Notes under the pieces: model-generated
The model's input: the letters and a program-made list of their open reading frames with translations, nothing else
Database searches by the model: none
What the model was told of the DNA's origin: nothing
Source of the DNA: an uncultured delta proteobacterium
GTDB taxonomy: Bacteria > Desulfobacterota > Binatia > UBA9968
DNA length: 64,000 nt
Assembly (NCBI GenBank): GCA_963745035.1
Contig: CAVUVW010000006.1
Coordinates: 1 to 64,000 of the forward strand
Direction of reading: 5' to 3'
Program-made: the position numbers and the translations under genes
Part shown: positions 1-64,000 of the stretch, in pieces
Position numbering within the stretch: the stretch's first letter is position 1
Layout: every line of letters starts with the position of its first letter

Positions 1-41
1 GATTAGGAATCCTGTGCTCTATCCACCTGAGCTACGGGGGC
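1..41 (-). tRNA. tRNA-Arg(CCT), 5' half; the gene continues past the left window edge
   Basis: Reverse complement reads GCCCCCGTAGCTCAGGTGGATAGAGCACAGGA-TTCCTAA-TC: acceptor stem, D-arm and anticodon stem/loop with CCT at 5-7. Confidence 0.9.
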
Positions 42-44
42 GCA
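3..44. repeat. att site (left junction), 42-bp direct repeat of 11750-11791
   Basis: TTAGGAATCCTGTGCTCTATCCACCTGAGCTACGGGGGCGCA is identical at both positions; identity begins exactly at the edge of the anticodon loop. Confidence 0.93.
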
Positions 45-49
45 AGGAA

Positions 50-62
50 TATCAGCTAGTTA
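50..62 (+). promoter_or_regulatory. IHF-type binding site next to att
   Basis: TATCAGCTAGTTA matches WATCARNNNNTTR; the equivalent TATCAGCTGGTTA lies at 11797-11809. Confidence 0.6.
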
Positions 63-117
63 CATTCTTTTTTATTTCCTCTCGTGTCAAGTTGTGCCTA
101 GCTGTGCCTTACAATTT

Positions 118-1306
118 TCATCCGCGCTGAATCAGCCGCTCCAGATCGCTCATCGCGTCCTGCTTCTTGTCCCTCAGGAAATGCGCGTAGACTCTCATCG
201 TGATCGAAACATCGGCATGCCCCAAGTAAGCCGAAATTTCGGTAATTCTGGGCCCCTGAGCAGGATCAGCATGCTCGCATAGGTATGTCTGAGCCGTGCA
301 TGGTGACGGCCTTCTCGATATTCCGCCTGTTCCAACGCCGGCGCTAAGCCATAGCGGCCGATTCCTGTACGGTTGCACGGTTCGCCGAACTCATTACAGA
401 AAACCAAATCAAGGCGGCTCTTCGGGCATTTCTCTTTCCACGCGCGTAAAGCCGTCACCAAGTCGGCGGAATCGGGATTTCGCGATTCCCCTTCTTCGTC
501 TTCGGATTGAACCATCGATGTTTTTCCGGCGTCGCCTCGCCTTTTACCCGGGCCGTCGATACGGTTCGCCGGATCGCAACAAGCTCCGGTCAAGGTCACA
601 TCCGCCCACCTGAGCGCCAGCAGCTCGCTGATGCGCGCGCCGGTATAGATAGCCGTCTGAATGATCGTCCGGTAAAGGCCGGGCTGGGCAGCGAGCACAC
701 CTGCTTTGCTTCCTGCGGCGCCAGCACTTCCTTTTCCGTGACTTCGTGCAGCCCGGTATAAAGCGCCTCCCCTGTTTCGGTCTGCTCGCCTGAGCTTTCT
801 TTCACCCGCTCAATGAGCTTGGTCGGGTCGTCTCCACCCCGCAGCGGTTACGGATGCCAAATTTGAAGACCCGGCTCATGGTCGTTAAAACTTTAGCAAC
901 GGTTCGTTGAGAAAGCCCGCGGCCGCCTTGCTCTTTCGGCATGCGCCACGTGGCAATGGCCCGCTCGATTGCCTGTAGGGTCGATGGCGCTGACTTTCAC
1001 GTTCTCAACGAAGCAAAACTTCATGTGGGCGATGTGAGCTTGCCACTGCGCCAGGCTCGAGGGACGATAGCCGGCGCCCGGTGTGCGGGATTGCTCGATC
1101 CGGTTCGTCATCCATGAATCGGCCAGGGCGCCAAAGGGCCGAATCTTCTTGGGCGCAACATAGGTGCCGGATTTGATCTTCGTCTTTGACGGTGTCGAGA
1201 TGCCTTCCGCCGCGCCCTTCGTGTCGAATCTCTTGCGATGTCTCGCGCCTTCGTTATGGGTCCAATCCGCCCGCCACTTCTTGCCAACCTTGTAAACTGC
1301 AGCCAT
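118..1306 (-). CDS. Tyrosine integrase, split by several frameshifts
   Basis: N-terminal arm-binding-like segment (VYKVGKKWRADW); AIYTGARISELLALRWADV; LRHTYASMLI; YLGHADVSITMRVYAH, spread across ORFs 893-1306, 195-698 and 118-378. Confidence 0.88.
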
Positions 1307-1307
1307 G

Positions 1308-1491
1308 TTAATCCCCCTTCCCTTTCGGTTTTGGCTTCAATGCGGAAAGCGCAGCTCAGCCATGCGCGGAACCGGCACCCGCTGCGTTCCCAACGTGATA
1401 CCGTCATAACGGACACGTCAAGCTCGCGCGCCAACTGCGACTGGCTATAACCTTTCACTAACCGCATTTTCCTAAAGCTCCGTGCGGACAC
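1308..1491 (-). CDS. Small XRE/Cro HTH regulator
   Basis: MRLVKGYSQSQLARELDVSVMTVSRWERS; preceded by TTGACG-N16-TATATA on the minus strand (~1504-1531) overlapping an imperfect palindrome. Confidence 0.7.
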
Positions 1492-1517
1492 ATGCAAACC
1501 GACTATATACAAAATGT

Positions 1518-1891
1518 TTATAGCACGTCAAGGGGACTTCGAGTTTGTTGGTTTTTTTGGCTCTCCAAAACTTCCTGCAAGTTAAAGCGGACAAAACGTC
1601 CCGCCTGATAGAACGGAATCGTCCTTTTCTTCACCCACTCGTAGACAGTCGCCTTGTTTACCTGGAGCATGACGGCCAACTGTTCAGCCGTAAGCAGTGC
1701 ACCAGCATCCGCGGCGGCTTTTGCCGCTGCGAAAACCTTCGCCCGCTTAAAGCGCTGCCGTTCCTCTTCGGCTGTCTCGAAGGATTTGGCGCGTCTCCAT
1801 TCCCATTCATTGCCGCACTAATCTCTTCGCGCACGATTGCGCGGAACTGCTCCAGCAGAAGATCGAAGGGATTTTGCGCCTGCTCGCTCAT
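1518..1891 (-). CDS. Excisionase-like HTH_17 DNA-binding protein (frameshifted)
   Basis: N-terminus from ORF 1658-1891; the alternative frame reads LLTAEQLAVMLQVNKATVYEWVKKRTIPFYQAGRFVRFNLQEV to TAA at 1518. Confidence 0.75.
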
Positions 1892-2158
1892 CGATTTATT
1901 TTCTTACGCCGCGTCGTCCGGAACATCCTTGCTCACGATGACTCGCGGTTTTCCCGGTTCTTGCTGCGAAAAGTCGGGGAGCAGGAAGTCGCGCGGCGGC
2001 CTTGCTCTGTTCGCCGAGCGCCTGGCAGCGCGCGTTGTATTTGTCGATGCTGTTGTCGATATTGTTTATCGCCGTTTGAATCGTGGGACGGTGATCTCCC
2101 GGGCATTGATGGCGGAGTCCGCCAATGACATCGGCGGCGCTGGCCCACGCGCTTCACG

Positions 2159-2512
2159 TCAAGCCTCGTGAGCTCGCCAATCGCAGTATCGATGGTTGCC
2201 ATATTGGCAAAGCCGGGCACCGCACTCGAGCTCGCTGCAGCCCCACCTGAAAATAGTTGCCGCGTGGCCCAGCCCACTGAGATCCATGTCGAGTGCGACT
2301 GCGGTACCCTGCGTGGCCAGATAATCCAGCTTGGCCGCGAGCGTCTCGCGCAGCTCGATGATTTGCTCTCGCGCCGCCACGTAGTCCGCGAGCGCTTGCC
2401 GTCGCTTGCCGTCGCGCCGCTGATCTTCGGCGGCGGCTGCCGCTTCTCTCTCCAACTGCCGCCTGGCCGCATGCCCAGCAGCTATCGCAAATTTTTCGTC
2501 TAGCTCATCCAT
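2159..2512 (-). CDS. Hypothetical element protein, probably extending to ~1900 via frameshifts
   Basis: ORF with upstream GAAAGGAA RBS; coiled-coil-like N-terminus. Confidence 0.45.
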   Translation of the reverse strand: MDELDEKFAIAAGHAARRQLEREAAAAAEDQRRDGKRRQALADYVAAREQIIELRETLAAKLDYLATQGTAVALDMDLSGLGHAATIFRWGCSELECGARLCQYGNHRYCDWRAHEA

Positions 2513-2535
2513 CGCTTTAATTCCTTTCGCGCCTT

Positions 2536-2865
2536 TCAGATAACCCGCACACCGTTCAACTGCTCCCGAATCCGCCGCCGTTCCTCATGCAGCAGCTTAT
2601 GCCGCGTCGTGCCGGGGTCGAGGTAATCCTTGTCAGCCAAAATTTCCGCGTAGCGTTTTTTGAGCACTCCCTGCGGCGAGTTGTCCTCCGGCAATTTTTT
2701 GGTATTTTCCATTTGCACGTTCTCTGGCGAATAACGCCGCCACCCGTTAACGTCGCGCTTTGGAGTGATAATTCCGCGCTTCTCAAGTCGCCGGATGGTT
2801 TCCGGATGAAGCCCGACCTTTTCTGCAATCTCCGAAATCAGCATTTTAAGCTCCTTTCCGCGCAA
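2536..2865 (-). CDS. MerR-type HTH DNA-binding protein
   Basis: MLISEIAEKVGLHPETIRRLEKRGIITPKRDVNGWRRYS is a MerR HTH signature. Confidence 0.75.
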   Translation of the reverse strand: MRGKELKMLISEIAEKVGLHPETIRRLEKRGIITPKRDVNGWRRYSPENVQMENTKKLPEDNSPQGVLKKRYAEILADKDYLDPGTTRHKLLHEERRRIREQLNGVRVI

Positions 2866-2914
2866 GGAAGTTTTGTGTAATGTAGGGCTCCCTTAAACCA
2901 GTGCGCAAGCATCG

Positions 2915-3528
2915 GTGCAAAACTATTCCAAGGGAGTACCCCGCCATATGAGTGTAAAAAGACAGGCGGATGCGAATGATGAATGGGCCTTAGATTTGAT
3001 CGCGGGTTTTTTGAATACAGCTTCCGAGGGCGCGACAGATCGAAAATGGCAAGCGTTGCCTAGAAAGGCCAACACCAAGAAGCGGGGCACGTTTCAATTG
3101 GATCGAATGAAATTGGATGACGCTATTAGCCTTCGTTGCCAGATGCACGAAGCCCTAAGCTTCCTGCGACTAGAGAAATGGCAATTTACGGAAAAGAAAA
3201 TTCCAATCCCTTATGCGGAGCTAATTTCTCAACTCAACGATCTGAAAACCCCTACTGAATACTATGCAAGAGAGATCAAAAAGAGCAATAAAACATGGCC
3301 CGGTCAACGAGTCTTGCGGACTGGCGTCGCCGGTGGACTGTTTCGTTTTGGCCTGGCTCTACAACCCCAAAGGAAAGACTCTACGGCTTTCTCGCCGGCG
3401 CTTTGATCCGCGGCACCATGAACCGTCTCAAGGTTTGTAGACATTGCGGAAAGTATATCGTGGTGCGCGATATTAAGCGGGAGTTTTGCCCAGATACGAA
3501 CTGCAAAAATGATTTTTTCAACGCGTTA
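2915..3528 (+). CDS. CGNR/ABATE-like zinc-finger protein (frameshifted)
   Basis: C-terminal RLKVCRHCGKYIV...REFCPDTNC motif in ORF 3295-3642. Confidence 0.5.
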
Positions 3529-3559
3529 AAAACAGCGTGGGCGAAGCAAAACAAAGTCG

Positions 3560-4006
3560 ATTCGCTTCTCCCAAGAGCCGTTCAATCGGTCGAGGGACCT
3601 CGAGAGGGACATTTTAGCAGCGGGCCGGGTTCTGACGCCTGAGGAAATCGCCATAGCCCAACGTGTCGGCGTCGCCCAACCTGAACGGATCCGCATTCGA
3701 TCGGTTAAGACGATCGCTGCTCCGCGCGACCCCGAACTCGCCGAGGCCGCAGAGAAAGCTGGTCTATGCTGGGCCACCATGTCCGGCCTGACTGCGTTCT
3801 ATGGAATCATGCTAGTGGAAGGAGACTATACTCGCGAGCTTCTCGCGCACGAGTGCTACCACGTCCGGCAATATGAAGAACACGGCTCGATTGCCAACTT
3901 TTTGGAAGAGTATATTTCACAAGTGCTCGTGTGGGGTTATGGGGATGCACGGTTGGAGAGAGACGCTCGTGAAGTCGCGCGCGGGTATGAATTAACCCTG
4001 AGGTGA
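3560..4006 (+). CDS. Zincin-like protein (DUF4157-like), frameshifted N-terminus
   Basis: LLAHECYHVRQYE HExxH motif followed by GYGDARLERDA. Confidence 0.65.
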   Translation: MRFSQEPFNRSRDLERDILAAGRVLTPEEIAIAQRVGVAQPERIRIRSVKTIAAPRDPELAEAAEKAGLCWATMSGLTAFYGIMLVEGDYTRELLAHECYHVRQYEEHGSIANFLEEYISQVLVWGYGDARLERDAREVARGYELTLR

Positions 4007-4035
4007 GATCGTATTGAAGCGTCGTTCAGTTCAAT
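4007..4035. repeat. 29-bp repeat containing an ATTGAA-N11-TTCAAT dyad (copy 1)
   Basis: 27/29 identical to 5725-5753. Confidence 0.75.
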
Positions 4036-4342
4036 GCTGGAATATAAATTCAGATCAACCCGGACATTTTGCAGACAGCTTAGGAAAAACTAGCGCCACG
4101 AAGCTAGAATAGACGGCCTGCTTAAAAGGCAATCAGAGAGTACTAACAAGTACCACATCATACTAAAACTCCTCGCATGCTTTCCCGCACGGAAATACTA
4201 CATCGTACAGAGCCGTTTTGGCGGTAGTTCACGCACAAAAGGCGCACAAAACACGGCAGCGGTTTGGCCAAAATCATGTCCTTGACAGACTTTAGCGAGC
4301 TAGGCGATATTTTGCGCGGTTAAACCCGCAAGGTCATCCTCA

Positions 4343-4797
4343 ATGGATCAATCAGTCGTCAGCGCGTTATCAGCGATCTTGGGTTCACTGGTTGGCGGTT
4401 CGGCCACCATTGCCACTGCTTGGATTACACAGAAGACGCAAAGCAGACGCGAGTTAGTCGGCGCCGAGATTCGAAAGCGAGAACTACTCTATACTGAGTT
4501 TATTGACGAGTGCTCGAAGCTGGCCATTGACGCTTTGGACCACACGCTCGATGACACCACGAAGGTTTTTCGCGTTTACGCACTTTCAAGTCGCATCAGG
4601 CTCACATCGTCCGACATGGTGGTTGCGGCCGCAGATCAGACCGTAAAGCATATTCTCACGAGCTATTTCAGGCCTAACATGACGAAGAAGAATTAGAGAA
4701 ATATAGCGCCCTTTCCGGAACTGCTCAAAAAGATCCGCTTACGCAATTCAGCGAAGCCTGTCGAAACGAGCTTAAAGCATTGCAATCTGGCTTCTGA
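4343..4797 (+). CDS. Hypothetical membrane-anchored protein (frameshift near the C-terminus)
   Basis: N-terminal hydrophobic helix SALSAILGSLVGGSATIATAWI; reading continues in another frame to TGA at 4797. Confidence 0.6.
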
Positions 4798-5082
4798 CGA
4801 AGCAGGTCGTCCGTCCACAAGGAAGCCTGTTACGGCAATTCGTATAATTCAAGTCCGTATCAGAATCCCCGCCGCCGATAAATAATTTGCCTGAAACGAG
4901 GCGATCAATCACCCGTAGGCAGTGCCACTAAAAACATGGTGCGGAGGCCGCCCTCTCCTGGATGGTGCGCAATTGAATAACAAACTCTTATCCGATATGG
5001 TCCGGCGAAAATAATCAGCTGAGTCTGGTTCGCCGAGGCAAAACTCGCATTCCAGCGCTCCAGCGAACTAGGAGAGACTTCG

Positions 5083-5604
5083 ATGGTAGTAAAACGCGCC
5101 CTTGTGCTCCTTCTTGTCATTTCATTCATCGCCGCAGGAATTCCTAGCCGGGCTCACGCAGCGGAGCCCAAGGGTGCGGCGGGGGTGGAAGCGTTCGTCA
5201 ACTCGCTTCTGCGCGACGCGGAGGTAAAGGAGTTGCTTCAGGCAGTCGCTAGCGGAATCCTCCCGGCGACCGAGGCACAGCTTGAGCAATTCGCCGAACT
5301 CGCCGTCAGCGGCGCAACTCCGGAAGAGCTCCACGAGCAGCTTCAGCTCATTGTGAGCAGCTTTCCCGAGACAACCCAATCAGACATTGAGCAGCTCATT
5401 TTCCGCTTATTTTCTGTTGCAGGGGTCGGGTTAATGGCTGGCGCGATTGTGAAGTTCAAGGGGCACAAAGACAATCCGACCCAACATCCGATCGGAACTC
5501 CGAGGACCCAACAGGCTGTTGCGCAGCTCTTCATTGCGGCCGCGTTGCTTATCATTCCGAGCATTTTTGAGTCGGGGGGTGGAACACTTTTTGGGGGAAA
5601 TTAA
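5083..5604 (+). CDS. Secreted/membrane protein with an IcmD(DotP)-like pilin C-terminus
   Basis: Signal peptide, then AGVGLMAGAIVKFKGHKDNPTQHPIGTP...LFIAAALLIIPSIF, resembling the KFKxHKDNPTQxPIGTP motif of Dot/Icm IcmD. Confidence 0.65.
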   Translation: MVVKRALVLLLVISFIAAGIPSRAHAAEPKGAAGVEAFVNSLLRDAEVKELLQAVASGILPATEAQLEQFAELAVSGATPEELHEQLQLIVSSFPETTQSDIEQLIFRLFSVAGVGLMAGAIVKFKGHKDNPTQHPIGTPRTQQAVAQLFIAAALLIIPSIFESGGGTLFGGN

Positions 5605-5724
5605 TATACGCTAACTGACGCGACGATTTAGAGCGCTACGGTCCGTCTGCCCGGCCCTCTCCGTGATGGACTCCCGGCGTGTAGCTGGTTCTCTTTGTCG
5701 TCTTGAATAGGATTGACAATTCAC

Positions 5725-5753
5725 GATCGGATTGAAGCGTCGTACAGTTCAAT
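5725..5753. repeat. 29-bp repeat containing an ATTGAA-N11-TTCAAT dyad (copy 2)
   Basis: GATCGGATTGAAGCGTCGTACAGTTCAAT versus GATCGTATTGAAGCGTCGTTCAGTTCAAT at 4007. Confidence 0.75.
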
Positions 5754-5856
5754 CTCAGGCTAAAAATCTAGTCTTTCCACTCGACGAATACCTGTCACCT
5801 TCGGTTAAAAATCTCAGTTTTCCTCTAATACGGCCCGCGTGATACATGTGTGTGCA

Positions 5857-6850
5857 ATGAGGAAAGCGGGAGTCTTATCAATCCTGTTTGTAGTGGCGCT
5901 GCTTGCTGTTGCAGTCATCGCCGAGGCGCAGCAGCCGAAGAAAGTCCCTCGGATAGGGTATCTAAGTCGGGCGATCCAGCTCGTGAGTCCGCCCGTTCCG
6001 AGGCAATTCGGCTGGCTCTGCGCGAGCTTGGCTACATAGAAGGACAGAACATCGCCATCGAGTACCGATATGGGGAGGGGAAGCACGATCGGCTCCTGAG
6101 CTTGCGGCCGAGCTGGTGCGTCTCAAGGTTGATATCATCGTGGTACCAGGAGGGGACGCGCCGACCCGGGCGGCCAAGAATGCGACCAAGACGATTCCCA
6201 TCGTTATGATGGGCCTTTCGGCCGATCCTGTCGAGTTGGGCCTGGTTGAAAGCCTTGCCCGTCCCGGCGGCAACGTCACCGGCCTTACAACCCTTTCCAG
6301 AGAACTAGGCGGGAAGCGGCTGGAGCTGCTCAAAGAAGCCGTTCCCAAAGTTGCCCGTGTCGCGGTTCTCTACGAGCCGGCCAGTCCGGCCGCTGTACTC
6401 GAGGTGAAAGAGGTTCTCCCAGTCGCGGCGCGTGCGCTGGGGTTGACTATTCGGTCTTGGGAGGTACGAGCTGCGGACGGTTTCGAGAAGGTATTCGCTG
6501 CGCTAAATAAGCAGCGCCCGGATGGACTCTACGTGACCACGGGCGCGCTAATAACTGCCAACCAAAAACGGATCGTGGGCTTTGCGTTAAAGAGCCGGTT
6601 ACCGTCGGTGTACAGCAGCAGAGAATTTGTAGATGCTGGCGGGCTCATGTCCTACGGGGCGGACCTCGCGGACAGCTACCGGCGCGCAGCCACCTACGTG
6701 GACAAAATCCTGAAGGGCGCCAAGCCTGCCGATCTGCCGATGGAGCAGCCAACGAAGTTCGAGTTGGTCATCAATCTCAAGACGGCGAAACAGATCGGCC
6801 TGACGATTCCGCCGAAAGTGCTGGCGAGAGCGGATAAGGTGATCAAGTAA
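5857..6850 (+). CDS. ABC transporter substrate-binding protein (ABC_sub_bind type), frameshifted
   Basis: AQQPKKVPRIGYLS ... LARPGGNVTG ... GGLMSYG ... PTKFELVINLKTAKQIGLTIPPKVLARADKVIK. Confidence 0.88.
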
Positions 6851-6959
6851 CGCCAGGATTGAATTGAATTCTCCATCAATCGAAAATCCCTAGATTACCT
6901 GTAAAACACCCCGCCTTTGAGCACAGAGCCTTCCTCAAGTTCCGCCCCTGGAATTGTTT

Positions 6960-8995
6960 TTATAACCTCTTCGAAGGGTCAAAAACACTGAACTCGGTTT
7001 TGACTTTCACCGCCGGTCGAGTCTTTGGCTTATTTGGGTTGATGCGATCGGCGCAGCAAGAAAAGGCATTGGCCACGTAATGCCAGACGGTGCGCTTGTC
7101 GCGCCGGTCCTGCTCATAGCTCCATCGCCCGCTGAACGCTTCCACGAGCAAACGCGCATCGGTCCGGTGGATCTGCAGCGCCGGCTTCATGGTGTAGCCC
7201 TGAACCTTGCCGAACACGTCAAGCATGGAATCGCGCCGGCTCTCCCATGGATGGGTTGGCCGGATTCCAACTCCCGCCAAGCAGGTCGTTAAGCGTTTGC
7301 ACGAAGTTACACTGCGCCTCGGTCTCGATTTCCTCCACCACGCCCAAGAGCAAGCGGCGGTCGGCAAATACCCAGGGACAATTGGCCACAAGCCATGGCT
7401 TGACGAAGGTCTCCACATGGCGCCGTAGACTCATCTCGGGACTGGCGAAAGCGGCGAGCACGGTAACGGCGCCGCTCACCGATTGAGCAATCACCGTTGC
7501 CGGTAGCTCGAAGGTCTGGCCAATGTAAACTGCCCCGTGAAACGGCTTTACGGCCTCGGTTACATGCTGCGAGGGGTTAAACCCTCGAGCCGCGCGATTG
7601 CCGATCTCTGCCCGGTGCGCCATGGCCGCCACGCTCGCCATCGCCAGCGCAACAATGGCGTCAATCTTCTTCGATGCCTTTTCCTTGGCGATCCGCCAGC
7701 CGCGGGGATTCTCAACGGCTACGGTGGAAAGCGCTTGCTGTCTCAGTTCGTCGCTTGGATAGAGCACAAGATTTTGCCCGGTGAGAAGATCGAAAAGAGT
7801 CTGCCCCATGAACGTGCAGTTGGCCTGGGTCTGCGGAAACTCCCGGATCGGAATCCCGGAAGCTTGTAAGGTCGTGATCGATCGGTGCATCTGATACGGG
7901 TCGGCCACGATCTCAACCACGTCGCCCCAATCGTTCAAATTCCGCAAATCCTGCTCGACGGTGTTTTCCAGGTCCAAGGGGCTTAAGGGCGTCGGCTTCC
8001 AGATGCGGTGCGAGACAAGAATCAACTTCTCGCCTTGCTCATCCCATTTGACCGCCACGCGCGCGGCATTGTCGTGCTTGATGCCGACGTCGACGCCGAC
8101 AAATAGCGGGCTTCGATCGGTTGTGCTCGGGTGATGGGAATGATCGACGCACGGATCCCACATTTCCGGCGTGATGAAGACTTCTTCGGCCGTCGCCCAC
8201 TTGTTTTCATGCAAGCGGAGATAGGTGCCAGGACGAAGGGTTTTCTTCTGGCTTTGATAATACGCCAAAGTCTGCCACGGCATGCGCGGCTCATGGTCCC
8301 AGTATGCGAAGATGCGCGCGTCACGGTTGCCATAGATCGGCAAATCGGGATGAAGTCGCTCGCCCTGGCCTTCGGGGTGCTCATCCTTGCTTACGACTTG
8401 CTTATATAAATCCCAGAGCAGTCCGGATTCGCCCTCGAATCCGGCATAGGTGGAAATGAAGCGGATGGAGTTCTTGCGGGTCGGGACCGGCGTGAGTTCT
8501 TCCCAAAGCCGGGTGCTGGACTCGCTGGTATATCCCCAGAGCTCGTCATAGCTCACAAAGCCATGATTGCTGCCCGCGGCGCCCTGATAGTCCCCGCTGA
8601 TCGCCGTCAGGATCGTGCCGTTGGCGAAGTAGATCGTTTTGGCCTGGACTTCGGCTTCCCGCTTAAGCTCGGGGTTGTGCTCGATGATGCCTTCCATGGT
8701 GCGAAAGACGCGCGCCAAGGTCTGCTCCATGTCATTGGCGAGTACCAGAATTTCGTTCGGTGATTCCTGAGTGAATCCCCAGCCGAGAGTGATGGCGCCG
8801 TTGAGCGTGGTTTTGCCGGACTTCTTCGGGCAGGACCAAATGATCGTGTCCCACAGAAGCCGGCCGTCTTTATCGAAGGCAAAGGCGAGACGCAGAATCT
8901 CCCGCTGGTGATCGCATGAGCGTGAAGGGCTGGCCCAACTCGTTTTTCTTGACCAGCTTGTCGATGAAGGTGATAGGGTGAATCAGTTTGGTCAT
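6960..8995 (-). CDS. Terminase large subunit with C-terminal extension (frameshifted)
   Basis: Walker A SCPKKSGKT, Walker B FVSYDELWG, coupling motif FISTYAG, nuclease GVDVG...IVADPYQ...KIDAIVALAMA. Confidence 0.85.
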
Positions 8996-9023
8996 TGGCC
9001 ATTGGATCCTGTGATGATAATCG

Positions 9024-9230
9024 GTGGTCACTGTGTTGTATTCATGCCCGCATTGCCGCAGTCATAGCCTCGAGCGCTCTCATCGCAGCCGCTGGGAACG
9101 CTTGTTGAGCAGCCTCATAAATGCACAGCTAATTGCCTGCCGTGATTGCAACTCCCGCTATTGGGTAAGTCCAAACGGCATTTGGGGACGTGGATTTTTG
9201 CATCTTCTTTGGTTGCTGATTCGCTCATAG
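9024..9230 (+). CDS. Small zinc-ribbon protein
   Basis: CPHC...CRDC motif. Confidence 0.4.
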   Translation: MVTVLYSCPHCRSHSLERSHRSRWERLLSSLINAQLIACRDCNSRYWVSPNGIWGRGFLHLLWLLIRS

Positions 9231-9593
9231 CGGGATGCCTTTTTCCTCCGTGCGCGCCTTGATCTTGGCCATGAACAGTGCCGACCATCGGGTGCGACGT
9301 TGGGGTCGGTCATACCTTGTCCATCAGTTCGTGAAACCGGAGGATGCCAACCCGGTTGAGCAACGCCTTTGCCCGCTTCAAAGCGTAGCCGTCCATCCGG
9401 CAGTGGTCAGAGCAATAGCGTTTGCCGCGCTGTGATTTGATCGTGATCGGGCTTAGCGCACAACGGGTTCGCGCAGCGTTCAGGATTGGCGTTATTGGTA
9501 GCCGTTAACGGCTCATTCTCGCATTCTCCGGGCTCGGTAGGGGGTGAGCCTTCACTCTCAAAGGTGCGAGTTGTTAACGCCTTCATTGGTCTT

Positions 9594-10040
9594 TCAGTTG
9601 CTACCTCCTAGTAGCGTGACTCTGAGAGACATGGCTATGGGCGACTCAAATGTCCCAGACAGTGCGCTATCGGAAACCAAAGGGCACTCGATTCTCGCGA
9701 GTTTACCCAGATCTCTTCCAAAGCACGGGCGGAAATTGCGCTTCTCAAAAAAACCGCGGTGCTGTGTGAATCGTGCGGTTGTGTCTATGGGGATTGCGGC
9801 GATGAGACAGTTTGCTTGGAACGGTTGCCAGTAGCCGGACAGTCCTAAACGGGTTACCGCGAGGTGGGCCGTGAGCACGAAAAATGTTCTGGATTCGGTA
9901 CTACTGCTTCTTGTCGCATCCGCGATGATGTTTCTCTGGTGCCGGAGCGACCCTCGCGCGCCGCACAGGGACGAAAGTTTCTTAGCGTCTCTAGCTCGCA
10001 TGCGCTGATCAAATCGACTCCGACGGGTTAGCGCGGTCAT
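9594..10040 (-). CDS. Hypothetical element protein (probably frameshifted)
   Basis: ORF start coupled to the upstream TerS-like stop; no recognisable motif. Confidence 0.3.
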   Translation of the reverse strand: MTALTRRSRFDQRMRARDAKKLSSLCGARGSLRHQRNIIADATRSSSTESRTFFVLTAHLAVTRLGLSGYWQPFQANCLIAAIPIDTTARFTQHRGFFEKRNFRPCFGRDLGKLARIECPLVSDSALSGTFESPIAMSLRVTLLGGSN

Positions 10041-10482
10041 TGTCGGGTGTCGGCTTGGGGCTGCTCGGTATCGCCGTTGAGCAGGTCGGTAACGGTTTTC
10101 ACTTTATGCCGGCGCTCAAGGCCGAGTTGGGAAAGATAGCGAGTAAGGCCATCGGCAAGGGTCTGACGCTGAATCACAACCGGTAGCAGCGTGCGCTTTC
10201 GAGCATTCCCAGCGTCGGCTGTGTGAGTAACCAAGCATCGATACTATCCAAGAGCAGTTTGGACTTGACGGCTAGATCGACCAGGGCGCTTTGCTGCGTG
10301 CTGATGGCATCGGCGCCGCCAAGATCCGCGATCAGATCGGCACGCCATTTTTTGAGCGCATAGCCAAGCTTGGTATTGCCGGGGATGACCCGGCTTCCGA
10401 GTTGGGTTACTGCGGCTTTCAGCGTGTTGAGCCCGTGCTTTCGCGCATTCCCGTTGCCTTTGGGCGCCCCTCCTGCTCTCAT
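10037..10482 (-). CDS. Putative terminase small subunit-like protein (frameshifted)
   Basis: GGAPKGNGNARKHG motif typical of TerS/HGGxSTG-associated proteins; upstream of terL on the same strand. Confidence 0.55.
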
Positions 10483-10591
10483 TGTTTTCCGCTGCGCTCA
10501 TCTGACCTGCACGGACTTTCCAGCATCGCGCGCATGGCACGTTATGGCACAGCAAATTAGAAGTGATTGAACTCGCTTAGATTTTTTTGCG

Positions 10592-10615
10592 GCACAGGTT
10601 GGGAAATCCTGTGCT
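10592..10615. repeat. Degenerate att-like core site
   Basis: GCACAGG-N9-CCTGTGC dyad; AATCCTGTGCT matches att positions 8-18; nearby tandem ATGGCAC repeats (10534-10553) are inverted copies of the TGTGCC repeats at 91-111. Confidence 0.5.
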
Positions 10616-10686
10616 GTGTCAGATGCCGGCAGAGATAAGCAGCTCAAGCTAGCATCCTCGATATACTCAGTAATTGGATTGAATCA

Positions 10687-11540
10687 TCATACTTTTCCCA
10701 GAGGGATCATCTCTGGAAATGCAACCAAAATGGCTAAAGAACGCGCGAAGCCATCTAAGCCAGGGAAGAGCGTTGCGGTATTCATATTCATACGATTGAG
10801 ATGCCAGAAAATTTCTTTGCGGGTGTCTACCGAATCCTCAATAACAAACTGCACTAGGGCCCTGTGACCCGGGGAGGGTAGGACAGCTGCAATATTTTCC
10901 TCAAATGGAACAGACACATTGCCCGGGCATAGAAAAAGACCCTGTTGGATAACGAGGCGTTGATTGAGCCGGAACGGATTCACGGTGCGACCAGACTAAG
11001 CGGCGGATCTCTGTCGAAAATACTATTGAAGCATTTTTGTGAATCGATGTAGCCTCTATCGTCCAGACACCGATCTTGAACGTCGCCAGGTACAGTCGAA
11101 CGGAGCGCGGAATTGATAACGCTTCGATCAAGCGCCCAAACTCCTGCTGCTTTGTCTGCTTGCTCAATTGCAAAGTACACCGCGACAAAAAAAGAATATG
11201 TCCAATCTTGAAGGCGCGTGGGAGTGCCGTGATGCTGCATTAGCGCAAGCCATTCCAGTGCATAATCGGGATTCGGCAAATCTGTACTGTGATGGTGCGA
11301 TTGACGTTTGAACCGACGTATTAACCCTTTTTCGATGTTGGGCGATTTCCTCAGCTCCCAACCGAAACGGCTTACTATTCGCTCAAGGGTGGTTTCGAGT
11401 CCCCAACTCGAGTCCTTTTGGCCACGAAAAATCCATTTCTGAACGTCCCTACCCAACTTTAAATATTGGTCATAAAGTTGCTGCCAAGATGCAATGTGCC
11501 TTTCCTGAACGTGCGGTTTAAGGACCGATCCAATCGGCAT
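10687..11540 (-). CDS. FRG-domain protein (frameshifted)
   Basis: WIFRGQKDSSWGL, WLALMQHHGTPTRLQDWT, NQRLVIQQGLF, LFPGLDG. Confidence 0.85.
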
Positions 11541-11749
11541 CGTCGTTCTCCTTTTTCGCCTGTTCGTTCAGTAATTGAGGAAGCCTGGGAGCGGCATTTT
11601 AGTTGCGGCGAAACCTTTGTTCGAGGCGGGTATTTTGTGCCATGTCTGTGCCATACGCAGATGAAATCATCTGCATTCACACAACATCGAAGCTTGATTT
11701 TCCTAGCTGATTTTTACTGAACTGAACTCAGTTGAACGGCTGAGCACTT

Positions 11750-11788
11750 TTAGGAATCCTGTGCTCTATCCACCTGAGCTACGGGGGC
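11750..11788 (-). pseudogene. Displaced 5' half of tRNA-Arg(CCT) (right att)
   Basis: Identical to 3-41 but the sequence diverges right after the anticodon loop TTCCTAA. Confidence 0.9.
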
Positions 11789-11854
11789 GCAGGGAATATC
11801 AGCTGGTTACAATTCCTGTTTTCTCTCTCCGTGTCAAACTCTGTCAATTTTCCC

Positions 11855-12088
11855 CTATTCGTTATCGCCAAACTGGTTGATGAGCAGATCGATCTCTGCT
11901 TGCGGGTCTTTGATCGAGTTAGTTTCGTCAATCGTAAAAACTCGTTCTTTGCCGCCGCTCTCGACAACAAGTTCGAAGGCGTCTTTGTCTGGAATATTCC
12001 GGCAGCTCAGACGATCGATAGGAATCTTCCTCTCGGAGGCCGTTTGCTTCAATTGCGTTACAAAGCGGTCTCGGTCTTGTTGAGCCAT
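11855..12088 (-). CDS. Hypothetical protein, 77 aa
   Basis: Clean ORF with AGGAGG RBS, lying between the tRNA fragment and the integrase remnant. Confidence 0.55.
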   Translation of the reverse strand: MAQQDRDRFVTQLKQTASERKIPIDRLSCRNIPDKDAFELVVESGGKERVFTIDETNSIKDPQAEIDLLINQFGDNE

Positions 12089-12115
12089 AGATTAGTCCCT
12101 CCTATATGACGAACT

Positions 12116-12440
12116 TTAACCGGTCTGAATGAGCCGTTCTAGATCCGTCATTGCATTCTGTTCCCTGTCCCGCAGGAAATGCGCATAGACTCTCATCTCA
12201 TCGACAAGTCGGCATGCCCCAGATAAGCGGAAATCTGCGTGATGGGGCGCTTTAGCAGAATCAGCATGCTTGCGTAGCTATGCATCGTTACCTGCTTTTT
12301 GGATTGCCTTATAGATAGCGCCCGGCCCAACGCCGTAACGGCCGATTCCGGTACGATTGGCGAAATCGCCGAACTCATTGCAGAAAAACCTGGGTTAAGC
12401 CGGCTCGTCGGCGCATCTCTCTTTCCAAGCGCGCAACACA
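12116..12440 (-). pseudogene. Remnant C-terminus of a second, related tyrosine integrase
   Basis: Homologous to 118-440 (FCNEFGDFANRTGIGRYG, YASMLILL, ISAYLGHADLS, FLRDREQNAMTDLERLIQ); the LRH part of the HxLRH motif is deleted. Confidence 0.85.
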
Positions 12441-12560
12441 GGAATCCAGCGGAAAAGTTTTTCAGGATTATAAAACGTTGTACCAAATTCTTTGGTCGTA
12501 TGATAAAGTCGCCGGCGTTCGCTCGGTATTTACAGCTTACGAGGCCAGAAAGAAAGCGCA

Positions 12561-13928
12561 ATGCACGACTCTCCCTTTCATTTTCCTGAGGCTCCATTCA
12601 AGACGACGCCCGACCCGAAGTTTTACTACTCCAATCAAGTTTTTAAAAATGCTTGGGCTACTCTCCGCTTCGGCATCTATGCCCGCAAAGGTTTCATTGT
12701 GATCACTGGTGAACCGGGCACCGGAAAAACTACCTTACTCAGAAGAGCCATGCGCGATTTTGGCTCGAACATTAAAACCGCTTACATAACGGAGACTCTG
12801 GTCGGTGGCACCGACTTCCTTCATCTGACGTTCACTGAACTGGCGTTAGGAGATTCGAGTCAAAACCGTCCAGCGATAACCAAGCGCCTCAATGATTATT
12901 TGCTCGAACAGTTCGAGCAAGGAAATACCGTCGCTCTTCTTGTCGACGAGGCGCAAAAACTGTCCCTGGAAGGATTAGAAGAGCTGAGGTGTCTCGGTAA
13001 TCTGGAAACCGACAGAGACAAACTCCTGCAGATCGTTCTGGCAGGACAACCTGAGCTTGACCAAAAATTGGATCAACCGGAACTTCGTCAGTTGAAACAG
13101 CGAATCGCGCTGCGCTGCCAGCTTAAACCCATTACGCACGACGAGGTGCGAGCCTACATGGATTCGCGGCTGCATATCATCGGTTACAATAGCGAGAATC
13201 TGTTTGAACCGAATGCCATTGAAAAGATTGCCTGTTATTCAAATGGAATTCCTCGCCTCATCAACACTATCTGCGATAACGCATTTTTGGTCGCTTATTC
13301 CCGGTCTGCACGAAAAGTGACTGCCGCTATGATCGACACCGTTGCCGAGAATTTACGCCTTGGTCTTGGCCAGTATCCATTTAACCAGAAGGGAGGACCC
13401 CAATCCGCACCGGGACGCGAAGACGATTCCACGACCCGCCAGTTGCTCAACCCAATCACTCGCATTTTGGGGACGATTGTATTAGTGAGCGCATTAGGTG
13501 TTTTCTTCTATTCACACGAGTTGGGCCTTTCTGCTTCAGGCCCACAACGTGATCTTGCAACAGTAGAAACGACTAAAACCGCAGCTGCAAAACAGAGGGC
13601 AATTGCAGAACACGCCTCGACGGATTCCAATGCATTTCAGGTCGAAAAATCCGGACAACTTCTGCACGATAGAAAACAGAGACCGCCGTCCAAAAGCAGA
13701 GAGTTGTTCGTCATTGGAGCTTCCTTCGTGCGGGCCGCGCCGAGCCCAAATGCAGAAATTATCGCAACACTCCCCCCCGGCACGCGTATTCAGGTCACGG
13801 GTCCAACAAGAGAGTACTATGGAGTCCGCTCTCGAGGAACAACGACTATTCGCGGCTATGTTCATAAAGAGGACGCCTTTTTTGAGCGCAAGAAAGAATC
13901 GCGATCAAAGCGTCATCGAAAATCATAG
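12561..13928 (+). CDS. ExeA/GspA-like AAA ATPase with TM segment and C-terminal SH3-like domain
   Basis: PFKTTPDPKFYY, ITGEPGTGKTT, LLVDEAQ, LQIVLAGQPEL, GIPRLINTICDN; C-terminal VRAAPSPNAEIIATLPPGTRI...GYV. Confidence 0.85.
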   Translation: MHDSPFHFPEAPFKTTPDPKFYYSNQVFKNAWATLRFGIYARKGFIVITGEPGTGKTTLLRRAMRDFGSNIKTAYITETLVGGTDFLHLTFTELALGDSSQNRPAITKRLNDYLLEQFEQGNTVALLVDEAQKLSLEGLEELRCLGNLETDRDKLLQIVLAGQPELDQKLDQPELRQLKQRIALRCQLKPITHDEVRAYMDSRLHIIGYNSENLFEPNAIEKIACYSNGIPRLINTICDNAFLVAYSRSARKVTAAMIDTVAENLRLGLGQYPFNQKGGPQSAPGREDDSTTRQLLNPITRILGTIVLVSALGVFFYSHELGLSASGPQRDLATVETTKTAAAKQRAIAEHASTDSNAFQVEKSGQLLHDRKQRPPSKSRELFVIGASFVRAAPSPNAEIIATLPPGTRIQVTGPTREYYGVRSRGTTTIRGYVHKEDAFFERKKESRSKRHRKS

Positions 13929-14291
13929 AAGTGCCTGATAACATTGCGCAGGTCGGGGCGCGCTCGTGGAGCGAGCAGAAGACGATCCTCGTGGAAGTGA
14001 TTTTCAACCAGCGCAGGCACTGGCAGGTGGCAGATGTTAGTCGAGTATGAACAGTGCCCTTTGCGCACTATATGCCATATACGAATCATACGGAGCCGAC
14101 GCTGAAACGGCTCGCGGCGCTCAAGCCACGTACGCTGGCAACCATGCATGGCTCGACGGGAAGCGGGCCATTGCGGACCTCGCACAGGCCATGAAGATGT
14201 CCTTGCGGGAAGCTAGGTAGCGGCCGTCACAACACGTCTTCCTGGCCTAACACGTCATTGCGGATCATCAATCGCAAAGTGGGGTCAAACC

Positions 14292-14579
14292 ATGCGGCGG
14301 AACGTTTTTAATCGTGGACTCGTCGAGGAAAAACGAAGTGAACGAACAAGTCGCTTGGCATCAATGCCGGCTCTCGGCTGCTGCGTCGCGCTCTGCTTCC
14401 AGGGCTGCAGCTCGGCGCCGACGCCGCTGACAATCACCATGCAGCATCCCGAAACCAAGCAAACGCTCACTTGCGCGGCAAAGGATCAGTTCGCGCGGGC
14501 CGATACGGCGATGCTCGCTAGCGCCGTGGAAAGCTGCGCAAAGGGCCTCGAAACGCGCGGCTTTGTTCGGCAGCGCTAG
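14292..14579 (+). CDS. Small lipoprotein
   Basis: Hydrophobic stretch with lipobox-like FQGC; VESCAKGLETRGF. Confidence 0.5.
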   Translation: MRRNVFNRGLVEEKRSERTSRLASMPALGCCVALCFQGCSSAPTPLTITMQHPETKQTLTCAAKDQFARADTAMLASAVESCAKGLETRGFVRQR

Positions 14580-14853
14580 CTCGTGCCATTGGTTTGACCG
14601 AGACAATCGTTCCGGCTAAGACTCCGATGACACCGAGCAGGCTGCCCGAAATCATACGCGAGATCCGCCGGACCCGAGGGAAAACTGATCTTCTAAATAC
14701 GCAACGCCCGTAACAGGTCTCAAGTTGCGGCAATTGCCCCGGCAGTGATGCGAAAATAAGTTTCATAAACCTGATCGGTTTTCTCCGGTATCTTGACTTT
14801 CCGAGACCCGGAGCTTAATTTCAGACCTATAAGGTCCACGTACGGGAGGAATC

Positions 14854-16023
<1,170 letters not shown>

Positions 16024-16047
16024 GCGCGCGCTTCTGAAATGTGAAAT

Positions 16048-16073
16048 AAAGGGCGGCCTCAGGGTCGCCCTTT
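16048..16073. terminator. Putative bidirectional intrinsic terminator
   Basis: AAAGGGCGGCC-TCAG-GGTCGCCCTTT hairpin between convergent moeB and rluB. Confidence 0.55.
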
Positions 16074-16856
16074 GTATTTTGGCGGGCGCGGGGCGCGCCG
16101 CGGTTTGGCAAAAGAACGCTCGGCGGGGCTTTGCAATCCGACTTCGCGCTTGAGCGCGTCGACTTCCAGGCGGCTCAACGGCCGCAGCTCGCCGAGCGGC
16201 AAAGTGCCGAGGGAGACCGAGCCCACTTTGACGCGGATCAACTTCTCGACGAAAAATCCCAGGGCTTCGAACATACGCCGCACCTCGCGCTTGCGCCCTT
16301 CGCGCACCTCGATCTCCACCCAGGCATTTTTCTTGAGCTTCTCGATCACCCGCCCGCGCGCCGGCGCGCTCATGCCGTCCTCCAGGCGAACGCCGCTGCG
16401 CAGCCGGGCCAAATCTTCCGGCGCTGGGCAGGCGCTCAGCTTGACGCGGTAGAGCTTCTTTACACCGAAGCGCGGGTGGGTCAGGCGCAGCGCCAATTCA
16501 CCGTCGTTGGTGAGCAGCAAGAGCCCGGTCGTGTTGTAGTCGAGGCGGCCGACGGGAAACAGCCTGCGCCTCTCGCCCAGGCGCGCGAGGTAAGGCGTTA
16601 AGTCCGGGCGCTTCTCCGGATCGTTCAGCGTGGTGATGATTCCCGGCGGCTTGTGAAACGCGTAGTAGAACGGCGCCGCGGCGGGCTGGACGCGCTTGCC
16701 GTCGACCTTGATGCTGTCTTTCGCGGGATCGGCTTGGGAGCCGAGCTTGCGGATGACCGTCCCATTCACCGAAACCCGCCCTTCGGCAATCCAGCGCTCC
16801 GCCTCGCGGCGGGATGCCAGTCCCGCGCGGGCGAGAATCTTTTGCAGCCGCTCCAT
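16059..16856 (-). CDS. rluB: Pseudouridine synthase RluB/RsuA family
   Basis: MERLQKILARAGLASRR S4 domain; PVGRLDYNTTGLLLLTNDGEL. Confidence 0.88.
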   Translation of the reverse strand: MERLQKILARAGLASRREAERWIAEGRVSVNGTVIRKLGSQADPAKDSIKVDGKRVQPAAAPFYYAFHKPPGIITTLNDPEKRPDLTPYLARLGERRRLFPVGRLDYNTTGLLLLTNDGELALRLTHPRFGVKKLYRVKLSACPAPEDLARLRSGVRLEDGMSAPARGRVIEKLKKNAWVEIEVREGRKREVRRMFEALGFFVEKLIRVKVGSVSLGTLPLGELRPLSRLEVDALKREVGLQSPAERSFAKPRRAPRPPKYKGRP

Positions 16857-16865
16857 GACGCGCGC

Positions 16866-17444
16866 CGCTAATTTTCTTCGAGCCTGGTCGATGGGCAGGA
16901 CCTCGCCGGGAATTTCTGGCAGCGAGATCTCTTCCATCTCCTTGAGGGTCGGCAGGTGCGAAAGATCCTTGAGATTGAAAAGCTGGAGAAACTCCGGTGT
17001 GGTGCCGTAAAGAAACGGCCGGCCAGGAACGTCCTTGCGCGCCACGGCGCGAATCAGGTTGCGCTCCAGCAGGGTCGTGATGACGCCGTCGACGTCGACG
17101 CCGCGGATCGCCTCGACTTCGGCTTTGGTGATCGGCTGGCGATACGCCACGATCGCCAAGGTTTCCAAAGTCGCTTTGCTCATCCGCGCCGGCCGGCCGC
17201 CGAGGAATTTTTTTACCCAGTCGGCGTGCGCCTTGGCCGTGCGCAATTGGTAGCCGCCGGCGACCTCGACCAGGCGTATGCCGCGATTCTGGTCTTCGTA
17301 TTCGCGTTGCAGCTCGAGCAAAATATTCTGCAGCGTCTGCCGGTCGACGTGTTCGAGCACCTCGCCCAAGCGGTGCAAAGTCTGCGGCCCGTCGGCGACG
17401 AACAAAAGGCTCTCGACCACGGATTTTAATTCTTCACGCTCCAT
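16866..17444 (-). CDS. scpB: SMC-Scp complex subunit ScpB (reads through into rluB in this assembly)
   Basis: LVEVAGGYQLRT, LETLAIVAYRQPITKAEVEAIRGV, GRPFLYGTT. Confidence 0.9.
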
Positions 17445-18204
17445 CTTGCTCTTCCTCGGCTTCTTCGAGCACGACCCGCTCCGCCGCTTCATCCATCCCG
17501 GCCGCCGCTTCGATCAAAATCTCGCCGCCCGGCTTGTCTTGAAAGACGCGGATCGCCCGCACCTTGACCAGCTCGAGCATCGCCAAAAACGTCACGATGA
17601 TCTCCATCCGGCTTTTCACCTCGGCGAAAAGAGCTTCGAAAACGATCCGGCTCTCGCTCCGCAGCCGTTCGAGCAGCAGGGTCATCTTCTCCCGCACGGT
17701 GATCTTTTCCAGAGTGACTTCGTGGACGATGTCTTTGGGCAATCGATCGATCACCCGTTTGAGCGCGCCCAGGAGCTCGAATACCGAGACTTCGCGGAAT
17801 TCGCGCGGTCCGGTTTCCTCGACCGGCGTCGTGGCGCGGACGAACACGTCACGGGTCAGAACTTCGCGTTGCTCCAGCTCCGCCGCGGCTTCCTTGTAGC
17901 GCTGGTACTCCAGCAGGCGCCGCACCAGCTCGGCGCGCGGATCGATGCCCTCCTCCTCATCCGGCTCCTCGTCTCCCGCCGGCAGCAGCTCGCGCGACTT
18001 GATATGGATGAGAGTGGCCGCCATGACGAGAAACTCGCCGGCCACGTCCAAGCTCAAGCTCTGCATCAAATCCAGCGTTGCCAGATATTGTTCGGTGATC
18101 GCGGCGATCGGTATGTCGGTGACGCTGACTTCATTTTTCTTGATCAGGTGGAGCAGCAGGTCCAGCGGACCCTCGAAAATCTCGAGTTGTATTTTCGTGC
18201 TCAC
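17434..18204 (-). CDS. scpA: Segregation and condensation protein A
   Basis: FEGPLDLLLHLI, AGEFLVMAATLIHIKSR, FLAMLELVK. Confidence 0.92.
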   Translation of the reverse strand: MSTKIQLEIFEGPLDLLLHLIKKNEVSVTDIPIAAITEQYLATLDLMQSLSLDVAGEFLVMAATLIHIKSRELLPAGDEEPDEEEGIDPRAELVRRLLEYQRYKEAAAELEQREVLTRDVFVRATTPVEETGPREFREVSVFELLGALKRVIDRLPKDIVHEVTLEKITVREKMTLLLERLRSESRIVFEALFAEVKSRMEIIVTFLAMLELVKVRAIRVFQDKPGGEILIEAAAGMDEAAERVVLEEAEEEQDGA

Positions 18205-19178
18205 AGCGTCAAAGCCTCGCGCACTTCCGCCAGGGTCGCGGCGGCTTTTTGCTGCGCGGTCTCGGTGCCAGCGGCGAGAACGGCTTCCACCTCGCCGGGT
18301 TGTTTCTCGAGCTGCACGCGGCGCTCGCGAATCGGCGCGAGGTCGTCGATGACGTGCTTGATCATGATCTTCTTGCAATCGAGGCAGCCGATCCCGGCGG
18401 TCCGGCAGCCCCGGCTCACTTCGTCGATCTCCTGCGCCGTGCAGTAAATTTTGTGGAGCTGAAAAGCCGGGCACTTTTCCGGCTCGCCGGGATCGGTGCG
18501 CTTCACCCGCGCCGGATCGGTCATCATGCGGCTGATCTTGGCGTCGATGTCTTTGGGCGTGTCGGACAAGAAGACCGCGTTGCCGTAACTCTTGCTCATC
18601 TTGCGTCCGTCCAGACCGGGAACCCTCTGCGCCTCGGTCAACAGCACTTCCGGCTCGGGAAAGATCGGCCCGTACAGTTGATTGAAGCGCCGGACGATCT
18701 CGCGGGTCAGTTCCACGTGCGGCGCCTGGTCGACGCCGACCGGCACTTTATTGGCTTTGTAGATCGTAATGTCGGCGGCCTGCAGCACCGGATAGCCGAG
18801 AAAACCGTAGGTCGATAGATCTTTGCCGACGATCTCCTTCATCTGTTCCTTATAAGTCGGGTTGCGTTCCAGCCACGGCACCGGTGTGATCATCGAGTAG
18901 AGCAAGTGCAGCTCGGCGTGTTCTTTGACTCTCGACTGGCGAAAGATGACCGACTTGGCCGGATCGAGGCCGACTGCGAGCCAATCCATCACCATCTCGA
19001 TGGTGCTCTCGCGAATGCCTTGAGGCGCGGCGTAGTCGGTCGTCAGCGCATGCCAATCGGCGACGAAAAAGTAACACCGAAAGCGCTCCTGCAGCCGCAG
19101 CCAATTGACGAGCGCGCCGTGGAAGTGTCCCAGATGAAGTTTCCCGGTGGGCCGCATGCCGCTGACGATGGTTTCCAT
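18201..19178 (-). CDS. trpS: Tryptophan--tRNA ligase
   Basis: SGMRPTGKLHLGH, YPVLQAADI, VPVGVDQ, KMSKS. Confidence 0.96.
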   Translation of the reverse strand: METIVSGMRPTGKLHLGHFHGALVNWLRLQERFRCYFFVADWHALTTDYAAPQGIRESTIEMVMDWLAVGLDPAKSVIFRQSRVKEHAELHLLYSMITPVPWLERNPTYKEQMKEIVGKDLSTYGFLGYPVLQAADITIYKANKVPVGVDQAPHVELTREIVRRFNQLYGPIFPEPEVLLTEAQRVPGLDGRKMSKSYGNAVFLSDTPKDIDAKISRMMTDPARVKRTDPGEPEKCPAFQLHKIYCTAQEIDEVSRGCRTAGIGCLDCKKIMIKHVIDDLAPIRERRVQLEKQPGEVEAVLAAGTETAQQKAAATLAEVREALTL

Positions 19179-19181
19179 GAG

Positions 19182-19853
19182 CTAAAAGACTCCCAGATAG
19201 AGTTTCAATAGGAATTCCGTCGGCGGGTGAATGATCCGGTCCAAGCTTCTGGTCATCAGCAGTACGATCAGGATGATAAAGCCGAAAGGCTCGATGCGCG
19301 CGACCAGAGAGGCCAGCGGCAACGGCAGTAATCCGATCAGCACTCGGCCGCCGTCGAGCGGCGGCAACGGCAGCATGTTGAACACCGCCAGGGTGACGTT
19401 GATCAAAATCCCGCTCTGCGCCATCAAGACCAACGGCGCAAAAAAATCGATCAGGCTCGACAGCGAATAGGACGCGCCTTGGGCGGCGGTCATGGGAACG
19501 AGCGCCCGCCAGATCAACGCGCACACGGCGGCCAGGAGCAGATTCGTGACCGGCCCGGCGGCCGCGACCCAAATCATGTCGCGTTTGGGATTGCGCAGAT
19601 TGTGAAAATTCACCGGCACCGGCTTGGCATAGCCGAAGACGAACGGCGAATGAGCGACGATAAGCATGAGCGGTACCAGGATGGTGCCGAACAGATCGAC
19701 GTGGGCGAAGGGATTCAACGTCAAGCGGCCGAGCTGCCGCGCCGTCGGATCGCCGAGACGATAGGCCACCCAGCCGTGCGCGACTTCATGAAACACCACC
19801 GCTGCCACTACTGGAAGCGCCCAGATAATGATTTGACCGACGATTTGTTCCAA
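19182..19853 (-). CDS. Site-2 protease family (M50) metalloprotease
   Basis: [27 protein letters not shown]. Confidence 0.9.
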
Positions 19854-19919
19854 GACAATCTCGCGGGAGAGTCAGTGTATGAATACGGCATGGCCTGCCA
19901 AAAGACAAGGCGGCGGAAG

Positions 19920-20010
19920 GATTGGAGTATTGGAGTACTGGAATGTTGGAGTGATGCTTCATCCGTCCCCTCCTTCCAATACTCCATTACTCCACTACTC
20001 CATTCTTCAT
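19920..20010. repeat. Inverted pair of 8-mer tandem repeats (TGGAGTAN / NTACTCCA)
   Basis: ATTGGAGTATTGGAGTACTGG...CCAATACTCCATTACTCCACTACTCCA. Confidence 0.7.
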
Positions 20011-20934
20011 TCTCCGTGTTGCCCGGGTTTCTCTCGGATGATGCTCCCGATGCACCTTCTTCAGGCGCGCGCCGTCGACATGGGTGTAAATCTGCGTGGT
20101 CGAGATATCGGCGTGGCCGAGCATCGACTGCACCGAGCGCAGGTCGGCGCCGCGTTCGAGCAAATGGGTGGCGAACGAATGGCGCAAAGTATGCGGCGTC
20201 ACCCGCTTTTCGACGCCGGCCGCCAGAGCGTAGCGGCGGATAAGCTTCCAAAAACCTTGGCGCGTGAGCGGCCTTCCCGAGCGGTTGGTGAAAACGTACG
20301 GGCTGCTTTTTCCTTTGAGCAGGGCCGTCCGGTTCTGGCGGATAAAACTTGTCAAGCTGTCTCTGGCCCACTTGCCAAACGGCACGGCTCGGACTTTTGC
20401 GCCTTTGCCTTTGATGGTCAGATAATTGCCGTCGAAATTGATCTGGCGGAGCTCCAATCGAACCAGCTCCGACACTCTCAATCCCGTGGCATACAGCGTC
20501 TCCAGCATGGCCCGGTCGCGGGCGCCGAGGGCTTCCTTGGCATCGGGCTGGCTCAAGAGCTTGCGCACGTCGTCCGCGGAGAGAGTTTGCGGCAATTTCC
20601 GCGGGCCGGGCTGAAGAACCAACGGCGGCAGGCTGTGCGCCGCAATGAGTCCCTCGGTTTCGAGAAACTGCAGCAGGCGCCGCAGCGTGACCACGTGGCG
20701 CGCGATGCTGCGCGGACTCAGCGCGCCGGCGCGGAGCGCGCCGATAAACGATCGGATGAGACGCGCGTCCACCTCCCGCCAATCGGCCACGCCGCGAGCC
20801 GTGAGAAACTCCGAAAGTTTTCTCAGATCGCGGGCATACGCTTCGACGGTGTTGCGCGCCAGGCCCTTCTCCACCGCGGCCACCGCCAGGAACGCGTCAA
20901 TGGAGGGGCTCAGCGGGTCTTTCGTTGCCTTCAT
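19987..20934 (-). CDS. xerD: Site-specific tyrosine recombinase XerD
   Basis: [72 protein letters not shown]. Confidence 0.9.
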
Positions 20935-23617
20935 TTTGCGGCGCGAGATTTTGCCGGAGAAATTCGCGGATGGTTTCCACCGCGCCGGCATCGGTGATTT
21001 TGCCGCCGCGCTCGTCGGTCACGTAGAATACGTCCGCCGCCTGGTCGACGTTGGTGGAAATCTTCGCGACGTGGATCGACAGGCCGAGCCGGTGCAGGCT
21101 GTACGTGATCGTGAACAGCACGCCGATGCGATCTTCGGTGAAGATCTCGACGATGGTGAAGTCGTCGGACGCTTCGTTGTCGACGTTCACGACGGTGGCG
21201 ACCTTGGGCGCGCGTTTTTTCAGAAATTGCGACGGCTTGGACGAAGCCACCAGGGCGGCGACCTCGATCTTTCCTTCGAGAATGCCGTCGAGGGCGAGGC
21301 GAAACTTGAGCCACTTCTGCTCGGCCATGACGATCTCCGAGCGTCCATGATGCGAGATCCGGAAGACGTCGAGAATGCGCCCGTCGCTGGCGGTGAAGAT
21401 GCGCGCGTTCAAAATGTCGAGCTGGAGAGCGGTGAACACGCCCGTGATCGAAGCGAATAAACCGGGCCGGTCCTGGCAGCAAATCACCACCGAGGTGCAG
21501 TCGCGCTCGGGAAAATGCTCGACCATCACCTCGGGCTTGTTCCCGTCGAAACGGTCCATCAGTGCAAAATGGGCGGGGATATCGTCCTCCGGGGTCGACA
21601 GAAAATATCGCTCGGGCATGGCTTGGACGAATTTTTCGATCGCTGCTTCCGGATGGTCCTTGGCAAGCTGGCGGCGCGCCCGGATCTGCACGCGGCGAAT
21701 GACGGCGAGCACGTCGGGGCGCTCGAACTCGCCCTTCTCGGCTTCCTCCAAAAGATTCAAGGTCTTCACGTAAAGCTCGGCCAAGAGCGACGCTTTCCAC
21801 GGATTCCAGACTTCCGGCCCTACCGCTTTCACGTCGGCGAAGGTCAGAAGATAGAGCATCTTGAGATTGTTGACGCTGCCCATCGTTTTTGCGAAGTCGA
21901 AGAGAGTTTTCTGGTCTTCGAGGTCGCGGCGAAAAGCGGTTTGGGTCATCAAGAGATGGTGGCGCACCAGGAACTCTACCAACGCGCCGTCGTCGGCGTT
22001 GAGACGCATGCGCCGGGCGATCGGCCGCACCATGCGCGCGCCGACCTCCGAGTGGCCGCCGCCGAAGCCCTTGCCGATGTCGTGAAACATCATGCCGAGG
22101 TAGAGCAGCTCGATCTTTTCCGCTTCGCGCCCCAGTTGCGTGAGCTGCGGCAGGCTTTGCGCGTAGGCGCCGGCGCGGAGCTGCTCGATCTCCTTGACCA
22201 GATGCAGGGAATGCTGATCGACGGTGTAAATGTGATACGCGTCGTGCAGCACCATGCAGAGAAGCCTGCCGAATTCGGGGATCAGCGCGCCCAGCACGCC
22301 GCTGCGGTGCATTTCGGCGAGAGTCTCGTAGACCGATTCCTTCCATTTGAGAATGCTGAAAAACGGCGTGTTGGCGCCCGCCGAGCGCCGATACTCATCG
22401 TCGATGAGATCGAGATTGCCGCGCAACAGCTCGCGGGTCTCGTGGCTCAGCCGGCAGCCGTGCTTTTGCGCGTCGTCGAAGATGCGCACGAGGTTTTCCG
22501 GATGGCTGCGCAGCACCTCGGGCTTGGTCACGTTGACGTGCCCCGTCGACAGCCGGATGCCCTCGCGCAAGGTTCGCCCGAAAACATACGCTGCGCCGAA
22601 GCGCGGCTTGTCGCATTCGGTGACCCGATGAATAATCAAAGTGGAAAGACGGCTAATCCGGCTCGCGTGCAAATAATAGGCGCGCATGAAGACTTCGACC
22701 GCGCGCAGCCGCTCTTCGCCTTCGAAGCCGAGCGCCGAGCTGACGTTTTCCTGCTGCTCGAAAGTGAGCTGGTCCTGGTGCTTGCCGGTGGAAAAGTGCA
22801 ATTGATTGCGTACACGTAGCAAAAAATCCTGGGATTCTTTGAGCTGGGCGATGTCCGCCGGAGCGACCACGCCGCCGAGCGCGAGGGCATCGAGATCTTT
22901 CGCCTTGAGCTTGGCGCGGGCGATCCAGCGCGCCGTCTGAATATCGCGGAGCCCGCCCTCGCCTTCTTTCACTTCGGGCTCGAGCAGGTACACCGAACCG
23001 CCGTATTGCGCATGGCGCGCCCGGTTCTCTTCGAGCTTTTCGCGAATGAAGCGGGAAATCCCCGCCTTCAGCAAACGCGGCTCCACTTTCTTTTCGAATT
23101 CCTGAAAAAGCGCGAAATCGCCGCACAGAAAGCGCGCGTCGAGCAGTGCGGTGCGCACTCGCATATCGCTCTCCGCCAGGCGAATGCAATCGGCGATGCT
23201 GCGGGTGGCGTGGGCCGGCTCCATGCCGGCGTCCCACAGCGTGTGCTGCAAGGCTTCGGTGAGCGCCTGCACGAAAGGCGTGATCTTGCGCGGAAAGAGA
23301 AACAGCAGATCGATGTCGGAGTGCGGGTTCAGCTCGCCCCGCCCGTAGCCGCCTTGGGCGATCAGGGCGAAGCCGCGATGGCTTTCGCCCAAGCGCTTGC
23401 CGCATTCCGCATGGATCACGCCGTAGAGATGGCGGATCAGGTGATCCATGACGGTCGACCAGGCCGACACGATTTCGAGACCGCCGGCTCCCGCGCGGTG
23501 TCTTTCATAAAGCGCTTCACGGCCGCGGGTGACATAGCTGCGTGCCAGGCGCTTCAAGTCAGGTTCGCTCTGCGCCTGCTGGAGCAAGGAAAGCGAAATC
23601 GCTACGGCGTCCATCAA
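20897..23617 (-). CDS. glnD: [protein-PII] uridylyltransferase
   Basis: GGYGRGELNPHSDIDLL, KEGEGGLRD, YHIYTVDQH, HDIGKG, two ACT domains. Confidence 0.95.
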   Translation of the reverse strand: MMDAVAISLSLLQQAQSEPDLKRLARSYVTRGREALYERHRAGAGGLEIVSAWSTVMDHLIRHLYGVIHAECGKRLGESHRGFALIAQGGYGRGELNPHSDIDLLFLFPRKITPFVQALTEALQHTLWDAGMEPAHATRSIADCIRLAESDMRVRTALLDARFLCGDFALFQEFEKKVEPRLLKAGISRFIREKLEENRARHAQYGGSVYLLEPEVKEGEGGLRDIQTARWIARAKLKAKDLDALALGGVVAPADIAQLKESQDFLLRVRNQLHFSTGKHQDQLTFEQQENVSSALGFEGEERLRAVEVFMRAYYLHASRISRLSTLIIHRVTECDKPRFGAAYVFGRTLREGIRLSTGHVNVTKPEVLRSHPENLVRIFDDAQKHGCRLSHETRELLRGNLDLIDDEYRRSAGANTPFFSILKWKESVYETLAEMHRSGVLGALIPEFGRLLCMVLHDAYHIYTVDQHSLHLVKEIEQLRAGAYAQSLPQLTQLGREAEKIELLYLGMMFHDIGKGFGGGHSEVGARMVRPIARRMRLNADDGALVEFLVRHHLLMTQTAFRRDLEDQKTLFDFAKTMGSVNNLKMLYLLTFADVKAVGPEVWNPWKASLLAELYVKTLNLLEEAEKGEFERPDVLAVIRRVQIRARRQLAKDHPEAAIEKFVQAMPERYFLSTPEDDIPAHFALMDRFDGNKPEVMVEHFPERDCTSVVICCQDRPGLFASITGVFTALQLDILNARIFTASDGRILDVFRISHHGRSEIVMAEQKWLKFRLALDGILEGKIEVAALVASSKPSQFLKKRAPKVATVVNVDNEASDDFTIVEIFTEDRIGVLFTITYSLHRLGLSIHVAKISTNVDQAADVFYVTDERGGKITDAGAVETIREFLRQNLAPQNEGNERPAEPLH

Positions 23618-23627
23618 TAATAACTTC

Positions 23628-24992
23628 CTAGAGCGTCTTGGCTATTATATTGGTTTGGCCATACTTCTCGATGCCTTGGTAGAGCGCGTCGACCATGGCG
23701 TCCTGGTAGCGTTCCTGGCCCATCGCCGCGCCTTCGATCCGATGGGTGATGAAGAACATCTCCACCAGGACGCTCGGCATGCGGGCGCCGACCAGCACGT
23801 GAAACAGCGCCTTCTTGACGCCCAGGTCTTTGACGTCGGCCATAATGCGGCTCATCCCGCCCACCAGAGCCCCTTGCAGCCGGTGCGCCAGGGTGATCGA
23901 GTCCTCGAGCTTCACGTTCTGCATCATGTCGCTCAAGATGAATTGCAGATCGGAAATATTGCGTCGCGAGGTGCGGTTTTCCCGCGCCGCGAGTCGAATC
24001 GCCGCTTCGTCCGTCGTGTTGTCGAGATAGTAGGTCTCAACGCCGCGCGCCTCGACGTTGGGGCTCGCGTTCATATGCAAGGATATGAACAGGTCGGCGT
24101 CCTCGCCGTTGGCGAGCGCGGTGCGGTCTTCGAGCGGCACGTAGCGATCGTCGCTGCGCGTCAACACCACCTTAACGCCGAGCTCGGCGCGGAGCTTGCG
24201 CGCGAGCTTTTTCGCCACCCCGAGCACCAGGTCTTTTTCCGCCGCTCCGCCGACGCCGATGGCGCCGGGATCCTTGCCGCCGTGGCCGGGGTCGAGGACG
24301 ATCTTGCGCAGGCCGCTTGCCGGCGCTGGCGCTTCGGCTTTTCTCGCTTGGGCTGTCGGACGCGGCGCGACCGACTCCGTCTTCGCCGAAACCTCTTTCG
24401 CGGGAAGTTTCCCGCTCGCTGCCCGCCCGGCGATGTCGATCACGAGCCGCGTGGGATCTGCGGTCAGGAAAATATTGTGCGCCCGCAGCTCGTTCATATC
24501 GAGCACGACGCGCACGCTGTCGCCGCCGTGCTGGCCGATACGAACCTGGCGCAGGGCTTCGTCATCCACGGCCAGTGGCTCGTTGGACGCCAACGCCAAC
24601 CTGGCGCCGATGATGTCGATGTAGATACGCGCCGGCAAACGCTGCACCGGATCTTCTTTTAGGCGGCGCACGTCGAATTTGGCTTCCCGGGAGAGATCGA
24701 GCATGACGCGCGTGAGCTCTTTTGTCGAAATGAATCGCCAAGCGGTTACCTGAACGCCTTCGCCGGTGGCTTCCCTGGCCGAATCGGTCGTTGTCTCGCT
24801 ACCGGCCGCAGCCTCGGCCCTCCGCCGGCTCTCGCCTGCCCGCGCCGAAGCTGCCGGACGCAGTTCGTTCCTGCCGGCCTGCGCGCGCGCGAGGCGCGCC
24901 GAGTCCGTTACCAGATCAGCAGCCGGTACACCAAACATGCCGGCAAGAATGAACAGCGCGACGAGCGGCAGCTTCATAGGCTTTGCCTCCAA
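23628..24992 (-). CDS. N-acetylmuramoyl-L-alanine amidase (AMIN + Amidase_3)
   Basis: IVLDPGHGGKDPGA, FISLHMNA, MPSVLVE. Confidence 0.9.
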   Translation of the reverse strand: MEAKPMKLPLVALFILAGMFGVPAADLVTDSARLARAQAGRNELRPAASARAGESRRRAEAAAGSETTTDSAREATGEGVQVTAWRFISTKELTRVMLDLSREAKFDVRRLKEDPVQRLPARIYIDIIGARLALASNEPLAVDDEALRQVRIGQHGGDSVRVVLDMNELRAHNIFLTADPTRLVIDIAGRAASGKLPAKEVSAKTESVAPRPTAQARKAEAPAPASGLRKIVLDPGHGGKDPGAIGVGGAAEKDLVLGVAKKLARKLRAELGVKVVLTRSDDRYVPLEDRTALANGEDADLFISLHMNASPNVEARGVETYYLDNTTDEAAIRLAARENRTSRRNISDLQFILSDMMQNVKLEDSITLAHRLQGALVGGMSRIMADVKDLGVKKALFHVLVGARMPSVLVEMFFITHRIEGAAMGQERYQDAMVDALYQGIEKYGQTNIIAKTL

Positions 24993-24996
24993 TCGA

Positions 24997-27570
24997 TCAT
25001 TTCTTGGCCTCTTCGGTCAGCCGATAAAGCGCGTTCATGGCGTCGAGCGGCGTCATGGTCGAAACATCGAGCCGATTCAGTTGATCGCGCAAACGACTCT
25101 CCGCCTCGCTAAACAGGCCCATCTGCGCCGGCGCCGCGGCATCGGACCTGGCATCGTGAAACACCCGGGAGCCGTCCCGGCTCGCTTCCAAATGCGCGAG
25201 GATCTCTTTGGCGCGCTCCAGGATCGCGCCCGGCATGCCCGCCAGCCGCGCAACGTGAATGCCGTGGCTGTGGCTCGCCGCGCCTTCGAGCAAGCTGCGC
25301 AGAAAAATGATATCGCCGCGCCATTCCTTGACCGCGAAGTGATAGTTGCGAATCCGCTCCTTGCTCTGCGCCAGGTCGGTCAACTCGTGATAGTGCGTCG
25401 CGAACAGCGTGCGCGGCCGCTCTGCGGCGTCGTGCAGAGCCTCGGCAACGGCCCAGGCGATCGAGATGCCGTCGAAGGTGCTCGTGCCGCGCCCGACTTC
25501 GTCGAGCAGGATCAGGCTGCGGCGCGTCGCATGGCCCAGAATATTGGCGGTCTCCTTCATTTCGACCATGAACGTCGATTCGCCGCGCGCCAGCGAGTCC
25601 GCTGCGCCGATGCGGGTAAAGATGCGATCGACGATGCCGATGCGCGCTTCGGCGCACGGCACGAAGCTCCCCATCTGGGCGAGGATGACGATCAACGCCA
25701 CCTGGCGCATGTAAGTTGATTTGCCGGCCATGTTGGGGCCGGTGAGAAGAATCATCTGCTGCCCATCGGGGTCGAGCGCGCAGTCGTTAGGCACGAAAGC
25801 GCCCCTGCCGAGCGCCGCCTCGACCACTGGATGGCGGCCGTCGCGCAGCGCCAGACCGGCGCCGGCGTCGATGTGCGGCCGGATAAAATGGCGCGATTCA
25901 GCGATTTCCGCGAGCGACAGCAGCGCATCGAGCATCGCCAGCGCGTTGCTGGTGGTTTTCAATCCGGGATAGTAGGCGGCGACCTGCTCGCGGACTTTTC
26001 CGAGGAGCGTGGTTTCCAACTTTTCAATGAGGCTTTCCGAGTTGAGCACCTTGGCTTCGTATTCTTTCAGATCCGGCGTAATGTAGCGCTCGCCGTTGGC
26101 CAACGTCTGCTTGCGCAGATAGTCGCCCGGAACCGCTTTGAGGTGCGACTTGGTCACTTCGATGTAGTAGCCGAACACCCGGTTGTAGCGCACCTTGAGC
26201 GAGTGGATGCCGGTGCGGCGCCGCTCCTCCGCCTCGAAGCGACGGATCCAGTCCTTGGCGTGGGCTCGCAGGTCGACGATCTCGTCGAGCTCGGCGTCGA
26301 AGCCGGCGCGGATAAAACCGCCGTTCTTCAGCGCCAACGGCGGATCGTCGACGATCGCCCGCTCGATCAAGTTGATTACTGCCGCGAGATCGACCAAGCC
26401 GTCGCGCAGGCGCGCCAGAAGCGTTGCCGTGACCCCGTTGAGCCGGCGGCGAATCTCCTCGACGGCGCCCACCGTCTCTTTGATGGCGACCAGATCCTTC
26501 GGAACTGCGGAGCCGGCCACGGCGCGCCCGGCGAGTCTTTCGAGATCCTGAATTTTTTCCAGGGCGAGCTTCAACTCCTGGCGCAGCGCATATCGATCGA
26601 CGAGCTCCTGGACGCTTTCATGGCGCTCGCCGATCGCCCGCTCATCGGTCAGCGGATAGAGCAGCCATTGGCGCAAGCGCCGCGCGCCCATCGGCGTTAC
26701 GGTTTGATCGATGATGAACAGCAGCGAGCCTTTGCGATCGCCGTGGTAGTTGGAGACGAGTTCCAGGCTTTTGCGGGTGCCCTCATCGAGAATCAGATAA
26801 TGCGCCGCCTGGTACGGCTCGAGCTCGCGCAGAACCTTGAGCGACTCGGCGGCGTTCGCCTCCAAATAGCGGAGCACGGCGGACGCGGCGCGGACGCCGA
26901 GCGCCGGGGCGGGCTCGGCGATCGAATTCGCCGCCAGTCTGTCGGCTGCGGCATCGGAAAAGAAGTCGTCCGATACCGCGGTGAAATGAATCGCCGGGAA
27001 TTCGCGGTAAAGGCGCTCGCGCAGCCGGGCATCGCGTCCGGACAACAGCACTTCGCTCGGCTGGATGCGCCCGAGCTCGTCCACCAGAGCAGCTTCCTCG
27101 CTGAGCTCGGCGCAGCGGAACTCCCCCGTCGTGACATCGGTCAGCGCTAAGCCGAAGGCGTCGCGCGCCGCGCACAGCGCAGTGAGAAAATTGTTGCCGC
27201 GGGCGTCGAGCGCCTCGGCGGCGGTGACCGTGCCCGGCGTGATCACCCGCACGACTTCGCGCTTGACCACGCCCTTGGCCGCCGCCGGGTCCTCCATCTG
27301 TTCGCACACCGCGACCTTGTGGCCTGCGTCGAGCAATTTTTGGATGTACGGCTCGGCCGAATGATAGGGCACGCCGCACAGCGGCACCGAGCCGTCCGCG
27401 TTCTTGTTGCGCGAGGTGAGCGCGATGTCGAGGACCTTGGCCGCCGTGTGCGCGTCGTCGAAAAACATCTCGTAGAAATCGCCCAGGCGAAAAAACAGAA
27501 TGGCGTCGCGGTAGCGCTCCTTGATCTGAAGATACTGTTGCATCATCGGCGTGACTTTGACTGGTTCCAT
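24997..27570 (-). CDS. mutS: DNA mismatch repair protein MutS
   Basis: TPMMQQY, FRLGDFYEMF, TGPNMAGKSTYMRQ, STFMVEM, DEVGRGT. Confidence 0.97.
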   Translation of the reverse strand: MEPVKVTPMMQQYLQIKERYRDAILFFRLGDFYEMFFDDAHTAAKVLDIALTSRNKNADGSVPLCGVPYHSAEPYIQKLLDAGHKVAVCEQMEDPAAAKGVVKREVVRVITPGTVTAAEALDARGNNFLTALCAARDAFGLALTDVTTGEFRCAELSEEAALVDELGRIQPSEVLLSGRDARLRERLYREFPAIHFTAVSDDFFSDAAADRLAANSIAEPAPALGVRAASAVLRYLEANAAESLKVLRELEPYQAAHYLILDEGTRKSLELVSNYHGDRKGSLLFIIDQTVTPMGARRLRQWLLYPLTDERAIGERHESVQELVDRYALRQELKLALEKIQDLERLAGRAVAGSAVPKDLVAIKETVGAVEEIRRRLNGVTATLLARLRDGLVDLAAVINLIERAIVDDPPLALKNGGFIRAGFDAELDEIVDLRAHAKDWIRRFEAEERRRTGIHSLKVRYNRVFGYYIEVTKSHLKAVPGDYLRKQTLANGERYITPDLKEYEAKVLNSESLIEKLETTLLGKVREQVAAYYPGLKTTSNALAMLDALLSLAEIAESRHFIRPHIDAGAGLALRDGRHPVVEAALGRGAFVPNDCALDPDGQQMILLTGPNMAGKSTYMRQVALIVILAQMGSFVPCAEARIGIVDRIFTRIGAADSLARGESTFMVEMKETANILGHATRRSLILLDEVGRGTSTFDGISIAWAVAEALHDAAERPRTLFATHYHELTDLAQSKERIRNYHFAVKEWRGDIIFLRSLLEGAASHSHGIHVARLAGMPGAILERAKEILAHLEASRDGSRVFHDARSDAAAPAQMGLFSEAESRLRDQLNRLDVSTMTPLDAMNALYRLTEEAKK

Positions 27571-27574
27571 CGCG

Positions 27575-28051
27575 CTAGACCGCCCTGCCGTTCCTTTCGC
27601 CGAGCCCATGCGCCCTGCGATTCTGACGAGCCGCCACGACCGCGCGCTTGGTATCGCGGTCGAGCTTGCGCACCAGACTGCCGATGCCGAGGGAGAGCAC
27701 GAACTGGCGCTTCATCGCCTCGAGGATTTTCTGCCGGTCGTCGGTGATCACGAACAATTCTTCGCCGTCGGTCAAGTATTTCAACGACTCGGCGGCGCGT
27801 ATGGTGCGGGCGGCGTTTTCCTTGAGTGGGCGCAAACAGCGGCGGATCATCTGCAGGCTGAAGCCGTGCCGGGCAAGGTCCTGGACGACTTTCAGACAGA
27901 CGAGATCGTGGAAGGAATAGAGCCGCTTGGTGCCGCGCCCTTCGGCGAGCTTGACCGACGGGCGAAGGAAATCCTGCTCGTCCCAATACTGGAGCTGGCG
28001 CAAGCTCACGCCAACGATGCGGCTGACGGTTTTGCTGTCGTAAGTTTCCAT
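27575..28051 (-). CDS. MerR-family HTH regulator directly upstream of mutS
   Basis: VSRIVGVSLRQLQYWD...GRGTKRLYSFHDL. Confidence 0.85.
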   Translation of the reverse strand: METYDSKTVSRIVGVSLRQLQYWDEQDFLRPSVKLAEGRGTKRLYSFHDLVCLKVVQDLARHGFSLQMIRRCLRPLKENAARTIRAAESLKYLTDGEELFVITDDRQKILEAMKRQFVLSLGIGSLVRKLDRDTKRAVVAARQNRRAHGLGERNGRAV

Positions 28052-28064
28052 CGAGACTCGAACA

Positions 28065-28116
28065 ATGAAAACACGGCTGTTTTCATGACGTTAAACGGCG
28101 GCCGGGCGATTGTCAA
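28065..28116 (-). promoter_or_regulatory. sigma70-like promoter with a 22-bp operator palindrome
   Basis: TTGACA-N17-TAACGT followed by ATGAAAACA-N4-TGTTTTCAT (28065-28086). Confidence 0.6.
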
Positions 28117-28260
28117 TGAATTGTATTACGACAGCGCAGCGACTGTGGAGTGACTTCATTTGTCCTGAAGCACAGCCGAAGGATTCAGAGGTGACGGTCA
28201 AAATCAAATGTCATTTTCAGAAACCGGCGCGCATTCATTATTATCTGCGCAGCGCGGCGA

Positions 28261-31200
28261 TCAATGAAAATCCCGGCTGCGCGTGCCGGCAGGCTTGAGA
28301 TCCAGGCGCGGCTCCCAAAGCGTTTCGGCGACCAGGTGCACCACGCCGTCTTCGGCTTGCAGCTTGCCGCTGATGCCGAGAAAGCCCGTGGTTTTGGCCA
28401 GCACCGGGTAGCGCTGGAAAACGCTCTCCCACACGACGACGTTGACGAAACCGGTTTCGTCTTCGAGTGTCATGAATACGACTCCGCCCGCCGTGCCCGG
28501 CCGCTGCCGGCAGATCACCAACCCCGCATAACGAACTTTGGCGCCGTCTTGCATCGACGCCACCGTCCGCGCATCAGGCAAGTCCTGACGCACCAGGCCG
28601 GCGCGCAGCGGTGCCAGCGGATGGCGCCTCGTGCTGTGCGACGTCCGGCGATAGTCCCAACCGACTTCTTCGAAGTCGGTGAGCGCGGCGAATGCCGGCG
28701 GCGCCGCGCGCGCCGGCAGCGACAGGGGTTCTTTTTGCGCGCGCGCCAGGCGGCGCACATCCCAAAGCGCCGCGCGCCGGTCAACGCGCAGGCTCTCGAA
28801 GGCCCCCGCCTCCGCCAGCGCGCCGAGAGCCCCTTCATCCAAGCCCGTGCGGCGGGCGAAATCCTCGAGCGACGCGAACGGCGCCCATTCACGCGCACGC
28901 GCGATCTTCTTCCAATCTTTTTCACCGAAGCCTTTGACGTAGCGCAATCCCATGCGCACGGCGAACCGCTCCGCGCTCTCCGCGCACGGCTCCAGCGTGC
29001 AATCCCAATCACTGGTCTGCATGTCGACGCTGCGCATGACTATGCGATGACGCTTGGCGTCTTCGACGATGGTCGCCGGCGAGTAAAAACCCATCGGCTG
29101 AGCGTTCAACAGCGCGCAGGTGAACTCCGCTGGATAGTGGCATTTGAGCCAAGCTGTCGCGTAAGCGATGAGCGCGAAGCTCGCCGCGTGGCTTTCCGGA
29201 AAGCCGTACTCGCCGAAGCCGCGGATTTGCTCGAAGACCCGCTCGGCGAATTCCACAGCGATGCCTTTGGTCCGCATGCGCGTGATCAGCCGTTCACGGT
29301 GGCGCTCCATCCTGCCGGTGCGGTGCCATGCCGCCATGTCGCGGCGAAGCTGGTCAGCCTCGCCGGGCGTGTAATCCGCCACTACCATCGCAAGGCGCAT
29401 CACTTGCTCCTGGAACAGCGGCACGCCGAGGGTTCTTTCGAGCACGGGCTTCAACAAATCATGGGGATAATCCACTTTTTCTTTGCCCTGGCGACGGCGC
29501 AAATACGGGTGCACCATGCCACCGGTGATCGGCCCGGGGCGGACGATGCTGATCTCGATCACCAGATCGTAGAAGTTTCGCGGCTTAAGCCGCGGCAGCA
29601 TCGCCATCTGGGCACGGCTCTCGATCTGAAACACGCCGATCGTGTCGCTTTTGCAGATCATATCGTAAGTGGCTTCATCGTCACCGGGAATCGTTGCCAT
29701 GGAAAGATCGATGCCGCGCTGCTCGCGCAGGAGCTTGAAGCAAAGATCGAGCTGGGTAAGCCCGCCTAGGCCGAGCAAATCGACTTTGAACAGGCCGAGA
29801 TCTTCGACGTCGTTTTTATCCCATTGGATGACCGTGCGCTCTTCCATGGTCGCGTTTTCGATGGGAACCAGCTCGGGAATCGGTTCATGGCCGAGCAAAA
29901 AGCCGCCCGGATGGATCGATAGATGACGCGGAAAATCGAGGATCTCATTGGTGAGCTGGAGTAAATGCTCATGCAGGCCGCGGGAAGCATTGAGACCGAT
30001 TTGTTCGAGCATTTGCGGGCGGACGTTTTCGTAGGACGAAAGAAATTTGGCGGCACGATCGAGAGCAGTCTCCGACAAGCCTAAAGCTTTGCCGATATCG
30101 CGCAGCGCCGAACGCGCGCGGTAGCGCACCACATTGGCCACCAGCGCGGCGCGGTCGCGGCCGTATTTCTGATAAACGTGCTGGATGACTTCCTCGCGCC
30201 GGTCATGCTCGATATCGAGATCGATATCCGGCGGCTCGGCGCGCTCTTTCGAGATAAAACGCTCGAACAAACCTCCGATGAGTTTTGGATTAACGGCCGT
30301 GATGCCCAAGCAGTAGCAAACAACGGAGTTCGCCGCGGAACCGCGTCCCTGGCAGAGAATCGCGTTGGCATGGCAAAACTCGACGATCTCTCGCATGGTG
30401 AGAAAATATCCGGGGTAGTCGAGCGATTCGATGATCTCGAGCTCTTTTTCGATCTGCGCGGCGATGGAATCGGGAATCCCGTCAGGGTAGCGCCGCCGCG
30501 CGCCGTCGAAAGTCTGCTGGCGCAGCCATTCCATCGAGCTCATGCCGTTGGGCAACTGTTCCGACGGATAACGATAGCGGATCTCGCTCAATGAAAAATT
30601 GCAACGCTCGGCGATTTCCAAAGTCCGCCCGACGGCGGCCGGGTCGTCGGCGAAAAGTTGGGCGAACGCATAGGGCGGCTTGAGCCCGTATTCGGCGTTT
30701 GGCTTCAGCTTTCGCCCGCAGGAGGCGACCGGAATACCGTAGCGTATCGCCGTCAAGACATCCTGCAGGCGCCGGCGCGCCGGGTGGTGATAAAGGATTT
30801 CATTGACTGCCGCGATTGGGAAACCAAAGCGCTTAGCGCGCTCGCGCAGCCGCGCTTCGTCGATGATTTCATCTTCGCACCGGTGCCGGACGATCCTCCC
30901 GTAAAACCGATCGCCAAACGCATCGCGAAGGTCGCCGACGATTTGATCCGGATGCATTGCATATCTGGCTGATCCGTTTTCGCCTTCCTGTCCGTCATTC
31001 CCGTGCAAACGGGAATCCGGGTTCGTTGTTCTTGATCCAAAAGCACCCGCCCCGACTTCCGTGTTCGCGGGAGTGACGAACCCTACTTCCCCACCCCACA
31101 GTGCAATCAGCCCCGCCGCATGCGTGCAAACTTCCCCCCACGTGACGACGCTCTCGCCTTTCTCCGAGCGGAGCCGTCCTTTAGTCAATAGCCGGCAGAG

Positions 31201-31464
31201 ATTAGCATAACCGCCGCGATCTTGGCTCAACAGCACAATCGTCGAACCATCGTCGATCGTGACCTGCGATCCAATGATAATTTTCATGCCGAGCTCACGT
31301 GCCTTAATATGCGCGCGCACGACGCCGTAAACTCCGTCGCGGTCCGTCAGCGCGATCGCCGGCAAGCCCAAGCGATGGGCTTCCTCGACTAACTCGTCGG
31401 GATGGCTGGCGCCTTCGAGAAAGGAGAAATTGCTCTTACACCAGAGCGGAACGTAAGAAAACAT
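28261..31464 (-). CDS. dnaE2: Error-prone DNA polymerase DnaE2 (ImuC)
   Basis: [15 protein letters not shown] domain, [35 protein letters not shown]-terminal SRDFH signature. Confidence 0.96.
30994..31077. repeat. REP-like palindromic element inserted in frame within dnaE2
   Basis: GTCATTCCCGTGCAAACGGGAATCC...TTCGCGGGAGTGAC; same family as 54759-54836. Confidence 0.7.
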
Positions 31465-31532
31465 GAAAATAATAGAACCGACCACGAAAATAACAAGGAA
31501 TTGGATGCGTGACTGGCGAAGGGTAACCGAGA

Positions 31533-31599
31533 AGCTAACGTTAAGAGGGCATGATGCGGTTTATCTCGCTCGACAGTGTGGCGTGCGCGCGACTTAGAC
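31533..31599 (-). repeat. Degenerate attC (distal end of array 2)
   Basis: + strand AGCTAAC...CTTAGAC (R'' mutated); 67 bp. Confidence 0.45.
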
Positions 31600-31614
31600 A
31601 AACAGCGCTGCAGG

Positions 31615-31890
31615 GGCAATGAGTTCCACTCCATTCCTTGGACGCGTTGGACGATAGTTTACAGCCGTCAATGGCAAAGGTCTCTTTGCGATCAGCCCGA
31701 GGCATCAGCATAGATCAATACATCACGAAACACTGCGGCGATTTTTCTGGTTACTTATGGGTACAAAGTCAGCGATCATGGTGAGTGTCGTACGACTTGT
31801 ATCGCACCATCGAGTAGAGATGATCTCCGTTTGAGGGATGTGCCTTGCGATTGCAACGTCGTTGCCGCAGCGAAATATAACCTAAAATGA
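31615..31890 (-). pseudogene. IS1182-family transposase remnant
   Basis: Translatable fragments MIADFV...IAAVFRDV...KETFAIDGCKLSSNASKEWSGT. Confidence 0.6.
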
Positions 31891-31901
31891 CTTTTCTACA
31901 C

Positions 31902-31985
31902 CCTCAGCGTGCCGGTTAAGCGCCGCACGCTACCGCATTTGCCTTGGTACTCTATCCATCACGGTCCACCGCAACCGGATTAGGT
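31902..31985 (-). repeat. Degenerate attC after the DUF1772 gene
   Basis: Inner dyad CCGGTT-AAGCG...CCGC-AACCGG; R'' is ACCTAAT, overlapping the stop codon. Confidence 0.5.
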
Positions 31986-32420
31986 CCAAACCAAAAGCCA
32001 GACATACAACCCTGTGGCACCCATGCTCAACAGCGTGCGCACCGCATGAAGACTACCCCATCGCTTCAGCAGCGCCCGCGTTTCCGCCGAGCCGAGTTCG
32101 AGATCCGTGGCGAGGAGCCGGTGATTCGTCGGCATGATTACGATAAAGGTAAAGGGCACGACCGCCCCGATCAGTACCGCCGCCACGAGCCACCCAGCGC
32201 TACCGCCCGTAAACCAGACAGCCATACCGGCGATAGAGCTTACTACTGCCAGAGGAGCTTGCATCCACGTGGCGCGCCGGTAACTCGGCGCCCACTGCAA
32301 TGCGGCGACACGCGTTTCAAGGAGCATGCGCGCCGGATGCTCGGCAACGTTGATGTACAGGGCAGCACCCGCGAACAACGACGCACAAATGACTGCCAAG
32401 AACTCGAACGCTTCAGACAC
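31980..32420 (-). CDS. DUF1772 / anthrone oxygenase-like membrane protein (gene cassette)
   Basis: LFAGAALYINVAEHPAR, PFTFIVIMPTNHRL, WGSLHAVRT. Confidence 0.8.
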   Translation of the reverse strand: MSEAFEFLAVICASLFAGAALYINVAEHPARMLLETRVAALQWAPSYRRATWMQAPLAVVSSIAGMAVWFTGGSAGWLVAAVLIGAVVPFTFIVIMPTNHRLLATDLELGSAETRALLKRWGSLHAVRTLLSMGATGLYVWLLVWT

Positions 32421-32488
32421 CGCTGTGTCTCCGTCGGGACCTAATGTTTGAAAACGAGGCGACTGTAATGGATCACCGGGACTATGGA

Positions 32489-32572
32489 GCCTAAAAGGTC
32501 ATTCTCGGGCCGAGCACACGAAAGAGCCGAAGATCGAAAAGGCGACCCCGGCTCGGCTCGCCGCCGTTGGCT
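32489..32572 (-). repeat. Possible degenerate attC after the amidohydrolase gene
   Basis: + strand GCCTAAA...GCCGAGC...GCTCGGC...GTTGGCT. Confidence 0.35.
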
Positions 32573-32620
32573 AACTCCATGGCGCTAATCCTATGGTGAC
32601 GAAGGTGATATGAAGATCTC

Positions 32621-33856
32621 TCAGCGGACCGGCTGCGTGCGATCCACGGCCGCGCCGCGCAAGATGACCATAGAGATGCGTCGCGTGTTGGTGATGTCGT
32701 CCAGCGGGTTTGCGTCGAGCACGATGAAGTCCGCGCTCTTGCCGGCTTGCAATGTGCCCGTGTCGGCGAGCTGCAGGAATTCGGCTGAATTACGCGTCGC
32801 CGCTACGATCACCTGCATCGGCGTCATCCCAGCGCTCACCATGTCCAACATCTCTTCGTGCGGCCCCCACGGCCGGTTGCCGTCGGTGCCGAGCGTGATG
32901 CGCACGCCCGCCGCGTTCAGTTTCGCCAGATTGCGCGCCTGAATCCCGAAGAGGGCCTGCGCCTTTGGCCGGTCCGTGTTGGCCGCTTCGAGCTTCTTCA
33001 ACTCATCGGCCGGAAGGCCCGCCCGCAGCCAGCTTAGATCCACCTTCACGCCGCGATCCGGCAGGTTCGGCGTGAGCACCAGATTCGGCCGCTGCTTGAA
33101 CATGGCCACCAGTTCGTCGTCGATGTCCTTGTCGCGAATGCCGTGCGCGAACGCGTCGAGTCCGGCACGGATGAGGCCCTTCGCATCCTCGAGCTCGAAG
33201 ATATGCGCCGACACCCGCAGTCCTCGCTTGTGCGCATCGGCGATAATGGCGCTATAGATTTCCGGGGTCATCTTCTGATACTTGCCGTCCCTTGCATCGA
33301 CCCAGATCTTGACGATGTCGACCTTGTTCGCCGCCAACTCCTCCACCGCCTTGCGCCCCTCCGCCGCGCTCTTGACCCAGTAGGGCACGGTGGTGCGCCC
33401 CGGCTCGGGCATCGTGATGCCGCGCCCTGCGCTACGAAACCGCGCGACGCCGGGAATCGTCTCGTTGCGCATATCGAGCAGTCCATAACCGTCGGTGCCC
33501 ATGCTCAGCGCGGCACTCACGCCGTAGTAGGCGCGCATTTTTAAGTCCTGTATCAGCGCTTCGCGGGTCTCGCTGAGATGGACGTGAGTGTCGATGATCA
33601 TCGGCATCACGGTCTTGCCGGCGAGGTTCACGCGCGCGGCGCCGGCGGGCACGCGGACGTCGGCGGCCGCGCCGGCCTGGGCGATCTTGGCGCCGTCCAC
33701 GATCAATGTCGCCTTCTCAATCACCCGTCCGTCCCCCACGATCAATCGCGCGCCTTCGTACGCCGTGACGGACCGTTCGGAGGTCGGAACCGCGCATCCG
33801 CCAAGGAAACCAAGAGCAACGATTGCCGCGACTACAACTACATTCACTCGGTGCAT
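32621..33856 (-). CDS. Amidohydrolase-family lipoprotein (gene cassette)
   Basis: Lipobox LGGC; PMIIDTHVH, LGTDG, GKSADFIVLDANPLDDI; GGAGG RBS just after the attC GTTAGAA. Confidence 0.85.
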   Translation of the reverse strand: MHRVNVVVVAAIVALGFLGGCAVPTSERSVTAYEGARLIVGDGRVIEKATLIVDGAKIAQAGAAADVRVPAGAARVNLAGKTVMPMIIDTHVHLSETREALIQDLKMRAYYGVSAALSMGTDGYGLLDMRNETIPGVARFRSAGRGITMPEPGRTTVPYWVKSAAEGRKAVEELAANKVDIVKIWVDARDGKYQKMTPEIYSAIIADAHKRGLRVSAHIFELEDAKGLIRAGLDAFAHGIRDKDIDDELVAMFKQRPNLVLTPNLPDRGVKVDLSWLRAGLPADELKKLEAANTDRPKAQALFGIQARNLAKLNAAGVRITLGTDGNRPWGPHEEMLDMVSAGMTPMQVIVAATRNSAEFLQLADTGTLQAGKSADFIVLDANPLDDITNTRRISMVILRGAAVDRTQPVR

Positions 33857-33879
33857 GGGAACCTCCTCCATAAATATGT

Positions 33880-33939
33880 TTCTAACGCCTGAACTAACCC
33901 GAGCCGCGGAGCGGTGTCGGCTTGAAAGAATTGTTAGAC
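33880..33939 (-). repeat. attC site (60 bp)
   Basis: Minus strand GTCTAAC...GTTAGAA with internal dyad AGCCG/CGGCT. Confidence 0.75.
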
Positions 33940-33969
33940 AACAACTGTTCACCTCCTGTATCGGACATT

Positions 33970-34055
33970 GCATAACGCTATGCCGCTGAGCCGCTGTTAC
34001 ATTCGAAATCACCCGTCATGGACTCTTGCCGTCGGCTCCAGCGGCGTTGTTAGAC
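33970..34055 (-). repeat. attC site (86 bp)
   Basis: Minus strand GTCTAAC...GTTATGC; inner GCCGCTG-AGCCG/CGGCTC-CAGCGGC dyad; R'' flank CCGTCTAAC is complementary to this cassette's start GTTAGACGG. Confidence 0.85.
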
Positions 34056-34075
34056 GGTTTACCCAAACGCGTAAG

Positions 34076-34585
34076 CTATGAAGCCGCCATAACTTCCCCA
34101 CAATTCTTGCAAGTCCGAAATTCCCTATTTTCGAAGAACCGCTGATAAGCCTTAGAAACAGGATCGTCTCGATAGTCTTTCACGATGAACGTTTCCTCAT
34201 GGAGCAAAGCATCACACTTCTGGCAAAACCAATGGAAACGATCGATTTCGCCTTCATGCCGCTTGCGCTCCAGCACGAAAGTGAAGGTGTCGGGCGCACG
34301 ACGGGGTGAGTGTGGTACGCCGGCTGGAATGCGAATGACCGATCCTTCGGGAATGGCAGCAATCTCTTCTCGACCTGACGCCGTCCGATAATGCAGGCGC
34401 ATCTCTCCCCTAATCATGTATATGACTTCATCGCTTGGGTTCGTGTGAAACTCGGAGCGGTACTCCCGTCCTCGAGCGACAAAAGCGACGGACTCAGACT
34501 CCTGCCACTGGACGCCGACCGCCTTGCCGCTCTCGGTGAGCTGCCGATATTGATCCGCTAGGTTAACGATTGAGATCAGAGACAT
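34076..34585 (-). CDS. 3-hydroxyanthranilate 3,4-dioxygenase-like cupin (gene cassette)
   Basis: RSEFHTNPSDE, PAGVPHSPRR, rubredoxin-like WFCQKC and RTCKNCG. Confidence 0.8.
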   Translation of the reverse strand: MSLISIVNLADQYRQLTESGKAVGVQWQESESVAFVARGREYRSEFHTNPSDEVIYMIRGEMRLHYRTASGREEIAAIPEGSVIRIPAGVPHSPRRAPDTFTFVLERKRHEGEIDRFHWFCQKCDALLHEETFIVKDYRDDPVSKAYQRFFENREFRTCKNCGEVMAAS

Positions 34586-34635
34586 AAGATACCTCCATTC
34601 TAAGGTGAGACCGTAGGCGTCTACGACGAAATGCC

Positions 34636-34695
34636 GTCTAACGTTTTGGGTGAGAGGCGCGGTCCGCCGCGTCGGTCTCAACCCAATGGTTAGAC
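34636..34695 (-). repeat. attC site (60 bp)
   Basis: GTCTAAC-GTTTTGGGTGAGA...TCTCAACCCAATG-GTTAGAC palindrome. Confidence 0.88.
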
Positions 34696-34763
34696 TCGCA
34701 TTGCATTACCCCGGAAGAGTGAGCAATGTGCATACGACCTCCTCGTGTCTTCACATCGAACAG

Positions 34764-35513
34764 TCACTTCCGCGGAGTGCGATTTTCTGGCGCTACGTGG
34801 ACGCCTCGCCAGCCAGAGTCGTTGATTGCGCGCTGCACTAACCCCGAGGCCTTGGCCTCTTCGATGAACTCGCTGATGTAGGCAAGCCTCCCGGGCTGCC
34901 CCTTCGGGACGGCCATCGCTGTAAAGTTCGCTCCAAAACAGTCCTCCAGCACCCGCGAGCCGGACAATCTGGTGGAGAACTCTAGAAGCGCTGGACGGGT
35001 CGATGCCCACGCGTCCACATCTTCGGTACGCAGCAGGTCGAAAGCAATGTCGGGAGTCTCCGCGCTGATCAGTTCGGCATGTTTCCGTATGCGGTTCAGA
35101 CACAACGTCGAGGCGTGGTTGCGTACAACCGCGATACGGGCGTCGGGGCAGTCGGCATCGGCGACGTTTTGAATTGAGGAGTCGACCGCCACCAAATAGG
35201 TAAAATCAAATTGAAGAACCGCGGGTGAGAAATCTATCTCGGAAGTCTGAGATTCATCCATCGCTCCAAACCCCACATCACACGCGCCGGCCTTGAGGCC
35301 TTCCATCGCCCTAGGAGGAGTTGGATATTCGACCGGCAAGAACTCAACCCCGATCCGCGCTGCTAGCGCGCGAGCGAGTTCGATCGTCCACCCGCGCAAC
35401 TCGCCGGTTGTCGGATCCTTCGCATATTGCGGTGGATACAACGCGACCCGGACTATGCCGGCCCGCACGAGATCCGCGATTCTCGGGTCGGGCACCTGTT
35501 GAACATCGGTCAC
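34764..35513 (-). CDS. Transporter substrate-binding domain protein (gene cassette)
   Basis: TGELRGWTIELARALAARIG, FIEEAKASGLVQRAI. Confidence 0.8.
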   Translation of the reverse strand: MTDVQQVPDPRIADLVRAGIVRVALYPPQYAKDPTTGELRGWTIELARALAARIGVEFLPVEYPTPPRAMEGLKAGACDVGFGAMDESQTSEIDFSPAVLQFDFTYLVAVDSSIQNVADADCPDARIAVVRNHASTLCLNRIRKHAELISAETPDIAFDLLRTEDVDAWASTRPALLEFSTRLSGSRVLEDCFGANFTAMAVPKGQPGRLAYISEFIEEAKASGLVQRAINDSGWRGVHVAPENRTPRK

Positions 35514-35552
35514 AACACCCTCGTTTCCGCGTTCGTACTCACTCCTGCTAGC

Positions 35553-35610
35553 GTCTAACTATTAAGTGAGCTGCCATACGCACCGACAATTACTGGTCGG
35601 CTTATCCCAG
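35553..35610 (-). other. attI-like site 2 (head of array 2)
   Basis: Minus strand GGGATAAGC...TCACTTAATA/GTTAGAC; 16 bp identical to attI-1; no matching R'' hairpin upstream. Confidence 0.7.
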
Positions 35611-35810
35611 CGACTGCTCGGACAACAAAAGGTCAAATCGCTAACAATATCCATCCGCTAACATTACGTTGTCAACAATAAGTCTTCCGCCAAAAGCCGA
35701 CCGGGACAGCGGCCCTATTTCCTCAACGATCGGCGGCTTATCTCCGCCATCGAGATTCTCTTCTATAGCCGGCAGGACTGTTGACGCCTCTACCGACCTA
35801 CCCTCCTCGG

Positions 35811-36090
35811 TTATCCGACAAACCGTAGCGATTGCTTATTAGGGAACGCTTTCGGCAATTTATCTTCTCGTTTCCGGTCGAACCGCGCCTGAAGATCGAG
35901 CCAGTACCGCTCGGACATGCCGAAGTAGTGCGCGAGGCGATGCGCGATGTCGGCGGTGATCGGGCGTTGGCCCTCGACGATCTCGTAGATGCGGCGGACC
36001 GGCACGCCGATGTCCCTTGCGAGATGCCAGACGCTGATGCCGCGCGGGAGCGAGAAACTCTTCCAACAAGATTCTGCCGGGATGTATCAT
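35811..36090 (-). CDS. higA: HigA-family antitoxin (frameshifted), no adjacent toxin
   Basis: [12 protein letters not shown]...[40 protein letters not shown]. Confidence 0.8.
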
Positions 36091-36582
36091 TGGAAATCGT
36101 CCTTAACTTTCTGGTTCAAGACGTTCAAATCGTTCAAGCAGTTCAAATCGTTTCGGAAGAAGCCGAAGAGATCGGAACTTTTGGGACGATTTGTTGCGGT
36201 ATATTTTGATCCTTTCATGCCGCTGCTTTTCAAATATTCGATCAGATTACTGATCATGATCGATAAGCGCCGGAAGGACTTGCTTGCGGCGTCACAATCT
36301 TTCGGCGCCATATAAGATTGATCCAGAGCCACGTAAAGCTGCGAACGAACTTCCCCGCACGATGCTTTGGCGACATAGAGAAACTGAATAAATTCTTGAT
36401 TACCACCCCGCTCGAATCCTTCCGCTATGTTCGACATAATGGAGACTGCTGCCCGCCGTATTTGATCCCGCAGACCGAAATCTTTCGAGAATTTTGAGTC
36501 TCCTGTCAGTTGATAAATTCCTCGCGTCAAGGCGCGGGCATCTTTCCAAATTTCCAGATCTTCAAAATTTTTTCACTTGCAT
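36087..36582 (-). CDS. Four-helix-bundle protein (23S rRNA intervening-sequence family)
   Basis: [52 protein letters not shown]. Confidence 0.9.
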
Positions 36583-36638
36583 TGTTAGTTTCCTCCTTAA
36601 ACGATTTGAACTTTTTGAACGGCTTGAACGATTTGAAC
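36114..36638. repeat. 40-bp inverted blocks of 9-mer GTTCAA repeats flanking the four-helix-bundle gene (36114-36153 and 36599-36638)
   Basis: GTTCAAGACGTTCAAATCGTTCAAGCAGTTCAAATCGTTT versus AAACGATTTGAACTTTTTGAACGGCTTGAACGATTTGAAC. Confidence 0.75.
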
Positions 36639-36644
36639 CCCTCG

Positions 36645-38254
36645 TTACTCAATCGCTCCCTGCCAAAACCACCTTCTTCTCACCCGGTCGTAATACAGCC
36701 AGAGGAGATCGCCGGCGCGGGTTTCGGCGTAATAGTATTCGCGCTGAATCTCGCGATTCCACCAGCCGCCGGAAAAAACATACGGGCCGGTGAGTTTGTC
36801 GATGCTGCCGTATTTGGGGCCGAGCATGAGCCAGCCGTCTTCGTGCGAGTGATAAGGCCCGCCGTGGAGGCGCCGCGGCTTGGCAAAGACCCGGCGCACT
36901 AACGTATTCGGAGTGGACTCGTTCAAGCCGTTCAAATCGTTCAACCGCTTGCGGAGCCGGCCCTGAGCCCTTCGACTTCGCTCAAGATAAACTCCGTCGA
37001 AGGGTTCAACACGTTTTTGGGGAGTTTGACGCGGCTCACGGGCTCCCAAACAAAGCGCGCTTCGGGAAGATGGCCGTCGATGAGTTTGGCCCAGACGACG
37101 GAGTGTTCGCCGAACTCGGCGCGCAGGCGGGCGAGTGCGCGGTTGGCCGCGTCGAGATCGCGGCTCGGCCCTTCGACTTGGTCACTCTGTTCGGCGAACA
37201 GGCGCAGCTGCTCGCTGGTGGCGGCGCAGGTTTCCGCGCCAAGCTCGATTTCGCTCACGCCCGCGGCCACTTGCAGCGACTCCAAACGCAGACGGATCAA
37301 ATCCAGGATCTGGCTGGCATCGAGAGTCGGAACCGCGGCGCGGAGCGACTCTCTGAGCCAGTCGCCATGGTCGATCAGCAAAGACAGCCGGATCGCCACC
37401 ACGGCTTGATGGCGCGCCGCCAGAGTCGCAAGCAGCGGATGCAACAATTGCTTGATGAGAAACAGCAGCCGCGTGCTGTTGTTTTCGGCATCGTCGAGAA
37501 TTTGTTTTTCCACGGCGGGCTCGTCGGGCGCCTGGGGTTCGAGCGGCGTCCAGAGATCGCCGGCGGCGAGGCGATGAAGCCGGTGCGCTTCCTTGCCGAA
37601 GCGCTCGCGCAATCCGCCCGGCGGAAGCGCGAGCAAGTCGCCGACGGTTTTGATGCCGAGCTGGAAAAGCGTGTCGCGAAATTTGGGGTCAATATGCAAA
37701 CGGTTAAGCGGAATCTTCCTCGCGGCGGCGTGCTCATCGGCGGGATTGAGAAAAACCGTAACGTTCTTTTTCGCCTTGGCCACGGCGTAGCTGCCAAAGC
37801 GCGTGAAGCCGACCGCGAGGCTCGCGGCAAATCCCTGAGCTCTGAGATCTCTGTGAATGGCGTAGGCCCATTTTTCCGCCGAGGCATAGAGGCGCCGCAA
37901 GCCGGCGCCGTTGAGCCAAAAGACGCCGGGCTCGTCCGCCGCAGGCTCGACTTCGGGCGTAAAGCTCATGAAGCGCTGGGTCAGTTCGCCCACGGCTTTT
38001 TTTATTTCCGCCGGCGGCACTGCGCCGGCGCGCAGCGCCGAAGCCAGAGAAAAGGCGGCGGCGTAGCGCAAGCCGGGCAACACGCCCTGCTGCCGGGCCT
38101 TTTCGTTGACCCAGAGAACCACTCCCTGCGGCTTGTCTTCAGCTACCACCGCCGCTGGATAAGCGCTCCACTCGGGATGGCGCCGCAGCAGGAGCTGAAG
38201 AGGAAAGGCCGGCAGATCAACACAGGCCAGCCGGCCCGGTGTAGAGCTTTTCAT
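36645..38254 (-). CDS. imuB: ImuB, inactive Y-family polymerase-like protein (frameshift within a repeat insertion)
   Basis: LACVDLPAFPLQLL, SFTPEVE, LGIKTVGDLLALP, LARLRAEFG; C-terminal GPYVFSGGWW...REYYYAE...LWLYYD. Confidence 0.88.
36921..37010. repeat. REP-like palindrome plus GTTCAA repeats inserted inside imuB
   Basis: CCCTTCGACTTCGCTCAAGATAAACTCCGTCGAAGGG and GTTCAAGCCGTTCAAATCGTTCAACC. Confidence 0.7.
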
Positions 38255-38813
38255 AATGCCATGTCGGGCCACGCCGTTTGTCCTTGAGCACGCGCAAAGC
38301 GCAGGCGAAGCGATTGTCTGCCGTCCGTTTCTTCTCGGCATGAACGCGCAGCGAAACCAACGAGCCCAAAGAAAATGCTGCGCTGCTTTTATCGGTGAGG
38401 CAAACCAAAGCGGCGTGATGGCGCTGCGCCAAACCGGTCAAGCGGGTCTGCAGCGGCATGGGAATATCGGCGGCGCCGAGATCGAGCACGACCAGGCCGA
38501 AGCCGCCGGAGCGCAAAAGTTTTTCGCCGGCGCGCGGGATGCTCTGGCGTTCATTGAGACGCACGACCACGAGCGCCGCCAGATCAACGCCGCAGCGCTC
38601 CGCATCGGGCGGATAGAAAGAAGTTTCCGAAGAAGTCACCCAGGCTACCGGCTCGCCACGCTTGTGGGCTTCGCGGACCAAGTCGAAAGCGATGGTCAGC
38701 GCCGCCGACCCGGTAGAGCTCGATATCTCCACCAGCCGCCCGGCGAGATTTCCGAGCACCCACGGCGTCGGTGAACCAGCGGGATGAAGTTTTTGCGCGG
38801 AAAATAAGATCAT
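38217..38813 (-). CDS. imuA: ImuA (RecA-like) protein
   Basis: GRLVEISS, FYPPDAERCGVDLAALVVV, LLRSGGFGLVVLDL; overlaps the imuB start. Confidence 0.85.
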   Translation of the reverse strand: MILFSAQKLHPAGSPTPWVLGNLAGRLVEISSSTGSAALTIAFDLVREAHKRGEPVAWVTSSETSFYPPDAERCGVDLAALVVVRLNERQSIPRAGEKLLRSGGFGLVVLDLGAADIPMPLQTRLTGLAQRHHAALVCLTDKSSAAFSLGSLVSLRVHAEKKRTADNRFACALRVLKDKRRGPTWHYEKLYTGPAGLC

Positions 38814-38944
38814 GGACAGGATCTCCGTGAACTGGACATGCGCGGAGAGCGCGATCGACAGCTTCAGGAGGGATTCCTTCAGCTACTGCCCGGCAAGTAT
38901 CGTCGTATTTGAAAGATGCAGAAACGAAGGTAAGAGGATCAATT

Positions 38945-39062
38945 ATCTAACGCCCGCGTGGACCGGCCCGCACGCGCTACCAAACGCCGCGCGCGCATAA
39001 TCTCTCCCGCACGCTCAGCGCGCTAAATTGTTCACGGTCTGCTCCAACGCGCGTAGAGGCGC
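38945..39062 (-). repeat. attC site, R'' degenerate (distal end of array 1)
   Basis: + strand ATCTAAC-GCCCGCGTGGA...TCCAACGCGCG-TAGAGGCGCT; the flank AGGCGCT matches this cassette's start GTTAGGCGCT. Confidence 0.6.
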
Positions 39063-39078
39063 TCAATCGAGTGGCCAT

Positions 39079-39456
39079 TCAATCAAGGAACTTCCACGAT
39101 GCCGCACCGTCGAGGTGCCGGATCCGCACTCCGGCAAGAGCAGAAGGCTCGAAGTTGACCGCGTTCACTGCAATGGTCGTGTTGCGGCGTTTCTTCCGAT
39201 ACGCATAGTGGGTGACGCAACCACATTTCTTGCATCGATAATAAACGCGAATCTTCCGGTTCCATGAATATTTCGATAGGCCGCCCTTGGGAGCTTCAAT
39301 TTTAACCGAACTCGCAGCGTAGTAAGCCCAGAGCGCGCCATAGCGGCGGCAGATCGAACAATTGCAGCTCGTTAAAGTGCGCGATAGCCGTCGAACGTAA
39401 ATCCGAATCGCGCCACAGTGACACGTGGCCGCAAGCGCTGCGTTGCGGTGATCCAT
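39079..39456 (-). CDS. GFA/CENP-V family protein (gene cassette)
   Basis: TCHCGAI, CNCSICRRYG, CKKCGC. Confidence 0.88.
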   Translation of the reverse strand: MDHRNAALAATCHCGAIRIYVRRLSRTLTSCNCSICRRYGALWAYYAASSVKIEAPKGGLSKYSWNRKIRVYYRCKKCGCVTHYAYRKKRRNTTIAVNAVNFEPSALAGVRIRHLDGAASWKFLD

Positions 39457-39459
39457 AGC

Positions 39460-39522
39460 GCCTAACCGGATTGAGCTCAGCCGCCGCGCTTTTCAGCGGT
39501 CGGCTGCAGCGGCTTGTTCGGC
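39460..39522 (-). repeat. attC site (63 bp)
   Basis: Minus strand GCCGAAC...GTTAGGC; dyad GCTCAGCCGCCGC/GCGGTCGGCTGCAGC. Confidence 0.85.
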
Positions 39523-39594
39523 CTGCCTTACCCCGTGGCATAGGTTGGAGTTGACTCACCGGGACCTTTTCATCCTCCAACATGACGCCCTTGA

Positions 39595-40473
39595 TCATGC
39601 GCGGGTCAATACGAAGTCGTAGTCCATGGTGTGGAACGGGCGATCCATCTGGCGGCCGTCAGGCGCCTTACCGGGCTGATGCCGCGGGAAGTCTGCGATC
39701 AGCCCGTCCCGTACCGAAAAGGCAGCGTCCCGGTCGAGGTACTCACTGCCGCGCACGCAGATTTGCGTCACCAGGGTGTCGTGGCCATCGGCCTCGATCA
39801 TGAAGTGAACGTGCGCCGGCCGCCAGCCCCCGTTCGAGGTATACTTGACCAGGTCGCCCATCCCCCCGTCATTCGGGACTGGATAGCCGATGGGGACGAC
39901 CGTCCAGAACGAATAGCGACCGTCCGGCTCGCTCTTCAATTGCCCCCGCGTCCGCATTCCGTCCTTGGCCAGGTCACCCTGCACGTCGTACAGTCCCCGC
40001 CCGTCCGATTGCCAGACGTTGATGGTCGCGTTTGGAACAGGCCGACGATCGATCGCGAGAATACGCCCCGAGACGTAGAGAGGCTCGCCCGCGACGTCTT
40101 CGGCGATGTCGGCGCCGTTCGCGAAAGAGGGTGCGTTCGGAAGGAAGAACGGTCCGAGCACGCCCGGCAGCGTCGCGCCTTCCGGCTTCGGTTGCGATAT
40201 CTGGATCACCAGGGTTTCGAGCCCGAGCATCTCGGCGAGCGCGAGGAATTCCTGCCTGCCGCCCTTGCAGTAACCGCCCAGCTGGACCAGATAGTTCATC
40301 GCGAAGAGGTACTCGTCGCCGGTCAGCCGCACGTCGCGCGCAAAGCCATGCAGATGCTTGATCAGGCTCAAGATGATCTCGCGCAGGCGGGGGCCCGTCG
40401 TAGCTTGGTAGCGGGTTAGCGCTTCCTTCGTGATCGCCTCTTCGGCAGCGGCATTTTTCCCTTCCGTAGTCAT
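39595..40473 (-). CDS. Intradiol ring-cleavage dioxygenase (hydroxyquinol/catechol 1,2-dioxygenase-like) within array 1
   Basis: VLGPFF, VWQSDGRGLYDVQ, YPVPNDG, WRPAHVHF. Confidence 0.88.
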   Translation of the reverse strand: MTTEGKNAAAEEAITKEALTRYQATTGPRLREIILSLIKHLHGFARDVRLTGDEYLFAMNYLVQLGGYCKGGRQEFLALAEMLGLETLVIQISQPKPEGATLPGVLGPFFLPNAPSFANGADIAEDVAGEPLYVSGRILAIDRRPVPNATINVWQSDGRGLYDVQGDLAKDGMRTRGQLKSEPDGRYSFWTVVPIGYPVPNDGGMGDLVKYTSNGGWRPAHVHFMIEADGHDTLVTQICVRGSEYLDRDAAFSVRDGLIADFPRHQPGKAPDGRQMDRPFHTMDYDFVLTRA

Positions 40474-40613
40474 GAACGTGTCCTCCGATTGTTGGTGACG
40501 GTTTTCAGGGCCGCTTCCACCTCACTCAACTCCTCGCCGTAAAAGTGGTTCTCAACGGCCGCCTAGTTCGGCATCTGGTTGTCTCCATACTTGCTTTCCG
40601 TGGCAGGTTTTCG

Positions 40614-40683
40614 GGCGAACGCTAGCGGTCACCGGACGGAGCGAGCAACGCGAGTCCCGATCCGGTGCACTGCATTGTTAGCC
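40614..40683 (-). repeat. attC site (70 bp)
   Basis: Minus strand GGCTAAC (contains the stop TAA)...GTTCGCC; dyad GCGGTCACCGGA/TCCGGTGCACTGC. Confidence 0.88.
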
Positions 40684-41250
40684 AGAGACGCCAAGCACCC
40701 CCAGGACCTCGTCCCAGTGGCTGCAGAACGCCACACCCACCGGGCAATCATCGATCTGTGTTCGCCCGTGTTGCAGCCAGACACGCCGCAATCCTTCCAG
40801 CCGTACGTCGCGGAGGTGTCGAACATCATCGTCGATAAGGACATGAGCGCCGATCTGGTGACACACCTGCTCCTTGCTGGAGTCGTGCGACGTTATGACC
40901 TCCCTGATGGAAAGCGCAAGACCCATTCGCTCGAGCCACTCTCGAGCGTAGGCAATGCGATGCAGCCGTCTGTTAGTAACGACGAACACATCTCCAATGA
41001 CTGTGAGGGCACGAAGCGCGTTTGCAGCGCCGGGGACTTCCGCTGCTGCCAGGGTGCTCTCACGTTCGTACACGTAGTCGTTCATTTCCTCATATGGACT
41101 TTTCCCAATGAGAGGCACGCAATCAGTGCGATTGCATTGCCACGGCTCTACGTCCCGGCCCACATGTGTCTTGATCCACTTCATCGCCTCGGCATTGGTA
41201 TTCGCAATCGTGCCGTCGTAATCTACCGCGATGATCAGTCTTGTACTCAT
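40678..41250 (-). CDS. HAD-superfamily 5'(3')-nucleotidase-like protein (gene cassette)
   Basis: IAVDYDGTIA, FVVTNR, VLIDDD; cassette start GTTAGCCAGA is complementary to end TCTGGCTAAC. Confidence 0.82.
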   Translation of the reverse strand: MSTRLIIAVDYDGTIANTNAEAMKWIKTHVGRDVEPWQCNRTDCVPLIGKSPYEEMNDYVYERESTLAAAEVPGAANALRALTVIGDVFVVTNRRLHRIAYAREWLERMGLALSIREVITSHDSSKEQVCHQIGAHVLIDDDVRHLRDVRLEGLRRVWLQHGRTQIDDCPVGVAFCSHWDEVLGVLGVSG

Positions 41251-41263
41251 CCAGGCCCTTTCT

Positions 41264-41353
41264 GGCTAACGTCGTGGTGAACGGCGGGCCGCAGCGACGG
41301 TCTTTGCGTTGGCACGGTGGTTCGCGGCCCGTCCGTTCCACCTAGAGTTAGAG
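41264..41353 (-). repeat. attC site (90 bp)
   Basis: Minus strand CTCTAAC...GTTAGCC; dyad GGTGAACGGCGGGCCGC/GCGGCCCGTCCGTTCCACC; 12-bp complementarity TTGCGCTCTAAC to the first-cassette start. Confidence 0.9.
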
Positions 41354-41363
41354 CGCAAAAGGC

Positions 41364-41852
41364 TCAATGCGCCTCCTTGGCGAGGCGGTCATCACGCTCG
41401 CGCAGCAGCCAGTAGACCACGCCGAGCACAAGGGTTGCTCCAGCCAGCGCCGCAATGGTGCTTGCGGCGGTGGCGCTGGAATCGAGAATGACGAACTTGC
41501 GACTCAACGCAATGAGCGCGATGAGCACCACGGTCTTGACCTGGATGATGCTCGAGCGCCGAAGAGCAACGCTAACAATCGAATGCTTGAATTCCATGGC
41601 GATGAGCAGCGTCATGATCATGCCAAAGAGCGCCTGAAAGACGTCATGTTCCAGTGGATCTATCGCGCCGCTAAGCAACAGCGGCACGATGCGGATGACC
41701 AGCTGCACGAGCGCTAGGGCGATGACCACTGAGATCACGAGACTCAGAACGATCGCAACAATCTGCTCGAAGCGCTCGTAAACGGACATGATCGGCCAAT
41801 GCTCACGTGTTTCCGCAAAGAACTTCCGCGGCGCGTGGCGTTTGTTGTCCAT
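41364..41852 (-). CDS. PsiE-like membrane protein (first cassette of array 1)
   Basis: YERFEQIV, LLIAMEFKHSI, VLIALIALSRKFVILD. Confidence 0.85.
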   Translation of the reverse strand: MDNKRHAPRKFFAETREHWPIMSVYERFEQIVAIVLSLVISVVIALALVQLVIRIVPLLLSGAIDPLEHDVFQALFGMIMTLLIAMEFKHSIVSVALRRSSIIQVKTVVLIALIALSRKFVILDSSATAASTIAALAGATLVLGVVYWLLRERDDRLAKEAH

Positions 41853-41876
41853 TTGTCGCTCCGTTCTTGCCTTGCG

Positions 41877-41935
41877 CTCTAACTATTAAGTGAACGAATT
41901 AGACTAACCTTGTGTTGGCCGCTTATTCCCAAAGC
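41877..41935 (-). other. attI-like site 1, downstream of intI
   Basis: Minus strand GGGAATAAGC...TCACTTAATA/GTTAGAG; begins the first cassette; no full-length attC hairpin. Confidence 0.75.
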
Positions 41936-42089
41936 ATGTTTCACTGAAAAATATCAAAATTACCAGCTTTATCGTCCACTTTTCTGTTGCAAGTCAAGGT
42001 TCTTATGATCAGCAATTGCGGCCAGTTTGACCGCCTATCACTCTATTGGCCCGCAGCCTATTCCGGAGACCACAGGGTAGTTCAAGTCT

Positions 42090-43168
42090 TTAGAGACGGT
42101 CTGCCGGGCTTCGAACGCCTCTACCGCCGCGATCAATACATGCGTATAAATCATGGTCGTGCTGACATCGCGGTGACCGAGCAACTCCTGCACCGTCCGG
42201 ATATCGTACCCATCCTCCAATAAATGCGTCGCGAAAGAGTGTCGTAAAGAATGACATGTGGCTGGTTTTGGTATCCCGGCATTGCGAACAGCCTCGCGCA
42301 CTGCTTTTTGTAGCACCGATTCATGGAGATGATGCCGGTACTGCAATCCGGTGTGGCGGTCAATGTAGTATCTTGTCGCAGGAAACACCCATTGCCATAC
42401 CCATTCTCGGTTAGCGTTTGGATATTTCCTATCCAGCGCGTTCGGCAACACAACTCGCCCTAAATTATTCTCAACATCATACTGGTGTTGTCGTTTGCCA
42501 TTGTTGAGATGCTTAGTGAGTGGTTCTTTCACAGCTGTAGGAAGCATCGTGTAACGGTCCTTGTCTCCCTTTCCAGCGCGTATAACGATTTGGTTTTGCG
42601 AAAAATCAATGTCTTTTACCCTGAGCCGGCAACATTCCATGAGCCGAAGGCCGGCGCCGTAAAGCAATGTCGCCATGATTTTTTCGGTTCCTGTAAGCTG
42701 ATTCAGTAGGCTTTGGATCTCCGCACGGGTCAATACGACCGGCAACCGTAGAGCTTTTTTCGCGCGTACTACGCCGTTCACATAACCGATCTCTTTTTCT
42801 AATACCTGGTGATAAAGAAACAGCAATGCGTTCAGGGCTTGGTTCTGCGTGGAACCGCTCACCTTTGATTCGGCTGCCAAATTAGAAAGGAAACGCGCTA
42901 TTTCCGGTTCCGCCATTTCTGCAGGGTGCCGTTTATTGTGGAAAAAGATGAACCGTCTGATCCAATGGACATAGCTGCCTTCAGTCTTGGGACTGTAGTG
43001 TCGGGTGCGGATTGCCCGGCGCACTTGATCGAGCAATTTCGGCTTCATCGCCGTGGCTATCGACCGAACGCCGGCTGCGGCGTTCAATCCACCGTCAATC
43101 ACCGCGAGCGTACGGGTTGGCTGCCTGGGTGCGTCAATGTTCATCATCCTAACCGCTCTCCTTGTCAT
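42090..43168 (-). CDS. intI: Integron integrase
   Basis: [34 protein letters not shown], IntI-specific insertion ([28 protein letters not shown]), [28 protein letters not shown]; one added base restores the canonical [15 protein letters not shown] end at 42090. Confidence 0.95.
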
Positions 43169-43264
43169 CCGCGTCTCGCAGCACCCCCTCTAGGGTTGAC
43201 GAGGAATGACGGAACGAAGCTTGGCACAACGCTGGATAAGCTTCCGCCCGTACTGCAGCGCAGT

Positions 43265-43350
43265 GTTCAAACCGTTCAAGAGTTCAAGGTTCAACGCTGG
43301 AGAAACAAAAACAGTCTAGAGAACTTTGAACTTTCAACCTTGAACTTTTT
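43265..43350. repeat. Inverted pair of GTTCAA tandem repeats between lexA and intI
   Basis: GTTCAAACCGTTCAAGAGTTCAAGGTTCAA...TTTGAACTTTCAACCTTGAAC. Confidence 0.65.
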
Positions 43351-43364
43351 AGTCCCCCGCCCAC

Positions 43365-43974
43365 TTAGAATTTTCTCAGCAATCCCACCACCCGCCCCAC
43401 GATGCGGAACTCCCCTTCGGAGACAGTGATCGGCGGGTACTTTTCGTTCTCCGCCTTGAGCGTGACGACGCCGTCTTTCTCGAAGAACCGCTTGAGCGTC
43501 GCCTCGCCCTCGATCACCGCGCACACGATCTCGCCGTTCTCCGCACTGCCCTGCTGCTTCACGATTACCCGGTCGCCGTCGAGGATACCGGCGCCGATCA
43601 TGCTGTCGCCTTTGACCTGCAGCGCGAACCTTTTTCCGCTGCCGATGTCGTCGGGAATGGTGATGGTGCCTTCGAAATTTTCTTCGTTTAGGAGCGGCTT
43701 GCCGGCGGCGATCCTGCCCAGAACCGGCAGCCTGGCGGGTCGGGCTAATGGCCGCTTGGCCCAAAGCGTTGACGATCTCGATGGCGCGCTTGCCGACGCG
43801 GCGGATATAGCCCTTTTTCTCCAAGGCCTTCAGATGATCGGAGACGCCGTTAGTCGAAGTGATCTTGAACTGCCTGCCGATCTCGTGCATCGACGGTGCG
43901 AAGCCCTTCTCGCGAATGGTTTTGAGCAGAAAATCGTAGATCGCTTTTTGCCGGGAGGTCAGCTCGGGAAGCAT
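43365..43974 (-). CDS. lexA: LexA repressor (frameshifted)
   Basis: [37 protein letters not shown] wHTH; GRIAAG cleavage site; KGDSM and EATLKR catalytic dyad. Confidence 0.93.
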
Positions 43975-43981
43975 GGTTCAC

Positions 43982-44010
43982 CATATACTGAAAATATTTT
44001 CAGTAGTCAA
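43982..44010 (-). promoter_or_regulatory. lexA promoter with perfect 20-bp palindrome (candidate SOS box)
   Basis: TTGACT-N17-TATATG; TACTGAAAATATTTTCAGTA (43986-44005) covers the spacer; ATG lies 7 nt after the -10. Confidence 0.8.
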
Positions 44011-44163
44011 GACGCGCCCTCATTCAGTGGCATCGACGAGCTGAAAAAATCATGGGCGCGGCATTTCAAACCAGTTTTTTCATTTTTCCCCGCACGTCAG
44101 GAGCGTCCCGACTTGACGCGGATTCGGCGACCGGCGTATTTTCGGAGCAATGGGAGGTGATCC

Positions 44164-45135
44164 ATGGCGGTTCAAGACAAGTCTATTTTGCATCTCGCGA
44201 CTCACTCCGGTTGGTACCGATTCGAAAGACAGGGCGAGGACTGGGTACAAGCGGACCGCGCGCTGACCTTTTGGCAGATGAGCTGCATCCAGGTCGACCC
44301 GGACAATCCCCGGCGTGTGTATATCGGCACCGAGCACTCCGGCATGTTTGTTAGCGATAACGGCGGAAAAGAATGGCTGCGCGCCAATCCCAACGTCCCT
44401 TGTTTGACCATGTCGTCGATGCTGGCGTTGCCTGGGAAACTCTTGGTCGGCACCATGCCCGCCGCCTTGTATTTCAAACCCAGCGATGCCCCCTGGCAGG
44501 AACTCAAAGGCGTGCGTCAGGGAGCCGCGGGTGGAGTGTTCCCGCCCAATCCCGACTTTCCCGCCCGCACGCGGGTGCTTGCCCAAGAGAAAAACGGTGG
44601 TCGCCGGCTATTTGCCGGCATCGAGGTGGCGGGTATCCTCGTGAGCGATGATGACGGTCAGAGCTGGAACAGCGCCAACGATGGGCTCACCGATCCGGAC
44701 ATCCATCAAATCTTGCCGTCGAAGAAAGTTTCAGGTTTGGTAGTGACCGCCTGCGGCGAAGGCGTCTCGCGCAGCACCGATCACGGCGATCACTGGGAAA
44801 AAGTCACGCCGGCAGGCAATCGCAGCTACGGCAATGCGCTCGCCGAGGACGAGAAAGGCAATATTTATCTCGGCATCACTCAGGACCGGCCGCGCACGTG
44901 GACTCGGGCGGGACGGGCGAATACGGCGATCTTCAAATCCACCGACGGAGCCGACTGGCAACTGCTTACGGAGAAAATGTCCGGCGGCGTTATGGATGTT
45001 TGTTCCGCGCCGGACGGCGACGGCGTGTTCGCCGCGACGGCGGATGGCGAAGTCGTCGCCGTGACCTCAACGGGCAAAGCGCGCACGCTTATCGATGGCT
45101 TGCCATGCATTACGGCGATGGCGCTCGGGGTGTGA
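44164..45135 (+). CDS. BNR/Asp-box beta-propeller protein
   Basis: Repeated SxDxGxxW motifs. Confidence 0.8.
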   Translation: MAVQDKSILHLATHSGWYRFERQGEDWVQADRALTFWQMSCIQVDPDNPRRVYIGTEHSGMFVSDNGGKEWLRANPNVPCLTMSSMLALPGKLLVGTMPAALYFKPSDAPWQELKGVRQGAAGGVFPPNPDFPARTRVLAQEKNGGRRLFAGIEVAGILVSDDDGQSWNSANDGLTDPDIHQILPSKKVSGLVVTACGEGVSRSTDHGDHWEKVTPAGNRSYGNALAEDEKGNIYLGITQDRPRTWTRAGRANTAIFKSTDGADWQLLTEKMSGGVMDVCSAPDGDGVFAATADGEVVAVTSTGKARTLIDGLPCITAMALGV

Positions 45136-45140
45136 AACGT

Positions 45141-45258
45141 CTCGAGTTCCGGGTTTCGTGTTTCGGGTTCGGAATTGAACGATGAAGGTGGCAGTACACT
45201 AAATCCGTATCCGAATTCGGCCTCAGCAGCTCGAAACTGTAACTCGGAACCCGAAACT
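45141..45258. repeat. Inverted pair of 7-mer tandem repeats
   Basis: CTCGAGTTCCGGGTTTCGTGTTTCGGGTTC...CTCGAAACTGTAACTCGGAACCCGAAAC. Confidence 0.65.
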
Positions 45259-45267
45259 GCCGATCCG

Positions 45268-45747
45268 CTAGTCACCCGGCAAGCGCTGGTACTTTCCCTT
45301 GAAGAAGAGCAGCGGCCGCTCGCCGGTCGCAGCGACATTGATGATCTCGCCGACGACGATCGAATGATCGCCGCCGTCGTGACATTGGGTGATCTTGCAC
45401 TCGACGTAGCCGAGCGCGCCGTCGATGATCGCGGCGCCGTTGCTGCCTGGATGCCACCGCAGGTCGGCGAATTTGTCGGCGCCTTTGGTCGCAAACCGGC
45501 GCGAGATCTCTTCTTGGTTCTCGCTCAAGAAATTGACCGTAAAACCGTTCTTCGCCTCGAAGCACGAATAGCACGTCGCGCCTTTGTCGACACTGATGAC
45601 CACCAGCGGCGGGTTCAGTGACAGAGACATGAAAGCATTGGCCGTGAGTCCGTTGGGCGCACCGTCTTTGTCTTGCGTCGTGATCACGGTAACGCCCGTG
45701 GCAAAATGTCCCATCACGCGGCGCAGTTCCTGTGGCTCGATCGGCAT
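45268..45747 (-). CDS. Flavin reductase family protein
   Basis: RRVMGHFATGVTVIT, SLSLNPPLV, GGDHSIVVGE. Confidence 0.9.
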   Translation of the reverse strand: MPIEPQELRRVMGHFATGVTVITTQDKDGAPNGLTANAFMSLSLNPPLVVISVDKGATCYSCFEAKNGFTVNFLSENQEEISRRFATKGADKFADLRWHPGSNGAAIIDGALGYVECKITQCHDGGDHSIVVGEIINVAATGERPLLFFKGKYQRLPGD

Positions 45748-45867
45748 GTTCTCTCTCGCGTACGAAATTTTCTTAAACAGGTAGCAGACGCGCGCCGACG
45801 CTGTCAATCCAGGTGGACTAACGCGGCGGGAAAATGGTAAAAACGAGGCTGCCGAACGGAGGTTCTC

Positions 45868-46423
45868 ATGGCTGTACAAGAACGCAAAGCGGAGAATACG
45901 CTTGACCGCTACATCGCGGAAGTGCGGGCGGCCTGGGGGGACGGTAAAGATCCGCAATTGCCGTTCAAAGTCGCGGCGCTCATGGAAAAGCTTTTCGCGT
46001 CGACGAGTCCGGACGATCCCTGGATGGCCGAGTTGATTCGCGACGGCAAGTCCGTCCCGCGAGCTGTATCGCGATCCGGATCTCGGCTTCATCCAGATGG
46101 GCCATATCCACAAACAGGGCCACGGCAACAAACCCCACGATCATGGTCCCTGCTGGGTGGTCTACGGTTCCTTCAAGGGCATCACGGAAATCACCAAATA
46201 CAAACGGACGGACGATCACTCTCAGGAAGGCGTAGCCAAACTCGAACCCGAGCGCCTCGACAAACTGACCCCGGGCGTAGTTGTGCCCTACCTGCCGGGC
46301 GACATTCATTCTACCAACGCGGTCGAAGGGCCGGGTGTCGTTTTTCGCTTCTTGAGCTACGATCTCGATAAGATCGATCGCTATCGCTATAATCTGGAAA
46401 AACAAACGATCACAAAAGTCTAA
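45868..46423 (+). CDS. Cysteine-dioxygenase-like cupin (frameshifted)
   Basis: PHDHGPCWVVYG...PGDIHS. Confidence 0.65.
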
Positions 46424-46461
46424 ATCATCGCCTGTACTTTGTCTTTCCGCATCATGGGGTT

Positions 46462-47178
46462 TTGATGGGCAGTGACGAAATCTTTTTCGAGCAGATTCGC
46501 TCCGCCGGTTGTTTATCTTACATTCTCGGCTGCGCGGCAGAAAAAGTTTGCATCGTCATCGATCCCGAGCTCGACAAAGCCGACGATTACATCGGCCTCG
46601 CCGAATTCTTGAAGGCAAAAATCCTTTACGCGGTCGATACCCATACCCACGCGGATCACAATTCAGCCTGCAAAGTCATGCGCGAGCGCTTCGGCATCAA
46701 AGTGATCATGCATCGCGCCACCGATGCGCCCTACGTCGATATTCACATCGAAGAAGGACAGGAAATCCGCTTCGGCCGGCAGGCTCTGCAAGTCATCCAC
46801 ACACCCGGTCACACGCAAGATGCCATGTGCCTACTGTTCAAGGATCGCATTTTCACCGGCGATACGCTTTTGATCGGCGGCTGCGGCCGCACCGACTTGC
46901 CGGGCGGCAACGCCGAAGCGCAATACCAAAGCTTGTCGAAGCTCAAAGCGCTTCCCGACGACATCCGCGTGTATCCGGGACATGATTATCGTGAAGCCGT
47001 CTCCTCTCTCGGCGACGAGAAGCAGAAGAACGCCCGCATGTTGATTCCGACTCAGGATGAGTTTGTGCACTTCATGACCTCGCGCCACCCTCCCCTGCCG
47101 CGGAAAATTCAGGAAGCCCTCGAATGGAACCGTACGCCGATCCAGGGGACGCAGAGAGGGATGGGCGAAGGGATCTGA
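46462..47178 (+). CDS. MBL-fold hydrolase, ETHE1/persulfide dioxygenase-like
   Basis: DTHTHADH, HTPGHT, FTGDTLLIGGCGRTD, YPGHDY. Confidence 0.8.
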   Translation: MMGSDEIFFEQIRSAGCLSYILGCAAEKVCIVIDPELDKADDYIGLAEFLKAKILYAVDTHTHADHNSACKVMRERFGIKVIMHRATDAPYVDIHIEEGQEIRFGRQALQVIHTPGHTQDAMCLLFKDRIFTGDTLLIGGCGRTDLPGGNAEAQYQSLSKLKALPDDIRVYPGHDYREAVSSLGDEKQKNARMLIPTQDEFVHFMTSRHPPLPRKIQEALEWNRTPIQGTQRGMGEGI

Positions 47179-47221
47179 ACTTGCCTTGCCCGATATCGGA
47201 ATTCAAGCTAACTTCCTAGTT

Positions 47222-47447
47222 ATGTTGGATTGGTCTTTCCTGCAGCGCTGTTGAGCGGAACCCGAACAAGGTCGGCGGCGAATGGACGTTTTGGGGCACA
47301 CGGGTGCCGGTGAAGGCGCTCTTCGAAAATCTGGAAAGCGGCGCGCGTATCGATGACTTTATCGTTTGGTTCCCCGGGGTTTCACGCGCTCAAGTGGAAG
47401 CTGTACTAGAGCACGCCCAACAAAGTCTGCAGATTGACGCGCGCTGA
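47222..47447 (+). CDS. DUF433 protein (antitoxin-like), frameshifted
   Basis: VERNPNKVGGEWTFWGTRVPVKALFENLE..DDFIVWFPGV. Confidence 0.75.
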
Positions 47448-47452
47448 GAGCC

Positions 47453-47748
47453 ATGCGCGTCCTCTTCGACCAAGGCACTCCCGTTACCTTGCGTCGATAC
47501 CTGCCTATGAAAAAGGTTGGAGTACGCTTGCGAACGGCGAACTGTTGCTCGCCGCTGAACAAGAAGAATTCGAGATTCTGGTGACGACCGACCAGAATCT
47601 CAAACATCAGCAAAACCTGGCGAACCATCGGCTCGCTATCGTGGTTCTAACCACGACCAGTTGGCCGATCATCCAACTGCATCTCAGCGATGTTTCCGCC
47701 GCTATCGATAAGGCAATGCCGGGATGCGTGGTGGAAGTAGATTTCTGA
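47453..47748 (+). CDS. DUF5615 PIN-like toxin (frameshifted)
   Basis: MRVLFDQGTP...GWSTLANGELL...LVTTDQNLKHQQNL. Confidence 0.7.
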
Positions 47749-47775
47749 AAACCCTTTTGTTTGCTTCATACATCG

Positions 47776-49629
47776 ATGAACTCATCCGCTGACTCGATCA
47801 CCGCTGGAATACTCAGCACCGTGCGGCGCTATTGGGGCTATAACGAACTGCGTCCCTTGCAGGAAGAAGCGATCAAAGCGGGGCTGCAGCATCGGGACTC
47901 GCTGGTGGTCATGCCGACCGGCGGCGGCAAGTCGCTTTGCTATCAGGTCCCGGCGGTATTAGCGCAACGCACCGACATCGTCGTATCGCCGCTGATCGCG
48001 CTGATGAAAGACCAGGTCGACGGCCTACGCGAATGCGGTTATCCGGCGGCCGCGATTTATGGCGGCATGCCGCCGCATTTGCTGCACGAGACCGAAGAAC
48101 AGTTCGCCGCGGGCCGCTATCGTCTGCTCTTCGTCGCTCCGGAGCGCTTGCTTACGCCGCGTTTTTTGCAACTCGCCGACCGCGCGAGCATACGAGCGTT
48201 TGCGATCGACGAAGCTCACTGCATCAGCCACTGGGGGCACGACTTTCGCCCGGAGTACCGCCAGCTCGCCCAACTCAAGCAACGCTTCCCCAACGCCAGT
48301 CTGCACGCCTACACGGCAACGGCCACCGAGCGCGTGCGCGCAGATATTGCGGCGCAGCTTCGGCTCAAGAGTCCGATCATTCTCGTCGGCACCTTCGACC
48401 GCCCGAACCTCATCTATCGGATCGTTCCCCGCGCCGACGCACGAGCACAGACTCTGGAAATCCTACGCCGCCACAAAAACCAAGCCGCGATCGTTTATTG
48501 CATTAGCCGCAAGGACACCGAATCGATGGCGAGTTTTCTGCAGGCGAGCGGTTTGCGCGCAGCCTTCTATCACGCCGGCATGGAGGCCGATGAGCGCCGC
48601 CGGATGCAAGACGATTTTGCCGCGGAGGCCATCGACGTGGTCGCGGCCACCGTCGCCTTCGGGATGGGCATCGATCGCAGCGATGTGCGCTGCGTCATCC
48701 ATGCCGCCATGCCGAAGTCCATCGAGCATTACCAACAGGAGACCGGCCGCGCCGGTCGCGACGGCCTGGAAGCGGAGTGCGCGCTGCTGTATTCCGCGGC
48801 CGACGTGATGCGCTGGGAATCGCTCATCGAGAAAAGCGCGGCCGATGCCCAGGAGCCCACGGACGTGATCGCCGCGTCGCGCGCACTGTTGGAGCAAATA
48901 CGCCGCTTCTGCGGAAGCATCAACTGCCGGCACAAACAATTATCCGAATACTTCGGCCAAACCTACGCGAAACCGAATTGCGAAGCTTGCGATGCTTGTC
49001 TGAACGAAGTCGAAGGGCTGGAGGACAGCACGGTCACCGCGCAGAAAATTCTCTCCTGCGTCGCCCGCGCGGGCGAGCGCTTCGGGGCCGAGCACATCGT
49101 CGACGTTCTGCTCGGCGCCAATACCGAACGAATACGACGTTGGGGCCACGAGCAGCTCAGCACGTATGCTTTGATGAAGGGCACGCCCCGCCCGGCGCTC
49201 ACCAACATGCTCTATCAGCTCATCGACAACGGCCTGTTGGAGCGCACCGCGGACGAACGGCCGGTGCTGCGGCTGAACGACTCCTCGCGTGACGTGCTGC
49301 GCGGCAATCGCGCCGTGCAACTGCTTCAGCCAAAAACGAAAATCAAGAAAACCCGAGTCGCGGAAGAATCGTGGAAAGAGGTCGACTCGGGCCTTTTCGA
49401 GCGCCTGCGGAATCTTCGCCGCAAGCTCGCCACGGAACGCGGCGTGCCCGCCTACGTGTTGTTCAACGATGCCACCCTGCGCGACATGGCTCGCGTCAGA
49501 CCCGGCTCGCCCGATTCTCTCCTCGGCATCCACGGCGTCGGCGAGCGCAAGCTGGCTGATCTCGGCGAACGCTTTCTGGAAGCGATATCGGCTTACTGTC
49601 GCGAAAATCGGCTGCCACTGGATGTGTAG
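47776..49629 (+). CDS. recQ: ATP-dependent DNA helicase RecQ
   Basis: PTGGGKSLCYQ, DEAHCISHWGHDFRPEY, QETGRAGRDG, zinc-binding, RQC and HRDC domains. Confidence 0.96.
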   Translation: MNSSADSITAGILSTVRRYWGYNELRPLQEEAIKAGLQHRDSLVVMPTGGGKSLCYQVPAVLAQRTDIVVSPLIALMKDQVDGLRECGYPAAAIYGGMPPHLLHETEEQFAAGRYRLLFVAPERLLTPRFLQLADRASIRAFAIDEAHCISHWGHDFRPEYRQLAQLKQRFPNASLHAYTATATERVRADIAAQLRLKSPIILVGTFDRPNLIYRIVPRADARAQTLEILRRHKNQAAIVYCISRKDTESMASFLQASGLRAAFYHAGMEADERRRMQDDFAAEAIDVVAATVAFGMGIDRSDVRCVIHAAMPKSIEHYQQETGRAGRDGLEAECALLYSAADVMRWESLIEKSAADAQEPTDVIAASRALLEQIRRFCGSINCRHKQLSEYFGQTYAKPNCEACDACLNEVEGLEDSTVTAQKILSCVARAGERFGAEHIVDVLLGANTERIRRWGHEQLSTYALMKGTPRPALTNMLYQLIDNGLLERTADERPVLRLNDSSRDVLRGNRAVQLLQPKTKIKKTRVAEESWKEVDSGLFERLRNLRRKLATERGVPAYVLFNDATLRDMARVRPGSPDSLLGIHGVGERKLADLGERFLEAISAYCRENRLPLDV

Positions 49630-49651
49630 GCCGGGGAGAACCGGTTGAAAT

Positions 49652-49879
49652 TTACCGCCTGATCGAACTCGCTCGCGCGCGCCTGCCGCCGATCACCTGG
49701 ATCTTGTTGCCCGCGACGGCAACGGCCACCTCGCTGATCTCCATGGGCATGGAGCCTTTCGAACCAACTCCCGCGCATGGATAGAGTCTCGACACGATTG
49801 CCAACGCGTGCCCGTCGAGCAAGGACGAGCAGCACGATCGCAAGAGAATATACGCGATCCCCCGCCGGCAAGTTGCCAT
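49652..49879 (-). pseudogene. Kelch-repeat protein fragment
   Basis: MPMEISEVAVAVAGNKIQVIGG, truncated. Confidence 0.35.
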
Positions 49880-50078
49880 GATCGCCTCCGCAACTTACTC
49901 CTGTCCGCTCTACGTGAAGCATCGTCGGACTATCTCGCAAGCGACGAATTACTATCAAGGAATGGCGAGCAGATGCACTTCGCTATGCGAGCTGCGTTAC
50001 ATGCGGGTGACGATCGGTGCGCAAGCGCACCTTACGAGAAACGTCGCGCGCGTCGCTATATGGAAGTCTAGAGAACCA

Positions 50079-52912
50079 TCAGCTTTTGTCAGTCTTGAGA
50101 TAGTACGCTTCCGGCGCTGGCTTGTACGATCGCGGCAGCCACAAGGGGCGGCGCAGGTTGTCCGGGCCGGGCGCCGGGCGGGTTTTGAGCAGCCAGCGTT
50201 TGTATACTTCGTGCGCTTTGCCGGTGTCGACGAACACGTCGCCGTATTTATCCTCCGGCCCGGGCTTGGTGATGCGAACTTTTTGATGCCAGCAATGCTG
50301 GCCGCTGATGTAGTCCGGTTGCACGGGAAACGTAAGATTCTGATGAACGCCGCCGTCCTCCCAGAAAATTCTTTTGGAGTCGGGATCGTCGCTCTTGAAC
50401 GGCTTGATGCCGTGGATGGTACGCATCAGCCACTTACCTTGGCTAATCTGTTTCAGATCGACGAGCGCGGTCGACCAGCGCTCGCCGCCTTGATCTTCGG
50501 CCAAACGCCAGCGGCCGAGGTGATGCGAGCAGGCGATCACGCCGGGCTTGATTCCTTCGGTGACCCACACCTTGTCGATGAAGTAGCCGATCTCGGTGTT
50601 GACCTTCAGCAGATCGCCGGTCTTCACGTCGAAATTCTGCGCGTCCTTGGAATTCAGCCACAGCGGGTTGCGATGAGAAATCTCGTACAGCCACTTGGCA
50701 TTGCCGGACCGAGTGTGGATCAACGTCGGTAGACGAAAGGTCGGCAGCAAGAGCATCTCCCCCGCCGCGAGATCGATCTCGTCAGGGTGGACGTGGCTCT
50801 TGATGTAGCCGGGGATCGCATGCTCCGGCCACTTCCAGTCCTTCAACGTGCGGGAGAAAAATTCGAGCTTGCGCGACGGCGTGGGAAAACCGACGCACGC
50901 CCGGCCGTCGATCTCGACGCCCAACGCAGCGCCGTTTTTTGAAATGATGTTGTTTGCAGGGTCCGTGTCGGCGCCGGCGAGATCCGCCGACTTGACCGCG
51001 GTTTCGTGAACTTTGTAGACACCGTCCTCGATCAGAAACGCGCCGTACTTGCGCATATACTCGAGCGGCTTGAGACCTTCCTTGGCCGCGGCTTCCGGCA
51101 ATCCCGGCACGCTGTTTTCGAAGATCCAGCGATAGTAGTCGTCCACGGTCATCTTCTTGCCGGGCTCGTAGGGCGATTCGAAATGTTTGCGAATCCCCAG
51201 CGAGCCGTCGGGATCGACGCGCCAGGATAGCTCGATCCAGAACTCGTCCTCTTCCCAGACCTGGCCGATGCCCGCGGCTTCGTGCGCTTCGTAGGTCGTG
51301 TTGAATTTCTTTCCCTGCTTTTCCAGAGCGACGCGCAAGATCGGCTGGCGAAAGCCGATCCAACGCGCCGCTTGGGTTTCCTGGCTCATCAGATCGTGGC
51401 GCTCCGAGCCGTGGCCCATGGGCAAGACGTAGTCGGCAAACCAAGCGGTTTCGCTCCAGGTCGGCGTGAGGCACGCGTGGCGCTCGACTTTGCTCTCGTC
51501 GGAAAGCATTTCGATCCAGCTCATGCCGTCGGGATTGGTCCACACCGGGTTGTAGACGCGGGTAAAATACATCGCCAGCTTGCCGCGTCCCTCCTTCAAG
51601 AAATGCGGCAGCAAGAAAACTCATTTCGAAAAACGCCAGCGGATACTCCGGCGGTATGAGCAGTTCGTTCCAGACTTTGGCCGGCGGCGGCATCAGCGGC
51701 GGCGCGGGAATGTACTTGTTCGCAGCGTTGGGCGCGGTGCCGCCGACAGTTCCTACGGCGCCGACCAGCACAACGAGAAACTGCAGCGCCCGCGCCACTT
51801 GCCAGCCGCCCAAATTTCCCGCCGCCGTATTGCGCCACACATGCGAGGAAAACGCCGAGCCCGCCTTGGCGATCTCACGCGCCACCTCGACGATCACTTT
51901 CGGGTCGATGCCGGCCTCTTTGGCGGCAAACTCCGGCGTGTATCGTGCATAGGTGTTTTTCAGCACACGCGACAAACGACTGAAACGTCTGCGGTTCATC
52001 GGGATGCTGCTCGCGCAGAAACTCTTCCCAGTTGACCCACTGGCGCACGAACTGCCGGTCGAAAAGATCCTCCTGCAGAAGAACGTTGCACATGGCCAAG
52101 AGAATCGCCGCTTCACTGCCCGGCCACGAGGAGATCCAGTAGTCGGCTTTCGACGCGGTGTTAGAAAGGCGGGTGTCGATCACGCAGATTTTCGCGCCGC
52201 GCTCTTTGCCCTCGATGATTCTTTGCGCGTGCGGGTTGAAGTAGTGGCCGCTTTCCAGGTGCGAGCTCAGCAGCAGAATAAACCGCGCGTTCGCATGATC
52301 CGGCGACGGCCGGTCGATGCCGGACCAAAAAGCGTAGCCGGCGCGCGCCCCGGCAGAGCAGACATTAGTGTGGCTGTTATGGCCGTCGATGCCCCACGAA
52401 TGAAGAATTCTCTGATGATAGAGCAGCTCATGTCCGGGGCGGCCGACGTGGTACATGATCTCATTGCGGCGGTCTTCCTGAAGCGCCTTGCGCACGCGTC
52501 CGGCGATATCGTCGAGCACTTCGTCCCAGGAAACTCTTTCCCACTTTCCCTCGCCGCGCTTGCCGGCGCGCTTGAGCGGATAGCGAATACGCTCGGGATC
52601 GGTCACCTGATTCAACGTCGCCGGTCCCTTGGCGCAGTTGCGGCCCCGGCTGCCGGGATGCTCGGGATTGCCTTCGAAGCGGCGGATGCGGTTGGTGTCT
52701 TTCTCGACGACTGCCACCAGGCCGCAGGCCGCCTCGCAGTTGAAGCAGATGGTCGGAATGATCCGGCAGTGCTTTTCGACTTTGCGCGGCCACTGCGCGG
52801 TATCGTACTCGACCCAGTCGTCCCACTTTTCCACGGGCGGATAGCTGGCGAGACCGCTGGGAGCGTCCAGTTTCATCGCGTCGGGATTTAACGGAACACG
52901 ATTGTCGCTCAC
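50079..52912 (-). CDS. Molybdopterin oxidoreductase catalytic subunit (PsrA/TtrA-like), in three frameshifted pieces
   Basis: TICFNCEAACG..CAKG Fe-S motif, NSHTNVCS, SETAWFADYVLP, molydop-binding C-terminus. Confidence 0.88.
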
Positions 52913-52944
52913 TGTTTTTGATCCTTCTTCATTACGTTTCAGCC

Positions 52945-53012
52945 TTCAATAGTCAGTTGCCAGATCGCGAAATCCTGGTTACTGATAACCGGCAACTGAC
53001 CCCTGACAACTG
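52945..53012. repeat. Inverted pair of short tandem repeats
   Basis: AGTCAGTTGCCAG...ACTGATAACCGGCAACTGACCCCTGACAACTG. Confidence 0.5.
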
Positions 53013-54554
53013 CTAGCTTAACGGAATCGCCTGGCCCGCCTTGATCCACAAATGCTCGTACATCCACAGGCCAAATAAGGAGAGCAGCGCAGCCGCCATG
53101 CCGGGAATCAGCGCGCTTGCTTGCCAGAAAATCAGACCCGCCGGGACCGCAACGCCCAAGCCGACGACGAGCAGCCAGAACGATTTGGCGAGCGGCCCGG
53201 TGAGAAGAAGCGCGCCAGCGCGAATCGATTCTTCCGAGCCATGCTTCATGAACAGCTCGCCGCAGACCATCGCCAAACCCGCGAGCAAGGATACAACGAG
53301 AATGTGAATGAGCCAGAAGAACATCTGCGGGCTCATGAACTGGTACGGCGTCACCAGCTCGAGCGAACCGATGAGAATCAGCACTGCCGCGCCGGCGCTG
53401 ATCGCTTTCACCACCAGGTGCCAGAACAGCAGCGGGCTCTGCCAAAAATCGCGTCCCCGCGCTTGCGCGAAGAGAAACGCGGAATAGCCGGCCGAGGCGA
53501 TGGCGAAAAACGCCGCCGGCCACATCACCCACGGCGAGACCATCCCCTCGCGATAGATCTGCGCGAGCCAGATCGCCAGCAGCAGGCCGAAGATCATCAG
53601 CACGTAGCCGCCTAACGTCAGCCAGGAATTCAAATTTGGTTTGGTTAGCAAGTAGAAAAAGCGCGTCGGCTTTTTGAGATCGAAGACGAGCAAGCCCATG
53701 GTCGCGCCAAGAAACAGGATCGAAACCAGCGGGCCGATGAAGCCGAGCAGGATCACGTCCTGCTCGAAGCCCATGTGGAGAAACAGCGCGGACAGGAGCA
53801 GCACTCCGGCCGAAATCGCCTTGGTCCATAGATAGAACGCGATCTTCTTGCCCCAGGGAATCATGTGCGGCACGTCGTAGACTTCCCGCGCCGCGCCGGG
53901 AATCGGGCGCGCCGGATCGATGCTCTTCAATGCGTAAAGATCCTCGCCGGGATCTTTCTCCGCCCAGAAATGACTCGATTGCGGCTCCATCATCGACGGG
54001 CTCAACAGATCGCCTTCGACGCCGACGTAAAACAACTTCGGCTTGGTCCCCTTTTCGGCTTTGCGCACGCTGACTTTTTCCAGCGCGATGCGTTTGCTGA
54101 CCGCGCTCTGCGGATCGTCGAGGTCGCCGGAAAGAATCGCCTGTGTCGGACAAACGACTTCGCAGGCGGGCTTGTAGCCCATATCGACGCGCGAGGCGTC
54201 GAAGTTGCACTTCGCCGCCGTGTTGCGGTCCGGATCGATATACAGCGCGTCGTACGGGCAAGCTTGCATGCACGACTTGCAGCCGATGCAGCGCTCGTTG
54301 TCGAAATCAACGATGCCGTCATGGCGGCGGAACAAGGCGACTGTCGGACAAATCTCGATGCACGGCGCATCATCGCAGTGATTGCAGCGCAGCACCGCGA
54401 AATGGCGCCGCGTGTCGGGATAGGTTCCTTTCTCGACATACTTCACCCAGGTGCGATTCACGCCTAAAGCGATGTTGTGCTCTTCCTTGCAGGCCACCGT
54501 GCAGGCATGGCAACCGATGCAGCGGTTCTGATCGATCACGAAACCGTAGCGCAT
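53013..54554 (-). CDS. 4Fe-4S dicluster (NrfC/PsrB-like) fused to NrfD membrane anchor
   Basis: CIGCHACTVAC, CNHCDDAPC, CIGCKSCMQACPY; multiple TM helices with DLKKPTRF. Confidence 0.88.
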   Translation of the reverse strand: MRYGFVIDQNRCIGCHACTVACKEEHNIALGVNRTWVKYVEKGTYPDTRRHFAVLRCNHCDDAPCIEICPTVALFRRHDGIVDFDNERCIGCKSCMQACPYDALYIDPDRNTAAKCNFDASRVDMGYKPACEVVCPTQAILSGDLDDPQSAVSKRIALEKVSVRKAEKGTKPKLFYVGVEGDLLSPSMMEPQSSHFWAEKDPGEDLYALKSIDPARPIPGAAREVYDVPHMIPWGKKIAFYLWTKAISAGVLLLSALFLHMGFEQDVILLGFIGPLVSILFLGATMGLLVFDLKKPTRFFYLLTKPNLNSWLTLGGYVLMIFGLLLAIWLAQIYREGMVSPWVMWPAAFFAIASAGYSAFLFAQARGRDFWQSPLLFWHLVVKAISAGAAVLILIGSLELVTPYQFMSPQMFFWLIHILVVSLLAGLAMVCGELFMKHGSEESIRAGALLLTGPLAKSFWLLVVGLGVAVPAGLIFWQASALIPGMAAALLSLFGLWMYEHLWIKAGQAIPLS

Positions 54555-54758
54555 TCCAGACCTTTCTAATCAAGAAAGTTAACTATTAAGATTTAAAGTT
54601 TCGCTTGTGATAGCAGGAAAAATTACGCGGGGTCAATTCGATTGGAGAATTTTTACGCGATTAGCGGAAAGACATTTGACTACCGGGGAGTGATCCATGA
54701 GGTTGGCTCGCTTCAGAAATGATGAAAGGAAGTCCTACGGCAGGATTCTCTCCTCGCT

Positions 54759-54836
54759 CGTCATTCCCGCGTCCGCGGGAATCCAGGTTTGTTCTTTCCG
54801 AAATTAGCCTGGATACCCGCCTTCGCGGGTATGACG
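54759..54836. repeat. REP-like palindromic element
   Basis: CGTCATTCCCGCGTCCGCGGGAATCCAGG...CCTGGATACCCGCCTTCGCGGGTATGACG. Confidence 0.75.
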
Positions 54837-54975
54837 GAAAACCACGGTCACCCTGCGAGCTGCTACCATTCCGTATCCGTATTTTCGACAAAAGAGCACG
54901 AAGTAGCGGTCGAATGAACATCCCGACCCCAAATCTTTCATCTTCGCGCCTCGCGGTGAAAATAGGCGGATTGCC

Positions 54976-56423
54976 TTAGGCTGTTCGCGTCGGAAACGCC
55001 GGGGGAATGATCTGCTCGACGTTGCGGCCGTTCCAGTCGCGCGCGGACCAGTTGTCCCAGGCGCGCTTGGCTCCCGCTTCGGCTTGGGCGAACAATTCAT
55101 TGTCATCGATGCGGGTCGAGTGGCCGTTTTCGATCACGACTTCGCCGTCGACGAGAACTGTTTCGATATCCGCGCCACTGCCGTACTCAACGAGCGCATT
55201 GATTGGATCGCGCGCGGGACCGTAGCGGGTCGTACGCAGATTGATGATAACGACATCGGCTTTGGCCCCCGGAGCGAGCCGGCCCAAATCCGAGCGGCCG
55301 AGAGCGGTAGCTCCGCCGATAGTAGCGGCGTCGAAAACATCCGCGGCGCGCGCTCCGGCGGCGTTTCTGTCCACCAATCGCGAAATCAGGGATGCGTAGC
55401 GCATCTCTGACACAATATCGAGCGGGTAGGTATCCGTCCCAAGCCGATGCGCACTCCCGCGGCGAGATACTGATCGAAAGATTCCATGGCGAAGGCCATC
55501 TTGGCGCACTTGTGCGGGCAGTGGCCGATGGTCGCGCCGGTCTCGGCGAGGATCTTGAGCTCGTCGCCGCGCGGATAATCGACGCGCGAATGGCCACCCG
55601 TTATCGCCATGTGGCCAAGCGTGGTACGCGGCCCGAGAATGCCGGTATCGGCCAAATACTCCGCTACCGGCTTGCGATATTTGTTCAGGATCTCGAGAAA
55701 CTCGCGAAAGTTGCCGCCGGCATGAATGTGAATCGGCACGTCCAGTTCTTTGGCCGCGGCAACACTCTCCTTAAGCAGAGACGGCTCGCAAGTTTCTGCT
55801 TGCGCAGGATTCAAAATCCCTTGCATGCGGCCGTTGTGAGCGCCGTGGAATTTCTTGATGAACTCCACGGCGTTCTTTAGTCCCGGTCGTCCTTTGTCCG
55901 CCCGCTCCTCGTAATAGTGGCGCCCCTCGGCATCGGTGAAAATATCATGGCTGCGAAACGGCGGGCTGAAAAATACCCGTCCGCCTGTCTGCCCGACGAT
56001 GGCGACGTAATCATCCAGCGCGCCAGGTCCTCCGCCCGGATCCAAGACGGTGGTCGCCCCGTTGCGCAGTGCGCTGTAGAGCGCATATTTGCGCCCAAGC
56101 GCGACCGCCGGCGGCGCCGGCGCTTCGACCTTTTCTTTCAGCGGCGCGCCAAAAACAAACCAGTTCGCCGCCAAATAATCCTTCTTGGTGACATCGGTGA
56201 GCAGATAATCGCCGACGTTGAGCTGCGAATGCACATGGAGGTTGACGAAGCCGGGGCAAACAATTTTGCCGGAAGCGTCGATGATTCGATCGGCAGTCTG
56301 AGACTTGTCCGTACCGACTGACTGTATCTTGTCGTTCTCGATCAGGACGGAACCGTTGGGAACAATTTCATGGCCGGCCCCCGACCAACCCACTACGACA
56401 CCGCCGTCAATGCGTGTTTTCAT
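54976..56423 (-). CDS. Amidohydrolase (chlorohydrolase/deaminase type), frameshifted
   Basis: PGFVNLHVH, IHIHAG, LGTD, GRLAPGAKADVV. Confidence 0.85.
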
Positions 56424-56620
56424 AATAATGTCCTTCTTTGAATCACACTACGGTCTCAGCTTCACACGCGCTATGGGCGAATGCTCCTTGCCATGATCGT
56501 ATGTCGCCAAGTTCCCGGTTTCCTCCTCCCTCCGAGAGAGCGAGAATGAAGCATTTCTTGCTTCGAAGTTGCCGCTGCGATTAGGTTCGAAAGTACTAAA
56601 CAGGCAAAACGTGCCATTAA

Positions 56621-56995
56621 TTATTTGAACTCGATGCCTTTCGCCTTGAGAATCTCTTGGAGCGTCTCGACGCCGGCCCAGAGACCGGGCATGCCGCCCG
56701 GAATCGCCGCAACCTCCATCGCTTCCATTATTTCCTTGGGCGTGGCGCCCATGGTCAGCGCGCGCTCACTGTGCAGTCGGATGCCGCGCGGGCGGAGCAG
56801 CGCGCAGCAGATGCCGACCATGATCAGTTCCTTGGTTTTGCGCGGTAGCGCGCCTTCCCGACCGAAAGTGCCATCGACGTAGAGGCCTTTGAGCTTTTCG
56901 AAATACTCGGGATCGAGCTTGGCGATGATGTCGTACGCGTTGTTCTCGGAGCCGAGACCGACTTTCTTAAAGGCTTCCTTCGCTTCGTCCGCCAT
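56621..56995 (-). CDS. Carboxymuconolactone decarboxylase family protein
   Basis: GALPRKTKELIMVGI..H..RALTMGATPKEIME..GGMP. Confidence 0.85.
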   Translation of the reverse strand: MADEAKEAFKKVGLGSENNAYDIIAKLDPEYFEKLKGLYVDGTFGREGALPRKTKELIMVGICCALLRPRGIRLHSERALTMGATPKEIMEAMEVAAIPGGMPGLWAGVETLQEILKAKGIEFK

Positions 56996-57180
56996 GTTTC
57001 ATTTTCCTCCAGGTTTCTCAAAGGCCGTGCTCTTACAAGCCTCACGTTGGTATGAATCCAAGCCTTCATCGCCCCCACGTAGGCACGTATGAGCGGAGTA
57101 GGATTTCTCCCTTACGGTCGAAATGACAACGCGTGTACTCCGTCTTCTCTTTGCGTACTCTGCGTTCTCTGCGGTTAATT

Positions 57181-58869
57181 TCAATCTTTCCTGGTGTTTT
57201 GACCGATGACGACGTCGACCAACGCCGGGCCGTTTTGTTCCAGCGCGCGCTTGATCGCCGGCTCGATGGCGTCCGGCTCTTCGACCCGTTGGCCATAGAT
57301 GCCGAACGTGTCCGCCAGTCGCGCAAAATTGATTTCCGGACCGACCAGTTCGGCGCCCATGTCCGCGGCGATGCGAATTCTTTCCTCCGAGCCGCGAAAC
57401 TGATTTTTCACCGCCATGTAGGCGCGATTGTTGAACACGAACACAACCAGCGGCACGCGATACTTCGCCAAGGTCCAGAGCCCTTGCAAGCCGAACATGC
57501 TGCTGCCGTCGCCGAGGCAGGCCACCACACGCCTTTTCGGCGCGGCGAGCTTGGCGCCGATGGCAGCGCCCAATCCCCAACCGAGATAGCCTCCCGAAGA
57601 GTTGGAAAAATAAGACCGGCCAGATGAGAAGTTGAAGTTAGCCATTAGAATGTCTTTGCTCGTCGGGCTCTCGTTGACGACTAGCGTGTCTTTCTCGAGC
57701 AGCCGGTCCATCGTGCGTGCCAGGCGGGCCGCGCTGATCGGCTTGCTATCCCAGCCTTGTTTTACTCTCCCCTCCAGCTCCGCTTTCACCTGCTCTTGGG
57801 CTTTCTTGATTGTCGCGAGCCGCTCCTCTCGTCCGTCCGCTGCGCCGGCAACTTTTGGATAGATCTCGAGCAACGCGCGCAGCGCGCTCTTGCCGTCGGC
57901 GATGATACCGAGATCGACCGGGAAGACTTTGCCGATTTCCCAGGGATCTTCTTCGATGTGAATGCAACGCGTTTCGGGTTTGATCACCGGCTCGGGCAGA
58001 TAGCGATACTCGCGGATCAAACGGCAGCCGATGGCGAGAATCACATCCGGCTCGCCCCAAACCGGCAAATCGAAGGCGGGATTGCGCTCAGCGATCTGAA
58101 AGCTCTGCGGATGGTCGGTGGGAAAGCTCAGAAAAGAGTACCGCGGCTCCATCACCACAGGGGCGCCGAGCAGTTCGGCGAACTTGATCAGCTCCTCCGT
58201 GCCGCCCGCCTTGGCGACGCCGCTGCCGGCAACGATCAGCGGGCGCTTGGCTGCGGCAATCATCTTTGCCGCTTCCTCGATCGATTCCGGATCGGCGGCT
58301 ATGCGCGGGCGCACCCGCGAACGCTCGGCGGACGGATTCTTCACCTCGATGGTGTCGCCGAGCAAATTGCTCGGGAGCGATAAATAGACCGGGCCGGTGG
58401 GCGGCGTCGCCGCGACTTTGAAGGCGCGATTCAAAAATTCCGGGATGCGATCGGCGCGATGCACTTCCGCGCTCCACTTGGTGAACTGCTTGGTCATTTC
58501 GACCAAGTCCTTACCTTCCGTATGCGAGTCGCGGCCGGTGATCCGGGTATCCACGTGGGTCGAGGTGACGATCACCGGCGAACGGTCACGGTAAGCATCG
58601 TAGAGCGCGCCGACGGCGTTGCAGGAACCCGGCAAAGTGCTCACCTGCGCGATCGACGGCTGCCCGGTGACCCGCGCGTAGCCGTCCGCCATCGACACCA
58701 CACATGTCTCATGCAGGGCGAGCACGAAGCGGACTTTCTCCTGGTCGGCGATCGTGCCGATAAATTCCTGGCCGCTCGTTCCCGGCAAGCCGAATACGTA
58801 ATCGACACCGTGGTCGACCGCGACCTCGAGATAGGCCTGCGCCGCCGTTTTTTGACCATTGTCAGCCAT
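57181..58869 (-). CDS. Thiamine-pyrophosphate enzyme (benzoylformate decarboxylase-like)
   Basis: VFGLPGT, LHETCVVSMADGYAR, GDGSSMFG..NN TPP motif. Confidence 0.88.
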   Translation of the reverse strand: MADNGQKTAAQAYLEVAVDHGVDYVFGLPGTSGQEFIGTIADQEKVRFVLALHETCVVSMADGYARVTGQPSIAQVSTLPGSCNAVGALYDAYRDRSPVIVTSTHVDTRITGRDSHTEGKDLVEMTKQFTKWSAEVHRADRIPEFLNRAFKVAATPPTGPVYLSLPSNLLGDTIEVKNPSAERSRVRPRIAADPESIEEAAKMIAAAKRPLIVAGSGVAKAGGTEELIKFAELLGAPVVMEPRYSFLSFPTDHPQSFQIAERNPAFDLPVWGEPDVILAIGCRLIREYRYLPEPVIKPETRCIHIEEDPWEIGKVFPVDLGIIADGKSALRALLEIYPKVAGAADGREERLATIKKAQEQVKAELEGRVKQGWDSKPISAARLARTMDRLLEKDTLVVNESPTSKDILMANFNFSSGRSYFSNSSGGYLGWGLGAAIGAKLAAPKRRVVACLGDGSSMFGLQGLWTLAKYRVPLVVFVFNNRAYMAVKNQFRGSEERIRIAADMGAELVGPEINFARLADTFGIYGQRVEEPDAIEPAIKRALEQNGPALVDVVIGQNTRKD

Positions 58870-58966
58870 TAAAAATCACTCCTTCTATCAATCTCGCAAA
58901 ACACCCCTCTTCGTTCAAAGTTGCAGGTTAAAGTTTTAAATTATGATTTCGCAGGTTATCCGCATT

Positions 58967-59800
58967 TTACAAGCCAAAAAGATTCCGCGCGTTTCCCAGA
59001 AGCAGTTTCTCCTTTACGGAGTCTTTGAACCCCATCTTATCGAAGCTCGCCAGCGCTTTCGCCAAATCGACATAAGGAAAGTCCGTCCCGAACAGCGCCT
59101 TGTCCTGAAGCCGGCCGCCGATCGCCTTTTGAAAAATCTCCGGTAGCTGCTCTGCTAAATAACCGGACGTATCGACGTAAAGGTTTTTCTTGTGCGTCAC
59201 CACGCCGATGGTTTCCTCGACCCAGGGCCAACCGGGATGGGCGGCGAGGATTTTCATGCGCGGGAAATCCTTCGCCAAAGTATCGAGATGGATGGGACGA
59301 CCGTAATCCAGTCCGATGCCGCTGCCGCCCTCGGTGTTGGCGCCAAGCACGGTGAAACCGATATGAAACATTGCCGGTTTCCGGCCGGCCTGAATAACTT
59401 CCCAGATGTTGTAATATCTTTTATCGCTCGGATAAAAACCTTGATCGGGGGGATGAAACTTAAAACCGACCACTTTAGGATTCCGCACCATCTCTTCGGC
59501 ATAGCGGGCGACTGCAAGTAAATCGTGGGCGTGGGTGTCGAGCGACGCGAGCACCCCGGCAAAAGACTTCGGATAGTGGGTTGCAAGATCCATCGCGTGC
59601 TCGTTGGAATTGCGCGCTCCTTCCTTCACCGTCGACGGATGCCAGCCGATCAGCAATGCTTTCACGTCATGCTGCAAATACAGATCGGCAAATCCATCCG
59701 CCGTCTGCGGGACTTCACTCAAATCGCGGCGAAAATAGTTGCACGCGTGCGTATCGAGGCCGCGGGTGCTCGGGTGCACGTGAACGTCAATGGCGCGCAT
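58967..59800 (-). CDS. Amidohydrolase_2 family protein
   Basis: IDVHVH, GFKFHP, AHPGWPW, LFGTDFP. Confidence 0.88.
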   Translation of the reverse strand: MRAIDVHVHPSTRGLDTHACNYFRRDLSEVPQTADGFADLYLQHDVKALLIGWHPSTVKEGARNSNEHAMDLATHYPKSFAGVLASLDTHAHDLLAVARYAEEMVRNPKVVGFKFHPPDQGFYPSDKRYYNIWEVIQAGRKPAMFHIGFTVLGANTEGGSGIGLDYGRPIHLDTLAKDFPRMKILAAHPGWPWVEETIGVVTHKKNLYVDTSGYLAEQLPEIFQKAIGGRLQDKALFGTDFPYVDLAKALASFDKMGFKDSVKEKLLLGNARNLFGL

Positions 59801-60990
59801 CGGCTCTCCTTGCGAGGAACCCGGCCACCCAGGGATTCGCTTGCCCATCTTTGAAAAAGGTCTGCGTTGTCTTCGGCCATCGCGCGCAATAGCTCGGGCG
59901 CCGTCATGCCGTTGGCGATCGCGCTGTTAACGGTCTGAAGATCGTTCAACACCGCCGCCGCGCCCAGCTCGTCGATTTCCGCCAGCGGCCCGCGGGGAAA
60001 TTTGAGTCCTTCGGTGGAAATGAAATCCACCGTCGCCGGGGCCTCGCCCAATTCCACCGTTCGCGCCGCGGCCAAGCGAACCGACGTGATCAACGCGAGC
60101 TTCGCGATCGAAGGCGATAATTCGGCGCCACGCTTTTCGACCAACTCATAGATCGCTGGGTTGGGCTTTTGATCGACATAAAATAGTGGATTGCCTTTCG
60201 CCAACGCCGCAAGCAGCTTCGACGATCGCAGAAACTCATCTCCGCGAAATTCGTACATCACGCGAGTCACATCCTCCACGATCGAAGGTTTCCAACTGTC
60301 GAAACTGAACAAAGGCGGCAGTGCGCGCAGCTCTTTGGCTGCCCCGTCAACTGTCTCGATCGTCGCACCCGATTCGACGAGCCTCAGCGCCATCACCGCG
60401 TAAACCATCAAGACACTGTTCGACACAAAGCCCGAAATGTCCTTAGTCTCGATCGGCTTTCGACCGAGGTCGGCGAGAAAGGACATCAAGACCCCGTGGT
60501 TCGCATCGTTCATGTCGCCCCTGACGACCTCGACCATCTGTGTGTAAAGCACGGGATTGAAGAAGTGCGTGGTCGCGAATCGATCTCTAGGATAGTCGCC
60601 ATCGCCAACGAGACTGGCGCGCGTGAGCGACGATGTATTCGTCGTGAGAATTCCGCCGAAACGGTTGTCGTGGAGCGCCCTATAAACAATCTTCTTCGTT
60701 TTTCCGGATTCCGAAACTGCTTCCGTGATGAGATCCGCAGCCGCCATGTCGGCCAAATTGGTAGCCGGCACGAGACCATTGGTCACGTTGGCAATCTCGG
60801 CATCGGAGATCCGGTTTCTTCTTTTTAAGCGCTCGATGGTTTGATCGCGCCGCACGGGAATTCTATTCATCGCCGCTTCGGCCGCATCGTAGATCAAAGT
60901 TTGATAGCCTTTTTGAGCGTAGAGAAAGGCAATGTCGAAGCCCATGACGCCGAGGCCGAGCACGCCGACGGTTTTGACCGCATCAATCAT
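59719..60990 (-). CDS. 3-hydroxyacyl-CoA dehydrogenase family protein (C-terminus frameshifted)
   Basis: GVLGLGVMG, TEAVSE, TNTSSL, HFFNP. Confidence 0.85.
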   Translation of the reverse strand: MIDAVKTVGVLGLGVMGFDIAFLYAQKGYQTLIYDAAEAAMNRIPVRRDQTIERLKRRNRISDAEIANVTNGLVPATNLADMAAADLITEAVSESGKTKKIVYRALHDNRFGGILTTNTSSLTRASLVGDGDYPRDRFATTHFFNPVLYTQMVEVVRGDMNDANHGVLMSFLADLGRKPIETKDISGFVSNSVLMVYAVMALRLVESGATIETVDGAAKELRALPPLFSFDSWKPSIVEDVTRVMYEFRGDEFLRSSKLLAALAKGNPLFYVDQKPNPAIYELVEKRGAELSPSIAKLALITSVRLAAARTVELGEAPATVDFISTEGLKFPRGPLAEIDELGAAAVLNDLQTVNSAIANGMTAPELLRAMAEDNADLFQRWASESLGGRVPRKESRCAPLTFTCTRAPAASIRTRATIFAAI

Positions 60991-61014
60991 CGAATTGGCT
61001 TCGTCTCAAAAGGT

Positions 61015-61884
61015 TCACAGTAAATTTTCCACCAGATCCGTCGGTCTGAGATCCTTAGCCCGCGGATCCTGCAACGCGACCTCTTTCAGTATCGACTCTA
61101 TGGAGCTTATCGATGGCGCCAAGGTCGGCTCGAACTCTGCGGCAAACAGGCGGTAACACTTCTCGACGACCGCCGGATGGTCGGCGAGAGCCGGAAGGTG
61201 ACGGCTTATTTCCTTGATGGTTTCCTGCGGCTGGCTTTTGAACAAGCGGGCGCTCTCGGCATATACCGAAGCAATTTTTCTGGCTGTGTCCCGGTTCTCG
61301 CGCAGGAAGCGGCGCGTCGTGGCAAGCGGCACCCAGTGACAGTCGAGATCCAGGCTGTCGGCAATAATGCGCAGGCCCAAGGCCTCTGCCAGAAACGCTT
61401 TCTCCGGCGGTAAGAGCGCGGCATCGATCTTCTTTTCCAGCAACACCTCGTAGCTCCGGTCGTTGACGCCGGAATCGACCACTTTCAAATCGCGCTCGAT
61501 GACAAAGCCCCATTTGCGCAAGAGCGCCAGCATCACCATCCCGGCCATGCGCTTCGGCTCATTGATGCCGACGCGCTTGCCTTTGAGGTCCGCGACCGTC
61601 TCCACATTCGGACCGGCGGCGAGATAGAACGCAGGCCGGTTGAGCACCCCGCCGATGATGACGATGTCGCTGCCATCGAGGACGGAAAAGATTAATGACG
61701 GAGCATTGGGAGTGCCGATCGGAGTCGCACCGGACACGATGTCCGGCACCGCCCGCTCTTCATCACGTTGATTGACGATCTCGACCGGAATGCTCTCCCG
61801 TTCGAAAAGCCCGGCCGCCTTGCCGATCAGCGGCAGAAATCGCCCGATGCTGGAAACCCCGATGCCGATTTTGATTGGCTCCAC
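61015..61884 (-). CDS. ABC substrate-binding protein (NMT1/SsuA-like)
   Basis: GLFERESIPVE, ADLKGKRVGI, IDAALL. Confidence 0.8.
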   Translation of the reverse strand: MEPIKIGIGVSSIGRFLPLIGKAAGLFERESIPVEIVNQRDEERAVPDIVSGATPIGTPNAPSLIFSVLDGSDIVIIGGVLNRPAFYLAAGPNVETVADLKGKRVGINEPKRMAGMVMLALLRKWGFVIERDLKVVDSGVNDRSYEVLLEKKIDAALLPPEKAFLAEALGLRIIADSLDLDCHWVPLATTRRFLRENRDTARKIASVYAESARLFKSQPQETIKEISRHLPALADHPAVVEKCYRLFAAEFEPTLAPSISSIESILKEVALQDPRAKDLRPTDLVENLL

Positions 61885-61890
61885 CGATAG

Positions 61891-63033
61891 CTACTCTTTC
61901 TTCCCCTCCCGCCCTTTCATGATCTCTTTGATGAGATTGAACATCGGCGTCATGTCGGCGTACTTCGGATCGGAAACGTCGAAGTATTTCTTGCCGGGCT
62001 GCAAACGCATGACGGGCACGAGCGTATCCTTTGGAATATCTATTCTTCGCGAATTCGGCGCATCTTCGCCATAAAGATCCTGATATTTTTGCAGGGCGAT
62101 CTGGCCCCGGCGGGAAAGAAACCAGTTGATGAACACTTTCGCCGCGTTTGGATTAGGCCCGCCCTTGATGAGGCTCATCGAGCCGCCGCCGGAAGTGAGT
62201 TGAATGCCCTCTTTCCACTCGACGTTGTCGAGCTCGTCGACAGGCAATCCCTGGCTCTTCGCGCGCGCCGTGTCCCGGCAACCGACGCAGAGCGCGTATC
62301 TTCCTTGCGCCAGCCAATCGGTAATCTGACGGCGGTCCCTGCCAAACGTCGGCTGCATATCGCCGAATACTTTCCTGATATAGTCCGCGCCCAGATCGGG
62401 ATGATAATAAAAGAATTGCATCGACGCTCCGAGACCCGTGCCCGACGGTTCCTGAGAAACGTACTTTCCTTTCCACCGCGGCGTGACCAAATCCCAGTAG
62501 GATTTGAACTCCTTCGGATTCACCAGATTGGTATTGTAATAAAAGCCCGACGATGAAGGCATGGCAATATAGATCAAGACGTGGCGTTGCTCGGGGTCCG
62601 TATATCGGTGCCGCCCTTCGTACCATTTACTCTCGTCGAGCACCTCGGGCAGGATCAGCGTCGACTTTGATCGAATCGAGCGCTTTGCCTTCATAGAGTA
62701 TTTCGTAGTTGGTATTGGCGCCGCCGCTGAACAGATCGGCGAGCACATTGCCGGCGCGCATTTCGGAAATGATCCGGGTTCCTAAAGTGTTGCCGGCGCC
62801 GTTTACCGTAACGAATTTGATCTCGGGAAACTCCTTGCGGAACTCATTGAGAAGCGGCTCGCTGCCATAGCGGCCGACATAGAAATTCAACTTCCCTTCC
62901 TTCTTTGCCGCGGCGACGAGTCTTTTCCCAGGTCGTTTGCCAAGCCGGCTTTCCCTCTGCGGAGAATACCGAGCCCGGCGGATGTCAGATGAAGCCGCAA
63001 AGCAATAGGACAAGGCTAACCATCGCTTTCATG
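61891..63033 (-). CDS. Extracellular solute-binding protein (frameshifted)
   Basis: AAAKKEGKLNFY, SYWDLVTPRWKGK, PNPNAAKVFINWFLSRRGQ. Confidence 0.85.
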
Positions 63034-63034
63034 A

Positions 63035-64000
63035 TCATTTTCCCTCGCGCCCTTTCATGAATTCCTTGGCCAGCTGAAAGATCGGCGTCATGTCGGAATA
63101 CTTCGGGTCGGAGAAGTCGAAATAACGTCTGCCTTCCACCAGCCGGCTGCTGGCCGGCAGCATATCTTTGGGAATATCGATGCGCCGCGAATTCGGCGGA
63201 TCCTCGTTATAGAGATCTTCATATTTTTGCAGGGCAATCTGGCCGCGGCGCGACAAGAACCAGTTGATAAAGACCTTGGCGGCGTTGGGGTGCGGTCCAC
63301 CCTTGATGAGACCGAGAGAACCGCCGCCGGAAGAAATATGAGCGCCTTCCTTCCAATCGACCATGTCCATCTCGTTCACCGGCAATCCCTGCTTGCTGGC
63401 CTTTTCGGTATCGCGGCAACCCATGCAGAGCGCATATTTGCCCTGGGCCAGCCAGTCGGTCATCTGGCGCCGGTCTCTTGAATAGACCGGCTGCTGATCG
63501 ACGAATAGCTTGCGCAAAAATTCCGGCCCGAGCTCCGGGTGATAATAGAAAAATTGCAGTGACGGACCGATGCCGGTGCCGGAGGGCTCTTGGGAGACGA
63601 ATTTCCCTTTCCATTTAGGCTCGACCAGATCCCAAAAAGATTTGAAATCTTTCGGATTGACCAGGTTGGTGTTGTAATAAATGCTCGCGGAAGTCGGATT
63701 GGCGATGTAGATGAACACGTGCTGCTGTTCCGGATCGTTGTAGCGATGCTTGCCCCCGAACCACTTGGACTCGTCGAGCACTTCCGGCAAAATCAACGCC
63801 GAGCGAATCGAGTCGAGCACCTTTCCTTTGTAGAGTATCTCGAAATTCGTCACCGCGCCGCCACTGTAGAGATCCGCGACGACGTTGCCGGCGCGAGCTT
63901 CGGATACGATGCGCGTGCCCAATGAGTTGCCGGCGCCGTTGGTGCTGACAATTTTGATTTCCGGGAATTCCTTGCGAAAATCGTTGAGGAGTTTTTCGCT
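63035..64000 (-). CDS. Extracellular solute-binding protein, tandem paralogue (5' end outside window)
   Basis: Highly similar to 61891-63033 (LILPEVLDESKW, PHPNAAKVFINWFLSRRGQIALQ). Confidence 0.88.
   Translation of the reverse strand, partial: SEKLLNDFRKEFPEIKIVSTNGAGNSLGTRIVSEARAGNVVADLYSGGAVTNFEILYKGKVLDSIRSALILPEVLDESKWFGGKHRYNDPEQQHVFIYIANPTSASIYYNTNLVNPKDFKSFWDLVEPKWKGKFVSQEPSGTGIGPSLQFFYYHPELGPEFLRKLFVDQQPVYSRDRRQMTDWLAQGKYALCMGCRDTEKASKQGLPVNEMDMVDWKEGAHISSGGGSLGLIKGGPHPNAAKVFINWFLSRRGQIALQKYEDLYNEDPPNSRRIDIPKDMLPASSRLVEGRRYFDFSDPKYSDMTPIFQLAKEFMKGREGK

Follow-up and report, generated by a model that had tools for sequence, protein, structure and literature searches.

Integron platforms at two places within the lexA-imuA-imuB-dnaE2 mutagenesis unit of an uncultured bacterium

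The 'inverted integrase' group consists of sedentary chromosomal integrons in which the integrase gene is co-oriented with the cassettes, as in Treponema denticola. Clusters of attC sites without an integrase are termed CALINs in the IntegronFinder literature. Some integron integrases are reportedly controlled by the SOS response, in which DNA damage leads to cleavage of LexA, and lexA-imuA-imuB-dnaE2 is a known mutagenesis cassette of bacteria. SOS-controlled integrases of class 1 and Vibrio integrons are treated in Cambray 2011 (PMC3108266); in the known cases, a CTG-N10-CAG-type LexA operator lies upstream of intI, as it does here, and overlaps a dedicated Pint beside attI, whereas at the present locus the box belongs to lexA itself and intI follows further down the unit. 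That paper uses none of the terms operon, imuA and dnaE, and a literature search for the present layout found no description of it.

The window, that is, the whole 64-kb stretch of DNA that was analyzed, carries two integrons embedded within a lexA-imuA-imuB-dnaE2 unit, and the arrangement is genuine. Read along the minus strand, the unit opens with a LexA operator, lexA, intI, attI and four cassette genes; imuA and imuB come next, followed by a four-helix-bundle gene and higA, by the remains of another, deleted intI and its attI, and by further cassettes up to dnaE2. Gene order and strand had been given in an earlier note on this DNA and are borne out by ORF calls and Pfam/NCBIfam profile matches. 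The arrays do interrupt the mutasome operon, as that note had claimed, with integron material behind lexA and again behind imuB/higA; it had overlooked the second intI remnant at ~35797-35763 and the out-of-frame state of lexA, intI, the imuB gene, the helix-bundle gene and higA. The host is an uncultured, soil-type bacterium. The first half of the unit is composed as follows.

43982..44010, minus strand: lexA promoter with the LexA operator, a 20-nt palindrome (43986-44005) between TTGACT (-35) and TATA (-10)
43365..43974, minus strand: lexA, its frame broken by one inserted base (+1) near 43731
43265..43350, minus strand: TTGAAC/GTTCAA inverted repeat cluster, read from the sequence
42038..43147, minus strand: intI-1, integron integrase (TIGR02249 at 445 bits, above the cut-off of 265)
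41968..41997, minus strand: weak promoter-like site TTGACT-18-GATAAA, a possible Pc, between intI-1 and attI-1
41877..41892, minus strand: attI-1 core, crossover GTT at 41883-41881
41264..41882, minus strand: cassette 1, PsiE-family gene 41852..41364 (PF06146), attC 41353..41264
40614..41263, minus strand: cassette 2, NT5C/HAD-type nucleotidase gene 41250..40678 (PF06941), attC 40683..40614 (41.2 bits)
39460..40613, minus strand: cassette 3, intradiol (catechol) dioxygenase gene 40473..39595 (PF00775, PF04444), attC 39522..39460 (60.9 bits)
38945..39459, minus strand: cassette 4, GFA-family gene 39456..39079 (PF04828), degenerate end site

The integrase intI-1 covers positions 1-301 of the 315 in the TIGR02249 profile, and XerC and XerD models score far under their own cut-offs on it. 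The last 14 positions are lost to a frameshift; against the intI 3′ ends of three relatives, a 1-nt deletion is placed near 42133, three codons past the catalytic-Tyr motif, and the canonical frame would end at 42090. The closest named match to the integrases of the genus comes from a 'Candidatus Binatia' genome. Both array heads carry an attI-like site with an identical 14-nt core ending in GTTAG, and similar cores are present in relatives; these are the two putative attI of the earlier note. The first cassette begins at the attI-1 core, its start being complementary to R″ of its own attC, and the starts of cassettes complement the inverse core found at their respective ends.

The attC sites, compared with the layout of imperfect palindromes in the order R″/L″...L′/R′, were found by a covariance model built in this analysis (model R2), which derives from this genus and therefore is not an independent detector. 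Six attC are present in the window, three per array, all on the operon strand and at 27.5-60.9 bits; two of the six were used in building neither model, and five fold as R-box/spacer/L-box hairpins. That of cassette 1 (32.3 bits, E 1.5e-5) is a seed of neither model, and its bottom strand gives an R-box/L-box hairpin fold with a z of -3.2. In the rest of the 64 kb, the only matches under E 0.06 are shadows on the reverse strand and a single doubtful site within imuB. The previously suggested cassette counts of four and about six are thus not reproduced by attC, while four cassette genes do stand in array 1. The terminus of cassette 4 retains only an R′-like GTTAGAT (38951..38945), with no attC model match and no attC-like fold at this end. 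The remainder of the unit, up to dnaE2, reads as follows.

38814..38944, minus strand: conserved leader separating imuA from the last attC
38217..38813, minus strand: imuA, RecA-like (PF00154, 31.9 bits)
36645..38341, minus strand: imuB (PF00817, 39.3 bits against a cut-off of 23.2)
36087..36582, minus strand: four-helix-bundle gene of the 23S rRNA IVP family (PF05635, TIGR02436)
35811..36090, minus strand: higA-like gene, with one extra base (+1, CC to CCC) near 36045
35763..35797, minus strand: intI-2 remnant, aligning to intI 3′ ends
35646..35675, minus strand: promoter-like site TTGACA-18-GATATT, a possible Pc, between the intI-2 remnant and attI-2
35553..35568, minus strand: attI-2 core, GTT at 35559-35557
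34636..35556, minus strand: array 2 cassette 1, SBP_bac_3 gene 35513..34764 (Pfam), attC 34695..34636
33970..34635, minus strand: array 2 cassette 2, 3-hydroxyanthranilate-dioxygenase-like cupin gene 34585..34076 (PF06052), attC 34055..33970
33880..33969, minus strand: array 2 cassette 3, gene-less, ~30 nt plus attC 33939..33880 (35.0 bits)
31465..33879, minus strand: stretch before dnaE2, with an amidohydrolase gene 33856..32621, an anthrone-oxygenase-like gene 32420..31980 (Pfam) and 516 nt of non-coding DNA
28261..31464, minus strand: dnaE2, error-prone polymerase, intact (NF004225 at 1357.6 bits, above the cut-off of 939; positions 4-1047 of 1047)

The imuA gene gives 38 bits with NF033429 ImuA, under the cut-off of 150, and is so named because of its position before imuB and its conservation in relatives, where the gene preceding imuB is 60-81% identical to it. 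ImuB is Y-family polymerase-like by PF00817, with its C-terminal part out of frame: alignment places ~65 extra bases in a TTGAAC-repeat linker between 37049 and 36941, leaving two overlapping ORFs in different frames, where relatives have single open frames, mostly of 534-575 aa. For the helix-bundle gene, alignment and translations reveal an A6 run against A5 in relatives, with the start codon out of frame. The putative higA at 35811..36090, so named in the earlier note and not from a tool result, has as its homologue in relatives the gene that follows imuB; four of these relatives make the extra base evident, and the ORF as it stands has no Pfam or NCBIfam match.

At the head of the second array, the 3′ end of an integrase is joined straight to the ribosome-binding site after higA. 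Three relatives (G015, G014, G006) have an intact intI at this place, starting 10-20 nt past the higA stop. The promoter-like site at 35675-35646 aligns with that at 41968..41997 and is the best minus-strand promoter match (10/12) of a class that is not significant, seven such sites being found against 5.5 expected from shuffles, without excess. The attC of the first cassette in this array scores 50.4 bits with a fold z of -4.5; that of the second (27.5 bits, E 2e-4) is not a seed. Between 31465 and 33879, the attC model gave no match at E up to 5. A separate DnaE1 is encoded on contig C5 of the genome.

The gene order is identical to that of the lexA-imuA-imuB-dnaE2 cassette, with autoregulated lexA first, and this cassette is kept as a compact contiguous operon in one genus genome (G008). 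Here, in contrast, integrase genes and cassette arrays split it, with ~4.3 kb (intI plus array) between lexA and imuA and ~5.2 kb between imuB and dnaE2, and the four-helix-bundle and higA-like genes are part of the backbone. The locus shares with 'inverted integrase' integrons an IntI of the integron-specific family, an attI-like site, attC-bounded cassette arrays, an array downstream of an intI on the cassette strand, and an intI phylogeny tracking the host; intI and all attC lie on one strand rather than in the classical divergent layout. It differs from those integrons in having its platform within an SOS mutagenesis operon or at the operon's end, in allowing two platforms per unit, and in an intI without a visible promoter region of its own. 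Array 2 resembles a CALIN in having attC without an adjoining intact intI, as do the arrays without intI at corresponding operon places in four relatives (G003, G019, G044, G018); unlike in CALINs, the lost integrase is traceable (a 3′ remnant in the window, fragments in G003) and the arrays are fixed in an operon. That true integrons are built into the lexA/imuAB/dnaE2 unit is supported.

A comparison across 31 genomes of the genus bears on whether integron and SOS genes were joined by mis-assembly, a reading in whose favor the record resembles a metagenome-assembled genome with 5.8% contamination. The search for lexA-intI adjacency proposed earlier found lexA followed by intI in six genus genomes (G000, G014, G005, G016, G010, G021) and as a remnant in G003. 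Five genus genomes (G014, G015, G006, G012, G017) and two of a sister genus have intI after imuB-higA, eight have the junction of last attC, leader and imuA, and eight have imuB and dnaE2 on one contig. Because identical junctions recur in independent assemblies, such a chimera is effectively refuted and we consider it extremely improbable; neither is the layout a one-off insertion, an outcome that would have undone the earlier reading. A fixed core order with variable cassettes, as had been predicted, is seen across the relatives. Of the eight genes in the cassette regions, only the GFA gene is closely matched at the locus of a relative, its cassette also preceding imuA in G044 (protein 96% identical); HAO and other GFA matches in relatives' loci are only 30-40% identical, whereas backbone genes are 60-90% identical. 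An attC survey of 42 loci, of which 32 belong to the genus, gave 127 matches; nine of these are reverse-strand shadows, and in the genus loci every distinct match lies on the operon strand.

The copy in the window is frame-disrupted in lexA (43731), intI-1 (42133), imuB (37049-36941), the helix-bundle gene (36570) and higA (36045), and intI-2 is deleted, so the unit as assembled is probably inactive; with five backbone genes out of frame, the window does not evidence a working system. In lexA, the extra base is evident against four relatives, and the TIGR00498 profile is spread over two frames, the first covering its positions 3-70 (62.6 bits) and the second 82-202 (127.5 bits, above the cut-off of 110.95); no other lexA was found in the genome. 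The disruptions reflect either decay or assembly error. If they are real mutations, the unit has truly been inactivated, for example after LexA loss made constitutive expression of integrase and mutasome costly, and for this we see an even chance. All five fall within ~4.1 kb of backbone genes and none in ~8.8 kb of cassette genes, imuA and dnaE2, although cassette frames were judged by full Pfam coverage only and not by comparison with relatives. The genome retains 52 open frames of at least 1000 aa and 967 of at least 500 aa, and is therefore not riddled with indels. The large deletion of intI-2 is impossible as a base-calling error, and the imuB change is a 65-nt composite rather than a homopolymer slip. 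However, three of the five disruptions each affect one base within a short run (AA, A5/A6, CC), as long-read errors usually do; the 7.4-Mb genome in 28 contigs suggests a long-read assembly, and conserved backbone genes could draw related-strain reads during polishing.

The palindromic operator reported earlier at lexA is confirmed as the only AT-rich CTG-N10-CAG within 28000-44400 and the sole match in the window to a LexA matrix, and all 13 lexA promoters examined in the genus carry the identical box and hexamers. The window and its relatives have one LexA box per unit, the relatives having been scanned with this matrix, which derives from orthologous lexA promoters and is over-specific; a looser CTG-N10-CAG scan covered the window and its genome. 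In the window, the box stands ~840 nt upstream of the intI start rather than directly before it, and no promoter-like site was found in the lexA-intI interval. There, the TTGAAC/GTTCAA cluster occupies the slot where relatives have the four-helix-bundle gene (lexA-IVP-intI); the repeat type is dispersed, the genome having 159 similar clusters with three or more TTGAAC-type units, a pattern outside which this cluster itself falls. In three units (G012 C48, L032, G005 C347), lexA has been lost through three different deletions, each sparing the boxed promoter directly before intI, which in G012 C48 leaves the box ~60 nt from the gene. In array genomes, moreover, intI-1 is preceded by the motif that stands before imuA in compact genomes. 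The idea that intI belongs to the lexA unit and has no separate operator thus gains from comparison (one box, no intervening promoter-like site, lexA-less variants), and comparison, including the tight spacing of intI behind higA in relatives, likewise speaks for a predicted SOS control that intI would share with this unit.

The window probably holds a degenerate copy of a lineage-fixed architecture, in which co-oriented chromosomal integrons were inserted, both behind lexA and behind imuB/higA, into a LexA-repressed unit lexA-(four-helix-bundle)-imuA-imuB-higA-dnaE2. In intact relatives, DNA damage would cause LexA to be cleaved and, as the one conserved operator suggests, the sole boxed promoter ahead of lexA would open. 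One transcript would then carry lexA and intI-1, so that the integrase would be made under damage only, and transcription would presumably continue into the co-oriented cassettes. The second integrase may be coupled to imuB-higA, from which it is spaced by 10-20 nt in relatives. Cassettes entering at attI push the old attI flank and imuA away from the promoter, as the shared leader shows: a ~190-nt leader precedes imuA in all eight array-bearing genomes and in none of the four compact genomes examined, and it is interpreted as the old right flank of attI-1.

Further down, imuAB and dnaE2 may be transcribed by read-through or from promoters of their own. The leader could contain imuA's own promoter, and together with the weak promoter-like sites by both attI it could uncouple the downstream genes from the lexA promoter. 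The suggestion that cassette number tunes expression finds no support here. Gaps of 25-36 kb precede dnaE2 in six genomes. The gene matches over its full length and is free of in-frame stops in G006, G015, G003 and G044, and it is disrupted in G014 and G019, so distance alone is no predictor of its state. Only part of these gaps carries attC matches, and in all six genomes full read-through is unlikely.

Integron modules may instead have been acquired by chance and kept by descent, with intI, imuA and dnaE2 on their own promoters and uncoupled. The leader, the sites adjoining both attI and the stop-free dnaE2 copies fit such neutral docking, as does an intI tree that largely tracks host families, as for sedentary, vertically inherited integrons; among 40 sampled class-level intI loci, 35 lie away from SOS genes, three have the order imuA-imuB-dnaE2-intI and two more imuB-intI. 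Related families have the former order too (G027 and G029), with 18 co-oriented attC in G029 and none in G027, and intI is co-oriented with a downstream array in 26 of the 28 class loci having attC matches. We nevertheless consider chance docking rather unlikely, since integron and SOS genes are associated at three different positions (behind lexA, behind imuB/higA and behind dnaE2), as seen in families f1, f2, f13 and f18, and related forms in other phyla (L068, L084) have a LexA box followed by intI and then lexA, or by intI and then dnaE2. The three lexA deletions that spared the boxed promoter also speak against it, as does the close start of intI past higA, to which L160 and L163 add, by coordinates only, an apparent intI start no more than ~20 nt from where dnaE2 stops.

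The lineage-fixed architecture hints that gene shuffling and error-prone repair may lie under one damage switch. A stronger proposal, which we regard as tentative and rather doubtful, is that in this bacterial class the integron has become a domesticated part of the SOS mutagenesis operon, one LexA-gated unit comprising integrase, cassettes and the ImuA-ImuB-DnaE2 mutasome. Recurrence at three positions in several families would then reflect selection for coupling, and a hard-wired 'evolvability operon' would, under DNA damage only, jointly switch on gene shuffling, point mutagenesis and the expression of stored genes.

An integron is built into the SOS mutagenesis unit of the window, and the same layout is found across the lineage in its relatives. 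The gene order that the earlier note had read within this unit is borne out by Pfam and NCBIfam matches, and all of the relevant genes are on the minus strand:

43974 to 43365, minus strand, lexA (Pfam/NCBIfam), with one extra base near 43731
minus strand, intI-1, the integrase gene after lexA (TIGR02249, 445 bits against a curated cut-off of 265), with one base lost near 42133, three codons past the Tyr motif, and the last 14 profile positions replaced
minus strand, array 1, genes for PsiE, an NT5C/HAD nucleotidase, an intradiol dioxygenase and a GFA-family protein (Pfam/NCBIfam)
minus strand, imuA, RecA-like (ImuA model 38 bits, under the cut-off of 150)
minus strand, imuB (IMS domain), with about 65 extra bases in its TTGAAC-repeat linker and the conserved C-terminal part shifted to another frame
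36582 to 36087, minus strand, four-helix-bundle gene (23S rRNA IVP family, TIGR02436), with an A6 run against A5 in relatives
minus strand, small higA-like gene after the four-helix-bundle gene, without family match, with CCC against CC in relatives
minus strand, array 2 region, genes for a solute-binding protein, a 3-HAO cupin, an amidohydrolase and an anthrone-oxygenase-like protein
minus strand, dnaE2 (NF004225, 1357.6 bits against a cut-off of 939)

The small gene after the four-helix-bundle gene is one that we take to be higA. Domain coverage is full and single-frame in the cassette genes, imuA and dnaE2, and the genome has 52 open frames of at least 1000 aa and is therefore not generally frameshift-ridden; the window's own copy of the unit is probably either inactive or mis-polished, that is, subject to real decay or to consensus error. 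Four-helix-bundle genes occupy two backbone positions, behind lexA and behind imuB, in many relatives (loci L112, L022, L123 and others), and also stand in the operon backbone of the compact genome G008, where no array separates lexA from imuAB. A XerC/XerD-type tyrosine recombinase gene at 20065-20871, weakly matched by the IntI model (91.9 and 50.4 bits), is outside the integron. An Rfam search of 27500-44500 gave no match except one chance one at E 0.6.

Cassettes in the window start with GTTAG-like bases complementary to the inverse core at the end of the same cassette, and this complementarity is a signature of attC × attI insertion. A covariance model of attC was built from ten sites of similar length, used instead of the six sites of unequal length whose 3′-ends were misaligned by MAFFT, and was rebuilt on the 69 matches given by the window and its relatives. 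Of two other approaches, energy-ranked constrained folding did not separate real sites from the GC-rich background and was dropped; a rule-based scan for R-box and L-stem placed three true sites at the top, with many low-scoring matches besides, and was used for seed choice only. Run unfiltered over the whole 64 kb, the rebuilt model finds six sites, on the minus strand only:

41353-41264, minus strand, attC, 32.3 bits, in neither training set
40683-40614, minus strand, attC, 41.2 bits
39522-39460, minus strand, attC, 60.9 bits
34695-34636, minus strand, attC, 50.4 bits
34055-33970, minus strand, attC, 27.5 bits, in neither training set
33939-33880, minus strand, attC, 35.0 bits

Nothing else in the 64 kb falls under E 0.06 save reverse-strand shadows and one doubtful match inside imuB, and the model finds no site 3′ of either the amidohydrolase or the anthrone-oxygenase-like gene. 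On bottom-strand folding, five of the six form hairpins of R-box, spacer and L-box; the site 3′ of the GFA gene is degenerate. The integron arrays described in the earlier note are therefore upheld, but its count of four plus about six cassettes is not, the supported attC sites being three plus three. Although trained on the window's own genus, the model also detects arrays beside integrases of Acidobacteriota, Rhodocyclaceae and Methylomirabilis contigs. The window's own genome has at least nine further attC-like sites on eight other contigs (150 of 6950 candidates scored); those away from any full integrase (C21:134040 and 138962, C10:16665 and 17190, and on five other contigs) may be integrase-less arrays.

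The 14-nt core heading array 1 is found again at the head of array 2. Upstream of this second core, the higA stop codon and a ribosome-binding site are fused to about 35 nt alignable with intI 3′-ends, and at the corresponding place three relatives (genomes G015, G014 and G006) have an intact intI 10-20 nt past the higA stop; the second integrase of the window, intI-2, has thus been lost by internal deletion. At 31545-31530, some 75 nt ahead of dnaE2, a CTTAAC-GTTAGC junction looks like the attI core minus one base; it could be a chance resemblance or what is left of a third attI-like site.

Among named integrases the closest, at 82% identity, comes from a 'Candidatus Binatia' contig. Of the 31 genomes in the genus, 15 give an intI match with E no higher than 1e-40, and nine give one above the cut-off. 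The layouts, counted from match coordinates and tblastn on the relatives' loci, are the following, G005 being an unpublished genome:

lexA then intI, 6 genomes (G000, G014, G005, G016, G010, G021), with intI fragments in G003
imuB, (helix bundle), higA, then intI, 5 genomes (G014, G015, G006, G012, G017)
lexA directly followed by imuAB, 8 genomes (G008, G012, G043, G018, G001, G020, G023, G024)
imuB and dnaE2 on one contig, 8 cases, compact only in G008 (0.3 kb), 5.2 kb apart in the window and 25-36 kb apart in six others

The lexA-intI adjacency that the earlier note proposed to look for in related genomes occurs in six of this genus, and G014 holds both integrases intact within one unit. The attC scan of relatives gave 127 matches in 42 loci (32 from the genus), nine of the matches being reverse-strand shadows, and every distinct match in the genus loci is on the operon strand. 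Arrays without integrase occupy the same operon places in G003, G019, G044 and G018, and among the eight cassette-region genes of the window only GFA recurs closely (96% in G044, also directly before imuA); the core order is fixed and the cassettes are variable, a pattern that the note had named as one that would support its reading. The long gaps before dnaE2 contain attC matches in only part of their length. That imuA-imuB-higA might itself be a giant cassette was rejected, as no attC follows higA in G019, G003, G018 or G044. Upstream of the true dnaE2, in or beside arrays, there are short duplicated pieces of its 5′-end (L023 3498-3334 in G015, L117 11272-11463 in G003, L031 1139-1071 in unpublished G005), which point to rearrangements at the border between array and dnaE2.

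How the first array came to separate lexA from imuA is suggested by its right flank. A leader of about 190 nt, from the R′ of the last attC to the imuA start, is common to all eight array-bearing genomes and absent from all four compact ones examined, and a short motif found just before imuA in compact genomes is found just before intI-1 in array genomes. Cassettes enter an integron at attI, displacing its old right flank, and the shared leader and shifted motif fit these mechanics, the leader and imuA being the old attI flank pushed away. Sequence comparison therefore favours a scenario in which an intI-attI module was inserted once, in an ancestor, between lexA and imuA, and cassette turnover came afterwards. 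No conserved sequence of this kind was found before dnaE2.

A 20-nt CTG-N10-CAG palindrome just before lexA lies between a TTGACT -35 and a TATA -10 element, in an arrangement identical in all 13 lexA promoters examined in the genus. With a matrix from these 13 operators a single site is detected in the window, and at a lenient threshold the relatives show none ahead of intI-2, imuA or dnaE2; a looser CTG-N10-CAG search of the window and its own genome gave no other AT-rich site in 28000-44400. No promoter-like site was found between lexA and intI, and three variants have lost lexA while retaining its boxed promoter before intI:

G012 contig C48, intI starting about 60 nt past the LexA box
locus L032, lexA down to its last ~15 codons, boxed promoter before intI
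G005 contig C347, lexA degraded, boxed promoter before intI

The single box, the missing promoter-like site and these variants support LexA control of intI. The earlier note, which placed intI under the lexA operator, was right that no separate operator is seen, and shared control through the lexA promoter is plausible by comparison and rather probable. Coupling of the whole unit is another matter: the downstream genes could be driven from the leader of imuA or from the weak promoter-like sites next to each attI, and in four genomes a dnaE2 lying behind 25-36 kb is matched over its full length and free of stops, both points counting against full coupling. Terminator and promoter scans gave no excess over shuffles and are weak pointers only. 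Read-through to dnaE2 is unsupported, and so is the proposed tuning by cassette number. Elsewhere in the genome, a near-perfect LexA box at C14:938491 (L176 2989-3008), identical in its 16-nt CTG-N10-CAG core and differing in one end base, lies 27 nt before a 142-aa ORF; the ORFs beside it have no Pfam family, so that the box is no help in validating the regulon, which seems to comprise two sites only at the stringency used. Tandem TTGAAC-type units with a period of about 10 (43350-43265, 36944-36921, 36638-36606, 36146-36114) flank four-helix-bundle genes, precede many relatives' lexA promoters and also lie within the imuB coding linker; 159 clusters in the 7.4-Mb genome rule them out as a locus-specific operator and mark them as a dispersed REP-like repeat.

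Beyond the genus, the order imuA-imuB-dnaE2-intI is found in a sister family (G027 and G029), with 18 co-oriented attC downstream of intI in G029 and none in G027. The G029 integrase is split by a 1.45-kb insertion (L134 11269-12727). Both loci (L133, L134) lack lexA before imuA and have a TTCG-N7-TTCG direct repeat after TTGACT in the imuA promoter region, possibly a different operator type. In a class-wide sample, 112 of 401 genomes have intI, and among 40 loci, picked non-randomly for long contigs and family spread, SOS genes adjoin it in five (imuB-intI in two, imuB-dnaE2-intI in three) and not in the other 35. The array lies downstream of intI on the same strand in 26 of the 28 class loci with attC matches; co-orientation is thus the class norm, making operon embedding possible. 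A FastTree of 55 intI rows (six were left out for matches under 270 aa) mostly parallels host families, and within the window's family separates an after-lexA clade, including the window, from an after-imuB clade, with the after-lexA copy of G014 as sole exception. It supersedes a 25-row tree in which position had seemed independent of phylogeny; IQ-TREE support for the window's clade in that tree is 100/100. Among the best 80 integrase loci from other lineages, four have an SOS gene near intI. Two of other lineages (L068, L084) and one within the genus (L018, G006 contig C109) are classical divergent integrons with a canonical LexA box before intI, followed by lexA or dnaE2, the G006 lexA being a second copy, 36-40% identical; such integrons, from three phyla, represent a further mode of connecting the integrase with SOS genes.

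Of the processes by which DNA damage induces genetic novelty in bacteria, integrons and SOS mutagenesis are the two best known; to our knowledge, they have so far been linked through separate LexA boxes only. Full-text literature on integrons with mutasome genes or LexA operons gave no description of the present layout, and no paper on integrons in Binatia was found. The accessible portions of two papers lack the terms 'operon', 'imuA' and 'dnaE' (PMC3108266) and 'error-prone' and 'translesion' (PMC8876359). According to the former, chromosomal integrons of soil have for the most part lost control by LexA (PMC3108266), a statement on which an integrase that is itself a gene of the lexA/imuAB/dnaE2 unit bears. 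The natural variants, namely a compact operon, one or two embedded integrons, an integron after dnaE2, and lexA deleted with its promoter kept, can be compared with one another, and allow asking whether there is selection for SOS control of the integrase, by what means cassettes are expressed without a divergent Pc, and what effect long arrays have on the genes behind them.

Follow-up and report, generated by a model that had tools for sequence, protein, structure and literature searches.

Evidence for two tandem chromosomal integrons, one of them decayed, in the SOS mutagenesis locus of a Candidatus Binatia genome

Expression of integron integrases is reportedly under SOS (LexA) control, and known SOS-controlled integrases carry a LexA box in the promoter of their gene, intI. 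The lexA-imuA-imuB-dnaE2 gene set has reportedly been described as well. The attI1 site of class 1 integrons consists of an imperfect inverted repeat around G|TT with upstream direct repeats, and co-directional ('inverted') integrons have been described, for instance in Treponema. In the survey of Cury et al. 2016 (PMC4889954), the commonest orientation of intI is opposite to that of the cassettes; CALINs are proposed to arise by integrase loss, with intI pseudogenes near 15 of 279 of them, and whether they are fossils or working platforms is left open. The attI search of IntegronFinder, as described in the same paper, relies on exact matches to classes 1-3 only. Cassettes inserted at non-att genomic sites, or attG, have also been reported (bioRxiv 10.1101/2022.09.11.507474).

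The window analysed here, a 64,000-nt stretch of a Candidatus Binatia MAG (a soil bacterium), very probably carries, on the minus strand, a tandem pair of distinct sedentary chromosomal integrons, of which the second has decayed and lost its intI by deletion. Both are nested in the lexA-imuA-imuB-dnaE2 locus [Table 1]. They share with the sedentary chromosomal integrons outlined by Cury et al. (PMC4889954) an integron-specific intI, an attI beside it, a promoter-like site directed towards the array, an ORF-plus-attC array of accessory functions and a chromosomal place fixed across species. Unlike in the usual sedentary integron, intI is transcribed in the direction of the cassettes in both integrons, attI lies 3' of the intI stop, and two integrons stand in tandem inside an SOS locus. 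As in SOS-controlled integrons, integrase activity would be tied to the DNA-damage response; the known cases rely on a LexA box at the promoter of intI, and here the intI genes are physically located inside the SOS mutagenesis cluster. Array 2 and other orphan arrays resemble the CALINs of Cury et al. in having attC sites without an adjacent intI; they differ in that an attI-plus-promoter head is kept and recognisable at the array start, the scar in the present case being only ~50 nt long. Such heads would go unreported by IntegronFinder because, as its search is described, attI is sought only by exact class 1-3 match. The resemblance to attG, as presented in the preprint, lies in the presence of cassettes away from an integron's own attI; the orphan sites are, however, ~220-bp conserved attI/promoter modules homologous to intI-adjoining heads rather than minimal GTT targets.

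Table 1. Features of the tandem integron locus and surrounding SOS mutagenesis genes (window coordinates).
Feature	Position	Strand	Evidence or content
lexA	43365..43974	-	PF01726 72.8 bits, residues 4-62
Inverted arrays of 9-nt GTTCAA/TTGAAC repeats, between lexA and intI	43255..43345	.	sequence
intI, class A	42038..43168	-	TIGR02249 445 bits vs cut-off 265, profile positions 1-301 of 315
attI-A region	41878..42037	-	TTGACT 41997-41992, GGGAATAAGC 41930-41921, core 16-mer 41893-41878
Array 1, four cassettes	38944..41882	-	Pfam, attC model, sequence
Array 1 cassette: PsiE-family	41852-41364	-	Pfam
Array 1 cassette: NT5C/HAD-like	41250-40678	-	Pfam
Array 1 cassette: intradiol dioxygenase	40473-39595	-	Pfam
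Array 1 cassette: GFA-family	39456-39079	-	Pfam
Array 1 last site, decayed, ends GTTAGAT	38950-38944	-	sequence
imuA	38813-38217	-	PF00154 (RecA-like) 31.9 bits; NF033429 38 bits, below cut-off 150
imuB	38341-36650	-	PF00817 39.3 bits
Four-helix-bundle gene (4HB; 23S rRNA IVS protein family)	36087..36530	-	PF05635 99.2 bits, TIGR02436 102.6 bits
higA-like antitoxin gene	35811..36090	-	TIGR02607 57.7 bits for 36041-35814
intI scar, integron 2	35762..35810	-	GGAGGG 35806-35801 joined to last ~12 codons 35795-35762
attI-B/Pc head	35555..35797	-	promoter-like TTGACA-18-GATATT 35675-35646, GGGATAAGC 35608-35600, core 16-mer 35569-35554
Array 2	31900..35558	-	Pfam, attC model
Array 2 cassette: SBP_bac_3	35513-34764	-	Pfam
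Array 2 cassette: 3-HAO cupin	34681-34076	-	Pfam
Array 2: ORF-less unit, between 3-HAO cupin and amidohydrolase		-	Pfam, attC model
Array 2: amidohydrolase	to 32621	-	Pfam
Array 2: anthrone-oxygenase-like	32420-31980	-	Pfam
dnaE2, error-prone DNA polymerase, downstream of array 2	28261..31485	-	NF004225 1357.6 bits vs cut-off 939

Judged by its sequence, integron 1 (class A) is a complete integron, with an integron-specific integrase, an adjacent array of attC sites of R''-L''...L'-R' fold and an attI whose junction falls at G|TT. The product of intI, which also matches PF00589 and PF13495, is by its TIGR02249 score a true integron integrase; the position assigned to the gene in a preliminary description of this DNA had to be corrected, as the gene shares the strand of the cassettes and is found upstream of the first array head (site 1). 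A 1-nt frameshift after ..IYTHVL near 42132 falls past the catalytic tyrosine, and the canonical frame would end at 42090. Contigs of metagenome runs X9 and X10 have one extra base after 42132 and are unshifted, those of X1 and X5 read as the window, and the shift could be either a polymorphism between strains or an error of the consensus. The gene is the only intI of the 7.4-Mb genome as assembled: tblastn returns one 100% match, the next best being a 31%-identical XerD-like gene. The attI-A layout recurs behind class-A intI at four relatives' loci (L110, L111, L112, L125). The crossover at site 1 would lie between G41883 and T41882, and a contig of run X1 carries the PsiE cassette up to 41883 followed by a different attI-like left arm.

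The preliminary description had proposed that both arrays begin at the same 16-mer, TCACTTAATAGTTAGA, and it does occur exactly twice in the window, both times on the minus strand at the head of an array; allowing up to 3 mismatches, the two matches compare with 0.07 expected, and none of 100 shuffles contained two or more. The associated motifs are likewise where they were said to be: GGGAATAAGC and GGGATAAGC start 37 and 39 nt upstream of the 16-mer starts at site 1 and at the head of array 2 (site 2), respectively, and TTGAC hexamers lie further up (41997-41993 and 35675-35671). Only the hexamer of site 2 belongs to a consensus promoter match (10/12), the sole one found in a promoter scan of 35400-43400. 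At site 1 the 12 nt of the cassette start, GTTAGAGCGCAA (41883-41872), are complementary to the R'' of that cassette, TTGCGCTCTAAC (41358-41347). At site 2 the complementarity covers 7 nt, GTTAGAC against GTCTAAC in the R'' of its own first cassette (34695-34689), and is weak alone, GTTAGRC having just two common forms. The two sites are junctions of the attI type. Neither matches an attC covariance model, which gave no attC match overlapping 41878-41935 or 35554-35610 in the window with filters off and E up to 10, nor, over 14 head loci, any match on a head itself; each site does head its own attC-bounded cassette array under this model.

The covariance model was made from 9 sites of this genome and run with filters off over the whole window; its seeds were picked downstream of heads, so that the model is not independent of the hypothesis. 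In array 1 it recognises sites at 41353-41264 (15.1 bits, E 0.34), 40683-40614 (45.7 bits, a seed, its score inflated by construction) and 39522-39460 (31.7 bits, E 6.6e-5, non-seed), and none past the fourth ORF. In array 2 the sites are 34695-34636 (63.2 bits, again an inflated seed score), 34055-33970 (33.9 bits, E 2.2e-5, non-seed) and 33939-33880 (14.3 bits), with none beyond the last. The earlier picture of crisp proximal and decayed distal attC sites is thus clear in array 2 and holds only in part for array 1.

The evidence for a second integrase gene lies immediately upstream of site 2. The higA-like stop codon (35813-35811) is followed by GGAGGG, an intI ribosome-binding site after which, in the alignment, comes the intI ATG of G015. 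At 35795-35770, 23 of 26 bases are identical to the last codons of class-B intI (RGGRGVNSPADRL*), a score reached by 0 of 2000 shuffles, the bases being shared with the codons RGGRGVNSPA of locus L126. We note that the 3' part of the scar is short, comprising these 26 aligned bases plus CTATAGA. Site 2 matches the class-B head profile with an E value of 6.4e-56, a profile that does not detect site 1 at E 0.01; over 200 nt it shares 78% identity with the head behind the class-B intI of G021, and its family of ~220-bp heads adjoins the 3' end of intI in both G021 and G007. Class-B heads further contain three copies of GATAAGCCG-like motifs which, with the inverted repeat at G|TT, recall attI1 in architecture only. 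Array 2 can be classed, from sequence features, as a CALIN or degenerate integron with three attC sites and no trace of intI other than the scar; the nearest intI, ~6.5 kb upstream, is part of integron 1. The crossover at site 2 would fall between G35559 and T35558. In contigs of runs X1 and X10, a first cassette ~90% identical to that of array 2 is joined at 35554 to an unlike upstream sequence. Cassette joints thus coincide with the expected crossover point at site 1 and fall 4-5 nt or less from it at site 2, the metagenome contigs being short, with 21-47 nt on the sides of the joints.

A two-integrase state is found in a sister species, G014, where the locus reads lexA-4HB-intI-array-imuA-imuB-4HB-higA-intI-array; on its contig C15, ~14 kb separate the first intI from imuA and both intI matches are free of stops. 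G014 illustrates the layout and not the same classes, since neither of its two attI cores matches the 16-mer of the window at up to 3 mismatches. The imuB, 4HB and higA genes stand directly upstream of an intI in G015, G033, G006, G014 and G017. Loss of intI with retention of its 3' end and the head recurs independently: G019 retains ~30 codons of class-A intI at site 1, and G003 retains LLNRGGRGVNSPADHL* at the same imuB-4HB-higA position with a different junction. Less favourable to the tandem reading, the class-B intI copies beside a head are themselves defective, with a TAG stop at L121 and a truncation at L126, and no intact class-B integrase was found among 61 genomes searched.

Integron 1 comprises intI, an attI-A ending at 41878 and the four cassettes. 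For integron 2 (class B), we propose that a separate intI formerly stood between site 2 and the higA-like gene. Its removal by a ~1-kb deletion, extending from just past the intI ribosome-binding site to ~12 codons before the stop, would have left the attI-B/Pc head and an array with three recognisable attC sites. Each array would have been built by its own integrase prior to this event, and the head of integron 2 would since have acted at least as a promoter for its array. The 16-mer would represent the conserved attI core of the lineage, an imperfect inverted repeat of the form CTCAC-6 nt-GTTAG with exchange at G|TT; that two otherwise dissimilar heads share it would be explained by its being common to several intI/attI classes, and the core CTCACTTAATAGTTAG is indeed identical in classes A and B. 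As to the order of events, it is drawn from other species because the exact deletion junction of the window was found in no relative among those searched.

Although orphaned, site 2 may still be a landing pad served in trans, here by IntI-A, a possibility that we entertain tentatively. We note that this reading adds to the tandem-integron explanation and does not exclude it. The attI of IntI-A has the same core as site 2. The preliminary description had called for a genome scan for further heads of integrase-less arrays; at least 13 class-B and 2 class-D heads without intI were found, most of them followed by attC. The orphan head at C10:18642-18425 and its counterpart on G015:C5 differ by exactly one cassette, at G|TT: G015:C5 reads head-G|TTCGGCAAA..., which is the sequence after the first attC in G000, and the flanks are 96% identical. 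Another orphan head, at C27:53213-53001, has the same flanking genes in G018, G029, G027 and, in part, G003 (it is displaced in G014 and G021). From this head to the last attC no match of 150 nt or more is shared between species, the locus distal to the last attC is 74-95% conserved, and no intI was found there in the species compared. Class-B heads are, moreover, the commonest even though all five class-B intI copies seen are defective. Orphan heads may plausibly be used by an integrase from another locus. Against such use, integrases of classes 1-3 prefer their cognate attI, IntI-A is frameshifted after the catalytic tyrosine in the assembly, X1 and X5, and the window's deletion is not seen in the relatives searched. 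The core motif is present in 36 of 61 related genomes, 13 of which have no intI match at E 1e-20 (8 of these 13 being at least 90% complete); heads that persist without an integrase would fit promoter or fossil status, and homologous exchange anchored on head and flanks could also yield the array differences.

The broadest form of this idea is rather doubtful in our view: the Binatia lineage would possess a distributed integron in which a few SOS-cluster integrases serve in trans at least a dozen dispersed attI-plus-promoter pads with a shared core, the pads being fixed across species, swapping proximal cassettes and perhaps relocating between copies of a 75-nt hairpin. That the orphan heads are movable modules (attI, promoter and a few cassettes) relocating between such hairpins, and not remains of integrons lost in situ, is, taken by itself, unlikely. 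Class-B heads at C10, C11, C13, C14, C17 and C26 do start right after the hairpin, be it its 3' half or the full element, with no SOS-locus genes near them, and G027:C57 lacks the block 'head + 2 cassettes + hairpin' of G000:C10, which is flanked by a 33-nt direct repeat within surroundings of 99.9% identity downstream and 95% upstream. A deletion in G027 through recombination of the two repeats would, however, give the same pattern; the hairpin gives no attC model match at 3997-6884 of the window and also occurs behind ordinary ABC substrate-binding genes; and site 2, which has no hairpin, clearly died in place.

The preliminary description had favoured a single integron with a pair of homologous attI platforms, each of them assembled and used by the integrase of integron 1; if true, this would have called into question the rule that an integron has one attI. 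The single intI of the assembly and the identical 16-mer heading both arrays are in keeping with it. We reject it as very improbable: upstream of site 2 there is a remnant of another, deleted intI, which that description had itself named as evidence against its proposal; in G014 each of the two corresponding positions has an intact integrase; and the two heads are of different classes, each found beside its own intI type in relatives. The rule is not challenged by a complete integron beside a decayed one, both of known kinds. A recent origin of site 2 by duplication of site 1, for example through unequal exchange, is scarcely credible in spite of the identical 16-mer and similar motif order, as blastn finds no similarity between the heads beyond the core and the GGGA(A)TAAGC motif and site 2 groups with ~12 other class-B heads (71-80% identity) as well as with heads from further families within the order (L010, L011).

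With tandem integrons as the preferred reading, a one-cassette difference at one orphan head and an orthologous orphan head with unrelated cassettes make the question raised by CALINs testable in the Binatia group, where integrase-less arrays with a recognisable attI and promoter provide a sequence handle for telling fossils from working platforms. The setting is also of interest: among relatives, 14 of 29 intI loci have the gene within the SOS mutagenesis cluster, where it directly follows lexA, imuB-4HB-higA or dnaE2, compared with 2 of 80 loci in other phyla. Integron integrases repeatedly placed inside the lexA-imuA-imuB-dnaE2 cluster of one genus would couple cassette shuffling physically to induced mutagenesis; our literature search for integrons together with imuA, imuB or dnaE2 returned only general SOS papers. 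In the window, the lexA, imuA, imuB and dnaE2 families are all in one orientation, and several are frameshifted in the assembly. The four-helix-bundle gene is flanked by GTTCAA/TTGAAC repeat arrays (36645-36600 and 36160-36110), and relatives have a gene of this type between lexA and intI, where the window has repeat arrays. Three-frame translation places the N- and C-terminal domains of lexA in different frames, with a shift near 43730 (where contigs of X5 and X10 have one base fewer) and an S24-type C-terminus ending at 43365. The imuB frame changes near 36950, its C-terminal part continuing in another frame, and an additional base follows 36950 in one contig of X5. The higA-like gene is likewise frameshifted by 1 nt near 36049, where it has a C more than L115, L118 and L171, and X5 and X10 have one base fewer at this position.

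The window carries two integrons of different classes with a common core, the second without an integrase. The 16-mer TCACTTAATAGTTAGA occurs twice on the minus strand, as the preliminary description had claimed, at 41893-41878 (site 1, heading array 1) and 35569-35554 (site 2, heading array 2). A search with 3 mismatches revealed no additional site in the window, the chance expectation is 0.07, and two matches were obtained in 0 of 100 shuffles. The rest of the anatomy proposed earlier is also correct: GGGAATAAGC and GGGATAAGC lie upstream of the two sites at 41930-41921 and 35608-35600, TTGAC hexamers lie at 41997-41993 (site 1) and 35675-35671 (site 2), and in each array the first cassette begins with a stretch complementary to the R'' of its attC (12 nt in array 1, 7 nt in array 2). 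By analogy with attI1, the core (CTCAC-6-GTTAG) may be the simple site.

attC sites were sought with a covariance model built from nine attC sites of the window's own genome (G000; 7.4 Mb, 28 contigs, 92.6% complete) and run on the whole window with filters off, which replaced earlier crude finders that were too strict or too loose (one site or none; 7; 651, mostly spurious hairpins). The seeds were picked by a crude palindrome finder downstream of heads (attI-plus-promoter modules), and the model is therefore not independent of the hypothesis. On the minus strand, it found attC sites only in the two arrays; two of these six are model seeds, and the non-seed sites at 34055-33970 and 39522-39460 scored E 2.2e-5 and 6.6e-5, respectively. 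Neither 16-mer site was overlapped by a match, even with E allowed up to 10. Because attC sites are present in both arrays and absent from the 16-mers, sites 1 and 2 each head a real array and neither is an attC. Within 31000-44500, Rfam models gave nothing but a chance match at E up to 1 (PK-BYV, 22.4 bits; gathering score 50). The 60-nt attC at 34695-34636 belongs to a conserved attC family rather than being a structure-only site, since most genomes of the genus contain it at 85-95% identity, frequently in several copies.

Features located in the window and in related genomes
Feature	Location	Strand	Source
Array 1 attC	41353-41264 (weak), 40683-40614, 39522-39460	-	covariance model
Array 2 attC	34695-34636, 34055-33970, 33939-33880 (weak)	-	covariance model
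Hairpin element, window	3997-4041, 5726-5757, 6855-6884	+	profile
Hairpin element, G000	C11:128-150 kb, C13:1.118-1.126 Mb, C14:129-136 kb		profile
intI directly after lexA(-4HB), imuB-4HB-higA or dnaE2	L110, L113-L116, L118, L119, L121-L123, L127, L130, L134, L135		

The gene at 43168-42038 encodes an integron integrase (TIGR02249, 445 bits against a cut-off of 265) whose best public match is a Candidatus Binatia MAG at 82%. It is on the same strand as the cassettes, which places attI 3' of the intI stop codon. The reading frame shifts by one base after IYTHVL, the usual tail being present in the other frame. No other intI was found in the G000 assembly, in which the second-best match to this integrase is an XerD-like tyrosine recombinase fragment at window positions 20598-20077 on the minus strand (174-aa ORF; TIGR02225, 248 bits, under the cut-off).

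The preliminary description had inferred from these elements one integron with two platforms. This reading is not borne out, as a remnant of a second intI, a trace that the description itself had named as speaking against it, lies upstream of site 2. In G015, G018, G017 and other relatives, a higA-like gene is followed by intI; in G015, the end of the former (...KQSLRYAG*) is followed by AAGGAGGG and, 3 nt further, by the intI ATG. In the window, the same gene ends ...KQSLRFVG* (stop at 35813-35811) and is followed by CCGAGGAGGG (to 35801) and then by GGTCGGTAGAGGCGTCAACAGTCCTGCCGGCTATAGA in place of the ATG. Positions 35795-35770 match, at 23 of 26 bases, the codons for RGGRGVNSPA in the class-B intI locus L126 (local score 20; best of 2000 shuffles 14, none reaching 20), and beyond this scar a 200-nt stretch of the window shares 78% identity with the corresponding head in G021. 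The alignment to the ribosome-binding site of the G015 intI, the codon match to L126 and the identity to the G021 head together indicate that a second intI was lost in a nearly exact deletion that began at its start and spared only about its last 12 codons. The 3' remnant is confined to 35795-35762; the assignment of an upstream 'NRGG' to intI codons was rejected, the G015 alignment showing the intI ribosome-binding site there. The arrangement, in which a complete integron precedes one whose integrase was lost, is of a known kind. A contiguous match to the higA-scar-head arrangement, sought as a basis for following cassette turnover at site 2, was found in 0 of 30 genomes of the genus.

The setting of the tandem integrons is unusual. 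The window runs lexA, class-A intI, four cassettes, imuA, imuB, a four-helix-bundle gene of the 23S rRNA IVS protein family (4HB), a higA-like gene, the intI scar, the class-B head, its cassettes and dnaE2. One strand of G014:C15 carries lexA, 4HB, intI, about 14 kb, imuA, imuB, 4HB, the higA-like gene and intI, both intI matches being without stops, an order that may represent the ancestral layout. A neighbour from this gene set was found within the 1.5-kb flank in 14 of 29 intI loci of relatives from the family and order, namely lexA and/or 4HB in seven, imuB/4HB/higA in five and dnaE2 in two; the proportion becomes 12 of 25 when the four loci from the unpublished genomes G005 and G035 are excluded. 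Among intI loci from other phyla, examined with flanks of up to 3 kb, the corresponding figure is 2 of 80. The intI genes may be expressed with, or by read-through from, upstream SOS genes. Among the titles listed for integrons with imuA, imuB or dnaE2, we found only general SOS papers. Arrays of a 9-nt GTTCAA/TTGAAC repeat (36645-36600, 36160-36110, 43345-43255 and about 36941-36915) bracket the 4HB gene in inverted orientation and also occur between lexA and intI, where the window is devoid of the 4HB gene that relatives have; metagenome contigs skip 36152-36614. The 4HB gene looks like a presence/absence insertion.

Loss of the integrase with retention of the head recurs among relatives. 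Of 61 genomes, 36, G000 among them, carry the core 15-mer with no more than 1 mismatch; by family, it occurs in 31 of 36 genomes of the window's own family, 4 of 5 of a second family and none of the 19 of a third. intI-like matches (E 1e-20), many of them fragments, occur in 24 of 61. The core occurs without intI at this threshold in 13 genomes, 8 of which are at least 90% complete. The intI 3' ends distinguish several intI/attI classes whose cores are related: class A ends in GVQSPADRLL... and has a site-1-type head (L111, L112, L125, and L110 from the unpublished G005), and class B ends GRGVNSPADRL*, its head directly following intI in G021:C75 (L121, E 5e-56) and G007:C165 (L126, E 8.5e-51). 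All five class-B intI copies encountered are defective, L121 by a stop, L126 by truncation, and L129, L172 and the window copy being remnants. In G019:C30, lexA-4HB is followed by a class-A intI reduced to its last ~30 codons and then by a class-A head, and no intI follows imuB-4HB-higA in this genome. In G003:C32, about 300 nt of other sequence and then LLNRGGRGVNSPADHL* separate imuB-4HB-higA from a class-B head, the position being that seen in the window and the junction a different one. Smaller intI remnants precede heads in L013, L015, L019 and L026; in L015 (G033:C362), the intI 3' end (..VYTHVLNRGGR) is fused straight to the core 15-mer and the upstream part of the head is absent. Cury et al. 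2016 (PMC4889954) proposed integrase loss as a route from integrons to CALINs (attC arrays without integrase) and found intI pseudogenes near 15 of 279 CALINs; the recurrent loss seen here corresponds to that route.

The part most worth follow-up is a genome-wide set of orphan attI heads, that is, heads without an adjoining intI. The scan for further core copies suggested in the preliminary description yielded nine exact 15-mer copies in G000 plus near-copies, so the core is not special to the window locus. Flank alignment delimits a conserved module of about 220-240 bp, always ending at GTTAG, beyond which copies diverge. The class-B module contains TTGACA-17/18-GATATT, three GATAAGCCG-like repeats, which may be accessory binding sites, and the stretch GCGGCTCACTTAATAGTTAG; in the window, the promoter-like site points toward the array and is the sole consensus match in 8 kb. 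A class-B profile detected 13 copies in G000 at E 4.4e-13 or better, including site 2 (35780-35555, E 6.4e-56), and left site 1 undetected. Of the 12 other class-B heads, eight are followed within 0.5-1.3 kb by a correctly oriented attC (E 0.01 or better), one has a weak attC (E 0.18) and three have none, six of the matches in this search being model seeds. Two class-D heads (TCACTCAATAGTTAG, with ATATACG-type repeats before them) are spaced 3.4 kb apart at C21:136234 and C21:139612 (L157), both with attC sites after them and no intI nearby in G000; matching heads follow intI genes of the GKGVRSPADGL* type in L115, L127, L130 and L135. Treatment of the head as a structured RNA or folded site was dropped, as RNAalifold, applied to 21 distinct class-B heads, returned no more than -2.6 kcal/mol and no persuasive stem.

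A hairpin element of ~75 nt (AGGATTGAACTGAA...TTCAGTTCAATCC; 45 profile matches in the genome) forms the left edge of several orphan heads. It follows stop codons of ABC substrate-binding genes or an attC R' box, ends a 96.6%-identical duplicated segment (C11:147168-148115 and C13:1123646-1124598) and is undetected by the attC model. The left edge GCGTCGTTCAGTTCAATCC of other orphan heads was considered as an intI remnant and discarded, the similarity being too weak and coinciding with this element.

Comparisons between genomes are compatible with orphan heads being served in trans. The C10 head (18642-18425) has a decayed counterpart with the same flanks at 96% identity in G015:C5, running directly into GTTCGGCAAA..., which in G000 follows the first attC; exactly cassette 1 is therefore absent from G015, with the boundary at G|TT. 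G027:C57 is without the whole C10 block (head, two cassettes and hairpin element), which in G000 is bordered by a 33-nt direct repeat and followed by sequence 99.9% identical to G027:C57. The C27 head (53213-53001) lies between genes that flank this position in more than 20 genus genomes; a class-B head stands at equal distance from the upstream gene in G018, G029, G027 and partly G003 and is displaced in G014 and G021, and in G004 only 258 nt separate the flanking genes. The stretches from head to last attC have no mutual match of 150 nt or more, and sequence distal to the last attC is common at 74-95%. No intI was found at this locus in the compared genomes, G018 having only a tyrosine recombinase 30% identical to IntI (304 residues), the first gene about 170 nt past the orthologous head (L186, G018:C41). 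A trans-acting integrase would give the C10 and C27 patterns; so would deletion between repeats, as would homologous replacement anchored in head and flanks.

Near-identical strains are present in soil and rhizosphere samples of 10 studies. Contigs of four metagenome runs from four studies (X1, X5, X9 and X10) were compared with 31000-44200, window parts uncovered in some runs counting as no evidence. Relative to its relatives, the window has four single-base frame changes in 8 kb: ~43730 (lexA), ~42132 (intI), ~36950 (imuB) and ~36049 (higA-like). X9 and X10 carry an unshifted intI with one extra base after 42132, X1 and X5 being as the window; X5 and X10 have one base fewer at 36049 and 43730, and a base is inserted after 36950 in one X5 contig. 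Given these near-identical contigs with unshifted forms, the frameshifts are strain differences or consensus errors: either the SOS/integron locus as a whole is decaying in this strain, or the assembly consensus is at fault. X1 may be the source sample and is thus not independent. One of its contigs follows the PsiE cassette as far as 41883 before switching to different upstream sequence; contigs of X1 and X10 do likewise with a ~90%-identical copy of the first cassette of array 2, switching to other sequence at 35554. The cassette boundary thus coincides with the predicted exchange point at site 1 and lies no more than 4-5 nt from it at site 2. Joints in X9 (41273/41879 and 41905/42097, with sides of 26-27 nt) might reflect a strain without cassette 1; they were set aside, as they differ from the exact G|TT product and could derive from another organism.
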